A DNA stretch of 64,000 bases from Haplodiscus bocki (Eukaryota): positions 100,316,001 to 100,380,000 of the forward strand of contig OZ296652.1 of NCBI GenBank assembly GCA_965655095.1, given 5' to 3'. Positions 1 to 64,000 of this stretch are shown piece after piece. Position 1 is the first letter of the stretch. Every line of letters starts with the position of its first letter. The position numbers and the translations under genes were made by a program. A model generated the notes under the pieces. It saw nothing but the letters and a program-made list of their open reading frames with translations. It searched no databases and was not told the DNA's origin.

Positions 1-480
1 TCCCGCTCCCTCACCTGCCCCTCTCCCAAAATGTAAAATACCAAATTTTTCGGCACTGTGAAACAAATTTTCCGACCAGAATCATGATACTACCCTCTGC
101 TTTACCAAATTTTTCGGGAGACAAATTCTTTCCAACCCAAAAAGCTGTCGGCAGTGAGACAAAAATTTTCGACAAAAAAGGTTGATACCTTCCTTGCACA
201 TGCCAAAAACTTTCAAAACGAAGCTCCGAAGGTTTTCCAGACACCCTTTTCACGCAAACACCATTTTGTGGATACGCCCCAATTCCAAAAAACTTTCGTG
301 ATACCCCCTGTGCAAAATCCAGAAACTCCGAAAGGCAAATATCAACTTCTTAGCTCCCAAGGTGGTGTGTAAAGTTCCCAAAATCCCTTCTCCGATTTTT
401 TTTGCACCGAAAAACGTTGGACGAAAATTTTGATACTGCACTTGACAATTTTTCCTCCAAAATCTATAAGCTTTCAAACA
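1..480. repeat. Fragment of a dispersed non-coding repeat family with recurring (T)GATACCCC-like motifs
   Basis: Motifs tgatactaccc, tgatacct, ggatacgcccc, gtgatacccc and tgatactg recur amid A/T runs. Similar motifs occur at ~19070-19160, ~26910-27060 and, reversed, at ~29780-29850. No credible ORF. Confidence 0.4.
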
Positions 481-1449
481 GTAATATCAACTCCGTCCTA
501 TGAGTATTTTGAGCCATACGGGTGGCTCCAACGGGCTGTTCCCGGCTTGTTATCCAATAAAAATCACATTTTCCCCTGAAAAAAATTCAGAAAATAGTCA
601 TCAAAGCTTTGCCGGAAATTTTATCCCTTACTGTATTGACATCCTCGCCCCATCGATTAATAACTTTTGGATGTTTAGTTCCTGACGCGACCCGATTACA
701 TGAATTTTAATGTTATGAAACTTCAGAGATAACCTGCTAGTAAATAATCGCACGCAGGAGACAAAAGAAACAGCAAAATCACACAGCAGGAATATCCGTA
801 AAACAGGAAACAAAATTACATTGCTTGCTCCTTCCACTATGACGTGTATTGTTTGCACCACAGAAATCAATAGGCCCCACAGAAACATACAAATTCAAAA
901 ATTAAGACTTTCGATTGGTTTGTTGAGCCATTGAGACATTGAAGACTAAAGTTGTCGGATAATTCAAAAGTTTTGATCAACGCATCAATTCATTAAATGA
1001 AAAGGGACTTTATGTAAAAGAACAAAAAATCCATCAAAGTTGCCATTTTCTCTCCAAAATTTGCTGAATTTGAAGAAAATTGGTAAAACTATGAGACTAT
1101 AACGCCTTCGAATGAAAATGTAACATAAAATTTCTCTTGGATGACAGAAAAGAACACACGAAAAAACGAAAATTACCTGTATCGGTTGATAGAGTAGTAC
1201 ATATAAATATGACTTACATGTTAAGAGTTCAAAAAATTGAATTACTTGAGATGTTATCGATTTTCGACTTAAATTAAGGCAACAAAAAGAACAGGAATTT
1301 TCTGAAGAAGTATTAAAATATCTAAAGCTTTTCCAAAATTTATCTTTTTGTATTAAATCATGGTCGACTCGTAGCTAAAAGAGGATCTGCAACTTGAAAA
1401 ATGTATAAAAATTCAAAGCATCTAGTCTTTTTTCAGCTGAATGTAAAGC

Positions 1450-2330
1450 ACCAGAAGTACCATTCCACACAAAATTTCAAACGTTCGAAAAGTTTGACAA
1501 AAGATATCACTCTATCTAATTCAGCTGGATGAGGAGTCACGAAGGTGATTTGCAAGGCAAAAGAATAAAGCTTCCGGGAATGTTGGGAAATAACTCATTT
1601 TCGCGGGTTCGAAAAAAATATAAATTACCTTTCTCTTGCAGAATGTCTAGTTTTTCATCGGGAAATAACCAAAAAATTTCTTTCGCATCGGTCTTAATTG
1701 CACTCATAACTAAAAAGCAGAATCTCAAAGCAAAAGAGCGAATATTCAGCATAACTCGAAAAAATAGCTGCTTGTCTTGCACGTTAGTCCAGCCATCAAA
1801 AAACATCACCGAAATATTATGTTGAAACAATTCTACCGTAATTATCTAGACTTGCGCTTCTGTATCGTATCGTTTTTGACGTGTAGCTAAAGTTGGAAGG
1901 CAAAATGAGAACATTCTTTTTGACGAAACTTTCTAAATTTTGAACAACTTTTTGCAAAATTAACGTTTTGAATTTACTTATGCTATTGCCGTCGATAAAA
2001 AAGATGATTCGCAAGGCAAGAGCAAAGAAATCCAAAAATTGCTAAATTTGGCTATTATTCGTACAATAAAAAGAACAAAATTTTGAGTTAATTTTTCCAG
2101 CAAAAAAACCGAAAGTTTTTGGATCAAACCTTGGTATTAGATTTGCATAATTCTGTGATAAAAAATGATTTATAGGATAAATTAGTAAAACTCGGCCAAA
2201 AAAAGCGGAAATTTCAATTTGTGATTTATTACAGACCAGAGAATTTGGCAACAATTGCAAAAAGACCGCTTTGTACTGTTTAAGACAGGTTTCTTGCGTA
2301 TTTGACGTTTTCGAGGTTGAAAGTTGCTTT
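1450..2330 (-). pseudogene. Decayed hAT-superfamily (CGGBP1-like) transposase remnant
   Basis: Collinear minus-strand fragments: a Cys cluster (FCNCCQ, ~2260), RIIFFIDGNSISKF...LESFVKKNV (1817-2035) and SVMFFDGWTNVQDKQLF (1537-1830). The last resembles the first catalytic Asp motif (D-x-W-T) of hAT transposases. Many frameshifts. Confidence 0.4.
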
Positions 2331-3612
2331 TTAATAGTTACGCAGCTTCACAACTTACTCCATAGAGACTGAGGTTGAAATCATTAAGTTCGACAGAAGT
2401 GTCCGGAACATAGTCTAGTGGTCTGGTCTACGTAGTCAAGATAAAATTTTTCTTCGACTTCGATAGTAAAAAAAAGGCAGTGCCAGTCTTGGCTTAAGTA
2501 GCCGCTTTTGACGAGAAAAGTGTTCGAATTATGGTGACTTTGTTCTGTCATCGCGTAAAGCTAAGAACTTTTCGGGCATCAAAATTTGCAGGCATACAGT
2601 ATCTATAAGACCAGCTTTACAGACCTGGAACGTGATAACAACATATAGACACCTTTCAATACACAAAAATTTTGTGCAAAGGCACATTCCAAATAAAGTT
2701 GTACTAAGGACTTTCTCATAGTATATACCGTACCGATGAATCTTTCGACTAAATTTTCGATTTGGCGAACTGAGAAAAATTTTCAATGCAAGACAACTGA
2801 TCACAACAATTTTTTGTCCGAAAAGCCACAATATTTTCAAAAAGAAGAGCCCCAAGGTGCGTTTGTGCTTTAGCGTGCGGCGCTGACTTGTTTTGTTCCG
2901 TTCCCGGATTGTTTTTCCTAATCCAGAAACCATGCATTAATTTCCATTTCAAACGATGAACGGAACTGAATCTAGTACGGGTTTGGTTAGTACCTCGCCA
3001 TAACTTAATTCAATTGCATGCCAGAGTGTTAACGCTGAAGACTGAGTATGCTGTTTCAATGTGGCCCAATCAGCTTCCGTACGGCCTCAAGGACAGTGAA
3101 TGGATCAACTTTGACTCATAACGGCGCAGAGAGTCTTCACCAGTCAGTGCTACTCTTCGTGATGCAGCAAAGGCAGTGACATCGGGGAAATACTGTATCA
3201 TCGCGGGAGCAAATTCCTAAATGGTTTGTAGTCTTCTGCCAGAGCGATACTTGGGATCCTTTCAGTTAGAAGTTGTCTGTACCAGGGGTTCAGCGGTTTG
3301 ACTGCTTCAGAGCTTCAACTCAGCAGAGCTATACAAGTATGTTCCAAGAAAATGTTCAGTCAAATAATATTTAATTTCACCGCTCTGCTTCCGAATTTCT
3401 TGCTTCCGCAACCATATGATGAAGAATTTAAGCGACAAATTTTTTACTAAAAGATCGATCAAGTAGCTTGTATTAATGAAAACTTCAATATGTTTGACTC
3501 GAAAGTTTTAAGGTCTCACATTTGGAATTATTTAAAGTCCATATACATATGAAGCTCAAAGTTTTTAGGTTTTGCCTTGTAAAATTGAATTCTTTTGTTA
3601 AGTGCCGTCTAA

Positions 3613-4019
3613 TGTATGTACACCTACTTCTAGTTTACTTCTTTTATGCCAGAGCCGATTTCAGTACCTTCAGAATTTTCAGGTAGAATACGTTTCCGAT
3701 GGATGTGAGGTCCCTGCGATTGGACTTGCTACAAGCTTCAACTCAACAAAGGAGAGAAATTTTGTTATTTAAATAAGTCAACTTTCTTCTAGAACGTTCA
3801 AATCTGGTTGTGTCAGATATTAAAGAATATAGATTATTTAATAAATTAATGTCCAAACTAAAGATAGGGAGTAGTTTATCTGAAATATAGCGCCGTTTAG
3901 ACTCCCAGAAGTGCAAAGTTTACGTTTTGTTCATATTTTCTTTAAGGATAAGTTTTGATGGGCCCATTCTTTAAATAAGTATTTTCTGCTTTAGTTGCAA
4001 CATAACATGGAATGTTACA
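3613..4019 (-). mobile_element. Putative 3' LTR (~400 bp) of an env-bearing LTR retroelement
   Basis: On the minus strand it starts TGTAACA immediately after a polypurine tract and ends ...GTACATACA (TG...CA termini). It lies ~440 bp downstream of the env-like ORF on the same strand. No matching second full copy was seen. Confidence 0.55.
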
Positions 4020-4033
4020 CTATCCTCCTTTCT
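4020..4033 (-). promoter_or_regulatory. Polypurine tract (PPT)
   Basis: The minus strand reads AGAAAGGAGGATAG|TGTAACA, the canonical PPT-LTR junction layout. Confidence 0.6.
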
Positions 4034-4457
4034 GTCACTTCGCCGGTGGTTCATCATCCTGTAAAAGAAGGCGAAGGAAGGTCATGGGTCTCAAAAGCAG
4101 AACAGTCCTCTCCAGAATGGCATAGTTTATATTGAAATTCCATATTCGAAAGGTGCAATCGCTCCAAAATGTCGTTGAAGACTTGCGAATAGTTCCCATA
4201 AGAAAGTCGTCATCAAAAATGAGTATGCAGAATCCAGAATACCCGTCGTTGCATTGCCAACACACAGTCGTCCAATCCCAAGAAGCTTATATATTTTATA
4301 AAGTTTACTACACTACAATTATCTGAAAATGATTCCAGTGATAAAAAGTTTCAAAAGGATTATGATGACAATCAGCTTGCCAAAGAATATGTTCTGGTTC
4401 CATCACCAACGGTTCGAAAAAGAATACGTACCGTCACGAAACTCATTCGTATTTCGG

Positions 4458-6610
4458 TCAAGGGACTTGCTGCACATTGTGCGGTGCGTTATCTCTTGAA
4501 AGAATTCCGAGATTTTGAACATTCTCAACTGGCGGCGCAGTCGAAGTGACTTCCTCACAAGCAGCTAGATTTGGGTTGGATATCTCGCGGAAACTTTGCT
4601 CGGATTGAGCTCGGCTGAATGTTCGAAATTTTGCCGAGTTCTCAGGTGCAGGTAGTACATGTACTGGGCTTAAGGCATCACTATATGCAGGGGCTGTTTC
4701 AGAACAGCTGTTTCGTCTCGTTGCTTTAGGCTTTCTAGGGCACAAGAGGCCACGCCAAAGTGGAGTAGTGAACTGGAGATGTTTATAGCGGTGATACAGC
4801 CAAACAACAAGTACATGAAGTAGCATAGAACCAGCAAATGAAATCAAACTCATGACCAAGGAATGTTTGATGGAGAGACGAGCTTTTCGGAGCGCATTTT
4901 AGGAATTTCGAGTAAGCGTTCAAAAACTTCTTTGAGTAAGGCAACTCCTGCCTCTGTCTTCGTAAAGTAATAGGTCATATCATCAATTGCTGGTATTTCG
5001 CTCCACAATTGTTTCAAAGAATCTGGAAACTTAACATTTACTGAGATAGCCGAAAGCTGCACAAGCACTGAGGTCCGATCTTAGCTTGATGTGAGGACCA
5101 GATATTCGCCTTCCGCACTTCAAGGTGAATATGCAGATTCGGCATCCTGGATATTTTTTAATTGCATAAGACGTAGTAGATTCGTCGGGTTCATATGAGG
5201 TATAAGCAGTTGTAGCCGAAGTAACAAGCCAAGCTCCAAAGCCTGAGTTTTCTGCTTTTTCCGTCGATCGTAGTACTATTTGATCAGTTTCGCAAATTTG
5301 GAGAGCTTCAACGCTATCTTTGAAGAAGAGAGTTGCTAGGCAGGACTCGTGCCTTGCTTCAGTGGCAGCCATCTAGGCATATCTGATAGCTTGTAGATCC
5401 GATACATTGTGAGAGATCATGCTCAGTTAAGAAGGCTGTAACATCGTTGTTTTCTGAAAATGCTAAGTAAGGGGCTTCTAATTTCCAATTAATTGCCATG
5501 TCATTTTCCGGTTGAGGCATTGGGACTGCTATAGCTGCAAAGACTGTCAACGCTGATTCTTCTGTTGCTAGTGGAATTGCTATGGGCATGATAAGTCCTT
5601 GCTAGGCGACTATAACATCACGTAATAATTTCGATTCGTAGTAGGCTAATATTTCTTCAATAGGAATTGCTAAGGTGAGTTTGTCCGATACTTGCCATTG
5701 TTCCAATGCGAAATTGTCTAGAATTTTAAGGAGCGATTGTCTGGGAACTAGCGGAATAGGAAGATTATGAAGAAGCATTGGCTGTATTCAATTCATCATG
5801 TTAATCCGATAAGTTTAAAGAGCGCCTCTATAACTTTTATTGATTGCCAAAATAGCTTCCAGCAATGAAGAAACAGTATGATAATTGAAATTTATTTGCT
5901 GTCGAGAGAATAAGAGCTAGTCACAGACCCGTAAAACATGAAAGTTATCCTCGAAGATTTCAAAAAGTTTTTTGAATAACTTTCCACTTACGATTTTGGA
6001 TTTCAAGCATTTCCTTTTGAATGGATTTAAATGCAGCAAGCTCCGTCGTAACCATGAAAAATTTGTCGTTAACGTCGCTTCGTAATTTGAAAACATCTTC
6101 CGCTAGGGGTTCCGTGGACTCTGCTTTTTGCTCTATGTTAGCTGCGTTTTGCTTTGCTCGTTCTTGACAAGATCCGAAAATTCCCCTAAGTCCGCATTAG
6201 GAAAGATGGAGTGTAGTTGCGGAGAGCGATGAAATGTTGCTTTGCAAGACGAACCTCGTTCCGAACTTGATGTAACAGCCAGTCGAAATCGAAAGTAGAA
6301 TCATTCGTGTCAAAATTAGAAGAGTAGTCCAGATGACATTGCCAAATCGAATGGCTCCAAAGACTTCCCAGTTTCTTTATGTAGGCGCCCAGGTCGGCAC
6401 TCACGTTCATGTCAAACTTTGGAAAGGGAACCAGAACATCAACATTTGAAAACCTTTCAGCTCACAGAATCATTGTAACGTGGCTGAAAATGATGCCATT
6501 TGCGAGTAATGCGCCAGAATCTTCGCCGGCAGCAGTGTCAGATTTCCATTCAGACGGGGCGCGATTTGCAGCCAGTAGGACGAATACCACTGAAAAAACA
6601 CGGTGCGTGT
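4458..6610 (-). pseudogene. Env / class I viral fusion glycoprotein (baculovirus-F / errantivirus-Env-like), copy 1, frameshifted
   Basis: Collinear minus-strand pieces: signal-like HRVFSVVFVLLAA, VLVPFPKFDMN...LWSHSIWQCHLDY, CGLRGIFGSCQERAKQNAANI plus heptad-like DVNDKFFMVTTELAAFKSIQKEMLEIQ, a Cys-rich ectodomain (QCIGSTSYQIC, SCLATLFF, CRICIFTLKCG, SDLSAC), TM MSLISFAGSMLLHVLVVWLY, and a cytoplasmic tail. About 715 codons with several stops and frameshifts. Confidence 0.75.
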
Positions 6611-7329
6611 AAAAAGGAAATGCTACGGAAGAACTCGGGAGAAAAGTATACACAAAAAGAAAAACTATTGGTGCAGGATTCTTTTTGTTAAACCCCGTGG
6701 AGAAAGTTATTCCGATTTTTTCAGATGTCGCGATAAAAATGTGTTTCGAGAAAAAAATCAAGGCCATAACAATTATCTGTCGCCCGGAAAAACCTTGCAG
6801 AGGAAACATCTGCATCAATACAGTAATTACTGCATGTCAAGCCACAATGGAAGAGCCAATAGGCGGTCAAGACCAGTCAGGGCAAATGATTCTTATTCCT
6901 ATGTTTGTCATTCTCTTTCTGTTCAATTTGAACAAATGCATCTAATTTCCAACAGCATAGAAAGCGAAGAAAACTGAAACCATTACCCTGGAGACTTAGT
7001 TTCTGGTTGAGATGTAGTATAAAATTTCGTTTGTTTTTCTTGGTTTAATTGTAGTAGTTAGAAAAAAATGCTTTTAAGAGTGACCTGTTCTGTTTAGTGT
7101 ATTCTAATGGAGATTGCCTTTGCCCTGGGAACACAAAATCGCCGCCAGCAGCGTTTTAGTGATAAACTTCAGATAATTGTTATGAAAGCTATGAGTATGG
7201 AAATGACAAAAAGCAGTTTCAATGGGAACGGAACAAGGTGAGTAACAATCTTTTACTAGTTTCACTTAAAAGATAGGAACATCATTGCCTCTGCAGTTGT
7301 TTTGAAGCAGAAAAGGTAAACGTGAGATT

Positions 7330-8525
7330 AATGACTGGTAATGCCACTTGTGTTCAATAAAGGGAATTTGTTCAATAGCAAGAGCAGTATGACTATGTGT
7401 TGTTTGTTTCAGCGCTGTGAGAACAACTAGGTGGAGTGAGACTCTGGAATATCTCATTTTGGATCACATCTCCAGAGCCGAAAAGTTGAACAAATTGGGG
7501 TGGGTTTCTGTGCCAACTATTGATGGAAAAGGATGCTATACGTGGGATCAAAAAATTACCAGAGCAAAACAAATGATCCAAGAAATTGGGTATTTAAATG
7601 ATTGGGCGGAGGTACCAGAAGGTATTAAAAATCAGCAGTTATCCATCGTTAGTCCTGAATTGAGCCACAAAGTAAAGGCTATGGAGTCTCGATTGCTATT
7701 CATTTTGAATATCAGAAAACATTTATTAATCCCTGTGAAACAACTGTATGGAAAAAATTCAAGCCACGATGATAAGTATACAAAAAGCCGACTGCTTGTT
7801 CATTTAATCTAGAGGGGTTGGTCAAAGTGCAAGTGCCCGAATCGTTAACTCTCACTAAACTTGTTGGTATTGTATCATATGGGCCCTGGTTTACTGGAGA
7901 ACATATTGAAACAGGTGGCGATGACAGTATCACTCATGTACCCGTGGGGAGAAAAATTGTATTTATTGCTAAGCGGGGTAAGTCAACACGGTGGCTTTAG
8001 TCGCATTTTACCTCCGCGAAGGCAGTGGTGAACTGCCTATCGAAACCTCATTCAGAAGCAATGAGGCGTATTGTACGATTTTACATAACGGATCCTTCAT
8101 CGCTAAAGATTCAAACAACCTTGTGGTCACGTACTGTGATTATTTTATCCCATGGGCCTGCGTTGATTGTTGGTTTTGAAGGAAAATTATATGACGACAA
8201 GAGGGGGCAGCAAGTCCTCTCATAATATTCAAGTGGCGTCGACCAAAACAAAATGAAAATGTGGTTGGAAAACGCATCTGTTAAAACAGTAATACAGAAG
8301 TTGAGAAATTGCGCTAAAGAAAAAACTGCTATGGCAGAGCAACTGGAATGCTTACACTTTGATGAACAACCAGCCAAGATAACTCCCAAGGCAATGTCTG
8401 TCCACGTACCAAAAAGACAACGAAAAATACTTGCTGTGGGTAGTTTTAGGAAAAATTGCAACAAAAACACGAATTCAAAAAAGGTCAGTGAGAAGCTAAA
8501 TAATACATCCGAGTATTTTTTTTGA
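7330..8525 (+). pseudogene. JmjC-like Fe(II)/2-oxoglutarate dioxygenase with N-terminal Cys cluster, disrupted
   Basis: ORFs 7818, 8025 and 8253 share one frame. FTGEHIETGGDDSITHVPVGRKIVFI resembles the JmjC T-x-x-H-x-D/E-x-GG...H...G-x-K block. The downstream LWSRTV...LIVG resembles W-x-H-x-V...G, with the His codon CAT appearing as CGT. An upstream frame gives CHLC...CVVC. Confidence 0.6.
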
Positions 8526-8789
8526 AGACCCGGGTGGGAACCTACAGTAAAAGTCACGCGTTTAAGCGAAAGTGGCACAATGAAAGGCCGAAATTGGTCA
8601 ATAGTGTTTAACAGGTAAGTATGTGACACATGCACTCTAATTGATACACAATCGTCACTGGGACCATCCTGTTTCTTATGTATTCCCGACTGTTTGACCG
8701 TTGGAAGGCTGAAGTAGCAAAAAGATGAGTATTGGGAAGGTGAGTTCACACCAAATCACATGTTGTTTGTGTGAATTGTCTTTGATTTT

Positions 8790-9360
8790 TTGAGAACCTT
8801 GGTAAGTCAGCAGGAACCACACCTCAAGAAAAGTGGTCGTGTTTTTACCAAGTTACTAAAAACTATTTAATTTACCCGAAATCAATGGGGAAGAGACAAA
8901 CTCAGCGTCGTATCGTGGGCATTTCTAACTTTTCACCAAAAAATGGAAAAACTGCGGTAAAAATATTTCGAAATTGGAGTCTGTGAAAAATGTAAGTCTC
9001 CAAAAAGTCTAACCAAAACTGGTCGTGTTTCTTCAGTTTAGGGAAGAAAGCCACCAAGACAGCATGAAAAAAAGAAGCAAAGAAGTGCTCTTGTCACTAC
9101 CGTGGCATATTTTTGAAAAAAGCAAAAAAAAACAAAAGTCTTGAAAAAAACTCAAAACATGCATTGATTGGAGTTCCAGGTGGGATGACTAGAGAAAAAA
9201 CGGTCTTGTTTTATCCAGCATAGAGACAGGGGAAAAACGGTGGCGAACTTCAAAGCACAAAAGAGGTCCGGACGGACGTATCGTGGCGGTTTCTTGAATA
9301 CTGGCCAAAAAAACTGGCAAAAAGGTGAAAAAAAGTGTCCTGTAGGAGTCTTTGTTGGTT
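8790..9360. repeat. Diverged tandem repeat, ~185-bp period, ~3 copies
   Basis: Recurring blocks: aaaa.tggtcgtgttt (~8830, 9016, 9197), cgtatcgtgg (~8908, 9097, 9277) and ggagt(c/t) (~8978, 9170, 9345). Confidence 0.5.
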
Positions 9361-9619
9361 AAGAGTTTAAATTAAGGAGACAGGGCATTAAAACAGGTTT
9401 GGGGGTGGGGAGCATACCATCTTACATTTCATGTGCACGATTAAGAGGGTTTCTTTTTTGGTTATTTTTCTTTACTTCCTGAACTCAGAGCAAAATTCCC
9501 TCTTACAAAAAGTTAGCTGTGACCGAGAGGTGCGAAAAGTTGGTAACAGATCACTCAAAGATTAACTCAGTTTTTCACCTGTGTGACCGAATAGCGTGAT
9601 TTCAGAGTTTGAATTATGA

Positions 9620-10294
9620 GTGAAAAATCAAAAAAGCACTGTTGATACGGGGATGGAGAAAAATGCCAAGCGACTGCCTAGTGTGACTGGGATAAAGGAT
9701 CTATTGCAGCCCTTCGTCATTCCAGGTGGCCTATGTGTCTCGTACCCCCGGACTGCACAGTTAAAGATGGCTCAAGCATCATCACTTGAAGACATCAAAC
9801 TCTGGAAAATGAGATGTGTCTGGGAGGAAAACTTGGGGCTTTGATGGTCCAGTGAGTGGCATGTCCCTCGTGTAGAGGAGTATCCAGGACGAACTGACCC
9901 GTTTCATTTGAGGCATTTCAAGAATAAAGACACGGCCTCAATTCAAGAAAGGGTTTCAATTGTGGAAGGGCGATGGTTCCAAGCGGTGAGTTTTCCTGTT
10001 TGGAGTCAATTACACGTTAAAACACTAGCCTCGGCGAACGCCCACCGGTTATGGTTTTTCAGGCCGAGCAATTCTCAAGGTAAGCTAGCTAGTCGTTTTC
10101 TGCAATCGAGCAAGGATTGGGGGACTTGTTGAATAGGGATGGAAAACGGGGCAGCTACGCTATCATGTCCAAGGTCCGGGAGATACACTGTTCATTCCTC
10201 CCAAAACATCGCATTGCCATTGAACTGGTCAGGAGTACAAGTCAGAGTCGCTAATATTCAGTTCTGGCGAGTGAGAATAAGATGTTGTATTTGA
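9620..10294 (+). pseudogene. Unknown accessory ORF remnant (~225 codons, two internal TGA stops)
   Basis: ORFs 9620-9844 and 9908-10132 and the following 54 codons are all in one frame. The protein is Trp-rich and no family was recognised. Confidence 0.4.
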
Positions 10295-12572
10295 GATTGT
10301 ATGTTGTCAAGATGTTTACAAAAGGTTGTTTTTGTACTGTTTAACTTACTGTGGAAAGGCGATTAGGGGGTTCAAGACCTAGCACGATCCATTGGCAATT
10401 GTTCTAACGGACTGAGAATTCCATGAAGGAATTAAGTAGGCAAACTTTGGTGGTCTAATGCGTCAAGTTGTGTACCGGCAAAAAATCAAGTGGGGCAGCC
10501 AGTTAGGGAAAATTTGTGCAACCCACTAAAAACCCGGAAACTCGACGAACAGAAAAAACCAAGAAAAAGGCAAAGCGAATGCGGGAGGCACGTTGGCCCA
10601 AGTGAAGTCTCAGCGTTCGAAAACGTCGAACCCGAATGTGTTAAACTTTGTGTATCATAGTTGGTCCTGATACTTTTCCATATTGCTACCTTCAAAATTG
10701 ACTGAAAATGACACCAATAAACACTCAATTGTCATTATTGCCGAGAAATCTAAGATGAATAGATATGAAGAGAAATTCAACTTTAGATAGTTAAAACAGT
10801 TTTTATTTAGGAGAGCACTGTTTTTCATCTTCTGTGAACTTCAGTCGTGCTGATTGTACCAAGCCTTTGATTGTATGGCAAAGACAACCAGGTGAATCAG
10901 CCAGTCGACGAGCTAATGTTGGCTGGCTGTTTCAGCATTACATCAACTCGTTCCAAGCCGGAGTGTTGGGGAAAAGCGGGTCATGCCAATACAAAAAGTG
11001 GCCATGGTTTCATCTGCGGAATGTCAAAATCAGTGGGGGTAGCCGAAATCGCCGCTGATACCGACTAGTTGAACTCTCCCAATACGTCGCAAATGTAGTA
11101 TTCGTGTGAAAAAACCCAATTTAAAAGGTGCATTCATTGTCAAAAACTGAAACGTCAGGAAGTTATTAGTATACGCTCGAGAGAATGCGACAATGACGAG
11201 GTCTGTCAATCTTTCTCATATGCACAAGAAAGTCTAACTACCAATTAAAATTATTGTCTTCTAACAAGCAAAACTGATGCCAAAGAGAAATTTTGTCCTA
11301 AACAATGAACAAAAACGTACGTTTTCTCAACTGGATTTTGAAAACTCAGATATTATGTGACATAAGTGAAACCGTCTTTTCTTGAAAAGGAGTTGCAAGT
11401 TACGAATAAATTACAACTAAAGTATCAAATTTCAGTGACAGAGAGTCCTGACTAGAAGATGTATTAAAATCGTGACATCATAATCTGGAGTGGCCGAAAT
11501 TCACAAATGGCTGCGAATTTGTCTGGCCATCTAGTCAATGAGGTCTTCAGTCAAGTTGAAGTCATGAGCATGGGGAGCAGCGGCCCCCATGAGTGTGCTC
11601 CATTCCGTTGATTCCGGTTAGATTGTAAAATCTTTGTATATGAGGGCTCCTTGGCTCCAATAACGGATTGTGAAGTCCACTCGGGAGAATATAAAAGCAG
11701 GGGTCACTCTCCAGACAACAGGAACACCATGAATGTCACATGTGTATACAGTGATGGGAATTTTCCAAAATAAACGACTCATGGTGTTAGCACACGCTGA
11801 ATATCTGATTTAAGACTGAGGATAGAAGTGGCAAATTTGTGTTTTTGTAGAGGCTGATAAGATAAATGATGATTGATCCAAAATCATTAGGCAATATCAG
11901 GTGTCATGTTACAACACCATGAAAAATATTGTGCGCCTTGGTGGCTGCTCGACTGTGATAAGCCAGTCAGCAAAATCTTCCAGCTCCTCCGTATCAGCAA
12001 ACTAACGGGAGGAGTCAATCAATGCACTCCATTCAAATGTATGCGGTAAAACATCAAAATCACCGAACACCAGCAATTGGTGCTTCCACCGCTGTGTATA
12101 AAGTCGAAGACATGTTGGAGTAAGTCCGCGATGTTCAATTCTTCTAATCGTGATATTTTGGAATAGCTCACGTTACAGGACGGTGTTGATAGCCCCAAAA
12201 GATGATTCTCGTCGTCTCTGTCATTTATTTGCTTTCAAATGATGTATGAACTTTCGAAAAAACGATGTTGAAGTGTTAACTGACAAGAAATCCCTGACAC
12301 TTGGTACTTCAGCTTAAAGTAATCACTCTAAGCAGATCGGTAAACCTGAACGTCGCCAAAAGTCTGATAAAACTAATTAGCAAATAGGTCATCGTTTGTG
12401 ACGGTTCTCAGTGCAGTGTGTCACGGTCGTTGCGGTCATTCTTGGGAGGGCAATCGAGCATACCTTTCAGAGCTAAATTCCGAGATTTACTCATCTCTCA
12501 AACATGACTTTGTGTTTCCTCACCTGAGTAATATCCTTCTGCGATCAACATAGTTTCCGAACTAGAGTAATT

Positions 12573-13040
12573 TCAGTCTCTCAAAAGAAAAATTTCAACG
12601 GAAAAGTTCGTGCTTTCGAAAATTGTTACCAGTCTCATTATCACTGTTTTCCACTGCAAGTCCATATCCAATTTGAGGTGTGCGAACTTCATTAATGTCA
12701 TTTTGTAACATCTGACTTTTTATGCGACAAAGGCATTCTTGTGAGTCAGATTAGGTCGGTTTGTCAAAAAAGTGTAGTTTTGTCACTGAATTATATATCG
12801 AGTTGTTACCTGATGCAATAAATTGTGCAATCAGTGATCCTGGTGTTGAGTTAAGGTGAGTTTTCCGCAATTCAGACAATTCTGGGAAGATAAGAACGAA
12901 TTGCGTCGCAATCCCAGCTGACATTGCCAGGCCAGAAGATACGCAGTAACCGAAGCTTGCTCGTATATCGCTCAAAATGTCACGTTCAGATATTGTAATG
13001 TTAGGCCATAACGCTATGCTTTCATTTTGAATCGTGTCAT
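12573..13040 (-). pseudogene. TARG1/OARD1-like macrodomain (ADP-ribose glycohydrolase), disrupted
   Basis: Reads ITISERDILSDIRASFGYCVSSGLAMSAGIATQF...IYNSVTKLHFFDKPT*SDSQECLCRIKSQMLQNDINEVRTPQIGYGL / QWKTVIMRLVTIFESTNFSVEIF. This parallels the full TARG1 pattern (LAHCIS...MGAGIA..F, YYLITK...KPTY, MPRIGCGLD.LQW...IF....I.VY). One stop and one frameshift. Confidence 0.8.
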
Positions 13041-13479
13041 CAGTTTTTCATTAGGAAAAATCAGTAAAATAATTGCAAAAGTAGGAGTCAAAACGCGCAA
13101 TCGTATCTAAAATATTTATTCTCTGTATGGAAAAAATTGATGTCCGCCTTGTAATCTGAATGCAAGAATATCAGCAGCCAAAAAGAAGATTTTCAGAGAA
13201 AACTTGTCATCGGGTCCAACACACAGTCCATTAAATCCTCGAATGTTCAATTATACGGTATAAAAATATATGCACTAAATTTGTTTTGAAACAATGAAGC
13301 AATCAACTGAAAAAACCAAACTGGCCTCGACAAATGATGTCAATTAAAAGAAAAGAATCTCGTCCGTTCTCGAGGGTTTGCAATGTAGGACATGAGAAAA
13401 TCGTATCGTGTTACTCTAGGCGTAGCTGGGTTATAGATTTATGACGCTCAGATATGTTTTGAACATATTCAATATTCCT

Positions 13480-15720
13480 GTGACGCGCACCAGCCAGAGG
13501 AAACGCTGACTGTTGGTGTTAACCGCATAATCGGTCAATTGAGCAACCAAACTTTAATTGACAAGGTGCGTACCTTCATCGAGTACTCTCATGGATAAAA
13601 TTCAGCTTGACTCTGAAGCTTCAGCCATACTCATTAGGTGTAAAGGCTCCGAGGAAACTTTAGGACAAAATAGCCCACAACTGATAAACGTGTTCGGATG
13701 AGTGCTGTTGCTAATGGTATCGCCAAACGACAATCAGATGGAAGAATATCGACCCAATAAAAGAAAACAGGTTCATTAAAGAGTTTCAGAGAGATAGATG
13801 TGATGCAAATACGCGAAAAAGATATGGACGCAGCTGGGTCATTCTCGATGCAATGGGGCGTTCAATGTGAAGTAGTTCTTTTCGAATCCCGCATCTTGGG
13901 GCTAACTAGTAAATTCTCGTGGACTTCTTTCAACATTGCAACGCTGGTTGTCGATTAATAGGGCACAATGTAATTCGAGAAGTTCGATCCACAATTCTTG
14001 AACCAGTTACATGAAATTGACATTCACTTTAATGGGTGATGGTGCGTCACATGCAGTAAGGTCAGACCGAATTTTAGTCTGGTCGCCGCACAAAAACTTT
14101 CCACATGTAAGAGATGATGCGCATGCTGCATACAGGGTATTTAATAATCCCAGACGAGCAAAACTAATAATCCCTCTATTCAGAATAGAATTTGCTCAAA
14201 GCATATGCTCTAGTCGCGGACGTAAGTAGCCAAACTCCGTAACCCGCGTTCTCTACATTTTCTGTCGTCGGCAGGACTACTTGCTGTGTTTGACATATTC
14301 GTGAAGATGGCACATTGTTTTTGAAGTAGAGCGGTGATAAACAAAAAAAGTCAAGACATGTATCGGTAATAATCATGCCTAACAGGCACATTTGATAACG
14401 TGACGATACAAAGCAATTTGAGAGACGATATACCGTTGGTAAGGCTGTTCCTTTGTTATTCTGTGAAATGTGAAAGTCCCAAACAGGGACCTTCCAATTT
14501 CCATTTTAAGGTTTGATCGCGCGATGGTTGTGGCAGAGGAGCTGCTAGAGCGCGGAAAACCGTTAACGCTGTCTTTCGTTGATAGAAGTATGGCAATGCG
14601 CATAATGCGTCCCTCCTCAAGCGCTAACATCTCGAAGCAGTTACATTCATGTGAGGTAATCTTTTTATCTATAGATATGGCTAATTGAAGTCTGAGCGAC
14701 TCACGCCACTATTCCGGGGCTACCTCTTTAAAAGTCTTTAAACAATTAAAAGAGAATCGCGCCAAAGATAAAGGTCCCAAATAGGTTGAGTTGAAATCAT
14801 CACGTTTATTCTTATAGGTGAAAAGAAAACTCCGTTGACTATTGGATGTTTGCAAATGTGATAGCTAATAATGATATTGTATCGTAAAGGAAATGGATAT
14901 TGCCGGCAGTATTATAACAGGTCGCAGTCTCGCAAAATATGAATGTCGCGTTGGAAACTTGTGAATTGCATTCCAGTAATTTTCCTGTTCCGATCGCATA
15001 TGACCAGTGTTTCCTTTTGGACGGAATTACGCGCTGCTAATTCAGCCGTAACCACGAAAAACTTCTTGACATAGGTTAATAACTTTAACATCTCTTGTGT
15101 TGGGTTTACCATAAAATCTGATGACTCCTCAATCTTTGCTGCGTTCGTTTAGAATGATATTGACACGCTCCGAAAAAGATTCTTGATCAACATTCGCGGC
15201 TACCTAACGCTATTCGGAACCAAAAATTTGACACAATTGCCATCATTGCGATTGGCTCTGCCCTCGGCTGTGTCCTGAAAGGGCGATGGTTTGTTCTGTG
15301 TCCAAGAAGGAGAAAGTATAAATGCGAAGACCTTCGAGGTCTTGCTCTCGAAGAGAAACTTCGTGCTCGATTTACTGGAGTAACCAATCAATGTCGAAAG
15401 TTGAATTCTGAAAATTACTCCAAGAAAAAAATGGCGTTGCGAACTAGGTGAGCTCCACAACTTTCTGAGTTACTGGATTTAGATGTCTTCCTCGGCACTC
15501 ATGTTTATTCCACACTTTGCAAAAGGGAAAGGGAAACCCACGTTCATAATTTTACAGAAAGCAGAATTTTGGTACTGTAGTTGAAATTAATCTCATTTGT
15601 AAGGACAGCACCGGAGCTCGATCGAAAGAGTCAGATTTCCTCTCTGATAAACTTGTCATACAGATCAGACGACTTGAAAAAACTGAAAACGTTCAGTGTG
15701 TTTAAAACAGAAAATGATTA
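13480..15720 (-). pseudogene. Env / class I viral fusion glycoprotein, copy 2 (diverged paralogue), heavily disrupted
   Basis: Motifs match copy 1 in order: GAVLTNEINF, GFPFPF, KLWSSP, a basic site RTQPR followed by hydrophobic AEPIAMMAIVS..IALG, FFGACQ, KKFFVVTAELAA, CLSPLYFKNNVPSSRICQTQQVVLPTTENVENAGYGVWLLTSAT, TKIRSDLTAC, and TM MNLFSFIGSIFFHLIVVW. Confidence 0.7.
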
Positions 15721-15989
15721 AAACAGCTGTTGCAAATGGTGACTTAACACAACCCGAACGCGGATGTGATATCGGATAAGTCCAAGAAAACCATTTGAGG
15801 TAATATCGCGTAATGGCAAGGGGAGCTTGCAGGGACTACCATTCGTTAGCCGCAAAGACTAAGTTGAAAGTCTTTCTCTAGGCAGAAAAGATTTCAATGA
15901 GACTTTGAAGCGCTTCCCAGCCTTTCATTTCTGATAAGAGTCTGTCTTTACGTCTATAAAGAGTTGAAGTTTCTCGGTGTCACAAGCTT

Positions 15990-16740
15990 TTTAGAGATTC
16001 TTTGCATTCCCAAGGACTGGGAACGGTCACAATCTTGTCCGGAGTATCATGGGTTAGAAGCAAAATTTTTACCACGGAAACTTCGACTTCCTATCAAGTG
16101 TGCCCGAGAAGGAATATTCTAAGTTTTCAAGATTTGTTTGAACTCCTGCGTTCTCAGAGCATGGGAAAAGCCACGCCTTGCCCGGATTTTTCCGTGAGAA
16201 TTGAAAACTTTTCCCCCTTGTGACGCAGACAGCTACCCTCACCACCAGGTTTCCTCCATAACCCGTGTACCTAAGTTGGAATATTCTCAATTGTTACGAG
16301 ATTTCCCTGAGTTGCTGCGTTCCCATAGCCTGGGGAAAATCGACTTCTTCGCCCGAACCTGGGAAATACTACAGATTAGAATTTAAAACTTCAATCCACT
16401 TCAACGTCCAGACCAATCTTTCTACTCGGTAATTCCTCTTTAACCTGCTGTACCCAAAATGGAATAATTGCGACGTTAATGTAAATCTCCATATTCCCAC
16501 AGCCTGGGAAAAACTATGCTTTAACAGGCACTAATCAGGATTAGAGTATTTTTCCACTTCAACGTCGACAGCCACTCTTCTGCGTCCTTGCTGCTTAATC
16601 CATGTACACAACAAGTTGAAACAAAATCAATGCTTTCAGGCTTTCCGTTTCCCTGCCTTCTCATAGCCTGAAAAAAGCCTAGGCTCTTGCCCGGATTCCA
16701 CCCTGGGTTAGACTTGTAGTTTCTACCAACTTCAACTTGT
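15990..16740. repeat. Diverged tandem repeat, ~165-bp period, ~5 copies, palindromic core TTCCCA-N5-TGGGAA
   Basis: Cores at ~16007 (ttcccaaggactgggaa), ~16151 (ttctcagagcatgggaa), ~16320 (ttcccatagcctgggga), ~16494 (ttcccacagcctgggaa) and ~16658 (ttctcatagcctgaaaa). Confidence 0.55.
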
Positions 16741-17892
16741 TCGGTCAATCCCAATTGTGTTCCTTGAAATAGTTTCTTTCATGTGGATTAAGAGACTTCT
16801 TTAGACTTGCACAATCTAACCGCTTTGCTGTGTTTTGATCAAACAATCAAAAAACGGTAAAAAAAAACATCACATGAAAAATTGTTATGCACACCACGGT
16901 GGAAGTCGCAAAGTCGTACGAAATTGGCACGTCAGCCAAAAAACCGACTCATCCCATAAGCACTTCGTAAAATTACAATTTTCCGAAGTCATAATAATTA
17001 CAAAATGCCCTAATCAATTTCATTGGCTGAGAGCAAATGTAATTAACCAAGAATGTTTCTTTTGATTGCAGACATGATTCAAATGATCAAAGGTTTTCAA
17101 TTAAACTTCAGTGCCGATATATGAAGTAGTACGCTAAGTTTCCTGCTTTTATTCTTCATATTTCCTATTGCAGGCGCAAGTTTAAGCATTAGAGGAAAAT
17201 CACTTTCCCTGGATGCTCTACTAAGTCTTGTGTCTTCAGCCAGCAGATGCGAAGGTGCGCCTGTTTGGAGACTCAAGAAGTTAAGTCTTGCTTAAATTTG
17301 CTTCTACGCCACACACGTTAGCCCGTTGGCGCGCGCCGGTCTCTCAACTAAAGACCCACTTACCGGTAGGCTCTAGATGGTCTTTCAAGTACACTTGTTA
17401 AATGAATGATCTAGCCAAATTGTACAAAAATTTCATACCACCAAAATTCACCGAATTAAGCAATGAATGCGTAATAAATAGTAATATTAAATGCTTATCA
17501 AATGCTGGTCCTTGAGGTTTTTCGAAAGACATCAAAAATTTAACCATCCCTAATTTATTAGGACAATTTTATGGCTTTTTTTCCAACGATTTTGTATTTC
17601 CACTAGCACTGAAGATTCCAATTGTTTCAGAAACACTTTCGTTCAAACGCTTTTTCGCGCAAGTATGCCCGAGTTCAGCCGGAGTCTTGTTTGATCATTC
17701 AATCATCTACAATCTAGGCATTTGTGACGCCCTTCAAGACACTATTTCACATAAATTTGTGTAAAAATTGACAAAATTGATTTCATGTATGATATATCAT
17801 CCTGCTTAATTGTTAGATCTAGTAAGATTCGATGAGTATGAATAAAGATAGCGGTATACATAAAATGAAAGACATCTATAAATAAAGATTAC

Positions 17893-18111
17893 TTGAAATG
17901 GCAAAGTTCGTCAGCTTGGCTGCGATAGGAGAGTGCGTACACGTTGTTAGTGTTTTCTGTTCTCTCTGGGGGATTTAAGGCGGGTTCGTCCGAAGAACAG
18001 CTCTCTCTGATTAGAAAACTTCCTTTCACTTCCAGTATTTTCTCCACTGAGTTTCGCGCCAGTTTTCTGTGAAGCCATCTGCCAAAGATTTTAATTTTAA
18101 CGCTAATCAAT
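17893..18111 (-). CDS. Exon encoding the N-terminal two-thirds of an SH2 domain
   Basis: GRWLHRKLARNSVEKILEVKGSFLIRES...VYALSYRSQADELCHFK carries the SH2 W-x-H, FLIRES and HFK motifs. It ends at donor AA|GTAATC, with a candidate acceptor ttccag at ~18112. Other exons were not identified. Confidence 0.7.
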
Positions 18112-21100
18112 CTGGAATTTCTTCAAAGCAACGAGCCGTTTTTTCATCTTTGGAAACGACACCATCTTTGGACTTAGTGTCATTATCACCCATAGCTCAA
18201 AATTGCATATTTATTAAATTAGGATTGATTAAAATAGATGGGCCATATAGAGCTGCCAGTTTTCCTGTTTTTGAAACCAAGCCCATTTCTCCTTCCTCGA
18301 ATATAGAAACTTCCTGAATAGTTCATGGTTTTAACAAACCAGTCTTATTGGTTAATCAAAGCAGATTCTCCCCTATTTACCACTATCATTTAATAAAAGT
18401 CTCATGTTACCACAACATTTAAATAAAAATAATGACAAAATGCGAAATCTACCAAAAATGAATCAATTATGTCGTTGATAAAGGCATTTTTACTAAAGGA
18501 AACCTGATACAATGAAAAATTTTGCTGCAAACGAAAGTTAAACTACAAATTATTGAACAGCGATTCCAAATATAATGAAAGCCAACAATACACAGTTGCT
18601 AGTGAAACAATCCGCGCAGCGCGGATCCCTGAAGGACTCGGAAAGATATCTGAAAAACGGGGCGACAACGGCTCCCGGACTAAGATGAAACCTCACCATC
18701 GAACACACCATACATGGATTTTGACAGGTCTGCTTGCTTGGAAATTAGATTTGAAGTTATGTTTCTTAATTATTTGGCATTCACGAAAAACATTATCGTG
18801 ACATTAACATTTTGTTGATATTCATAAGCTCTAGCCTGCGTAGTACAGTGTCCACTACCGAATGATGCGTCAATTAAAATTGCTTCAATTAAAACCTTTT
18901 GATCAATTTCAAGTCTAGAGATTAGGAAAAAGATCCCATTCTAAGGCTGCTGCTAAAAAGTTCCAATTGAAGTAAAGGAATAAAAGAATCATTACTAATG
19001 ACATCGAATAAAAATAGCGTTATTGTAAAAGCCGAGAACAGCACCCTGAAAACCTAAAAGAAAAATTGGGTATACAATGGGGTATCTCAATGAATTTTTG
19101 TGGCTGGAAATTTTGGGTTGTTGTCGGTTTTAAAAATGAGTATATTGGGGGGTGGGTACCATGAAAAGGTTCTGGAGTTCTAGTGTTGAAAATTTTGGTT
19201 ACAAATAGTTTTAACTTTCTTTTGGCATAGAAAAATTTATTTTTCTTGCTCTAGAAGCGTTATACGCCTATTTCACTTGATTAATAGTTGGAGTTACTTA
19301 TTTAAACGTTGCCGAAAACTTTGAACCGATCGTTTGCGAGAATTGCAAATGTTCAGAATTACTTTTCTTTTGGCAGAAAATTTTCCGAGAGCTGATAGTT
19401 CTCAGCAGCTTTGTCGGTGGTTATCTCGAACGCATCTTCTTCGTTGCAGGTCCCCATTCACTTCAAATAAAGCAATGATCATTCAGTCATTCCTCGTCTA
19501 AAAAAAGCGTTTCATTTTGATAACTAGAACCCGCACAGAATAAACTCATGCTCAAACTCTATCCTTTTTCGCTTATTTCCGCTAACGTTAAATTTCTTCA
19601 AACAATTTTAGTCATGTATAAATAGGTTTTTTACGAAGTCTCCGTACCGAACATATTTCTAACCACTCTCTTTGCAGATAACATTAGTTTAAACAACACA
19701 TCAAAATTTTTTGTGCTACCGCATAGACTAAAAATCCAAAAATATCTCCAAAATATTCAACAACTCGAATCTAATTCAAGACCATTAGATAGTCCCAAAA
19801 GCGCGCAGAACAGCAGCGTGATAATATAACGGGGGCTTCATTTGGTAATAAACATAATAAATATTACCAGTAATAAACGCACATATATTTGCGCAACACT
19901 CAACAAAATGGAACCGACCTAAGTCGGCGCCGCTCGTTAGGCTTAAAATATCCATGGGGAATCCTTTTTTGGCTATCATAAAGTTTGACGATCCATGGGG
20001 ATATCAGGAAAATCGGGCTGGTAGAACCATAGAAAATACAGTGAACATCAAAAAATAGACGCAGAAAAAAATGGACAAACCCGGTCTCGAAGCCATATAT
20101 ATGGCTTAAAGACATTTTTACTAGACTCACAGCGCCTTCTAGATTACCAATCACTTCGGGTTGAAAGTAGAACTTTTATACACTTACGTCGATTTGGATG
20201 GTCTCAAAAAACATAGCCGCCCAAGCTGTGTAGAACTTCGGAAAATATTTTTTTATTTGCGCGCCCACACCGCTTCTATGTTGCTCCGTATAGTCCCTCC
20301 TGTACTTCCATGAGCCTTTGCTGCTTTTTGAAATTTTTCATTAACAAAAATTCGAATTTCGTTCGAAATGCCTACTTTCGGACGATGTCGCAAAATTTTT
20401 ACGGAAAAGTGTCAAAAAAAACAAAAACCGACTAGCACTATAACTACTTAGTTAAATTTTCCGAAGTCTTAAAAAAACACAAGTCACAATAATAATTGGG
20501 GCGCTTTTCTTTTCCAGAAGGAAACCGTTTTGAGGCTTCCTGTTGAAGGCTCAAAACATCTATGGCTACCCCTTTTCCGAAAAGTTTTTTTTTACGAAAA
20601 ACGGTTAATTTGAGGGGGTATCTGGAAAAATTTCCCTACTTAGGTTTGGTGGCACTTTTTCAGAAAAAAAAATGGGTTTCTGCCTTTGCCGGAGCTTTTA
20701 TATGATATCTAGGCTTTTTGGATAAGTTACACCGTTCCAGGGGATACCAGCAACCAAGCTGTAAAATTTTCGTTAACAGAAGATACGTCATATACTGAAA
20801 ATCAAAAGTTATAGTCCATACTAAAATTTCTCAGGATTTTATGTAGTCTACAGAGGTGTTTGTTTTGAGACGTTTGGAAGCATGGTCCGAGACGCGATTT
20901 ACACTTTTAAAGATAACGCCGAATTGAGACAAGTACCTGCCACAGTGCCTCACACTAGAACATTTAATCTATCAATAATGTCTTTTTAGGTTACGGCAAT
21001 ATACAGTCCAACGTTTAGGAAATTCTAAAATTTAAAAAATACCAACAAATACCCGACAAAGATCTATTTGTAAATACTATTATGTCAAACATAATTTATG

Positions 21101-21199
21101 GGATGCTGTTGTTCAATTTTCTTACTCCCAATATTCAAAAAATAGTGCGTTTTGTAACACAAAAATGAAAGAGCACCAGTCAAATTTAGCTGTTTGCCT

Positions 21200-21560
21200 C
21201 ATTCTTCCACAGTGTCTTCGCAGACTTGTAGAGAAGAAACTTGGTAGCATCCACAGTTCTTATCCAAAAAGAATTTACGGAAAATTTTGTCGGTTTCCCA
21301 GGGCATTGAAAGACATGTTGGGTTGTCAGGGGCTCTTATGTAGTCCGGGCAAACCTCGGAGCAATCGATGTTCATCCACGCCCTGTAGCTGATAAAGAGA
21401 GGGTTAGAAACCGGAGCTGTTCCAATTATCGTCTGCTGCCTCTGGGCATCATCTTCTCACTGTCATGAATCTTGAGAGGGGCAGCAGATGCCAAGACATT
21501 TGAGCGCTCTCACTTGCCAATGGCGTCCCGGTTTTCTCTGGCGTCCATATCTCTTCTGGT
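21200..21560 (-). mobile_element. 3' fragment of a non-LTR retrotransposon ORF2 (I/Jockey-group type C-terminus)
   Basis: NVLA..P.KIHDSEKMMPRGSRR.LEQLR...SYRAWMN..CP...FQCPGKPT...FW matches the typical N.VL..PP...E..LPR..R..LAQLR...SY...CP.C...LF.CP..PT..LW tail. Confidence 0.6.
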
Positions 21561-21779
21561 CCTTTATTCTTAGAAATTTTACTAGAAAGCCCGACTATTA
21601 CAGTACTTAGTTTTTTTTGACGGATGAGCTTACTGTATACAATGCTTCTTTAATCCCAAACTTTTACGTCTTGACTACTGGCATCCCCTAGAGCTGTAGA
21701 ACATAACAAAAAGCCTCCCAGATAAAATACAACAGTGCCACCAAAAAAATACGCAAAGGAAAGAACCGAAAAAAGATCG

Positions 21780-22230
21780 ACCACCGAACGTAAAAATTGT
21801 GAAAACATTTTCGTCTTTCGGTCTGGACAAGGATAACAAATACCTAAGACCGAACGCAAGGATTGTCAATCGAACTCATTGAGAACGGCATAGTGAAAAT
21901 TCTTGACAAACGCGAAGAGGAAATGTTGCCGGCAGGAAAATTCCATGCTCAAGGCTGAAGACAGCGGAGATGATGAGCGGAGACGATGAGCCAAATTTTG
22001 CATCTCAAACTCTTAGCAAGAGAGCGGAAACAGACTTCCAAGACGCCAAATATCTAATTTTCAGTTTCTAAAGCCAACATCGAACGTATTTGAGCGATTC
22101 TTCAGTTCCACCGGAATAACTCCAAGATTTATGCCAAAAACTGACGCCTGAACATGTCGAGCATCATCATTTTCCGAAGGGGAACAGAGATTTGTGGGAT
22201 GTTGGAACTTTTCAAAGTTTTGAACAATTG
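21780..22230 (+). pseudogene. hAT transposase C-terminal/dimerisation-domain remnant
   Basis: Fragments ARIVN..ENGIVKIL, FLKPTSNVFERFFSSTG and LTPEHVE...F.KGNRDLWDV match the hAT PxTS..ERxFS ... E..FL..N motif series. Confidence 0.55.
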
Positions 22231-22548
22231 AAATTGTTATCTTGGCTCGCAAATTCATTCTTTGGCTATGTCATGTTTTTTAAAACTTTCGCAAGATTTA
22301 TCATTTTTGAAAAAATAGCAAAAATTCAGTTATTGCAATAATTTAATGGTAATCCTCCTCAACATAAATTATTTATGGGCGGATATTTTCCATACATTAG
22401 CGCCAACGAAATATTAATCAACAAATCGAATAAGTATAACAGACTTCTAAAGGGGCTACGGTACTAAGAGAAACACTTGAAAAATTAAACAGAAAATTAT
22501 TTAACTCAGTTAATTCTTCTAAACTTGACAAGTTACAAGTGACACAAG

Positions 22549-23075
22549 TGTAGAACGTAAAGCAGCTATAGCATTTAATTCGCTTTAAATTTGATCAAAA
22601 CAAACCTATCCGCTGGAAAAAAAGTCACGTGAACAAGGTTTTGCAATTGAGCGAGAGCGCATGAAGAAAATCTAGGCAGACATGCCAGTTGTGAACATGA
22701 GCGGATCAGATAAAAAAGGAGCCTGTGGTATGAGACTTGCTTGCACAAGTGTAATTTATTGCAATTAATATTTCGCAACCCATGTTTAGGAGACCTGTGA
22801 AGATTGTAGCTGGTAGGAGGTAATGTTGATATCGGCACGAAGCGGTGAAACATAGGACATATAGAAGTTGAAACGGAGTGGCCCTAATACTGAGCACTGA
22901 GGGACTCCAGTTCTGGTGATCCGGGAGCTAGAAACGGTGTTCTTGAAACTAGTTTGAGCTTCACATCCGTGTAGAGTGTAACAACAGCCTTAAGGACCAT
23001 TCCGTCCCGGACAGTGATTGATGTTGAACAATAACAGTAACAAGTACTGTCGTAAAAAAATAACACATCAATACA
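22549..23075. mobile_element. Possible solo LTR
   Basis: Non-coding block bounded by TGTAG...ATACA, with higher GC than its flanks and a TATA-like CATATAGAAG. No target-site duplication found. Confidence 0.3.
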
Positions 23076-23769
23076 TAATCCTTTTATCAGTGCATATTTG
23101 CGAAACTATTTAGGCGCTGCACAATTCAATGCTTCTCCACTAAATTGTGTTGTACTTCACATTTATAGCCCCCTGCATTTTGTGTTTTACTTACATATAC
23201 ACTTCTTGTAAATTCAACATTTATCTTCGCATACTCACTCTCACTAATTTTCATATCATTCTGGACCCTAGTACAACCAGACCCTTGTCCTTCCATGCCC
23301 GTAATCTAATTATAAAAACTGAAATAAATTCAATTTCGACCCGAGTTACTAATCCCGACCAGTATCGAATTTGCATTGCAATTCACGAAACAGACAAATC
23401 ATCATAACCAGATTGCAAACAGTTGCCCTTTTCTTCAGCAAATACAACTCTCAGAACCAGTCCACAACCCACTGCCCTTCTTGAGGAAGCCAAATTTTCT
23501 CCCACTGTTGTAAAAGACTATGTAAGTTTTGTATAACGCTTCTTGGCTCTTTTTGAAAATGTCTTTTTTTAAATAAGACTCATTCCCAAAAACATTTTCA
23601 CTTGAGATTTCCCACCCGTAACTTAACTCAATACAATCACTACAGCATTTTGAGAAATTACTGAAAACCCTTAACTCCCTTAGTCTTCCTTCGCATCCCG
23701 TAATATTCAAGTTCCAAACCAGCGAACTTCCTCAAAGCATACAATAGGTTGAGAGCCATCTGAGGAGGT

Positions 23770-23965
23770 AGGTAACCAGGCACTCCAGTATCGGTGCCAT
23801 GAGAGAGCATGGCGTCATGGCTGACCATATCGAAGGTGTTGCCGAAATCTAGTGCGACTAGAATGATTCTATTCAGTGGTTTTTGTTGCAATTGACAGCT
23901 AAGTCCTCGCTGATCTCATTGAGCGCCGTTGCCGTGGAGTGCCGCCATCTGTAGCCTTGCGGGAA
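23770..23965 (-). mobile_element. Non-LTR reverse transcriptase fragment
   Basis: QGYRWRHSTATAL...QQKPLNRIILVALDFGNTFDMVSH corresponds to the Q.GFR...ST..AL and LD..KAFD.V.H motifs of LINE RT. Confidence 0.65.
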
Positions 23966-25041
23966 ACCACTTGGTCTAAGATGTTCTAACCTTTTTTAGC
24001 AGGAGCCAAATCTCATCTATACGGAAGCAGAGCGTCATTATCCCCTTCCCAAAACCAACCAATAGCCCTAAGTAATACAGACCCATTTCATTGCTCTGCC
24101 CTTGCAGCAAACTCTTAGATAAACTGCTTGCCCACAGACTGGTGACACACCTGCCAAATGTTTCACAAATGGTTTAGACCGTTTACATCAGAATCTCTTT
24201 TGACGTCAAAAAATCAAGTTTTGGACAAGATAAAACTGGGCGGGCCTTAGACAGGGTCAATACACATTCTTCGTTTGAGTCAGAATGTCTAAAATTGGCA
24301 AAGCACAGGAAAATGCCATTTCCTAGCGTTTGGAGAAGATCTCAATTGTAAAGTTGATAAAATTCTGTCACTGGAGTGATTCTGCACTAAAATTTCTGTT
24401 ACTTTTAGGCGGGACTGTAGCTTAAAGAACCCTTGACCAGCTGATCTGATTATCAAACTAGTTCAAATTACAATTTTCCGAAATATTTATGAATATTCCA
24501 ATCAAGACGGCCGGCTACCACCAGCTTATTTTCAGCCCTCCAATTTTGTTAAAAATGCGTTTTGAAAGGATGCAAAAGTTTTTTGTCCCAAAAAAAGTTC
24601 TTCATATAATTTCTAATTTTTCCATTTTAAATTTAAATTTTTGCAAGAAAAGCTAAACAATTAGGGTTGCAAAGACATTTTTAAGATATAATATCATTTG
24701 ATATGCATTCTGCAGCAAATTAGCTAGCTTTAACGATTTTGAAGAAATTCCCGTTTTTTTTCGGAAAAAAAATCCATTTTTTTTCAAAAAAAAGCCCAAA
24801 TTTAGTACGTTACGAGAAATCTTACTATTTCAGTCGCATTCTGCGGCAAATTTGTTATAATTTGGCGATAAAAAATTTGAAAAAAAAACAGAATCTGGGC
24901 ATTTGTTCAGACAATTGGCAAGTAAACGTAAAACGCACCCTTTGAGTGGATGATTTTCCTTCCATACATATGGGCGGAAAATAATGAAGCTATAAGAGAA
25001 TGATAGTTTTGCGTCAAGTAGTAAATGCATTTTACAGCATA

Positions 25042-25422
25042 CCGTAAAACCTGTAATTGAAGGCCACCCTAGCGAGGAGATTGAAAAATAGAAGGCCACC
25101 CTGTATTTGAAGGCCATCCTAGGACGTGACTTGATCGAAAGATCGTTTGTGGGATGTGGACTTACCATTGCCCTGGATGGGTCAGAAAACCACAAAACTC
25201 ATTGGTTTAAGCCGGAGGGCGAGATTCCGAATGGATGCGCATCTCTTCGAGTGTTTCAACTGATTTGAAACATTTGAAGTAGTTATGAAATTCAAATTTT
25301 TTAGACCTAAAGAAACCGAAAATTGATGGTTGAAAAATAGAAGGCCACCCTTTAATTGAAGGCCACCCTAGCGAGGAGGTTGAAAAATAGAAGGCCATGG
25401 CCTTCAATAACAGGTTTTACGG
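25042..25422. mobile_element. MITE (Tc1/mariner-pogo type), 381 bp
   Basis: 25-bp terminal inverted repeats CCGTAAAACCTGT(A/T)ATTGAAGGCCA with one mismatch, flanked by TA on both sides. Multiple internal GAAGGCCA(CCC) subterminal repeats. Confidence 0.85.
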
Positions 25423-25596
25423 TAAATAATTCTCAAACATGTTTTAGTCAAGACTTGGCCTTCCTTCAACGAATGACCTTTTCTTCACTTTTCTTGCGAC
25501 TGCATCTTTTTCTGACTTTTCCACGTCAATCTAACCTATCTAGCAGCTATCACCCAAACCAGTATGGCTGCATTCATCTCACCATGCCAAACTCGT

Positions 25597-26001
25597 TTAT
25601 TCATCTTTGTTTAAAGGTGGTCTGACTTGGCTGTTTTTGATAATACTGTCAGTAAGCCACGCAGTTGCATCCTCCAGACCCTGTCCGTGAAGTGCTGAAA
25701 CTCCTCTCACAGAACAATCCCTTTTGCCCATTTTTGCAGCAGCGTCACTGAAAGCTTCTCTGATTTGGTTCACAGTTAAACAATCCTGCATGTCTTGTTT
25801 ATTGCACAGAAACAGAAGCGGAACTCCCATCAAATGTTGGTTCTGTATCATTTTTTCAAAAGCTACCCGTGAGTCATCAACTCGATTTTCATCCAAAGAA
25901 TCTACCACGTACACAATGCCATGACACTCGGAGTAGTACTTGTCCCACAAACTCTGGAGCTCGTCCTGGCCGCCGAGGTCCCAAAACAAAAGGTCAACGC
26001 C
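25597..26001 (-). CDS. ARFRP1: ADP-ribosylation factor-related protein 1, exon 2
   Basis: After acceptor ttcag|, it reads GVDLLFWDLGGQDELQSLWDKYYSECHGIVYVVDS...NKQD...SAL (G3, G4 and G5 boxes) to the stop. It joins exon 1 in phase 0 to give 201 aa. Confidence 0.95.
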   Translation of the reverse strand, partial: GVDLLFWDLGGQDELQSLWDKYYSECHGIVYVVDSLDENRVDDSRVAFEKMIQNQHLMGVPLLFLCNKQDMQDCLTVNQIREAFSDAAAKMGKRDCSVRGVSALHGQGLEDATAWLTDSIIKNSQVRPPLNKDE

Positions 26002-26177
26002 CTGAATTGCAGAACAACAGAAATAATTTGAAACAGTTACAACGAGCATGACATGCCAAAAGTTGAAAAATCAACTGCAAAAATGTACCTCATCTCAAAG
26101 CAGCAGCGATTCAATTCTCAAATGAATAACCACTTTTGTTGGTATGATTGTAAATAGGCATGCTAACGACAGCTTAC

Positions 26178-26378
26178 CATATGAGTTATCTTTCCGATGT
26201 TAAGACCAATAGTGGCAGTTATTTTATGGAACGGCTTTCCAGAGTAACCAGGCGTAAACTTTATCTTAGTGTGCTCCAACAGAGTCGTCTTTCCTGCATT
26301 GTCCAGACCCAGAATCAAAATGTTATACTCTTCTCTCTTCAACATGTACCGCACAAATCCCGACATCAACGTATACAT
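26178..26378 (-). CDS. ARFRP1: ADP-ribosylation factor-related protein 1, exon 1
   Basis: MYTLMSG...ILILGLDNAGKTT...ITATIGLNIG matches the distinctive ARFRP1 N-terminus (MYTL.SG) and P-loop. Donor ATG|GTAAGC at 26177; intron 26002-26177. Confidence 0.95.
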
Positions 26379-28370
26379 GCTTCTAACTGAAAATCAAAAA
26401 GTTCAAATTTAGTTGCTAACTAAATCACAAATTATGAAATCAAAAAGGTATTTGACTACGGCTTATTCTTTTTTGCACTAGTATGGCTACAGTACGCACG
26501 GTCCTTATCTGTAGACAGTTACTAGTTATAGACATTGAAAAAAGCCGAATGATTTCTTTCATGGTATTGCTGCTTTTGTGTTATTTATCAAGATATCATT
26601 TCAGACCAGAAGATATCAATTTCGACTTTTGAAACAAGAGTTCCCTAATCTTCAACCTCTTAAATAGGATCGAAACTTTCCATAGAAGGAATCTCAGAAT
26701 GATTGAAAATTTAAAAAGATTACATATACAAGTCATTTCAAGTTTTGAGTCGGCGCTTAATCTAGTAAAAATTCTGAGAATTACAGTTTTTTGTAAGAGA
26801 CAATTTTCTCACTTCTAACGATCCATTTTTACAATCTTACAATTTTGGTCAAATTGAGGGTCTTGATCGTACGAATTAAACCATAGCTTCTAAAACTTCA
26901 AAAATCGAAAAAAAAACCGTAATACCCCTCCTCCCTGCATATACTGGACATTTTTTGGAAAAGCAAAAACGGAAACAGTTAATGTTACCCCATCTTTGCA
27001 AAAACCGGGAAATTTTTGAACGACAAGCACCGAAAGAATCGTGATACCCCCTCTCATCCCTCACTTCTACCAGCATGTTTTTTGCCTGAGGTAAATAACC
27101 ACCTTAAAAAGATTATACGTCAACTACACGAAGTGATTATACTTGACGTTTCGTTGTTGAAAGTAGGATAATCGAATTAAGATACACTCTCAGTTAGCAA
27201 AAGCCCTCTAGTGTCTGCCCAAAAATTCAAAAATAAATTATAAAACATAGGAAATTCAGACATTCAGCATACATGTATATTAACAGCTTTCAATGCTGCA
27301 CTGAGCAATTGCTCATGTTTCGGAAAATGCATATATCACATAAAATATTTCGCTTGTCTATTTTTCCACCACTGCCATTTCAGGGTTTCTAGTATTACTT
27401 TTTATATCATGGACGCGGCGACCGTTATTCCATTATTTGTTCATAAGCGACGCCGAGTTCTTAATATCAACTTACTTTAACTACTTCAGCCGAAAATTGA
27501 GGTAAAATTGGAAAATGTCTGTTGCATGTAAAATAGTTTCACTTGCAGCTTAACACTTGAAAAAATTCAGCGATTTGTTATTATTCACATTTTGCAAGTA
27601 GCTTATAAAACCCCACGAAATTTCATCAAAAAAAAACTTGGAAAAATTCAAAGAAACACAAATTTTATGCATGAAAAACGTTATATGAATCATTGAAAAT
27701 CACCCAAAAAGTGTTATGTAACATACAAAATCACAAAAATTCCATGCAACCTTCACTAGGGTTGTTGATATATGCTATCAATTAATTGCTCAAGTGAGGA
27801 TTGTGTATATTTTTCCTAATTTCAGTTTTGTAAAATTTTTCAGAATGCATAGATTGAGGTCATTCATACCCTCTGGAGTGAAAAGTAATGAACTCATCTC
27901 CATCAATTTCATAGTTGCTAGATATTCAAGCGATTTCAGAATTATTTCATTAGCAGCGTGGCTATTTCTGCTCAGGATAGGCTTTTAAAACAAATTAGAA
28001 ATCTTTGACACCAGAGCAATATTTAGAAGCTTTATCACATCATTTCCAGGCGCTTGTATTCGAATAGATCAATCAATTCTAGGTCAAGATTGGAAAAGGA
28101 AAAACTCAGACACCGAACTTTTATTTCCTGATTGCATTTGACAAAATGGATGACATTTATCATAATCAACAGCCGGAAATTTCACTTGAAATTGACATGA
28201 ATAAATTACAAGACAATACAGACATCCAATAATTGAGAGAAGCAGCATTATAAGAGTAAAATTGCGAATTGAGCAACTACGGAATTTGGTACTGACGAAT
28301 AAACAGATTCTCAAGTCCCTAGTGGACGCGAGGCCGGGGTAAATTCCCTTGATTTTTTCTTTCAGGTCTT

Positions 28371-28763
28371 TCACTCAAAGAATGTCTGTAATTCCTTCAC
28401 AATTCCTCTTAGAAGTGGGGCAGATAGTTTCTTGACTGAAAGCGATAGCATAAGTTTCTTCTTCGCGCGGAAATGTTTGAAAAAACAAAGTGAAATATTT
28501 TTTGTAGCCGTCAACAGAAAGGAGTCCTCGGGCCCCAAAAGCACTGAAAACTGCAAGGCTGCCTCCAAAGATCCGTCAGCACGAACTACGATTTGATCCA
28601 CAAGATCGAGTCGATCTACGGAAATCAAAGACCCAATCTTGCCATTCTCCGATACCAATAGGAAGGGTTGATCACTGAAGTGAATAAGGTGAAAGTCGAG
28701 AGCAGTGTCCTCAACAATAACTGCCGCACTTTTGTCTGCGATCAACATTCTCCTCTGAAACAT
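28371..28763 (-). CDS. PSMG3: Proteasome assembly chaperone 3 (PAC3), intronless CDS
   Basis: 130 aa. FSDQPFLLVSENGKIGSLISV, VLLGPED.....KNI and KLMLSLSVK parallel the PAC3 motifs FS..ILV.VTQ.GKMG.LV, VLLG.D.......KN and LL...VK. Confidence 0.85.
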   Translation of the reverse strand: MFQRRMLIADKSAAVIVEDTALDFHLIHFSDQPFLLVSENGKIGSLISVDRLDLVDQIVVRADGSLEAALQFSVLLGPEDSFLLTATKNISLCFFKHFRAKKKLMLSLSVKKLSAPLLRGIVKELQTFFE

Positions 28764-30091
28764 GTACTTTGACCCAGCGTTTAATGGAAACGGTTCCTCA
28801 AAGGCAACTGTCCTTCTTCGATACTAGTGAAGTCGAGTAAATTGGGAAACAGGTCGGCTACATTTCAAAATTTTATTTATTTCTTGTAAAAAATTTTTAG
28901 AACAATTCCAAAACATAATTTTGCTATGGTACAGTACTGTCGGAAAATATTCTGATGATTTTGTGAAATATGTTCAAGACAGCACTAATTTATGCCCGAT
29001 ACCCAAAAACAACCGAAAATCATAACTAGTGGCTGGATAAAATCCCAAGACTTTTATCTAGTTTATAAAGATGTTTGTTTGAGAACGCTAGGATCGCTAT
29101 TACGGTAGTTTGAAAACTTTATAGTTTCATGATTTAACATAAGGATTTCGATTTGTATCATCGTATACACTCAAACTCAAGTACCTCAAACTCCACCACA
29201 CAAATGTCAACATTTATTTCACTCGCCAGATGCCCATCACCTACTGATAACACTCCAAAGTTTTTTAACGCTAATGACTACACTGCAAAAAAAATCAAAA
29301 ATCGTTGAGAAAAAATTTCAGTACAAGTCTCAATTAAACTGTTGATATTATAACTTCATCACGACCTTCTGTAGTTTAGATAGGGGTCTAATTAACATAA
29401 TATGGTAAAATATGGACGTTTCAAGGCAGCGAAAATAAAAGGCAAAAAATGGCCAGAGTCGACGCTACTCGGGAACCTAACTACTTGAGAGACTTCAATG
29501 TTTTGAACAGTTTTGCTTTTCTCTCAACGAAAACCTAGTATACATACCAAAGTATGGTAATCCCTCTCGTCGAATTGTCGAGCTCAACGTACAATCGAGT
29601 TTGGCGATTACTATCAATTACTACAGACAAGAAGCATGCCTGGAAAGTTGGTGAAAGTGGCGAATAATCGAGGAGTGAATGACGGATGTTAGAAAAATTT
29701 TTGTTCTGGGAATACAATAGAAAAGCAAAAGGCAGCCAACAAGCATGCCTATTAAGAGGCCGATAATCGGTGAAAAAAAGGGGAGTATCACGACGCTTAT
29801 TTTGCCTTCCGAAACTGTTTCCGGTACATGCAAGGGAGTATCACGAACTTTTTGGTATTCACGATTTCAACAAGTGCTTTTCGCGTACTATATCATTATG
29901 AAATTAAAATTTTAGAATCTCAGAAATTTCCACGTAAAAATATAAAAAACTCTTCAGTTTAGAAGCTTTTAAGTTTTGTCTTGAACTATTTTCCCAATAT
30001 AGAGTCAGAATTTTTTCTGACAGAACAGTACCATCTTCATCTCTTGCTTATATAATGAATTTCACAATGAAAAGTTTTTCCTGTGCCTAAA

Positions 30092-30175
30092 CCTTCTTCA
30101 TGGCCTAGAAGGTTGGACAAAGGAGTTCGAAGCCTTAGGCTGTGAGTTTGAATCCCAGCATACGCTACTTTTTTA
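30092..30175 (+). repeat. tRNA-derived SINE head / tRNA pseudogene (Arg-like)
   Basis: A-box-like TGGCCTAGAAGG, TTCGAA loop, B-box-like GAGTTTGAATCCC, then a T-run. The acceptor stem does not pair. Confidence 0.5.
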
Positions 30176-31366
30176 ACCTTTTCCTACAAACATAAAATCA
30201 ATATTCTCCTTACCCTTTATTCAATCGCCAAAATAATTCAAAAAGCCGGGTCCTTCTGCAACACGAGAGCAGTCGAATCGCTTCAAAACTCAGTGAAAGA
30301 TTTCTACTTCGGTATTTACCTACATTGTAACCAACAACCAATGAAGTTGATTTTCGCTCTCTTGAGATGTTCGATTCTTTGCGTATGTACGCTCGGTCAA
30401 TCCGCAGGATGAACAGCCCTGTCGAATACGTCTTGAATGCCATCGCTCAAAAGGCCAATTTTTGATAGATTAGGCGCGCCACTTTGGGTTACCTTTTTGA
30501 AAGCATATTTTGCGTTTTAATCTGAACTCGTGATTCCTTCAGTAGTCACTCAAGCAAATCTATAGAATAACACAAACGCGAAGCTGCGCTTTGCAACACT
30601 TACACCACCATATACTAATGAACACTTAATATTTAATATAACTGGTTTTTGAAGTGGCCACGATACTATGAATACTACTGATAACAAGTGTAGAGACTCA
30701 GTTAATTCTTCTACATTTAAATATAAGTAAGAAAAGCTATATTTCTTTCGCTTGATATCTCAAAAAAATACTGGGTCTGAAGCTGCAATGGCACAGTCAG
30801 TAGAGCAAGCGACTGCGGCACAGGAAACTCCCTCCGCTCTTTAGTAGGAACTTGTGCGAGTTGTGAATGGAGCGGGGAAAAAGAACTCAGACGCACGTGA
30901 TATAAAACTTGCTTTAACAAGTGTAACCAAAAATAACTAATACTTCATTCTTGCGGAATGGTTTCCATTACCACATGAAAATCACTCATCCAACAATCAA
31001 TTACTTACACGAATGCCAATCGAAACAAGCAGAATGCAGTTAACAAATTTTCATTTCGCAAAATTTATCGTGAAATCCTTATATAGTTATTTTTCTTGGC
31101 AAAATTCCGGGTTTTCTTGAAAAGGATCGCATTTTTTTGAACATTTAAAGTCAATTTTTGAACAGTTTTCGCAAGTTTTCTTTCAGAATAACAATTTTTC
31201 CAGGTTTCTTGCCTATTTTGGACGGCCCAAAATATCCCAGAGTTTGCCGGGTATCTGTCTTGTTTTTAGCCCGCGCATCAGTACAATAATGTGAAAAAGA
31301 GAGGCACCTTTGGGCCGTGCCTTTCGACACTTAAGATTTTCATTCTTCCCTCTTTCCACAAAAAAA

Positions 31367-32970
31367 TCAAAAACCCCTAACTTGAATGAGACTGATGGCC
31401 CCAATTAGGGAAAAAATCACTGGCTGAATACGTTCGAAACTCAAGGAAGTGCAAGTTTCAGCTGACAAAGGTCCGTATAATCGGGAAGTGGCCTTTGTTG
31501 CTCCCACGTCGATAATTTCGTTGTCCTTCAAATATTTCTTCACGAGAGGTTTCACCAAGGAAAAACAGATGTCTTCAACGAAACTGAAAATTTCGCAATC
31601 AGATTTTGTGGAAGTTAATTTGTGCTGTGGTGATAGCATTGGTGAGATACGAAGTTGAGAGAGGAGAGTTCTTGAGATATAAAAACGTGATTCCAATGGT
31701 GTAAAGCTTCTCTCTTTCATTGCGTAGCATGCAACGTTGTTTTCGAACAAACTCCTAATAGCTTTCTCAAGCATTTGACACAGTGAAGTATTTTTAGAAA
31801 GGACGGCGAATATTGAATTTGAAAGATTTCCGTTGATTCTTGGAAGATCTTCAAAACTGATTTAAGGTCTTTCAAGAATGTGGTCTCATCCTTCTTTAAA
31901 AAGAGGTCGCTGCTTTTGATTGACACCAAAGCGTTGTCAATGACATCAATTTCATCTAATATCCCTTCTATCATAAGTAACGAAGAGTTCCAACGCACAT
32001 CAGTGGGAGAATGTATTTTCTTTGATAACTTCGAAGCAAATACAGGAGATTTGTGCGAAAGTCCTGCGATTTTCTTTCACTTGGAAATTGAATTGTTGAA
32101 TCGACTGTAAGATTTTCCCTATCTGAGGACATCGAGAACAACCAGTTGCATGAGATGCGCTGTACACCCGTGCCATGGAACAGCTTCGTTGATACAATGT
32201 GGATTCCCATTTATCTCGAAGTCCTCTTATGCCTCAACCGAAAGTATTGAAGCTTCATCAATTTCAAGATCGTTTGTCGTCTCCAATACATTTTCTTCAA
32301 ATGCGCCCGACAGTCGTCTGTGCAAATAATAAAAAAGGCTTATATGGAAAACCGATTTTCTGAAATTGCTCCAACAGGTTGGTTTCAATGTCCTCTGCTG
32401 TTGCCTTTCCACGCAATTCATCAAAAATTAACATGTTTCTGAATCAATCAGATATCATACATCCCATACAATTTCTAGTATCGCGACCTATTCAAAGACC
32501 TAAAGATATGCTGTACTTTGAGCGGCATTTTTTCTTCCCTGGCACGTCTTCTATAACCTTCTGAAAGTTTTTCCAAAACAGCAAAGATAGTTTTGTATCC
32601 GGTCGGTGCATAATTTGATTGGATATCCTTCAAAACTTCTCCAAATGCAATATTTTCCGAAGAAATGGAGTGGCAGCCCGCAGTCTCCAATTAAATTGCG
32701 AACTATAGATTCCGTGATCAACTGCTGCTTGTCAAATGGCTTGGGTTTTGTCAGCGCCAAAATTCCGTCTTGAATTTCCAACAGTAAGTTTCCAGCACTC
32801 CTATTGTCCGTAAGCTTCTTGAATTCTTCGAGGTGCATTGCAGTATTAGGTGTTTTTAAAGAAGTTTTGCCGTTTTTCGAATATTCAATGTCCGTAACGC
32901 ACAATTTGCACTCTGCAGTTAACAGAAAGAAATTCTTTTCTGAGAATAATACAGTTTAATCTAGACCCAT
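31367..32970 (-). pseudogene. hAT (Ac/ZBED-like) transposase, disrupted
   Basis: BED-finger-like AECKLC...TAMHL, then LIGDCGLPLHF, a CISCNWL (C-x-x-H-like) region, the VRWNSSLLMI (TRWNS) motif and LKDLKSVLKIFQESTEIFQ. Multiple frameshifts. Confidence 0.75.
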
Positions 32971-33435
32971 TTCAATCAAAAAAATTACTAGTATTGAGCA
33001 GGGTGGAACTGAAATTTCAAACAGAATATTTACTCAGCAGTAGAATAAATGAAACAAATTCCACATCAGTCCAGTAGAATGAAGCAGCAGACGACACGAA
33101 GCAAATTCCACGTTAGCACAGGAGAATATTTGAAGAACTTGATTGAGGTCAGAAAACTCTCAAAGCCGAGATAATTTACTAGCGAATCAAAATTAAGCAA
33201 AGTTATTCGCTAGTAGCGTCGCTAATACTTATTTCATTCGCTAATTGCGATCACTTTCAGCAGCTGACAAGTTTCCGCAAATAAAGTCGCTACCGCTATC
33301 GTTAACACAACTCCGCTACAGATAGCAAGTGCACAGATACTCGGTTAATTCGTGTACATTTATATACAAGTAAAAAGCGCTATCACATTAATATTTCATT
33401 TGCATCGTAATTTAAATAAAAACACTACCTCTCAA

Positions 33436-33520
33436 GCGACAATGGCACACTCAGTAAAGGATAGGTCTACGGGAAAGAAAGGTCGCATGTTCGAGGTTGG
33501 GCCAGTCCCTCTTCTTTGGT
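33436..33520 (+). repeat. tRNA-derived SINE head
   Basis: A-box-like TGGCACACTCAG, CTACGGG loop and B-box-like GTTCGAGG. No intact cloverleaf. Confidence 0.4.
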
Positions 33521-34080
33521 CAAAACATAGGAGCTCGTGTCAGTTGTAAATATATCTGACAGTGTAAGTGTAAATAAAGCACACACCTTGTAACCGCTGA
33601 AGATTCAGTTTTATAATGCAAACGTTTTTCCTGAGATTGGCCCACCAGTAAGAGTAGAAGAGAGCACGACAACTACAGTACATTATTTTTTTTTCTAGAC
33701 AGAAAAGTCACACTGTGTAGCAAGTTTCTTCTTTTCACAAATTCTTTCAGTACAATCAATCATGAAGGTATCAGAAACCAGCATACCAGGAATATAAAGC
33801 TTACATACACTAGCAAAAGAATTCGCAGAGGCTGCGACCAATTTTTCTCACGAAAAGTTGACCAATACGCCAAAGAATTGGGATACCCGTTCGCATAAAT
33901 CAACTTTTGAAAACTAGGTCACTGACGGGGGACACAAACAATGAAGCTAGAGTCTATTTTTTTCAAGAGTTTCAGAAAAAAACAGGCCAGATTTCCACGA
34001 AAGATGGGACCGCTTCCCTCCTCAGATGAAAACAAAACAGCACTAATATCATGCTCTGGGCCCAAAAAGCGGAAAAAGTT

Positions 34081-36926
34081 GAGTGACCAGATCGTGAAAG
34101 AAAGCTCGACTCAATGAGTTTGTACAACTTTACGAATTCCAACAAGGATTTCTGTTTTAAAAAACATTTTGAATATTTGCAAAAAAGTCTATATGAATGT
34201 ATAGCTTTAGTATCAATTAGGAGCTAGACAGATATATTGAAGGGAAGAAGAGCTCTTTCGACAGGCAAAACCACCTACCGCAAATGTCTTCCGAGAGAAA
34301 AAAAGTTCAAATCAACATTACATTATTGAAACAACAAAGCCGAAAAAACCCATATATAGTTTGACCAATTAAGGCGGAACCGACTTGGGCCCTTCCCGGT
34401 TTGTTGAATATCTGATTAATTTGTACTAACATTAAATGAGAAAAAAGATTTTCAGTTATCAAGAATCTAACGTAACGGAAACAAGATGAGATTGCGGCAA
34501 AATCCGACAATGAGTGAGAGAAATCGATATGAACAGAAAATTACAGCAAAAAGGTCACCAATATTGAAGCAAAGGAATGAAAGTAGACAGACAGTTCACT
34601 TCTGTTGTAAAAATTACTGTTCATGTAACTTTTGCAGGTTATCCTGATACTGGTTTCGCGGAGAAAAGATTTTGAATATCGACAAAAGTAAATACAAATA
34701 GCAGTTGTTTGCATTATGGGTTTTTTTAATGGAAGGAAATAACCCGCGATATCTTCATGGACTGACTCACGATTTGAAAAAAAAACGATGGAAACGTTGA
34801 TTGAGAAAATCCAGCCTGTAACTTTGGACGAGAAATTGACAATCAAGAAAAATCGTTACTAATAGCATTTTTTGGCACTATTAGCCCAATCCCTTTCTGC
34901 TGCAAGGCCGCAAATCTCAGATAATATTGTTCAATAAGCTAAAAGTAGGAAATCATCGATTCCGACCTTGATAGGGAAAATCCGGAAATGGGAAAAAAAG
35001 TCTGAATGTCGGGAAAGGTCCTATCAAAAAGCACTTTTAGGAATTTTCAAACTATCACTTCACTGTTCCAAGATATCATTTTGAAGGGAAAACAGCGAAA
35101 ATTGCGTAAATGCCTAAAATAGCAGTCTATGAATTGAAATTACGAAAGGGAATTGCTCTATACTTATGTTGCGTATATTTATAAATAGGGTCAGGATCTA
35201 TATTAACGCGACTAGACGTTATTAATACAACGTCAAAACTATTCATTGCAGACAAAAGTACCAAAAACATAATCTTAGATAATTTATAGGACTATAATGC
35301 TATTTATTTGAAAATTTCCAGAAAACGCAGCAAAAATTAGAAAATGCGTTCTCCGCCAGACTTTACATTTTTCAAGAGATTTTCCTAAATTTAAGAAATT
35401 AATTATGGAATTTTACTTTATCAATATATGCCTTTGATGTTTTCAGTGACAGCCGATATCATCTGGCGGCGGAAAAGTTTTCAAAAACTATTCCAAAACC
35501 CATCTTGAATCTACTAAAGTTGAAAATCAATGTATTAGAAAAGGATGTTAAAATTAGAATTTTACTTTTTGCAATTTGTTCTGAAAAGTCATTATTTTGG
35601 AAAAAGTGAGAAGGACAAAAACTTTGGGGAACAAGCAAAACCAACAGATCAACTATTTTGTTTCTGGCTATCTTGCGTCACTGTCAAGATTTCTTACGAA
35701 AACTGCCAAAATTAGTCAGTTTATGCAATGCTTGTATAATTTATTTGTTCATGCCTACTCTGATCTCCCAATATTGCCTTCTCCACTTACTGACCACAAC
35801 GTGAAAGCAAGCTCGACCCAATGAACTCTTCCAACTTTATGAATTCGGACCGAGGATTTCTCTTTTGAGAACATTTAGAGTATTTCCGAAAGAGGGCTAA
35901 ATTAAGCATATATCGGCTTATTTCAATTAGCAGTAAGAAAGCTGTTTTGAAGGGCAGAAGAGCTCTTTCGACAGGCAAAACCACAAACAGCAAATGACTT
36001 CCAGGAAAGAAAGTTCAAATCAACCTTACATTATTGAAACAACAAAGCCGAAAAAACCCATATATAGTTTGACCAGTTAAAGCGGAACCGACTTAGGCCC
36101 TTCCCGGTTTGTTGAATATCTGATTAGGTACAATATATACTCACTAACATTGAGAAAAAAAAAGATTTTCACTCATCAAGAACATAACATAACAGAAACA
36201 AGATTGCGGCAACACCCGAAAATGAATGAGAGAAATCGATATAAATAGAATATTACTGGAAAAGGGGCACCAATATTGAAGCAAATGAATGAGAGTAGAC
36301 AGTTCACTTCTGTTGTATAAATTTTTGTTCATGTAACTTCTGGAGGTAATCCTGACACCGGTTTCGGGGAAAAAAAGATTTTGAATATCGACAAAATCCA
36401 ATAGAAATAGCAGTTCTTGGCATAATGGGGTTTCCTAATGCAAGGAAGTAACCCGCGATATCTTCATGGAAAGACTCGCAAATTGATAAAAAAAACGATG
36501 GAAACGTTGATTCAGAAAATGAAGCCTATAATTTTGGAGAAATTGACAACCAAGAAAAACCTTCACTAATAGCATTTTTCTGGAATATTAGCCCAATTTC
36601 TTTCTGCTGCAATGCCGAAACCCTAAGAAATTATTGTTCAAAAATAACCTACAAGAAGGAAATTATCGATTCAGACCTTGATAGGGAAAATCCAGAAGCG
36701 GGAAAAAAGTCTGAATGTCGGGAAGGGTCCTACTGAAAGGGATTTTTAGGACTTTTCAACCTACCTATTCACTGTTCCAAGATATCATTTTGAAAGGAAA
36801 ACAGCGAAAATTGCGTAAATGCCTAAAATAGCAGAATATGAATTGAAATTACGAAAGGGAATTGCCCTATATATATGTTGCGTATAATTCTAACAATAGT
36901 CAGGATTTATATTAATGCGACTAGAC

Positions 36927-36993
<67 letters not shown>

Positions 36994-39299
36994 CGTGTAA
37001 ATAAAAATATAGTCAGGATTTATATTAATGCGACTAGACGTTATTAAAACAACGTCAAATTTATTCATTGCAGACAAAAGTAACAAAATGCATAATCTTA
37101 GAAAACTATTAGGACTATATTGGTATTTATTTGAAAACTTCCAACAAATGTAGCAAAAATTAGAAAAGGCGTTTTCGGCCATATTTTACATTTTTAGAGA
37201 TTCTCCTGACTTTAAATATCAATTATGGATTTTTATTTTATCAATAGATGCCTTTGATTTTTTCAGTATCAGCCGATGTCATCTGGCGGCGGCAAAGTTT
37301 TCAAAAACTCTTCAAAACCCATCTTGAATCTACTAAAATTGAAAATCAATGCTTTAGAATAGGATGTTACAATTAGAATTTTACTTTTTGCAACTTGTTC
37401 TGAAAAGTTAATATTTTGGAAAAAGTGAGAAGGACAAAAACTTTGGGTAACAAGCAAAACCAACAGATCATCTAATTTGTTTCTGGCTATCTTGCGTCAC
37501 TGTCAAGATTTCTTACGAAAACTGCCAAAATTAGTCAGTTTATGCAATGCTTGTATAATTCATTTGCTCATGCCTACCCTGATCTCCCATTATTGCCTTC
37601 TCCACTTAGTGACCACATCGTGAAAGACAGCTCGACCGAATGAACTTTTTTAATTTTATGAATTCGGACCAGGATTTCTGTTGAGAACAATTTGAGTATT
37701 TGCGGAAGAGGGCTAAATTATGCAAGTATCGCCTTATTTTCAATTAGCAGTAAGAAAGCTGTTTTGAAGGGCAGAAGAGCTCTTTCGACAGGCAAAACCA
37801 CAAACAGCAAATGACTTCCAGGAAAGAAAGTTCAACCTTACATTATTGAAACAACAAAGCCGAAAAAACCCACATATAGTTTGACCAATTAAGGCGGAAC
37901 CGACTTAGGCCCTTCCCGGTTTGTTGAATATCTGATTAGGTATAATTTATACTCACTAACATTGAGAAAAAAAAAGATTTTCAGTCATCAAGAACATAAC
38001 ATAACAGAAACAAGATTGCGGCAACGTCCGAAAATGAGTGATAGAAATCGATATAAATAGAATATTACTGGAAAAGGGGCACCAATATTGAAGCAAATGA
38101 ATGATAGTAGACAGTTCACTTCTGTTGTATAAATTTTTGTTCATGTAACTTCTGGAGGTAATCCTGATACTGGTTTCGCGGAAAAAAAAAGATTTTGAAT
38201 ATCGACAAAATCCAATACAAATAGCCGTTCTTGGCATAATGGGGTTTCCTAATGCTAGGAAATAACCCGCGATATCTTCATAGAGTGACTCGCAAAATGA
38301 TAAAAAAAACGATGAAAACGTTGATTCAGAAAATCAAGCCTGTAATTTTGGAGAAATTGACAACCAAGAAAAACCTTCACTAATAGCAGTTTTTTGGAAT
38401 ATTAGCCCAATCTCTTTCTGCTGCAATGCCGAAACCCTAAGAAATTATTGTTCAAAAATAACCTACAAGACGGAAATTATCGACTCAGACCTTGATAGGG
38501 AAAATCCAGAAGCGGGAAAAAAGTCTGAATGTCGGGAAGGGTCCTACTGAAAGGGATTTTTAGGAATTTTCAACCTACCTATTCACTGTTCCAAGATATC
38601 ATTTTGAAAGGAAAACAGCGAAAATTGCGTAAATGCCTAAAATAGCGGAATATGAATTGAAATTACGAAAGGGAATTGCTCTATATATATGTTGCGTATA
38701 ATTCTAACAATAGTCAGGATTTATATTAATGCGACTAGACGTTATTAATACAAAAGCAAATTTACTCAATGCAGACAAAAGTAACAAAAAGCAAAATTTT
38801 ACAAATTTTATAGGACTATGATGGTATTTATTTGAAAACTTCCAACAAATGTAGCAAAAATTAGAAAAGTCGTTTTCGGCCATATTTTACATTTTTAGAG
38901 ATTCTCCTGACTTTAGATATTAATTATGGATTTTTATTTTATCAATAGATGCCTTTGATGTTTTCAGAGACAGCCGATGTCATCTGGCGGCGGAAAAGTT
39001 TTCAAAAACTCTTCAAAACCCATCTTGAATCTACTAAAGTTGAAAATCAAGGTATTAAAACAGGATGTTAAAATTATGATTTTTCTTTTTGCAACTTGTT
39101 CATTATTTTGGAGGAAGTGTTGAAGATAAAAAGTTCGGGGAACAAGCAAAACGAACAGATCATCTAATTCGTTTCTTGATATCTTGCGTCGCTGTCAAGA
39201 TTTCTAACGAAAACTGTCAAAATTAGTCAAGTTACGCCATGCTTGTATAATTTATATGCTCATGCCTACTCTGATCTCCTATTATTGACTCCTTCACTT
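34081..39299 (+). repeat. Three diverged tandem ~1.7-1.8 kb monomers (approx. 34081-35788, 35789-37607, 37608-39299)
   Basis: Shared anchors such as gagctctttcgacaggcaaaacca (~34250, 35960, 37778) and catctggcggcgg (~35460, 37280, 38981). The first copy is the most diverged. Confidence 0.9.
36931..36989. repeat. (TA)n microsatellite, ~29 units
   Basis: Read directly from the sequence. Confidence 0.95.
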
Positions 39300-39818
39300 G
39301 GGATTTAGTAAAGCGTATTAAAAATGCTTAGTCGCATTAATTTAAATCATGACTGTATGTCTGTGACACAGCAGTAGCAGCCATCCTACTTACAGCTGGC
39401 GACATACAACTTAAGCAAATTTGTAACTATGCCGAGAAGTTTCAAGCAACAACTAGTGTTGCAGAAGTGTCCGATTCCGTTATGTCCTGTCTCGAAAAAG
39501 ACGGTCAGTGTCGTACCAATAATTTCTTCCACCTTCGGTATTAAGAACGTGAAAACTTATTCAACAACAAACTTTAACTGAAATAATTTTTAAGGAACAG
39601 GGAAAAATTCAAGCCGACGTAAAAATATATTAAAATAGATCTATAATTTTTCCAGATATAACTTTTATAAAGATCAGGATAAAAGAAAATGCGGTTTCTG
39701 CCTAATATTAGTGGAAAAAAATATATCAAAATAGAATATCAGGGTAATGGAAAAAAATTCGATGAGCTATGAGCAATAAAGCACACTTCCAAAAAGGAGG
39801 GTGAGAATGAAAATTTTT

Positions 39819-40403
39819 TTAATAAAACCAGTAAAAAGTAAGCACCGACAGAGCACCAACGTACAAGGCAAAAACAAAATAGCATAGAATCCTGGGAACT
39901 AAATTTGGTGAAAAGGAAATAGGTTTATTAAAATTGCTGTCAACTATTAAAAACTCAAAGGAACCTGTTTGCCCAAATTTTGCAATTGTTGATTGACATT
40001 GGAGGCATAGATAATACGGCGAGAAGGAATTTAAGGCTTTGTACAGCGTAAACAAGAGAGAAGCGAATATTACGATATTTACAAATAGGCTTTTGACGAA
40101 GTCTGAGAACAAATTGTAGAAATACCGTACGGAGAAACTGCCGAAATCATGAAAACTAGTCAAGGAATGATAACAATACAGACAAGAAAAGATCCAAAGA
40201 AGGAAAAAGAGAAGACATAAAGCAAGCGTCACGGTCCTTCTTCTTCGTTTATAATAAATGTAGGTTTGAACCAAAGAATTGCAATAAGGGCAAACTAAGG
40301 TGTAAGAAGCAGCCCGAAGAGAAGTAAAAACTCTAACAACATTTCTCATGACATCCAATTCACCCGGATTATGGTCATCCATATCTAATTCTGAAAATTT
40401 CAT
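39819..40403 (-). CDS. LITAF-like zinc-knuckle membrane protein, 194 aa, copy 1
   Basis: Intact ATG-to-stop ORF. LVCPYCNSLVQTYIYY and YYLCLQCQSTIAKF match the two LITAF CxxC knuckles and flank hydrophobic segments. There is an extra C-terminal hydrophobic helix. Confidence 0.7.
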   Translation of the reverse strand: MKFSELDMDDHNPGELDVMRNVVRVFTSLRAASYTLVCPYCNSLVQTYIYYKRRRRTVTLALCLLFFLLWIFSCLYCYHSLTSFHDFGSFSVRYFYNLFSDFVKSLFVNIVIFASLLFTLYKALNSFSPYYLCLQCQSTIAKFGQTGSFEFLIVDSNFNKPISFSPNLVPRILCYFVFALYVGALSVLTFYWFY

Positions 40404-40951
40404 ACTTTCCTCAATCTGCTTTCAAATTATTCTACTCAAAATTATTCGTGCCCTGAAAAAGATGTTTGTTTGATACCCTCTCATTTCATGTAGTCTGACG
40501 ATGATTCTTTATACTGATAAGGCTTTTTATCTGAAAAGATGAGTTCTTTGAACGTGCTGAAGAAGGAAAACTCACTGCAAAGAATTATTTTTTCGCTTGC
40601 AACGAAATTAACTATATATTTTCAATCATGAGTAAAAAGGTATTAAAAACGCAAGTTCAGTTGTACCAGAAATGTATCCGCACATTTCTTATACTTCATC
40701 AGGTATGGTGCCAGGTAAAACGGAGAGTTGCGTTCTTTAATCGAAACCGACGGACATTGGAAAAGAAAAATACCTGATCTAATGTTACAAAGCTGCTACT
40801 TGTGATTACCATGATGCACAGAGTTACAAAGAATCGGGTATGAAAACATAGCCTGAGAGATTATAGCAGCAATAATCACATTATTCAAAATCAACACTTC
40901 AATAACTCCTCCGATAAAGGACTCTGCTAGATCTGTAGCTTTTCCGGGCTT

Positions 40952-42377
40952 TTTGTTGTCGTTGTTGGGAATTCGCAGCTTTAGCTGCAGGGCTCAGTGC
41001 CCCAGTCGTCATTTTAAAATAATGTCCTTTTTGCGGCACGTGGGGCAGTCGCAGGAGAGCTGCCAAGTGCACACGTTCGATTCCGAGTATTTTTCATCAA
41101 CAAGCTTCCACAATAATTTTAGAAGTCTGTTCTTCAGTCTTTGCGTGTTCATGAAGTCGATATAGTCGTCCAATCGATTGACGAGTCTGCAATTTCTGAA
41201 GATGAAATTGCTTCATCCTTTCTCTGTTCGTGTCTTCCGAAGTTTGAAGGTTTCACTTCTTCCTCTTATTTCGGGTCTCTCGGGTAGGCTGAAGCTGGTT
41301 CCCGTTTCTTCGTTTGTGATTTTCGATAAGAGCAGCACATCGTTCAACTGTAGAAACATTGGTAGCGGCAGGATGTTCAGGATTTTCAGTTGGCTTCGAT
41401 AACTCATTGTCTTATTCCCGGTTATCCATCCCACTACCTTCTTCTGGAAATTTTCTAGTAGGTGGAGATCTGCTCTTGATGCAAAGACACAAGCGAAACC
41501 GTACAACAGTACTGGCAAGATGAGAGACTTGTGCAGTCCTAGTTTTACAAGTGTCTGTACTTTCACTGCAACGTTTCTGCGGAGAAGGTATAGCCTTTTA
41601 TTGGCTTTCCTCAATCCCTCTTCGATGTGTATTTTCCAGGTTAGATTATCCGAGACATGGATGCCGAGATCTTCACAGTCTTTGAGTGATCTAGTTTTTG
41701 ATCCAAGATCTAGTTGAAACTTCGGTCACTGCCTCTAAAGGTGATTTTCGTACACTTGTCCATGGCAAGTTCCAATCTGTCCTTTTTCACCCATTCTTCA
41801 ACCCTATTCAGATCACCCTGTTTTTCCCAGTAAGATTTCTTAATTGAGAGTACTTTCAAGTCATCCGCAAAGATGAATGGTTCAGAAAAGGTTAGAACTT
41901 CCCGTAGATCGTTTATAAATATGCAGAACGGCAAAGGGCGCAAGAACCTTGGGGTACTCCACTAGTAGCACCTAGAGTTCTGGAGCTACAGTTGTCGATT
42001 CTCACAAATTGCTTGCGATTTTCAAGTTAGTTGATCAGGATTTCAAGTAGACCCCGCCTACCCCGATTTGGGCGACCTTTTGGATGAGTTCGTAATCAGG
42101 CACCTTATAGAAGGCTTTAGAGAAGTCAGTGTAGAAGGCCACAATTTCGGAGTTTGGGTCGCTGTCCAGCGCTTCATGTATCTTTTTGAGAAAGGACAAC
42201 ATGTTCGAAAGAACGGATCTGTGCTTCACAAACCCGTGTTGATGATTGGTAAGTTAGAAGGTGAAGTGGTTGCAGAGAGCTTTATAAATGCATTTTTCAA
42301 ATATTTTGCTTTCGATGTTCACTAGAGAGACTGGTAGGTAGCTACTGACTAATTCGTCTATCCCCTTTTTTGTGAAA
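40952..42377 (-). mobile_element. Truncated, frameshifted CR1/L2-group LINE (RT to 3' end), copy 1
   Basis: HKKGD..YLPVSL, QHGF, YTDFSKAF, GVPQG and FINDL...FADDLK motifs, then ANKRLYLLRR and a C-terminal CTWQLSCDCPTCR, followed by a short CAA-rich tail. Several frameshifts. Confidence 0.9.
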
Positions 42378-44571
42378 AGACAGCTCGACCGAATGAACTT
42401 TTCCAATTTTATGAACTCGGACCAGGATTTCTGTTGAGAACAATTTGAGTATTTGCGGAAGAGGGCTAAATTATGCAAGTATCGCCTTATTTTCAATTAG
42501 CAGTAAGAAAGCTGTTTTGAAGGGCAGAAGAGCTCTTTCGACAGGCAAAACCACAAACAGCAAATGACTTCCAGGAAAGAAAGTTCAACCTTACATTATT
42601 GAAACAACAAAGCCGAAAAAACCCACATATAGTTTGACCAATTAAGGCGGAACCGACTTAGGCCCTTCCCGGTTTGTTGAATATCTGATTAGGTATAATT
42701 TATACTCACTAACATTGAGAAAAAAAAAGATTTTCAGTCATCAAGAACATAACATAACAGAAACAAGATTGCGGCAACATCCGAAAATGAGTGATAGAAA
42801 TCGATATAAATAGAATATTACTGGAAAAGGGGCACCAATATTGAAGCAAATGAATGATAGTAGACAGTTCACTTCTGTTGTATAAATTTTTGTTCATGTA
42901 ACTTCTGGAGGTAATCCTGATACTGGTTTCGCGGAAAAAAAAGATTTTGAATATCGACAAAATCCAATACAAATAGCCGTTCTTGGCATAATGGGGTTTC
43001 CTAATGCTAGGAAATAACCCGCGATATCTTCACAGAGTGACTCGCAAAATGATAAAAAAAAACGATGGAAACGTTGATTCAGAAAATCAAGCCTGTAATT
43101 TTGCAGAAATTGACAACCAAGAAAAACCTTCACTAATAGCATTTTTTTGGAATATTAGCCCAATCTCTTTCTGCTGCAATGCCGAAACCCTAAGAAATTA
43201 TTGTTCAAAAATAACCTACAAGACGGAAATTATCGACTCAGACCTTGATAGGGAAAATCCAGAAGCGGGAAAAAAGTCTGAATGTCGGGAAGGGTCCTAC
43301 TGAAAGGGATTTTTAGGAATTTTCAACCTACCTATTCACTGTTCCAAGATATCATTTTGAAAGGAAAACAGCGAAAATTGCGTAAATGCCTAAAATAGCG
43401 GAATATGAATTGAAATTACGAAAGGGAATTGCTCTATATATATGTTGCGTATAATTCTAACAATAGTCAGGATTTATATTAATGCGACTAGACGTTATTA
43501 ATACAAAAGCAAATTTACTCAATGCAGACAAAAGTAACAAAAAGCAAAATTTTACAAATTTTATAGGACTATGATGGTATTTATTTGAAAACTTCCAACA
43601 AATGTAGCAAAAATTAGAAAAGTCGTTTTCGGCCATATTTTACATTTTTAGAGATTCTCCTGACTTTAGATATTAATTATGGATTTTTATTTTATCAATA
43701 GATGCCTTTGATGTTTTCAGAGACAGCCGATGTCATCTGGCGGCGGAAAAGTTTTCAAAAACTCTTCAAAACCCATCTTGAATCTACTAAAGTTGAAAAT
43801 CAAGGTATTAAAACAGGATGTTAAAATTATGATTTTTCTTTTTGCAACTTGTTCATTATTTTGGAGGAAGTGTTGAAGATAAAAAGTTCGGGGAACAAGC
43901 AAAACGAACAGATCATCTAATTCGTTTCTTGATATCTTGCGTCGCTGTCAAGATTTCTAACGAAAACTGTCAAAATTAGTCAAGTTACGCCATGCTTGTA
44001 TAATTTATATGCTCATGCCTACTCTGATCTCCTATTATTGACTCCTTCACTTGGGATTTAGTAAAGCGTATTAAAAATGCTTAGTCGCATTAATTTAAAT
44101 CATGACTGTATGTCTGTGACACAGCAGTAGCAGCCATCCTACTTACAGCTGGCGACATACAACTTAAGCAAATTTGTAACTATGCCGAGAAGTTTCAAGC
44201 AACAACTAGTGTTGCAGAAGTGTCCGATTCCGTTATGTCCTGTCTCGAAAAAGACGGTCAGTGTCGTACCAATAATTTCTTCCACCTTCGGTATTAAGAA
44301 CGTGAAAACTTATTCAACAACAAACTTTAACTGAAATAATTTTTAAGGAACAGGGAAAAATTCAAGCCGACGTAAAAATATATTAAAATAGATCTATAAT
44401 TTTTCCAGATATAACTTTTATAAAGATCAGGATAAAAGAAAATGCGGTTTCTGCCTAATATTAGTGGAAAAAAATATATCAAAATAGAATATCAGGGTAA
44501 TGGAAAAAAATTCGATGAGCTATGAGCAATAAAGCACACTTCCAAAAAGGAGGGTGAGAATGAAAATTTTT

Positions 44572-45156
44572 TTAATAAAACCAGTAAAAAGTAAGCACCG
44601 ACAGAGCACCAACGTACAAGGCAAAAACAAAATAGCATAGAATCCTGGGAACTAAATTTGGTGAAAAGGAAATAGGTTTATTAAAATTGCTGTCAACTAT
44701 TAAAAACTCAAAGGAACCTGTTTGCCCAAATTTTGCAATTGTTGATTGACATTGGAGGCATAGATAATACGGCGAGAAGGAATTTAAGGCTTTGTACAGC
44801 GTAAACAAGAGAGAAGCGAATATTACGATATTTACAAATAGGCTTTTGACGAAGTCTGAGAACAAATTGTAGAAATACCGTACGGAGAAACTGCCGAAAT
44901 CATGAAAACTAGTCAAGGAATGATAACAATACAGACAAGAAAAGATCCAAAGAAGGAAAAAGAGAAGACATAAAGCAAGCGTCACGGTCCTTCTTCTTCG
45001 TTTATAATAAATGTAGGTTTGAACCAAAGAATTGCAATAAGGGCAAACTAAGGTGTAAGAAGCAGCCCGAAGAGAAGTAAAAACTCTAACAACATTTCTC
45101 ATGACATCCAATTCACCCGGATTATGGTCATCCATATCTAATTCTGAAAATTTCAT
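44572..45156 (-). CDS. LITAF-like protein, copy 2
   Basis: Protein identical to copy 1 in the ORF track. Confidence 0.7.
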   Translation of the reverse strand: MKFSELDMDDHNPGELDVMRNVVRVFTSLRAASYTLVCPYCNSLVQTYIYYKRRRRTVTLALCLLFFLLWIFSCLYCYHSLTSFHDFGSFSVRYFYNLFSDFVKSLFVNIVIFASLLFTLYKALNSFSPYYLCLQCQSTIAKFGQTGSFEFLIVDSNFNKPISFSPNLVPRILCYFVFALYVGALSVLTFYWFY

Positions 45157-45704
45157 ACTTTCCTCAATCTGCTTTCAAATTATTCTACTCAAAATTATTC
45201 GTGCCCTGAAAAAGATGTTTGTTTGATACCCTCTCATTTCATGTAGTCTGACGATGATTCTTTATACTGATAAGGCTTTTTATCTGAAAAGATGAGTTCT
45301 TTGAACGTGCTGAAGAAGGAAAACTCACTGCAAAGAATTATTTTTTCGCTTGCAACGAAATTAACTATATATTTTCAATCATGAGTAAAAAGGTATTAAA
45401 AACGCAAGTTCAGTTGTACCAGAAATGTATCCGCACATTTCTTATACTTCATCAGGTATGGTGCCAGGTAAAACGGAGAGTTGCGTTCTTTAATCGAAAC
45501 CGACGGACATTGGAAAAGAAAAATACCTGATCTAATGTTACAAAGCTGCTACTTGTGATTACCATGATGCACAGAGTTACAAAGAATCGGGTATGAAAAC
45601 ATAGCCTGAGAGATTATAGCAGCAATAATCACATTATTCAAAATCAACACTTCAATAACTCCTCCGATAAAGGACTCTGCTAGATCTGTAGCTTTTCCGG
45701 GCTT

Positions 45705-47130
45705 TTTGTTGTCGTTGTTGGGAATTCGCAGCTTTAGCTGCAGGGCTCAGTGCCCCAGTCGTCATTTTAAAATAATGTCCTTTTTGCGGCACGTGGGGCA
45801 GTCGCAGGAGAGCTGCCAAGTGCACACGTTCGATTCCGAGTATTTTTCATCAACAAGCTTCCACAATAATTTTAGAAGTCTGTTCTTCAGTCTTTGCGTG
45901 TTCATGAAGTCGATATAGTCGTCCAATCGATTGACGAGTCTGCAATTTCTGAAGATGAAATTGCTTCATCCTTTCTCTGTTCGTGTCTTCCGAAGTTTGA
46001 AGGTTTCACTTCTTCCTCTTATTTCGGGTCTCTCGGGTAGGCTGAAGCTGGTTCCCGTTTCTTCGTTTGTGATTTTCGATAAGAGCAGCACATCGTTCAA
46101 CTGTAGAAACATTGGTAGCGGCAGGATGTTCAGGATTTTCAGTTGGCTTCGATAACTCATTGTCTTATTCCCGGTTATCCATCCCACTACCTTCTTCTGG
46201 AAATTTTCTAGTAGGTGGAGATCTGCTCTTGATGCAAAGACACAAGCGAAACCGTACAACAGTACTGGCAAGATGAGAGACTTGTGCAGTCCTAGTTTTA
46301 CAAGTGTCTGTACTTTCACTGCAACGTTTCTGCGGAGAAGGTATAGCCTTTTATTGGCTTTCCTCAATCCCTCTTCGATGTGTATTTTCCAGGTTAGATT
46401 ATCCGAGACATGGATGCCGAGATCTTCACAGTCTTTGAGTGATCTAGTTTTTGATCCAAGATCTAGTTGAAACTTCGGTCACTGCCTCTAAAGGTGATTT
46501 TCGTACACTTGTCCATGGCAAGTTCCAATCTGTCCTTTTTCACCCATTCTTCAACCCTATTCAGATCACCCTGTTTTTCCCAGTAAGATTTCTTAATTGA
46601 GAGTACTTTCAAGTCATCCGCAAAGATGAATGGTTCAGAAAAGGTTAGAACTTCCCGTAGATCGTTTATAAATATGCAGAACGGCAAAGGGCGCAAGAAC
46701 CTTGGGGTACTCCACTAGTAGCACCTAGAGTTCTGGAGCTACAGTTGTCGATTCTCACAAATTGCTTGCGATTTTCAAGTTAGTTGATCAGGATTTCAAG
46801 TAGACCCCGCCTACCCCGATTTGGGCGACCTTTTGGATGAGTTCGTAATCAGGCACCTTATAGAAGGCTTTAGAGAAGTCAGTGTAGAAGGCCACAATTT
46901 CGGAGTTTGGGTCGCTGTCCAGCGCTTCATGTATCTTTTTGAGAAAGGACAACATGTTCGAAAGAACGGATCTGTGCTTCACAAACCCGTGTTGATGATT
47001 GGTAAGTTAGAAGGTGAAGTGGTTGCAGAGAGCTTTATAAATGCATTTTTCAAATATTTTGCTTTCAATGTTCACTAGAGAGACTGGTAGGTAGCTACTG
47101 ACTAATTCGTCTATCCCCTTTTTTGTGAAA
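45705..47130 (-). mobile_element. Truncated CR1/L2-group LINE, copy 2
   Basis: Repeat of 40952-42377. Confidence 0.9.
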
Positions 47131-49325
47131 AGACAGCTCGACCGAATGAACTTTTCCAATTTTATGAACTCGGACCAGGATTTCTGTTGAGAACAATTTG
47201 AGTATTTGCGGAAGAGGGCTAAATTATGCAAGTATCGCCTTATTTTCAATTAGCAGTAAGAAAGCTGTTTTGAAGGGCAGAAGAGCTCTTTCGACAGGCA
47301 AAACCACAAACAGCAAATGACTTCCAGGAAAGAAAGTTCAACCTTACATTATTGAAACAACAAAGCCGAAAAAACCCACATATAGTTTGACCAATTAAGG
47401 CGGAACCGACTTAGGCCCTTCCCGGTTTGTTGAATATCTGATTAGGTATAATTTATACTCACTAACATTGAGAAAAAAAAAGATTTTCAGTCATCAAGAA
47501 CATAACATAACAGAAACAAGATTGCGGCAACATCCGAAAATGAGTGATAGAAATCGATATAAATAGAATATTACTGGAAAAGGGGCACCAATATTGAAGC
47601 AAATGAATGATAGTAGACAGTTCACTTCTGTTGTATAAATTTTTGTTCATGTAACTTCTGGAGGTAATCCTGATACTGGTTTCGCGGAAAAAAAAAGATT
47701 TTGAATATCGACAAAATCCAATACAAATAGCCGTTCTTGGCATAATGGGGTTTCCTAATGCTAGGAAATAACCCGCGATATCTTCACAGAGTGACTCGCA
47801 AAATGATAAAAAAAAACGATGGAAACGTTGATTCAGAAAATCAAGCCTGTAATTTTGCAGAAATTGACAACCAAGAAAAACCTTCACTAATAGCATTTTT
47901 TTGGAATATTAGCCCAATCTCTTTCTGCTGCAATGCCGAAACCCTAAGAAATTATTGTTCAAAAATAACCTACAAGACGGAAATTATCGACTCAGACCTT
48001 GATAGGGAAAATCCAGAAGCGGGAAAAAAGTCTGAATGTCGGGAAGGGTCCTACTGAAAGGGATTTTTAGGAATTTTCAACCTACCTATTCACTGTTCCA
48101 AGATATCATTTTGAAAGGAAAACAGCGAAAATTGCGTAAAGGCCTAAAATAGCGGAATATGAATTGAAATTACGAAAGGGAATTGCTCTATATATATGTT
48201 GCGTATAATTCTAACAATAGTCAGGATTTATATTAATGCGACTAGACGTTATTAATACAAAAGCAAATTTACTCAATGCAGACAAAAGTAACAAAAAGCA
48301 AAATTTTACAAATTTTATAGGACTATGATGGTATTTATTTGAAAACTTCCAACAAATGTAGCAAAAATTAGAAAAGTCGTTTTCGGCCATATTTTACATT
48401 TTTAGAGATTCTCCTGACTTTAGATATTAATTATGGATTTTTATTTTATCAATAGATGCCTTTGATGTTTTCAGAGACAGCCGATGTCATCTGGCGGCGG
48501 AAAAGTTTTCAAAAACTCTTCAAAACCCATCTTGAATCTACTAAAGTTGAAAATCAAGGTATTAAAACAGGATGTTAAAATTATGATTTTTCTTTTTGCA
48601 ACTTGTTCATTATTTTGGAGGAAGTGTTGAAGATAAAAAGTTCGGGGAACAAGCAAAACGAACAGATCATCTAATTCGTTTCTTGATATCTTGCGTCGCT
48701 GTCAAGATTTCTAACGAAAACTGTCAAAATTAGTCAAGTTACGCCATGCTTGTATAATTTATATGCTCATGCCTACTCTGATCTCCTATTATTGACTCCT
48801 TCACTTGAGATTTAGTAAAGCGTATTAAAAATGCTTAGTCGCATTAATTTAAATCATGACTGTATGTCTGTGACACAGCAGTAGCAGCCATCCTACTTAC
48901 AGCTGGCGACATACAACTTAAGCAAATTTGTAACTATGCCGAGAAGTTTCAAGCAACAATTAGTGTTGCAGAAGTGTCCGATTCCGTTATGTCCTGTCTC
49001 GAAAAAGACGGTCAGTGTCGTACCAATAATTTCTTCCACCTTCGGTATTAAGAACGTGAAAACTTATTCAACAACAAACTTTAACTGAAATAATTTTTAA
49101 GGAACAGGGAAAAATTCAAGCCGACGTAAAAATATATTAAAATAGATCTATAATTTTTCCAGATATAACTTTTATAAAGATCAGGATAAAAGAAAATGCG
49201 GTTTCTGCCTAATATTAGTGGAAAAAAATATATCAAAATAGAATATCAGGGTAATGGAAAAAAATTCGATGAGCTATGAGCAATAAAGCACACTTCCAAA
49301 AAGGAGGGTGAGAATGAAAATTTTT

Positions 49326-49910
49326 TTAATAAAACCAGTAAAAAGTAAGCACCGACAGAGCACCAACGTACAAGGCAAAAACAAAATAGCATAGAATCCT
49401 GGGAACTAAATTTGGTGAAAAGGAAATAGGTTTATTGAAATTGCTGTCAACTATTAAAAACTCAAAGGAACCTGTTTGCCCAAATTTTGCAATTGTTGAT
49501 TGACATTGGAGGCATAGATAATACGGCGAGAAGGAATTTAAGGCTTTGTACAGCGTAAACAAGAGAGAAGCGAATATTACGATATTTACAAATAGGCTTT
49601 TGACGAAGTCTGAGAACAAATTGTAGAAATACCGTACGGAGAAACTGCCGAAATCATGAAAACTAGTCAAGGAATGATAACAATACAGACAAGAAAAGAT
49701 CCAAAGAAGGAAAAAGAGAAGACATAAAGCAAGCGTCACGGTCCTTCTTCTTCGTTTATAATAAATGTAGGTTTGAACCAAAGAATTGCAATAAGGGCAA
49801 ACTAAGGTGTAAGAAGCAGCCCGAAGAGAAGTAAAAACTCTAACAACATTTCTCATGACATCCAATTCACCCGGATTATGGTCATCCATATCTAATTCTG
49901 AAAATTTCAT
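49326..49910 (-). CDS. LITAF-like protein, copy 3
   Basis: Identical protein, with one synonymous TTT>TTC change. Confidence 0.7.
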   Translation of the reverse strand: MKFSELDMDDHNPGELDVMRNVVRVFTSLRAASYTLVCPYCNSLVQTYIYYKRRRRTVTLALCLLFFLLWIFSCLYCYHSLTSFHDFGSFSVRYFYNLFSDFVKSLFVNIVIFASLLFTLYKALNSFSPYYLCLQCQSTIAKFGQTGSFEFLIVDSNFNKPISFSPNLVPRILCYFVFALYVGALSVLTFYWFY

Positions 49911-50458
49911 ACTTTCCTCAATCTGCTTTCAAATTATTCTACTCAAAATTATTCGTGCCCTGAAAAAGATGTTTGTTTGATACTCTCTCATTTCATGTAG
50001 TCTGACGATGATTCTTTATACTGATAAGGCTTTTTATCTGAAAAGATGAGTTCTTTGAACGTGCTGAAGAAGGAAAACTCACTGCAAAGAATTATTTTTT
50101 CGCTTGCAACGAAATTAACTATATATTTTCAATCATGAGTAAAAAGGTATTAAAAACGCAAGTTCAGTTGTACCAGAAATGTATCCGCACATTTCTTATA
50201 CTTCATCAGGTATGGTGCCAGGTAAAACGGAGAGTTGCGTTCTTTAATCGAAACCGACGGACATTGGAAAAGAAAAATACCTGATCTAATGTTACAAAGC
50301 TGCTACTTGTGATTACCATGATGCACAGAGTTACAAAGAATCGGGTATGAAAACATAGCCTGAGAGATTATAGCAGCAATAATCACATTATTCAAAATCA
50401 ACACTTCAATAACTCCTCCGATAAAGGACTCTGCTAGATCTGTAGCTTTTCCGGGCTT

Positions 50459-51884
50459 TTTGTTGTCGTTGTTGGGAATTCGCAGCTTTAGCTGCAGGGC
50501 TCAGTGCCCCAGTCGTCATTTTAAAATAATGTCCTTTTTGCGGCACGTGGGGCAGTCGCAGGAGAGCTGCCAAGTGCACACGTTCGATTCCGAGTATTTT
50601 TCATCAACAAGCTTCCACAATAATTTTAGAAGTCTGTTCTTCAGTCTTTGCGTGTTCATGAAGTCGATATAGTCGTCCAATCGATTGACGAGTCTGCAAT
50701 TTCTGAAGATGAAATTGCTTCATCCTTTCTCTGTTCGTGTCTTCCGAAGTTTGAAGGTTTCACTTCTTCCTCTTATTTCGGGTCTCTCGGGTAGGCTGAA
50801 GCTGGTTCCCGTTTCTTCGTTTGTGATTTTCGATAAGAGCAGCACATCGTTCAACTGTAGAAACATTGGTAGCGGCAGGATGTTCAGGATTTTCAGTTGG
50901 CTTCGATAACTCATTGTCTTATTCCCGGTTATCCATCCCACTACCTTCTTCTGGAAATTTTCTAGTAGGTGGAGATCTGCTCTTGATGCAAAGACACAAG
51001 CGAAACCGTACAACAGTACTGGCAAGATGAGAGACTTGTACAGTCCTAGTTTTACAAGTGTCTGTACTTTCACTGCAACGTTTCTGCGGAGAAGGTATAG
51101 CCTTTTATTGGCTTTCCTCAATCCCTCTTCGATGTGTATTTTCCAGGTTAGATTATCCGAGACATGGATGCCGAGATCTTCACAGTCTTTGAGTGATCTA
51201 GTTTTTGATCCAAGATCTAGTTGAAACTTCGGTCACTGCCTCTAAAGGTGATTTTCGTACACTTGTCCATGGCAAGTTCCAATCTGTCCTTTTTCACCCA
51301 TTCTTCAACCCTATTCAGATCACCCTGTTTTTCCCAGTAAGATTTCTTAATTGAGAGTACTTTCAAGTCATCCGCAAAGATGAATGGTTCAGAAAAGGTT
51401 AGAACTTCCCGTAGATCGTTTATAAATATGCAGAACGGCAAAGGGCGCAAGAACCTTGGGGTACTCCACTAGTAGCACCTAGAGTTCTGGAGCTACAGTT
51501 GTCGATTCTCACAAATTGCTTGCGATTTTCAAGTTAGTTGATCAGGATTTCAAGTAGACCCCGCCTACCCCGATTTGGGCGACCTTTTGGATGAGTTCGT
51601 AATCAGGCACCTTATAGAAGGCTTTAGAGAAGTCAGTGTAGAAGGCCACAATTTCGGAGTTTGGGTCGCTGTCCAGCGCTTCATGTATCTTTTTGAGAAA
51701 GGACAACATGTTCGAAAGAACGGATCTGTGCTTCACAAACCCGTGTTGATGATTGGTAAGTTAGAAGGTGAAGTGGTTGCAGAGAGCTTTATAAATGCAT
51801 TTTTCAAATATTTTGCTTTCGATGTTCACTAGAGAGACTGGTAGGTAGCTACTGACTAATTCGTCTATCCCCTTTTTTGTGAAA
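50459..51884 (-). mobile_element. Truncated CR1/L2-group LINE, copy 3
   Basis: Repeat of 40952-42377. Confidence 0.9.
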
Positions 51885-54078
51885 AGACAGCTCGACCGAA
51901 TGAACTTTTCCAATTTTATGAACTCGGACCAGGATTTCTGTTGAGAACAATTTGAGTATTTGCGGAAGAGGGCTAAATTATGCAAGTATCGCCTTATTTT
52001 CAATTAGCAGTAAGAAAGCTGTTTTGAAGGGCAGAAGAGCTCTTTCGACAGGCAAAACCACAAACAGCAAATGACTTCCAGGAAAGAAAGTTCAACCTTA
52101 CATTATTGAAACAACAAAGCCGAAAAAACCCACATATAGTTTGACCAATTAAGGCGGAACCGACTTAGGCCCTTCCCGGTTTGTTGAATATCTGATTAGG
52201 TATAATTTATACTCACTAACATTGAGAAAAAAAAAAATTTTCAGTCATCAAGAACATAACATAACAGAAACAAGATTGCGGCAACGTCCGAAAATGAGTG
52301 ATAGAAATCGATATAAATAGAATATTACTGGAAAAGGGGCACCAATATTGAAGCAAATGAATGATAGTAGACAGTTCACTTCTGTTGTATAAATTTTTGT
52401 TCATGTAACTTCTGGAGGTAATCCTGATACTGGTTTCGCGGAAAAAAAAAGATTTTGAATATCGACAAAATCCAATACAAATAGCCGTTCTTGGCATAAT
52501 GGGGTTTCCTAATGCTAGGAAATAACCCGCGATATCTTCATAGAGTGACTCGCAAAATGATAAAAAAAACGATGGAAACGTTGATTCAGAAAATCAAGCC
52601 TGTAATTTTGGAGAAATTGACAACCAAGAAAAACCTTCACTAATAGCATTTTTTTGGAATATTAGCCCAATCTCTTTCTGCTGCAATGCCGAAACCCTAA
52701 GAAATTATTGTTCAAAAATAACCTACAAGACGGAAATTATCGACTCAGACCTTGATAGGGAAAATCCAGAAGCGGGAAAAAAGTCTGAATGTCGGGAAGG
52801 GTCCTACTGAAAGGGATTTTTAGGAATTTTCAACCTACCTATTCACTGTTCCAAGATATCTATTTGAAAGGAAAACAGCGAAAATTGCGTAAATGCCTAA
52901 AATAGCGGAATATGAATTGAAATTACGAAAGGGAATTGCTCTATATATATGTTGCGTATAATTCTAACAATAGTCAGGATTTATATTAATGCGACTAGAC
53001 GTTATTAATACAAAAGCAAATTTACTCAATGCAGACAAAAGTAACAAAAAGCAAAATTTTACAAATTTTATAGGACTATGATGGTATTTATTTGAAAACT
53101 TCCAACAAATGTAGCAAAAATTAGAAAAGTCGTTTTCGGCCATATTTTACATTTTTAGAGATTCTCCTGACTTTAGATATTAATTATGGATTTTTATTTT
53201 ATCAATAGATGCCTTTGATGTTTTCAGAGACAGCCGATGTCATCTGGCGGCGGAAAAGTTTTCAAAAACTCTTCAAAACCCATCTTGAATCTACTAAAGT
53301 TGAAAATCAAGGTATTAAAACAGGATGTTAAAATTATGATTTTTCTTTTTGCAACTTGTTCATTATTTTGGAGGAAGTGTTGAAGATAAAAAGTTCGGGG
53401 AACAAGCAAAACGAACAGATCATCTAATTCGTTTCTTGATATCTTGCGTCGCTGTCAAGATTTCTAACGAAAACTGTCAAAATTAGTCAAGTTACGCCAT
53501 GCTTGTATAATTTATATGCTCATGCCTACTCTGATCTCCTATTATTGACTCCTTCACTTGGGATTTAGTAAAGCGTATTAAAAATGCTTAGTCGCATTAA
53601 TTTAAATCATGACTGTATGTCTGTGACACAGCAGTAGCAGCCATCCTACTTACAGCTGGCGACATACAACTTAAGCAAATTTGTAACTATGCCGAGAAGT
53701 TTCAAGCAACAATTAGTGTTGCAGAAGTGTCCGATTCCGTTATGTCCTGTCTCGAAAAAGACGGTCAGTGTCGTACCAATAATTTCTTCCACCTTCGGTA
53801 TTAAGAACGTGAAAACTTATTCAACAACAAACTTTAACTGAAATAATTTTTAAGGAACAGGGAAAAATTCAAGCCGACGTAAAAATATATTAAAATAGAT
53901 CTATAATTTTTCCAGATATAACTTTTATAAAGATCAGGATAAAAGAAAATGCGGTTTCTGCCTAATATTAGTGGAAAAAAATATATCAAAATAGAATATC
54001 AGGGTAATGGAAAAAAATTCGATGAGCTATGAGCAATAAAGCACACTTCCAAAAAGGAGGGTGAGAATGAAAATTTTT

Positions 54079-54663
54079 TTAATAAAACCAGTAAAAAGTA
54101 AGCACCGACAGAGCACCAACGTACAAGGCAAAAACAAAATAGCATAGAATCCTGGGAACTAAATTTGGTGAAAAGGAAATAGGTTTATTGAAATTGCTGT
54201 CAACTATTAAAAACTCAAAGGAACCTGTTTGCCCAAATTTTGCAATTGTTGATTGACATTGGAGGCATAGATAATACGGCGAGAAGGAATTTAAGGCTTT
54301 GTACAGCGTAAACAAGAGAGAAGCGAATATTACGATATTTACAAATAGGCTTTTGACGAAGTCTGAGAACAAATTGTAGAAATACCGTACGGAGAAACTG
54401 CCGAAATCATGAAAACTAGTCAAGGAATGATAACAATACAGACAAGAAAAGATCCAAAGAAGGAAAAAGAGAAGACATAAAGCAAGCGTCACGGTCCTTC
54501 TTCTTCGTTTATAATAAATGTAGGTTTGAACCAAAGAATTGCAATAAGGGCAAACTAAGGTGTAAGAAGCAGCCCGAAGAGAAGTAAAAACTCTAACAAC
54601 ATTTCTCATGACATCCAATTCACCCGGATTATGGTCATCCATATCTAATTCTGAAAATTTCAT
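54079..54663 (-). CDS. LITAF-like protein, copy 4
   Basis: Identical protein. Confidence 0.7.
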   Translation of the reverse strand: MKFSELDMDDHNPGELDVMRNVVRVFTSLRAASYTLVCPYCNSLVQTYIYYKRRRRTVTLALCLLFFLLWIFSCLYCYHSLTSFHDFGSFSVRYFYNLFSDFVKSLFVNIVIFASLLFTLYKALNSFSPYYLCLQCQSTIAKFGQTGSFEFLIVDSNFNKPISFSPNLVPRILCYFVFALYVGALSVLTFYWFY

Positions 54664-55211
54664 ACTTTCCTCAATCTGCTTTCAAATTATTCTACTCAAA
54701 ATTATTCGTGCCCTGAAAAAGATGTTTGTTTGATACTCTCTCATTTCATGTAGTCTGACGATGATTCTTTATACTGATAAGGCTTTTTATCTGAAAAGAT
54801 GAGTTCTTTGAACGTGCTGAAGAAGGAAAACTCACTGCAAAGAATTATTTTTTCGCTTGCAACGAAATTAACTATATATTTTCAATCATGAGTAAAAAGG
54901 TATTAAAAACGCAAGTTCAGTTGTACCAGAAATGTATCCGCACATTTCTTATACTTCATCAGGTATGGTGCCAGGTAAAACGGAGAGTTGCGTTCTTTAA
55001 TCGAAACCGACGGACATTGGAAAAGAAAAATACCTGATCTAATGTTACAAAGCTGCTACTTGTGATTACCATGATGCACAGAGTTACAAAGAATCGGGTA
55101 TGAAAACATAGCCTGAGAGATTATAGCAGCAATAATCACATTATTCAAAATCAACACTTCAATAACTCCTCCGATAAAGGACTCTGCTAGATCTGTAGCT
55201 TTTCCGGGCTT

Positions 55212-56637
55212 TTTGTTGTCGTTGTTGGGAATTCGCAGCTTTAGCTGCAGGGCTCAGTGCCCCAGTCGTCATTTTAAAATAATGTCCTTTTTGCGGCACG
55301 TGGGGCAGTCGCAGGAGAGCTGCCAAGTGCACACGTTCGATTCCGAGTATTTTTCATCAACAAGCTTCCACAATAATTTTAGAAGTCTGTTCTTCAGTCT
55401 TTGCGTGTTCATGAAGTCGATATAGTCGTCCAATCGATTGACGAGTCTGCAATTTCTGAAGATGAAATTGCTTCATCCTTTCTCTGTTCGTGTCTTCCGA
55501 AGTTTGAAGGTTTCACTTCTTCCTCTTATTTCGGGTCTCTCGGGTAGGCTGAAGCTGGTTCCCGTTTCTTCGTTTGTGATTTTCGATAAGAGCAGCACAT
55601 CGTTCAACTGTAGAAACATTGGTAGCGGCAGGATGTTCAGGATTTTCAGTTGGCTTCGATAACTCATTGTCTTATTCCCGGTTATCCATCCCACTACCTT
55701 CTTCTGGAAATTTTCTAGTAGGTGGAGATCTGCTCTTGATGCAAAGACACAAGCGAAACCGTACAACAGTACTGGCAAGATGAGAGACTTGTACAGTCCT
55801 AGTTTTACAAGTGTCTGTACTTTCACTGCAACGTTTCTGCGGAGAAGGTATAGCCTTTTATTGGCTTTCCTCAATCCCTCTTCGATGTGTATTTTCCAGG
55901 TTAGATTATCCGAGACATGGATGCCGAGATCTTCACAGTCTTTGAGTGATCTAGTTTTTGATCCAAGATCTAGTTGAAACTTCGGTCACTGCCTCTAAAG
56001 GTGATTTTCGTACACTTGTCCATGGCAAGTTCCAATCTGTCCTTTTTCACCCATTCTTCAACCCTATTCAGATCACCCTGTTTTTCCCAGTAAGATTTCT
56101 TAATTGAGAGTACTTTCAAGTCATCCGCAAAGATGAATGGTTCAGAAAAGGTTAGAACTTCCCGTAGATCGTTTATAAATATGCAGAACGGCAAAGGGCG
56201 CAAGAACCTTGGGGTACTCCACTAGTAGCACCTAGAGTTCTGGAGCTACAGTTGTCGATTCTCACAAATTGCTTGCGATTTTCAAGTTAGTTGATCAGGA
56301 TTTCAAGTAGACCCCGCCTACCCCGATTTGGGCGACCTTTTGGATGAGTTCGTAATCAGGCACCTTATAGAAGGCTTTAGAGAAGTCAGTGTAGAAGGCC
56401 ACAATTTCGGAGTTTGGGTCGCTGTCCAGCGCTTCATGTATCTTTTTGAGAAAGGACAACATGTTCGAAAGAACGGATCTGTGCTTCACAAACCCGTGTT
56501 GATGATTGGTAAGTTAGAAGGTGAAGTGGTTGCAGAGAGCTTTATAAATGCATTTTTCAAATATTTTGCTTTCGATGTTCACTAGAGAGACTGGTAGGTA
56601 GCTACTGACTAATTCGTCTATCCCCTTTTTTGTGAAA
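55212..56637 (-). mobile_element. Truncated CR1/L2-group LINE, copy 4
   Basis: Repeat of 40952-42377. Confidence 0.9.
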
Positions 56638-58831
56638 AGACAGCTCGACCGAATGAACTTTTCCAATTTTATGAACTCGGACCAGGATTTCTGTTGAGAA
56701 CAATTTGAGTATTTGCGGAAGAGGGCTAAATTATGCAAGTATCGCCTTATTTTCAATTAGCAGTAAGAAAGCTGTTTTGAAGGGCAGAAGAGCTCTTTCG
56801 ACAGGCAAAACCACAAACAGCAAATGACTTCCAGGAAAGAAAGTTCAACCTTACATTATTGAAACAACAAAGCCGAAAAAACCCACATATAGTTTGACCA
56901 ATTAAGGCGGAACCGACTTAGGCCCTTCCCGGTTTGTTGAATATCTGATTAGGTATAATTTATACTCACTAACATTGAGAAAAAAAAAGATTTTCAGTCA
57001 TCAAGAACATAACATAACAGAAACAAGATTGCGGCAACGTCCGAAAATGAGTGATAGAAATCGATATAAATAGAATATTACTGGAAAAGGGGCACCAATA
57101 TTGAAGCAAATGAATGATAGTAGACAGTTCACTTCTGTTGTATAAATTTTTGTTCATGTAACTTCTGGAGGTAATCCTGATACTGGTTTCGCGGAAAAAA
57201 AAAGATTTTGAATATCGACAAAATCCAATACAAATAGCCGTTCTTGGCATAATGGGGTTTCCTAATGCTAGGAAATAACCCGCGATATCTTCATAGAGTG
57301 ACTCGCAAAATGATAAAAAAAACGATGAAAACGTTGATTCAGAAAATCAAGCCTGTAATTTTGGAGAAATTGACAACCAAGAAAAACCTTCACTAATAGC
57401 ATTTTTTTGGAATATTAGCCCAATCTCTTTCTGCTGCAATGCCGAAACCCTAAGAAATTATTGTTCAAAAATAACCTACAAGACGGAAATTATCGACTCA
57501 GACCTTGATAGGGAAAATCCAGAAGCGGGAAAAAAGTCTGAATGTCGGGAAGGGTCCTACTGAAAGGGATTTTTAGGAATTTTCAACCTACCTATTCACT
57601 GTTCCAAGATATCTATTTGAAAGGAAAACAGCGAAAATTGCGTAAATGCCTAAAATAGCGGAATATGAATTGAAATTACGAAAGGGAATTGCTCTATATA
57701 TATGTTGCGTATAATTCTAACAATAGTCAGGATTTATATTAATGCGACTAGACGTTATTAATACAAAAGCAAATTTACTCAATGCAGACAAAAGTAACAA
57801 AAAGCAAAATTTTACAAATTTTATAGGACTATGATGGTATTTATTTGAAAACTTCCAACAAATGTAGCAAAAATTAGAAAAGTCGTTTTCGGCCATATTT
57901 TACATTTTTAGAGATTCTCCTGACTTTAGATATTAATTATGGATTTTTATTTTATCAATAGATGCCTTTGATGTTTTCAGAGACAGCCGATGTCATCTGG
58001 CGGCGGAAAAGTTTTCAAAAACTCTTCAAAACCCATCTTGAATCTACTAAAGTTGAAAATCAAGGTATTAAAACAGGATGTTAAAATTATGATTTTTCTT
58101 TTTGCAACTTGTTCATTATTTTGGAGGAAGTGTTGAAGATAAAAAGTTCGGGGAACAAGCAAAACGAACAGATCATCTAATTCGTTTCTTGATATCTTGC
58201 GTCGCTGTCAAGATTTCTAACGAAAACTGTCAAAATTAGTCAAGTTACGCCATGCTTGTATAATTTATATGCTCATGCCTACTCTGATCTCCTATTATTG
58301 ACTCCTTCACTTGGGATTTAGTAAAGCGTATTAAAAATGCTTAGTCGCATTAATTTAAATCATGACTGTATGTCTGTGACACAGCAGTAGCAGCCATCCT
58401 ACTTACAGCTGGCGACATACAACTTAAGCAAATTTGTAACTATGCCGAGAAGTTTCAAGCAACAATTAGTGTTGCAGAAGTGTCCGATTCCGTTATGTCC
58501 TGTCTCGAAAAAGACGGTCAGTGTCGTACCAATAATTTCTTCCACCTTCGGTATTAAGAACGTGAAAACTTATTCAACAACAAACTTTAACTGAAATAAT
58601 TTTTAAGGAACAGGGAAAAATTCAAGCCGACGTAAAAATATATTAAAATAGATCTATAATTTTTCCAGATATAACTTTTATAAAGATCAGGATAAAAGAA
58701 AATGCGGTTTCTGCCTAATATTAGTGGAAAAAAATATATCAAAATAGAATATCAGGGTAATGGAAAAAAATTCGATGAGCTATGAGCAATAAAGCACACT
58801 TCCAAAAAGGAGGGTGAGAATGAAAATTTTT

Positions 58832-59416
58832 TTAATAAAACCAGTAAAAAGTAAGCACCGACAGAGCACCAACGTACAAGGCAAAAACAAAATAGCATAG
58901 AATCCTGGGAACTAAATTTGGTGAAAAGGAAATAGGTTTATTGAAATTGCTGTCAACTATTAAAAACTCAAAGGAACCTGTTTGCCCAAATTTTGCAATT
59001 GTTGATTGACATTGGAGGCATAGATAATACGGCGAGAAGGAATTTAAGGCTTTGTACAGCGTAAACAAGAGAGAAGCGAATATTACGATATTTACAAATA
59101 GGCTTTTGACGAAGTCTGAGAACAAATTGTAGAAATACCGTACGGAGAAACTGCCGAAATCATGAAAACTAGTCAAGGAATGATAACAATACAGACAAGA
59201 AAAGATCCAAAGAAGGAAAAAGAGAAGACATAAAGCAAGCGTCACGGTCCTTCTTCTTCGTTTATAATAAATGTAGGTTTGAACCAAAGAATTGCAATAA
59301 GGGCAAACTAAGGTGTAAGAAGCAGCCCGAAGAGAAGTAAAAACTCTAACAACATTTCTCATGACATCCAATTCACCCGGATTATGGTCATCCATATCTA
59401 ATTCTGAAAATTTCAT
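58832..59416 (-). CDS. LITAF-like protein, copy 5
   Basis: Identical protein. Confidence 0.7.
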   Translation of the reverse strand: MKFSELDMDDHNPGELDVMRNVVRVFTSLRAASYTLVCPYCNSLVQTYIYYKRRRRTVTLALCLLFFLLWIFSCLYCYHSLTSFHDFGSFSVRYFYNLFSDFVKSLFVNIVIFASLLFTLYKALNSFSPYYLCLQCQSTIAKFGQTGSFEFLIVDSNFNKPISFSPNLVPRILCYFVFALYVGALSVLTFYWFY

Positions 59417-59964
59417 ACTTTCCTCAATCTGCTTTCAAATTATTCTACTCAAAATTATTCGTGCCCTGAAAAAGATGTTTGTTTGATACCCTCTCATTTC
59501 ATGTAGTCTGACGATGATTCTTTATACTGATAAGGCTTTTTATCTGAAAAGATGAGTTCTTTGAACGTGCTGAAGAAGGAAAACTCACTGCAAAGAATTA
59601 TTTTTTCGCTTGCAACGAAATTAACTATATATTTTCAATCATGAGTAAAAAGGTATTAAAAACGCAAGTTCAGTTGTACCAGAAATGTATCCGCACATTT
59701 CTTATACTTCATCAGGTATGGTGCCAGGTAAAACGGAGAGTTGCGTTCTTTAATCGAAACCGACGGACATTGGAAAAGAAAAATACCTGATCTAATGTTA
59801 CAAAGCTGCTACTTGTGATTACCATGATGCACAGAGTTACAAAGAATCGGGTATGAAAACATAGCCTGAGAGATTATAGCAGCAATAATCACATTATTCA
59901 AAATCAACACTTCAATAACTCCTCCGATAAAGGACTCTGCTAGATCTGTAGCTTTTCCGGGCTT

Positions 59965-61390
59965 TTTGTTGTCGTTGTTGGGAATTCGCAGCTTTAGCTG
60001 CAGGGCTCAGTGCCCCAGTCGTCATTTTAAAATAATGTCCTTTTTGCGGCACGTGGGGCAGTCGCAGGAGAGCTGCCAAGTGCACACGTTCGATTCCGAG
60101 TATTTTTCATCAACAAGCTTCCACAATAATTTTAGAAGTCTGTTCTTCAGTCTTTGCGTGTTCATGAAGTCGATATAGTCGTCCAATCGATTGACGAGTC
60201 TGCAATTTCTGAAGATGAAATTGCTTCATCCTTTCTCTGTTCGTGTCTTCCGAAGTTTGAAGGTTTCACTTCTTCCTCTTATTTCGGGTCTCTCGGGTAG
60301 GCTGAAGCTGGTTCCCGTTTCTTCGTTTGTGATTTTCGATAAGAGCAGCACATCGTTCAACTGTAGAAACATTGGTAGCGGCAGGATGTTCAGGATTTTC
60401 AGTTGGCTTCGATAACTCATTGTCTTATTCCCGGTTATCCATCCCACTACCTTCTTCTGGAAATTTTCTAGTAGGTGGAGATCTGCTCTTGATGCAAAGA
60501 CACAAGCGAAACCGTACAACAGTACTGGCAAGATGAGAGACTTGTACAGTCCTAGTTTTACAAGTGTCTGTACTTTCACTGCAACGTTTCTGCGGAGAAG
60601 GTATAGCCTTTTATTGGCTTTCCTCAATCCCTCTTCGATGTGTATTTTCCAGGTTAGATTATCCGAGACATGGATGCCGAGATCTTCACAGTCTTTGAGT
60701 GATCTAGTTTTTGATCCAAGATCTAGTTGAAACTTCGGTCACTGCCTCTAAAGGTGATTTTCGTACACTTGTCCATGGCAAGTTCCAATCTGTCCTTTTT
60801 CACCCATTCTTCAACCCTATTCAGATCACCCTGTTTTTCCCAGTAAGATTTCTTAATTGAGAGTACTTTCAAGTCATCCGCAAAGATGAATGGTTCAGAA
60901 AAGGTTAGAACTTCCCGTAGATCGTTTATAAATATGCAGAACGGCAAAGGGCGCAAGAACCTTGGGGTACTCCACTAGTAGCACCTAGAGTTCTGGAGCT
61001 ACAGTTGTCGATTCTCACAAATTGCTTGCGATTTTCAAGTTAGTTGATCAGGATTTCAAGTAGACCCCGCCTACCCCGATTTGGGCGACCTTTTGGATGA
61101 GTTCGTAATCAGGCACCTTATAGAAGGCTTTAGAGAAGTCAGTGTAGAAGGCCACAATTTCGGAGTTTGGGTCGCTGTCCAGCGCTTCATGTATCTTTTT
61201 GAGAAAGGACAACATGTTCGAAAGAACGGATCTGTGCTTCACAAACCCGTGTTGATGATTGGTAAGTTAGAAGGTGAAGTGGTTGCAGAGAGCTTTATAA
61301 ATGCATTTTTCAAATATTTTGCTTTCGATGTTCACTAGAGAGACTGGTAGGTAGCTACTGACTAATTCGTCTATCCCCTTTTTTGTGAAA
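59965..61390 (-). mobile_element. Truncated CR1/L2-group LINE, copy 5
   Basis: Repeat of 40952-42377. Confidence 0.9.
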
Positions 61391-63583
61391 AGACAGCTCG
61401 ACCGAATGAACTTTTCCAATTTTATGAACTCGGACCAGGATTTCTGTTGAGAACAATTTGAGTATTTGCGGAAGAGGGCTAAATTATGCAAGTATCGCCT
61501 TATTTTCAATTAGCAGTAAGAAAGCTGTTTTGAAGGGCAGAAGAGCTCTTTCGACAGGCAAAACCACAAACAGCAAATGACTTCCAGGAAAGAAAGTTCA
61601 ACCTTACATTATTGAAACAACAAAGCCGAAAAAACCCACATATAGTTTGACCAATTAAGGCGGAACCGACTTAGGCCCTTCCCGGTTTGTTGAATATCTG
61701 ATTAGGTATAATTTATACTCACTAACATTGAGAAAAAAAAGATTTTCAGTCATCAAGAACATAACATAACAGAAACAAGATTGCGGCAACGTCCGAAAAT
61801 GAGTGATAGAAATCGATATAAATAGAATATTACTGGAAAAGGGGCACCAATATTGAAGCAAATGAATGATAGTAGACAGTTCACTTCTGTTGTATAAATT
61901 TTTGTTCATGTAACTTCTGGAGGTAATCCTGATACTGGTTTCGCGGAAAAAAAAAGATTTTGAATATCGACAAAATCCAATACAAATAGCCGTTCTTGGC
62001 ATAATGGGGTTTCCTAATGCTAGGAAATAACCCGCGATATCTTCATAGAGTGACTCGCAAAATGATAAAAAAAACGATGGAAACGTTGATTCAGAAAATG
62101 AAGCCTATAATTTTGGAGAAATTGACAACCAAGAAAAACCTTCACTAATAGCATTTTTCTGGAATATTAGCCCAATCTCTTTCTGCTGCAATGCCGAAAC
62201 CCTAAGAAATTATTGTTCAAAAATAACCTACAAGAAGGAAATTATCGATTCAGACCTTGATAGGGAAAATCCAGAAGCGGGAAAAAAGTCTGAATGTCGG
62301 GAAGGGTCCTACTGAAAGGGATTTTTAGGAATTTTCAACCTACCTATTCACTGTTCCAAGATATCATTTTGAAAGGAAAACAGCGAAAATTGCGTAAATG
62401 CCTAAAATAGCGGAATATGAATTGAAATTACGAAAGGGAATTGCTCTATATATATGTTGCGTATAATTCTAACAATAGTCAGGATTTATATTAATGCGAC
62501 TAGACGTTATTAATACAAAAGCAAATTTACTCAATGCAGACAAAAGTAACAAAAAGCAAAATTTTACAAATTTTATAGGACTATGATGGTATTTATTTGA
62601 AAACTTCCAACAAATGTAGCAAAAATTAGAAAAGTCGTTTTCGGCCATATTTTACATTTTTAGAGATTCTCCTGACTTTAGATATTAATTATGGATTTTT
62701 ATTTTATCAATAGATGCCTTTGATGTTTTCAGAGACAGCCGATGTCATCTGGCGGCGGAAAAGTTTTCAAAAACTCTTCAAAACCCATCTTGAATCTACT
62801 AAAGTTGAAAATCAAGGTATTAAAACAGGATGTTAAAATTATGATTTTTCTTTTTGCAACTTGTTCATTATTTTGGAGGAAGTGTTGAAGATAAAAAGTT
62901 CGGGGAACAAGCAAAACGAACAGATCATCTAATTCGTTTCTTGATATCTTGCGTCGCTGTCAAGATTTCTAACGAAAACTGTCAAAATTAGTCAAGTTAC
63001 GCCATGCTTGTATAATTTATATGCTCATGCCTACTCTGATCTCCTATTATTGACTCCTTCACTTGGGATTTAGTAAAGCGTATTAAAAATGCTTAGTCGC
63101 ATTAATTTAAATCATGACTGTATGTCTGTGACACAGCAGTAGCAGCCATCCTACTTACAGCTGGCGACATACAACTTAAGCAAATTTGTAACTATGCCGA
63201 GAAGTTTCAAGCAACAATTAGTGTTGCAGAAGTGTCCGATTCCGTTATGTCCTGTCTCGAAAAAGACGGTCAGTGTCGTACCAATAATTTCTTCCACCTT
63301 CGGTATTAAGAACGTGAAAACTTATTCAACAACAAACTTTAACTGAAATAATTTTTAAGGAACAGGGAAAAATTCAAGCCGACGTAAAAATATATTAAAA
63401 TAGATCTATAATTTTTCCAGATATAACTTTTATAAAGATCAGGATAAAAGAAAATGCGGTTTCTGCCTAATATTAGTGGAAAAAAATATATCAAAATAGA
63501 ATATCAGGGTAATGGAAAAAAATTCGATGAGCTATGAGCAATAAAGCACACTTCCAAAAAGGAGGGTGAGAATGAAAATTTTT

Positions 63584-64000
63584 TTAATAAAACCAGTAAA
63601 AAGTAAGCACCGACAGAGCACCAACGTACAAGGCAAAAACAAAATAGCATAGAATCCTGGGAACTAAATTTGGTGAAAAGGAAATAGGTTTATTGAAATT
63701 GCTGTCAACTATTAAAAACTCAAAGGAACCTGTTTGCCCAAATTTTGCAATTGTTGATTGACATTGGAGGCATAGATAATACGGCGAGAAGGAATTTAAG
63801 GCTTTGTACAGCGTAAACAAGAGAGAAGCGAATATTACGATATTTACAAATAGGCTTTTGACGAAGTCTGAGAACAAATTGTAGAAATACCGTACGGAGA
63901 AACTGCCGAAATCATGAAAACTAGTCAAGGAATGATAACAATACAGACAAGAAAAGATCCAAAGAAGGAAAAAGAGAAGACATAAAGCAAGCGTCACGGT
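63584..64000 (-). CDS. LITAF-like protein, copy 6 (5' part beyond window end)
   Basis: The C-terminal portion is identical and is cut by the window edge. Confidence 0.65.
   Translation of the reverse strand, partial: TVTLALCLLFFLLWIFSCLYCYHSLTSFHDFGSFSVRYFYNLFSDFVKSLFVNIVIFASLLFTLYKALNSFSPYYLCLQCQSTIAKFGQTGSFEFLIVDSNFNKPISFSPNLVPRILCYFVFALYVGALSVLTFYWFY

What the first reader, a model, noticed from the sequence alone, without database searches (positions are those of the whole stretch)
37620..64000. Very recent tandem amplification of an intact LITAF-like gene (at least 6 copies)
Seen: every 4.75-kb unit contains one clean, domain-bearing ORF, while the rest of the unit is dead LINE and decayed monomer. 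The protein is identical in all complete copies, and the one CDS variant I noticed is synonymous. Known: LITAF/SIMPLE-domain proteins are endolysosomal membrane proteins tied to innate immunity and membrane-damage responses, and are also encoded by some iridoviruses. Inference: a dosage-type gene amplification, possibly in immunity, symbiosis or stress. Copies are too young for identity alone to prove selection.
Basis: partly seen in the sequence, partly recalled or inferred. Interest (0 to 1): 0.75.

Follow-up and report, generated by a model that had tools for sequence, protein, structure and literature searches.

The report
Six-copy tandem array of LITAF-like gene
An acoel worm genome carries six nearly identical head-to-tail copies of a small, conserved membrane-protein gene that is single-copy in two related worms; this is an ordinary young gene amplification, but the protein is an unusual stretched version of the LITAF zinc-ribbon domain.

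Summary
Six complete 4,753/4,754-bp head-to-tail units (window 37623 to 2,141 bp past the window end) are 99.5-99.9% identical. Each carries an identical intronless 194-codon ORF on the minus strand. These are the only six copies in the 1.5-Gb assembly.

The ORF is a real gene. Two other acoel-like genomes hold it as a single copy in the same position, upstream of PSMG3-like and ARFRP1-like genes. It is 72% and 42% identical at the protein level, with most changes at third codon positions (dN about 0.17, dS saturated).

It passes the Pfam LITAF cut-off only through its N-terminal half. The two zinc knuckles lie 91 residues apart rather than about 47, with a second hydrophobic helix between them and a third at the C-terminus. 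No other relative turned up among 1.84 billion representative proteins.

All junctions share a 5-bp microhomology (GTGAA). The right breakpoint lies inside a LINE. This points to one non-homologous duplication followed by unequal exchange.

Selection for dosage is untestable: about one CDS variant is expected by chance and one (synonymous) is seen. An independent assembly breaks inside the array with differently shuffled unit variants, so six copies is not independently confirmed.

Earlier scan notes list other kb-scale amplifications in this genome, none involving this gene. I verified one.

The parts
37623..64000 (.). Tandem array of six 4,753/4,754-bp units. The sixth continues 2,141 bp beyond the window end (G000:C5 to about 100382141).
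   Evidence: units 99.5-99.9% identical; L031 1-2140 matches unit positions 2614-4753 at 99.95% and the homology then stops
39819..40403 (-). LITAF-like ORF, copy 1 (194 codons from the first ATG). The start conserved with the orthologues is the ATG at 40382, giving 187 aa.
44572..45156 (-). LITAF-like ORF, copy 2
49326..49910 (-). LITAF-like ORF, copy 3
54079..54663 (-). LITAF-like ORF, copy 4
58832..59416 (-). LITAF-like ORF, copy 5
63584..64000 (-). LITAF-like ORF, copy 6. It is cut by the window end but complete in the assembly (C5:100379587-100380168).
37623..39299 (+). Monomer part of unit 1 (unit positions 1-1677), repeated in every unit. Positions 1151-1640 are an old dispersed repeat of about 500 bp.
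39300..40952 (-). Locus-specific unique part of unit 1 (unit positions 1678-3330): about 520 bp of 3' flank, the ORF, and about 550 bp of 5' flank.
   Evidence: in the whole genome only the six array copies match this stretch
40953..42375 (-). The 3' 1.42 kb of a LINE (reverse-transcriptase C-terminal region) in unit 1, same orientation as the gene. It is cut at the duplication breakpoint. Only the sixth unit continues into the rest of the element.
34097..37607 (+). Two older tandem copies of the 1.7-kb monomer: 34097-35788 at 84% identity; 35804-36929 plus 36981-37607 at 95% and 88%.
37620..37624 (+). GTGAA microhomology at the left edge of the array. The same 5 bp lie at every internal junction and at the right edge.
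40391..40397 (-). TTTTCAG, a candidate splice or trans-splice acceptor 8 nt upstream of the conserved ATG. An equivalent motif is present in both relatives.
   Evidence: background frequency 3.7%
28371..28763 (-). PSMG3/PAC3-like gene, the conserved downstream neighbour (synteny anchor).
25597..26049 (-). ARFRP1-like exon, the second synteny anchor. It also gave the taxon lead.

Best explanation
This is a real, very young six-unit tandem amplification of a 4.75-kb segment in an acoel genome.

Origin of the array (inferred from the junctions). The segment runs from 15 bp inside a local 1.7-kb monomer to a point inside a LINE upstream of the gene. A first duplication joined the two ends through a 5-bp microhomology. 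Unequal exchange between the 4.75-kb units then raised the number to six. Gene conversion with the older monomer copies added variants to the monomer part.

The gene (shown). Each unit carries a bona fide protein-coding gene. It is intronless within the ORF and restricted to this lineage. It is under purifying selection but evolves about 7 times faster than its neighbour.

The protein (inferred). It is a membrane protein built on a LITAF-type zinc ribbon. Two CxxC knuckles sit on the cytosolic face. The canonical single membrane-embedded helix is replaced by a helical hairpin, and a tail-anchor-like helix is added at the C-terminus.

Expression and selection (inferred, not shown). Every copy keeps about 550 bp of unique upstream sequence and a conserved acceptor-like motif just before the start codon, so all six are potentially expressed. 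The amplification is most simply a neutral or nearly neutral structural variant of a kind this genome makes often. It raises potential dosage, but nothing shows that this was selected.
For: Array: searches show six units with identical junctions. The genome holds only these six copies.

Junctions: GTGAA lies at the left edge, at all internal junctions and at the right edge. The LINE continues beyond unit 6.

Gene conversion: 20 of 26 variable columns fall in the first 1012 bp (p = 2e-9). The five private variants of unit 6 at unit positions 713-862 all equal the state of the older monomer.

Real gene: orthologues sit in four haplotigs from two other samples, single copy, with PAC3-like and ARFRP1-like genes downstream. 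Against relative 1, codon positions 1, 2 and 3 differ at 38, 24 and 103 sites; dN is 0.155-0.174 and dS exceeds 1.6. The neighbouring PSMG3-like gene has dN 0.02 and dS 0.8-1.3. Allelic dN/dS is 0.055 and 0.27.

LITAF kinship: Pfam PF10601 scores 29.9 bits against a 23.8-bit cut-off, covering profile positions 3-53 of 70. Only four cysteines are invariant: C38, C41, C133 and C136. The C-terminal knuckle matches the end of a profile built from this genome's own LITAF domains, with the His retained in relative 2. Language-model neighbours are LITAF clusters.

Architecture: three conserved hydrophobic segments and a charge pattern that fits the topology. The AF2 element order is hairpin, helix, helix, hairpin, helix.

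Other amplifications: a 6.17-kb repeat of 2.3 copies at 99.3% identity was verified elsewhere on C5.
Against: No transcript or protein evidence exists for any copy. The only database entries are gene calls on genomic contigs.

The independent metaMDBG contig starts inside the array after 2.9 units. Its units carry different combinations of the same variants (20 mismatches in 12.9 kb against 1 in 7.8 kb of flank), so unit order and copy number are not independently confirmed.

The structure model has low confidence (pLDDT 55), and the fold search was uninformative.

Profile-profile comparison aligned only the N-terminal knuckle and the start of the helix.

Neutrality is a default position, not something shown.
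Confidence: 0.62

Rival explanations
1. Adaptive dosage amplification. Extra copies were selected because more of this endomembrane protein is advantageous, for example in handling algal symbionts, pathogens or membrane stress.
For: The gene is functional and fast-evolving, with dN about 7 times that of its neighbour. Every unit retains the whole gene plus about 550 bp upstream. Both relatives are single-copy. Canonical LITAF genes are also locally clustered in this genome. The nearest named relative is a photosymbiotic acoel.
Against: The data carry no signal of selection: about 1.1 CDS variants are expected and 1 is seen. The duplicated segment is bounded by arbitrary breakpoints, one inside a LINE and one inside a monomer. 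This genome also amplifies non-genic and dead sequence (earlier scan notes). There are no expression data.
Confidence: 0.2
2. Assembly artefact or mis-resolved array. The true haplotype has fewer units, or a different number, and the six-unit layout comes from how near-identical reads were threaded.
For: The independent assembly breaks within the array. Its unit variants are mosaics of those in the reference, while the flank is almost identical.
Against: Two assemblies both show at least 2.9 tandem units with the same junction. The reference array is anchored in unique sequence on both sides. The units are distinguishable by 26 variants. Long-read assemblers more often collapse such arrays than inflate them (general knowledge).
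Confidence: 0.08
3. The copies are silent relics in this species. The ORF is intact only because the array is too young to have decayed, and the gene may already be non-functional or unexpressed here.
For: There is no transcript evidence. A LINE sits 550 bp upstream and 5 kb of monomers now separate the gene from its conserved downstream neighbour. Upstream sequence shows no clear conservation apart from the acceptor-like motif.
Against: The focal ORF has kept its full length, all invariant residues and the acceptor motif since diverging from relative 1 at saturated dS. That requires long-term constraint in this lineage up to very recently.
Confidence: 0.1

Closest known systems
LITAF/SIMPLE domain proteins (Pfam PF10601 zf-LITAF-like; human LITAF and CDIP1)
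   Same: An N-terminal CxxC beta-hairpin is followed by a hydrophobic helix preceded by basic residues, then a C-terminal CxxC knuckle with an 'xIGxxG'-like tail. Four invariant cysteines sit where the zinc ligands lie in the published domain description (PMC5142333, PMC5095921). The Pfam score is above the gathering cut-off.
   Different: The knuckles are 91 residues apart rather than about 47. A second conserved hydrophobic helix lies between them. A C-terminal extension of about 58 residues ends in a third hydrophobic helix. The His of HxCxxC is replaced by Tyr in the focal protein and relative 1. There is no proline-rich N-terminus and there are no PPxY/PSAP motifs. Only profile positions 3-53 of 70 match.
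Young tandem gene arrays formed by duplication and unequal crossing-over (copy-number-variable gene clusters)
   Same: Head-to-tail units with identical junctions, very low divergence between units, mosaic sharing of variants between units, and single-copy orthologues in relatives.
   Different: The founding junction uses a 5-bp microhomology rather than flanking repeats, even though tandem monomers lie next to it. Variation is concentrated where older paralogous monomers can act as conversion donors.
SL trans-spliced genes of acoels (Symsagittifera roscoffensis, 30.2% of genes; PMC9911081)
   Same: A polypyrimidine-plus-CAG motif lies 5-10 nt upstream of the conserved start codon in all three lineages, and before the neighbouring PSMG3-like gene. 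The exact published 32-nt SL occurs in this genome.
   Different: No RNA evidence here. The motif could equally be the acceptor of an ordinary 5'-UTR intron.

Membership tests
LITAF-like zinc ribbon domain (PF10601) | Score above Pfam's gathering cut-off | tested here: met
   The focal protein scores 29.9 bits and relative 1 scores 25.7 bits against a 23.8-bit cut-off. Relative 2 scores 22.8 bits, just below it. The match covers only profile positions 3-53 of 70.
LITAF-like zinc ribbon domain (PF10601) | N-terminal CxxC knuckle in a beta-hairpin | tested here: met
   C38-P-Y-C41 is invariant in all five sequences. It is aligned by Pfam, by hhalign and by the profile built from this genome's own LITAF domains. 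AF2 places strands at 32-37 and 44-52.
LITAF-like zinc ribbon domain (PF10601) | Hydrophobic membrane anchor of about 22 residues directly after the first knuckle | tested here: met
   Residues 57-80 have a peak Kyte-Doolittle value of 2.5 and are preceded by KRRRR. The segment is conserved in both relatives.
LITAF-like zinc ribbon domain (PF10601) | C-terminal (H)xCxxC knuckle | tested here: inconclusive
   C133-L-Q-C136 is invariant. Relative 2 has E-H-S-C-L-N-C-S-S-V-I-G. It matches positions 44-57 of the own-genome LITAF profile at only 1-7 bits. Neither Pfam nor hhalign reaches it.
LITAF-like zinc ribbon domain (PF10601) | Compact domain with one hydrophobic stretch and about 45-50 residues between the two Cys pairs | tested here: not met
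   There are 91 residues between C41 and C133, against 47 in a canonical copy from the same genome (L012). Two hydrophobic helices lie between the knuckles.
LITAF-like zinc ribbon domain (PF10601) | Zinc coordination and monotopic membrane insertion with both halves cytosolic (PMC5142333, PMC5095921) | not testable with these tools
   Only the charge distribution and a low-confidence model are available.
LITAF/CDIP1 proper (vertebrate-type proteins) | Proline-rich N-terminus with PPxY / P(S/T)AP motifs | tested here: not met
   No such motifs are present, and residues 1-35 hold one or two prolines across the three orthologues.
Tandem array founded by non-allelic homologous recombination between flanking repeats | Long homology at both breakpoints of the founding duplication | tested here: not met
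   Only the 5-bp GTGAA is shared. No monomer follows the last unit.
SL trans-spliced gene | Acceptor site upstream of the start codon, and an SL present in the species | tested here: inconclusive
   The motif is present in three of three lineages against a 3.7% background. The SL 32-mer is present 1,641 times with up to 3 mismatches. There is no RNA evidence.

The most novel reading that the evidence does not exclude
The gene founds an acoel-specific class of polytopic membrane proteins. In this class the LITAF zinc ribbon clamps a transmembrane helical hairpin in place of the usual monotopic anchor. The six-copy array would be expressed through SL trans-splicing of read-through transcripts, possibly driven from the upstream LINE or a single promoter. 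Copy number would then translate directly into dosage and be under selection, for example for managing endolysosomal or symbiont-containing membranes in a photosymbiotic worm.
Probability: 0.1. Interest if true: 0.6.

Novelty: new variant of a known kind. Interest (0 to 1): 0.35.

Why it matters
The amplification itself is ordinary structural variation.

What it offers is a cleanly dated, fully resolved example of how a gene array starts and grows: one microhomology junction, then unequal exchange and local gene conversion. The genome appears to make such arrays often.

The protein is the more interesting part. It shows that the LITAF zinc ribbon tolerates a 44-residue insertion carrying a second membrane helix. 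That bears on how the domain sits in membranes.

If the candidate acceptor is a trans-splice site, the array would be a simple test of whether tandem copy number scales expression in an SL-trans-splicing animal.

Tried and rejected
- Tandem Repeats Finder found nothing, because its maximum period is 500 bp. The repeat finder and MAFFT were used instead.
- The weak seventh genomic hit on C12 (L007: 31% identity, four stops, no match to the two orthologues) was rejected as an older paralogue.
- The 221-aa and 255-aa database versions (P0001, P0021) are gene-caller artefacts that read TGA as Trp. The ORF is bounded by TGA under the standard code.
- hhalign between the family and this genome's canonical LITAF domains aligned only 32 columns of the N-terminal half.
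- The AF2 model from three sequences reached pLDDT 55. The ESM Atlas fold search gave only generic helical matches, with TM-score by query at most 0.45 and LITAF rows at 0.25-0.30. I take no evidence from it.
- The exhaustive HMMER search found no relatives beyond the two orthologue clusters.
- An upstream alignment showed no conserved promoter element apart from the acceptor-like motif.
- Rfam and tRNA scans of the window were empty.
- My first guess at the coordinates of an earlier scan note found no repeat. The adjacent 20 kb did.
- I considered an intron between the two knuckles and rejected it. The stretch is conserved in frame at the protein level in both relatives, with differences concentrated at third codon positions.
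- Virus or transposon cargo was rejected. The gene has conserved host synteny, and no copies exist outside the array.
- No spliced model had to be joined, the window contains no N, and nothing looked human.
Full report
**1. The observation.** The region from 37623 to the window end is a head-to-tail array with period 4753/4754 bp. Fetching the next 10 kb of the chromosome shows that the sixth unit ends 2,140-2,141 bp past the window and that homology then stops. The array is therefore exactly six units, about 28.5 kb. Pairwise identity between units is 99.5-99.9%, with 26 variable alignment columns in all.

Each unit holds an identical 194-codon ORF on the minus strand. A six-frame search of the whole 1.5-Gb assembly finds these six copies and nothing else credible. 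The seventh hit, on C12, has four stops and does not match the orthologues. The single CDS variant is TTT/TTC at codon 158, which is synonymous. An ORF this long arises in 1 of 1000 shuffles of the unit.

**2. Anatomy of a unit.** Coordinates below are unit positions, with unit 1 beginning at window 37623.
- Positions 1-1677 are a 'monomer'. Two older tandem copies lie just to the left, at 34097-35788 (84% identity) and 35804-37607 (88-95%). Its positions 1151-1640 are an old dispersed repeat of about 500 bp with thousands of genomic candidates.
- Positions 1678-3330 are unique to this locus. They hold the ORF (2197-2781) with about 520 bp downstream and about 550 bp upstream.
- Positions 3331-4753 are the 3' 1.42 kb of a LINE in the same orientation as the gene. 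Other genomic copies are 81-93% identical.

Only after unit 6 does the LINE continue, into its endonuclease and ORF1-like parts. The ancestral layout was therefore monomer, monomer, monomer, gene, full LINE.

**3. How the array arose.** The left edge, all five internal junctions and the right edge share the 5-bp sequence GTGAA. No longer homology is present. The left breakpoint lies 15 bp inside the third monomer and the right one inside the LINE body. No monomer follows the last unit.

The founding duplication was therefore microhomology-mediated (replication slippage, template switching or end joining) and not recombination between the neighbouring monomers. This is an inference from junction structure. 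Growth from two to six units by unequal exchange between 4.75-kb units is inferred from the identical junctions and from the mosaic sharing of variants. For example, units 2 and 3 share four variants, units 4 and 5 share two, and units 1 and 2 share three.

Variation is not uniform. Twenty of the 26 variable columns lie in the first 1012 bp (binomial p = 2e-9). All five private substitutions of unit 6 at unit positions 713-862 equal the state of the older monomer copy next to the array. That is the signature of a gene-conversion tract. In the non-monomer 3,076 bp only six columns vary, so the units differ there by at most about 0.13%.

**4. Is the copy number real?** A second assembly holds the locus: a metaMDBG-style contig from ENA sample ERZ26859043, fetched as L009 and L010. 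It begins inside the array and holds 2.9 units before entering the left flank. Its flank differs from the window at 1 of 7,801 positions. Its array part differs at 20 of 12,865. Those differences are re-assortments of the same unit variants.

Either the sample held a second haplotype with a recombined array, or one assembler threaded reads between units differently. At least three tandem units are therefore seen in two assemblies. 'Six' rests on the reference alone. I could not examine read depth.

**5. Is the ORF a gene?** Yes. The word-indexed search found an orthologue of 188 aa at 72% identity (P0002). The exhaustive HMMER search of 1.84 billion representatives found that one plus a second orthologue, P0003, which is 42% identical, and nothing else. 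Each has an allelic partner on a second haplotig of the same sample (P0020, P0021).

In all four haplotigs the gene is single-copy. It lies upstream of, and in the same orientation as, a PAC3/PSMG3-like gene followed by an ARFRP1-like exon. The window has the same arrangement at 28371-28763 and 25597-26049.

| Comparison | Result |
|---|---|
| Focal vs relative 1, differences at codon positions 1 / 2 / 3 | 38 / 24 / 103 |
| Focal vs relative 1, LITAF-like gene | dN 0.155-0.174, dS > 1.6 (saturated) |
| Focal vs relative 1, PSMG3-like neighbour | dN 0.02, dS 0.8-1.3 |
| Alleles within relative 1 (P0002 vs P0020) | dN/dS 0.055 |
| Alleles within relative 2 (P0003 vs P0021) | dN/dS 0.27 |

The gene is under purifying selection along its whole length, with omega roughly 0.1-0.15. 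It evolves about seven times faster than its neighbour. Within the array, selection cannot be read: about 1.1 CDS variants are expected and one is seen, and the chance of no nonsynonymous change is about 0.42.

**6. What the protein is.** Pfam's zf-LITAF-like model scores above its cut-off (29.9 against 23.8 bits), but only for profile positions 3-53 of 70. That covers the first CxxC knuckle and the hydrophobic helix. Language-model neighbours are LITAF clusters (score 0.86, 181 shared features; a lead only).

Across the five sequences exactly four cysteines are invariant: C38, C41, C133 and C136. The second pair sits in Y-Y-L-C-L-Q-C-Q-S-T-I-A-K-F-G. Relative 2 has E-H-S-C-L-N-C-S-S-V-I-G-P-Y-G, which is close to the canonical HxCPxCxxxIG end of the domain. 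A profile built from eleven canonical LITAF domains of this same genome matches it at its last 12-14 positions. The scores are weak, at 1-7 bits.

The two pairs are 91 residues apart, against 47 in a canonical paralogue. The extra stretch contains a second conserved hydrophobic segment (about 103-121). A C-terminal extension of about 58 residues carries an invariant SNFNKPI motif and a third hydrophobic segment that runs to the last residue.

The AF2 model is of low confidence (pLDDT 55, three sequences). Its order of elements is beta-hairpin, helix 57-86, helix 92-124, beta-hairpin, helix 168-193. Basic residues flank the cytosolic ends expected if both knuckles face the cytosol.

Published work defines the LITAF domain as two cysteine-bearing beta-sheet halves that coordinate one zinc on the cytosolic face, around a hydrophobic anchor that does not cross the membrane (PMC5142333, PMC5095921). 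My reading is inferred. This family keeps the zinc clamp but replaces the monotopic anchor with a helical hairpin long enough to span the bilayer twice, and adds a tail anchor. It lacks the proline-rich PPxY/PSAP N-terminus of LITAF and CDIP1. I file it as LITAF-related in origin but not as a canonical member, because the compact-domain criterion was tested and not met.

**7. Organism and expression signals.** The best named match of the neighbouring ARFRP1-like exon is Symsagittifera roscoffensis at 79% identity, an acoel of the family Convolutidae. The published 32-nt spliced leader of that species (PMC9911081) occurs in this genome 1,641 times with up to three mismatches, many of them exact. 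The genome is therefore from an acoel related to, but probably not identical with, S. roscoffensis.

A polypyrimidine-plus-CAG motif lies 5-10 nt upstream of the conserved start codon. That start is the second in-frame ATG of the focal ORF, at 40382. The motif is present in all three lineages. A similar motif precedes the PSMG3-like start. Such a motif precedes 3.7% of all ATGs in the window. Between the focal genome and relative 1 it is embedded in a block of about 17 nt that is identical apart from one inserted A, although synonymous sites are saturated.

It is a candidate splice or SL trans-splice acceptor. In S. roscoffensis 30.2% of genes are SL trans-spliced (PMC9911081). This cannot be tested here without RNA data. 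Every unit contains the motif and about 550 bp of unique upstream DNA, so no copy is obviously crippled.

**8. Context for the 'dosage' reading.** The genome has at least 20 canonical LITAF-domain loci, several in local clusters on C12, C9 and C1. Local duplication of the superfamily is therefore common here.

Kb-scale amplification is also not specific to genes. Earlier notes of this scan list many four- to eight-fold amplifications of dead viral or intergenic DNA. I verified one: 6.17 kb, 2.3 copies, 99.3% identity, at C5:49288994-49303339. The locus itself shows an older round of tandem duplication in the three monomers. A mutational propensity explains the array without selection. Adaptive dosage remains possible but unsupported.

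**9. Verdict.** The array is a real feature and the gene is real. The event is an ordinary, very young tandem amplification. The protein is a new architectural variant of the LITAF-like zinc ribbon, restricted so far to three acoel-like genomes.

Noticed in passing
G000 genome-wide, e.g. L039-L042 (C1:25472551, 36585249, 37509794, 53736641): The complete 32-nt spliced leader published for Symsagittifera roscoffensis occurs 1,641 times with up to 3 mismatches, spread over all chromosomes. In the four loci aligned, only about 34 nt are shared: both flanks are unrelated and no GT donor follows. These look like retroposed copies of trans-spliced mRNAs, or SL-capped element transcripts, rather than SL RNA genes.
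   Followed up: partly
window 25597-28763 (minus strand); L008, L037, L032, L038: The order LITAF-like, then PSMG3/PAC3-like, then ARFRP1-like, all in the same orientation, is conserved in three acoel-like genomes despite saturated synonymous divergence. In relative 1 the first two genes are only about 600 bp apart, and both have an acceptor-like motif just before the ATG. This could be an operon-like, trans-spliced arrangement.
   Followed up: partly
G000:C5:49288994-49303339 (L035, L036): A second recent tandem amplification on the same chromosome: 6,173-bp period, 2.3 copies, 99.3% identity. It corresponds to earlier scan note s1-376487. I did not examine its content.
   Followed up: partly
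L031:7022-8596 (minus strand), 7-8.6 kb beyond the window end: A 524-aa ORF with the look of a retroelement or viral envelope-type glycoprotein lies beyond the LINE.
   Followed up: no
G000:C12:12.03-12.52 Mb, C12:49.23-49.56 Mb, C1:191.77-191.81 Mb, C9:55.72-55.74 Mb: Local clusters of canonical LITAF-domain exons, at least 20 loci genome-wide. This suggests repeated local expansion of the superfamily in this acoel.
   Followed up: no
P0001 (L009/L010) and P0021 (L038): The public gene calls for these metagenome-style assemblies read TGA as Trp. That gives N- or C-terminally extended artefacts of 221 aa and 255 aa for what are 194- and 188-codon ORFs.
   Followed up: yes
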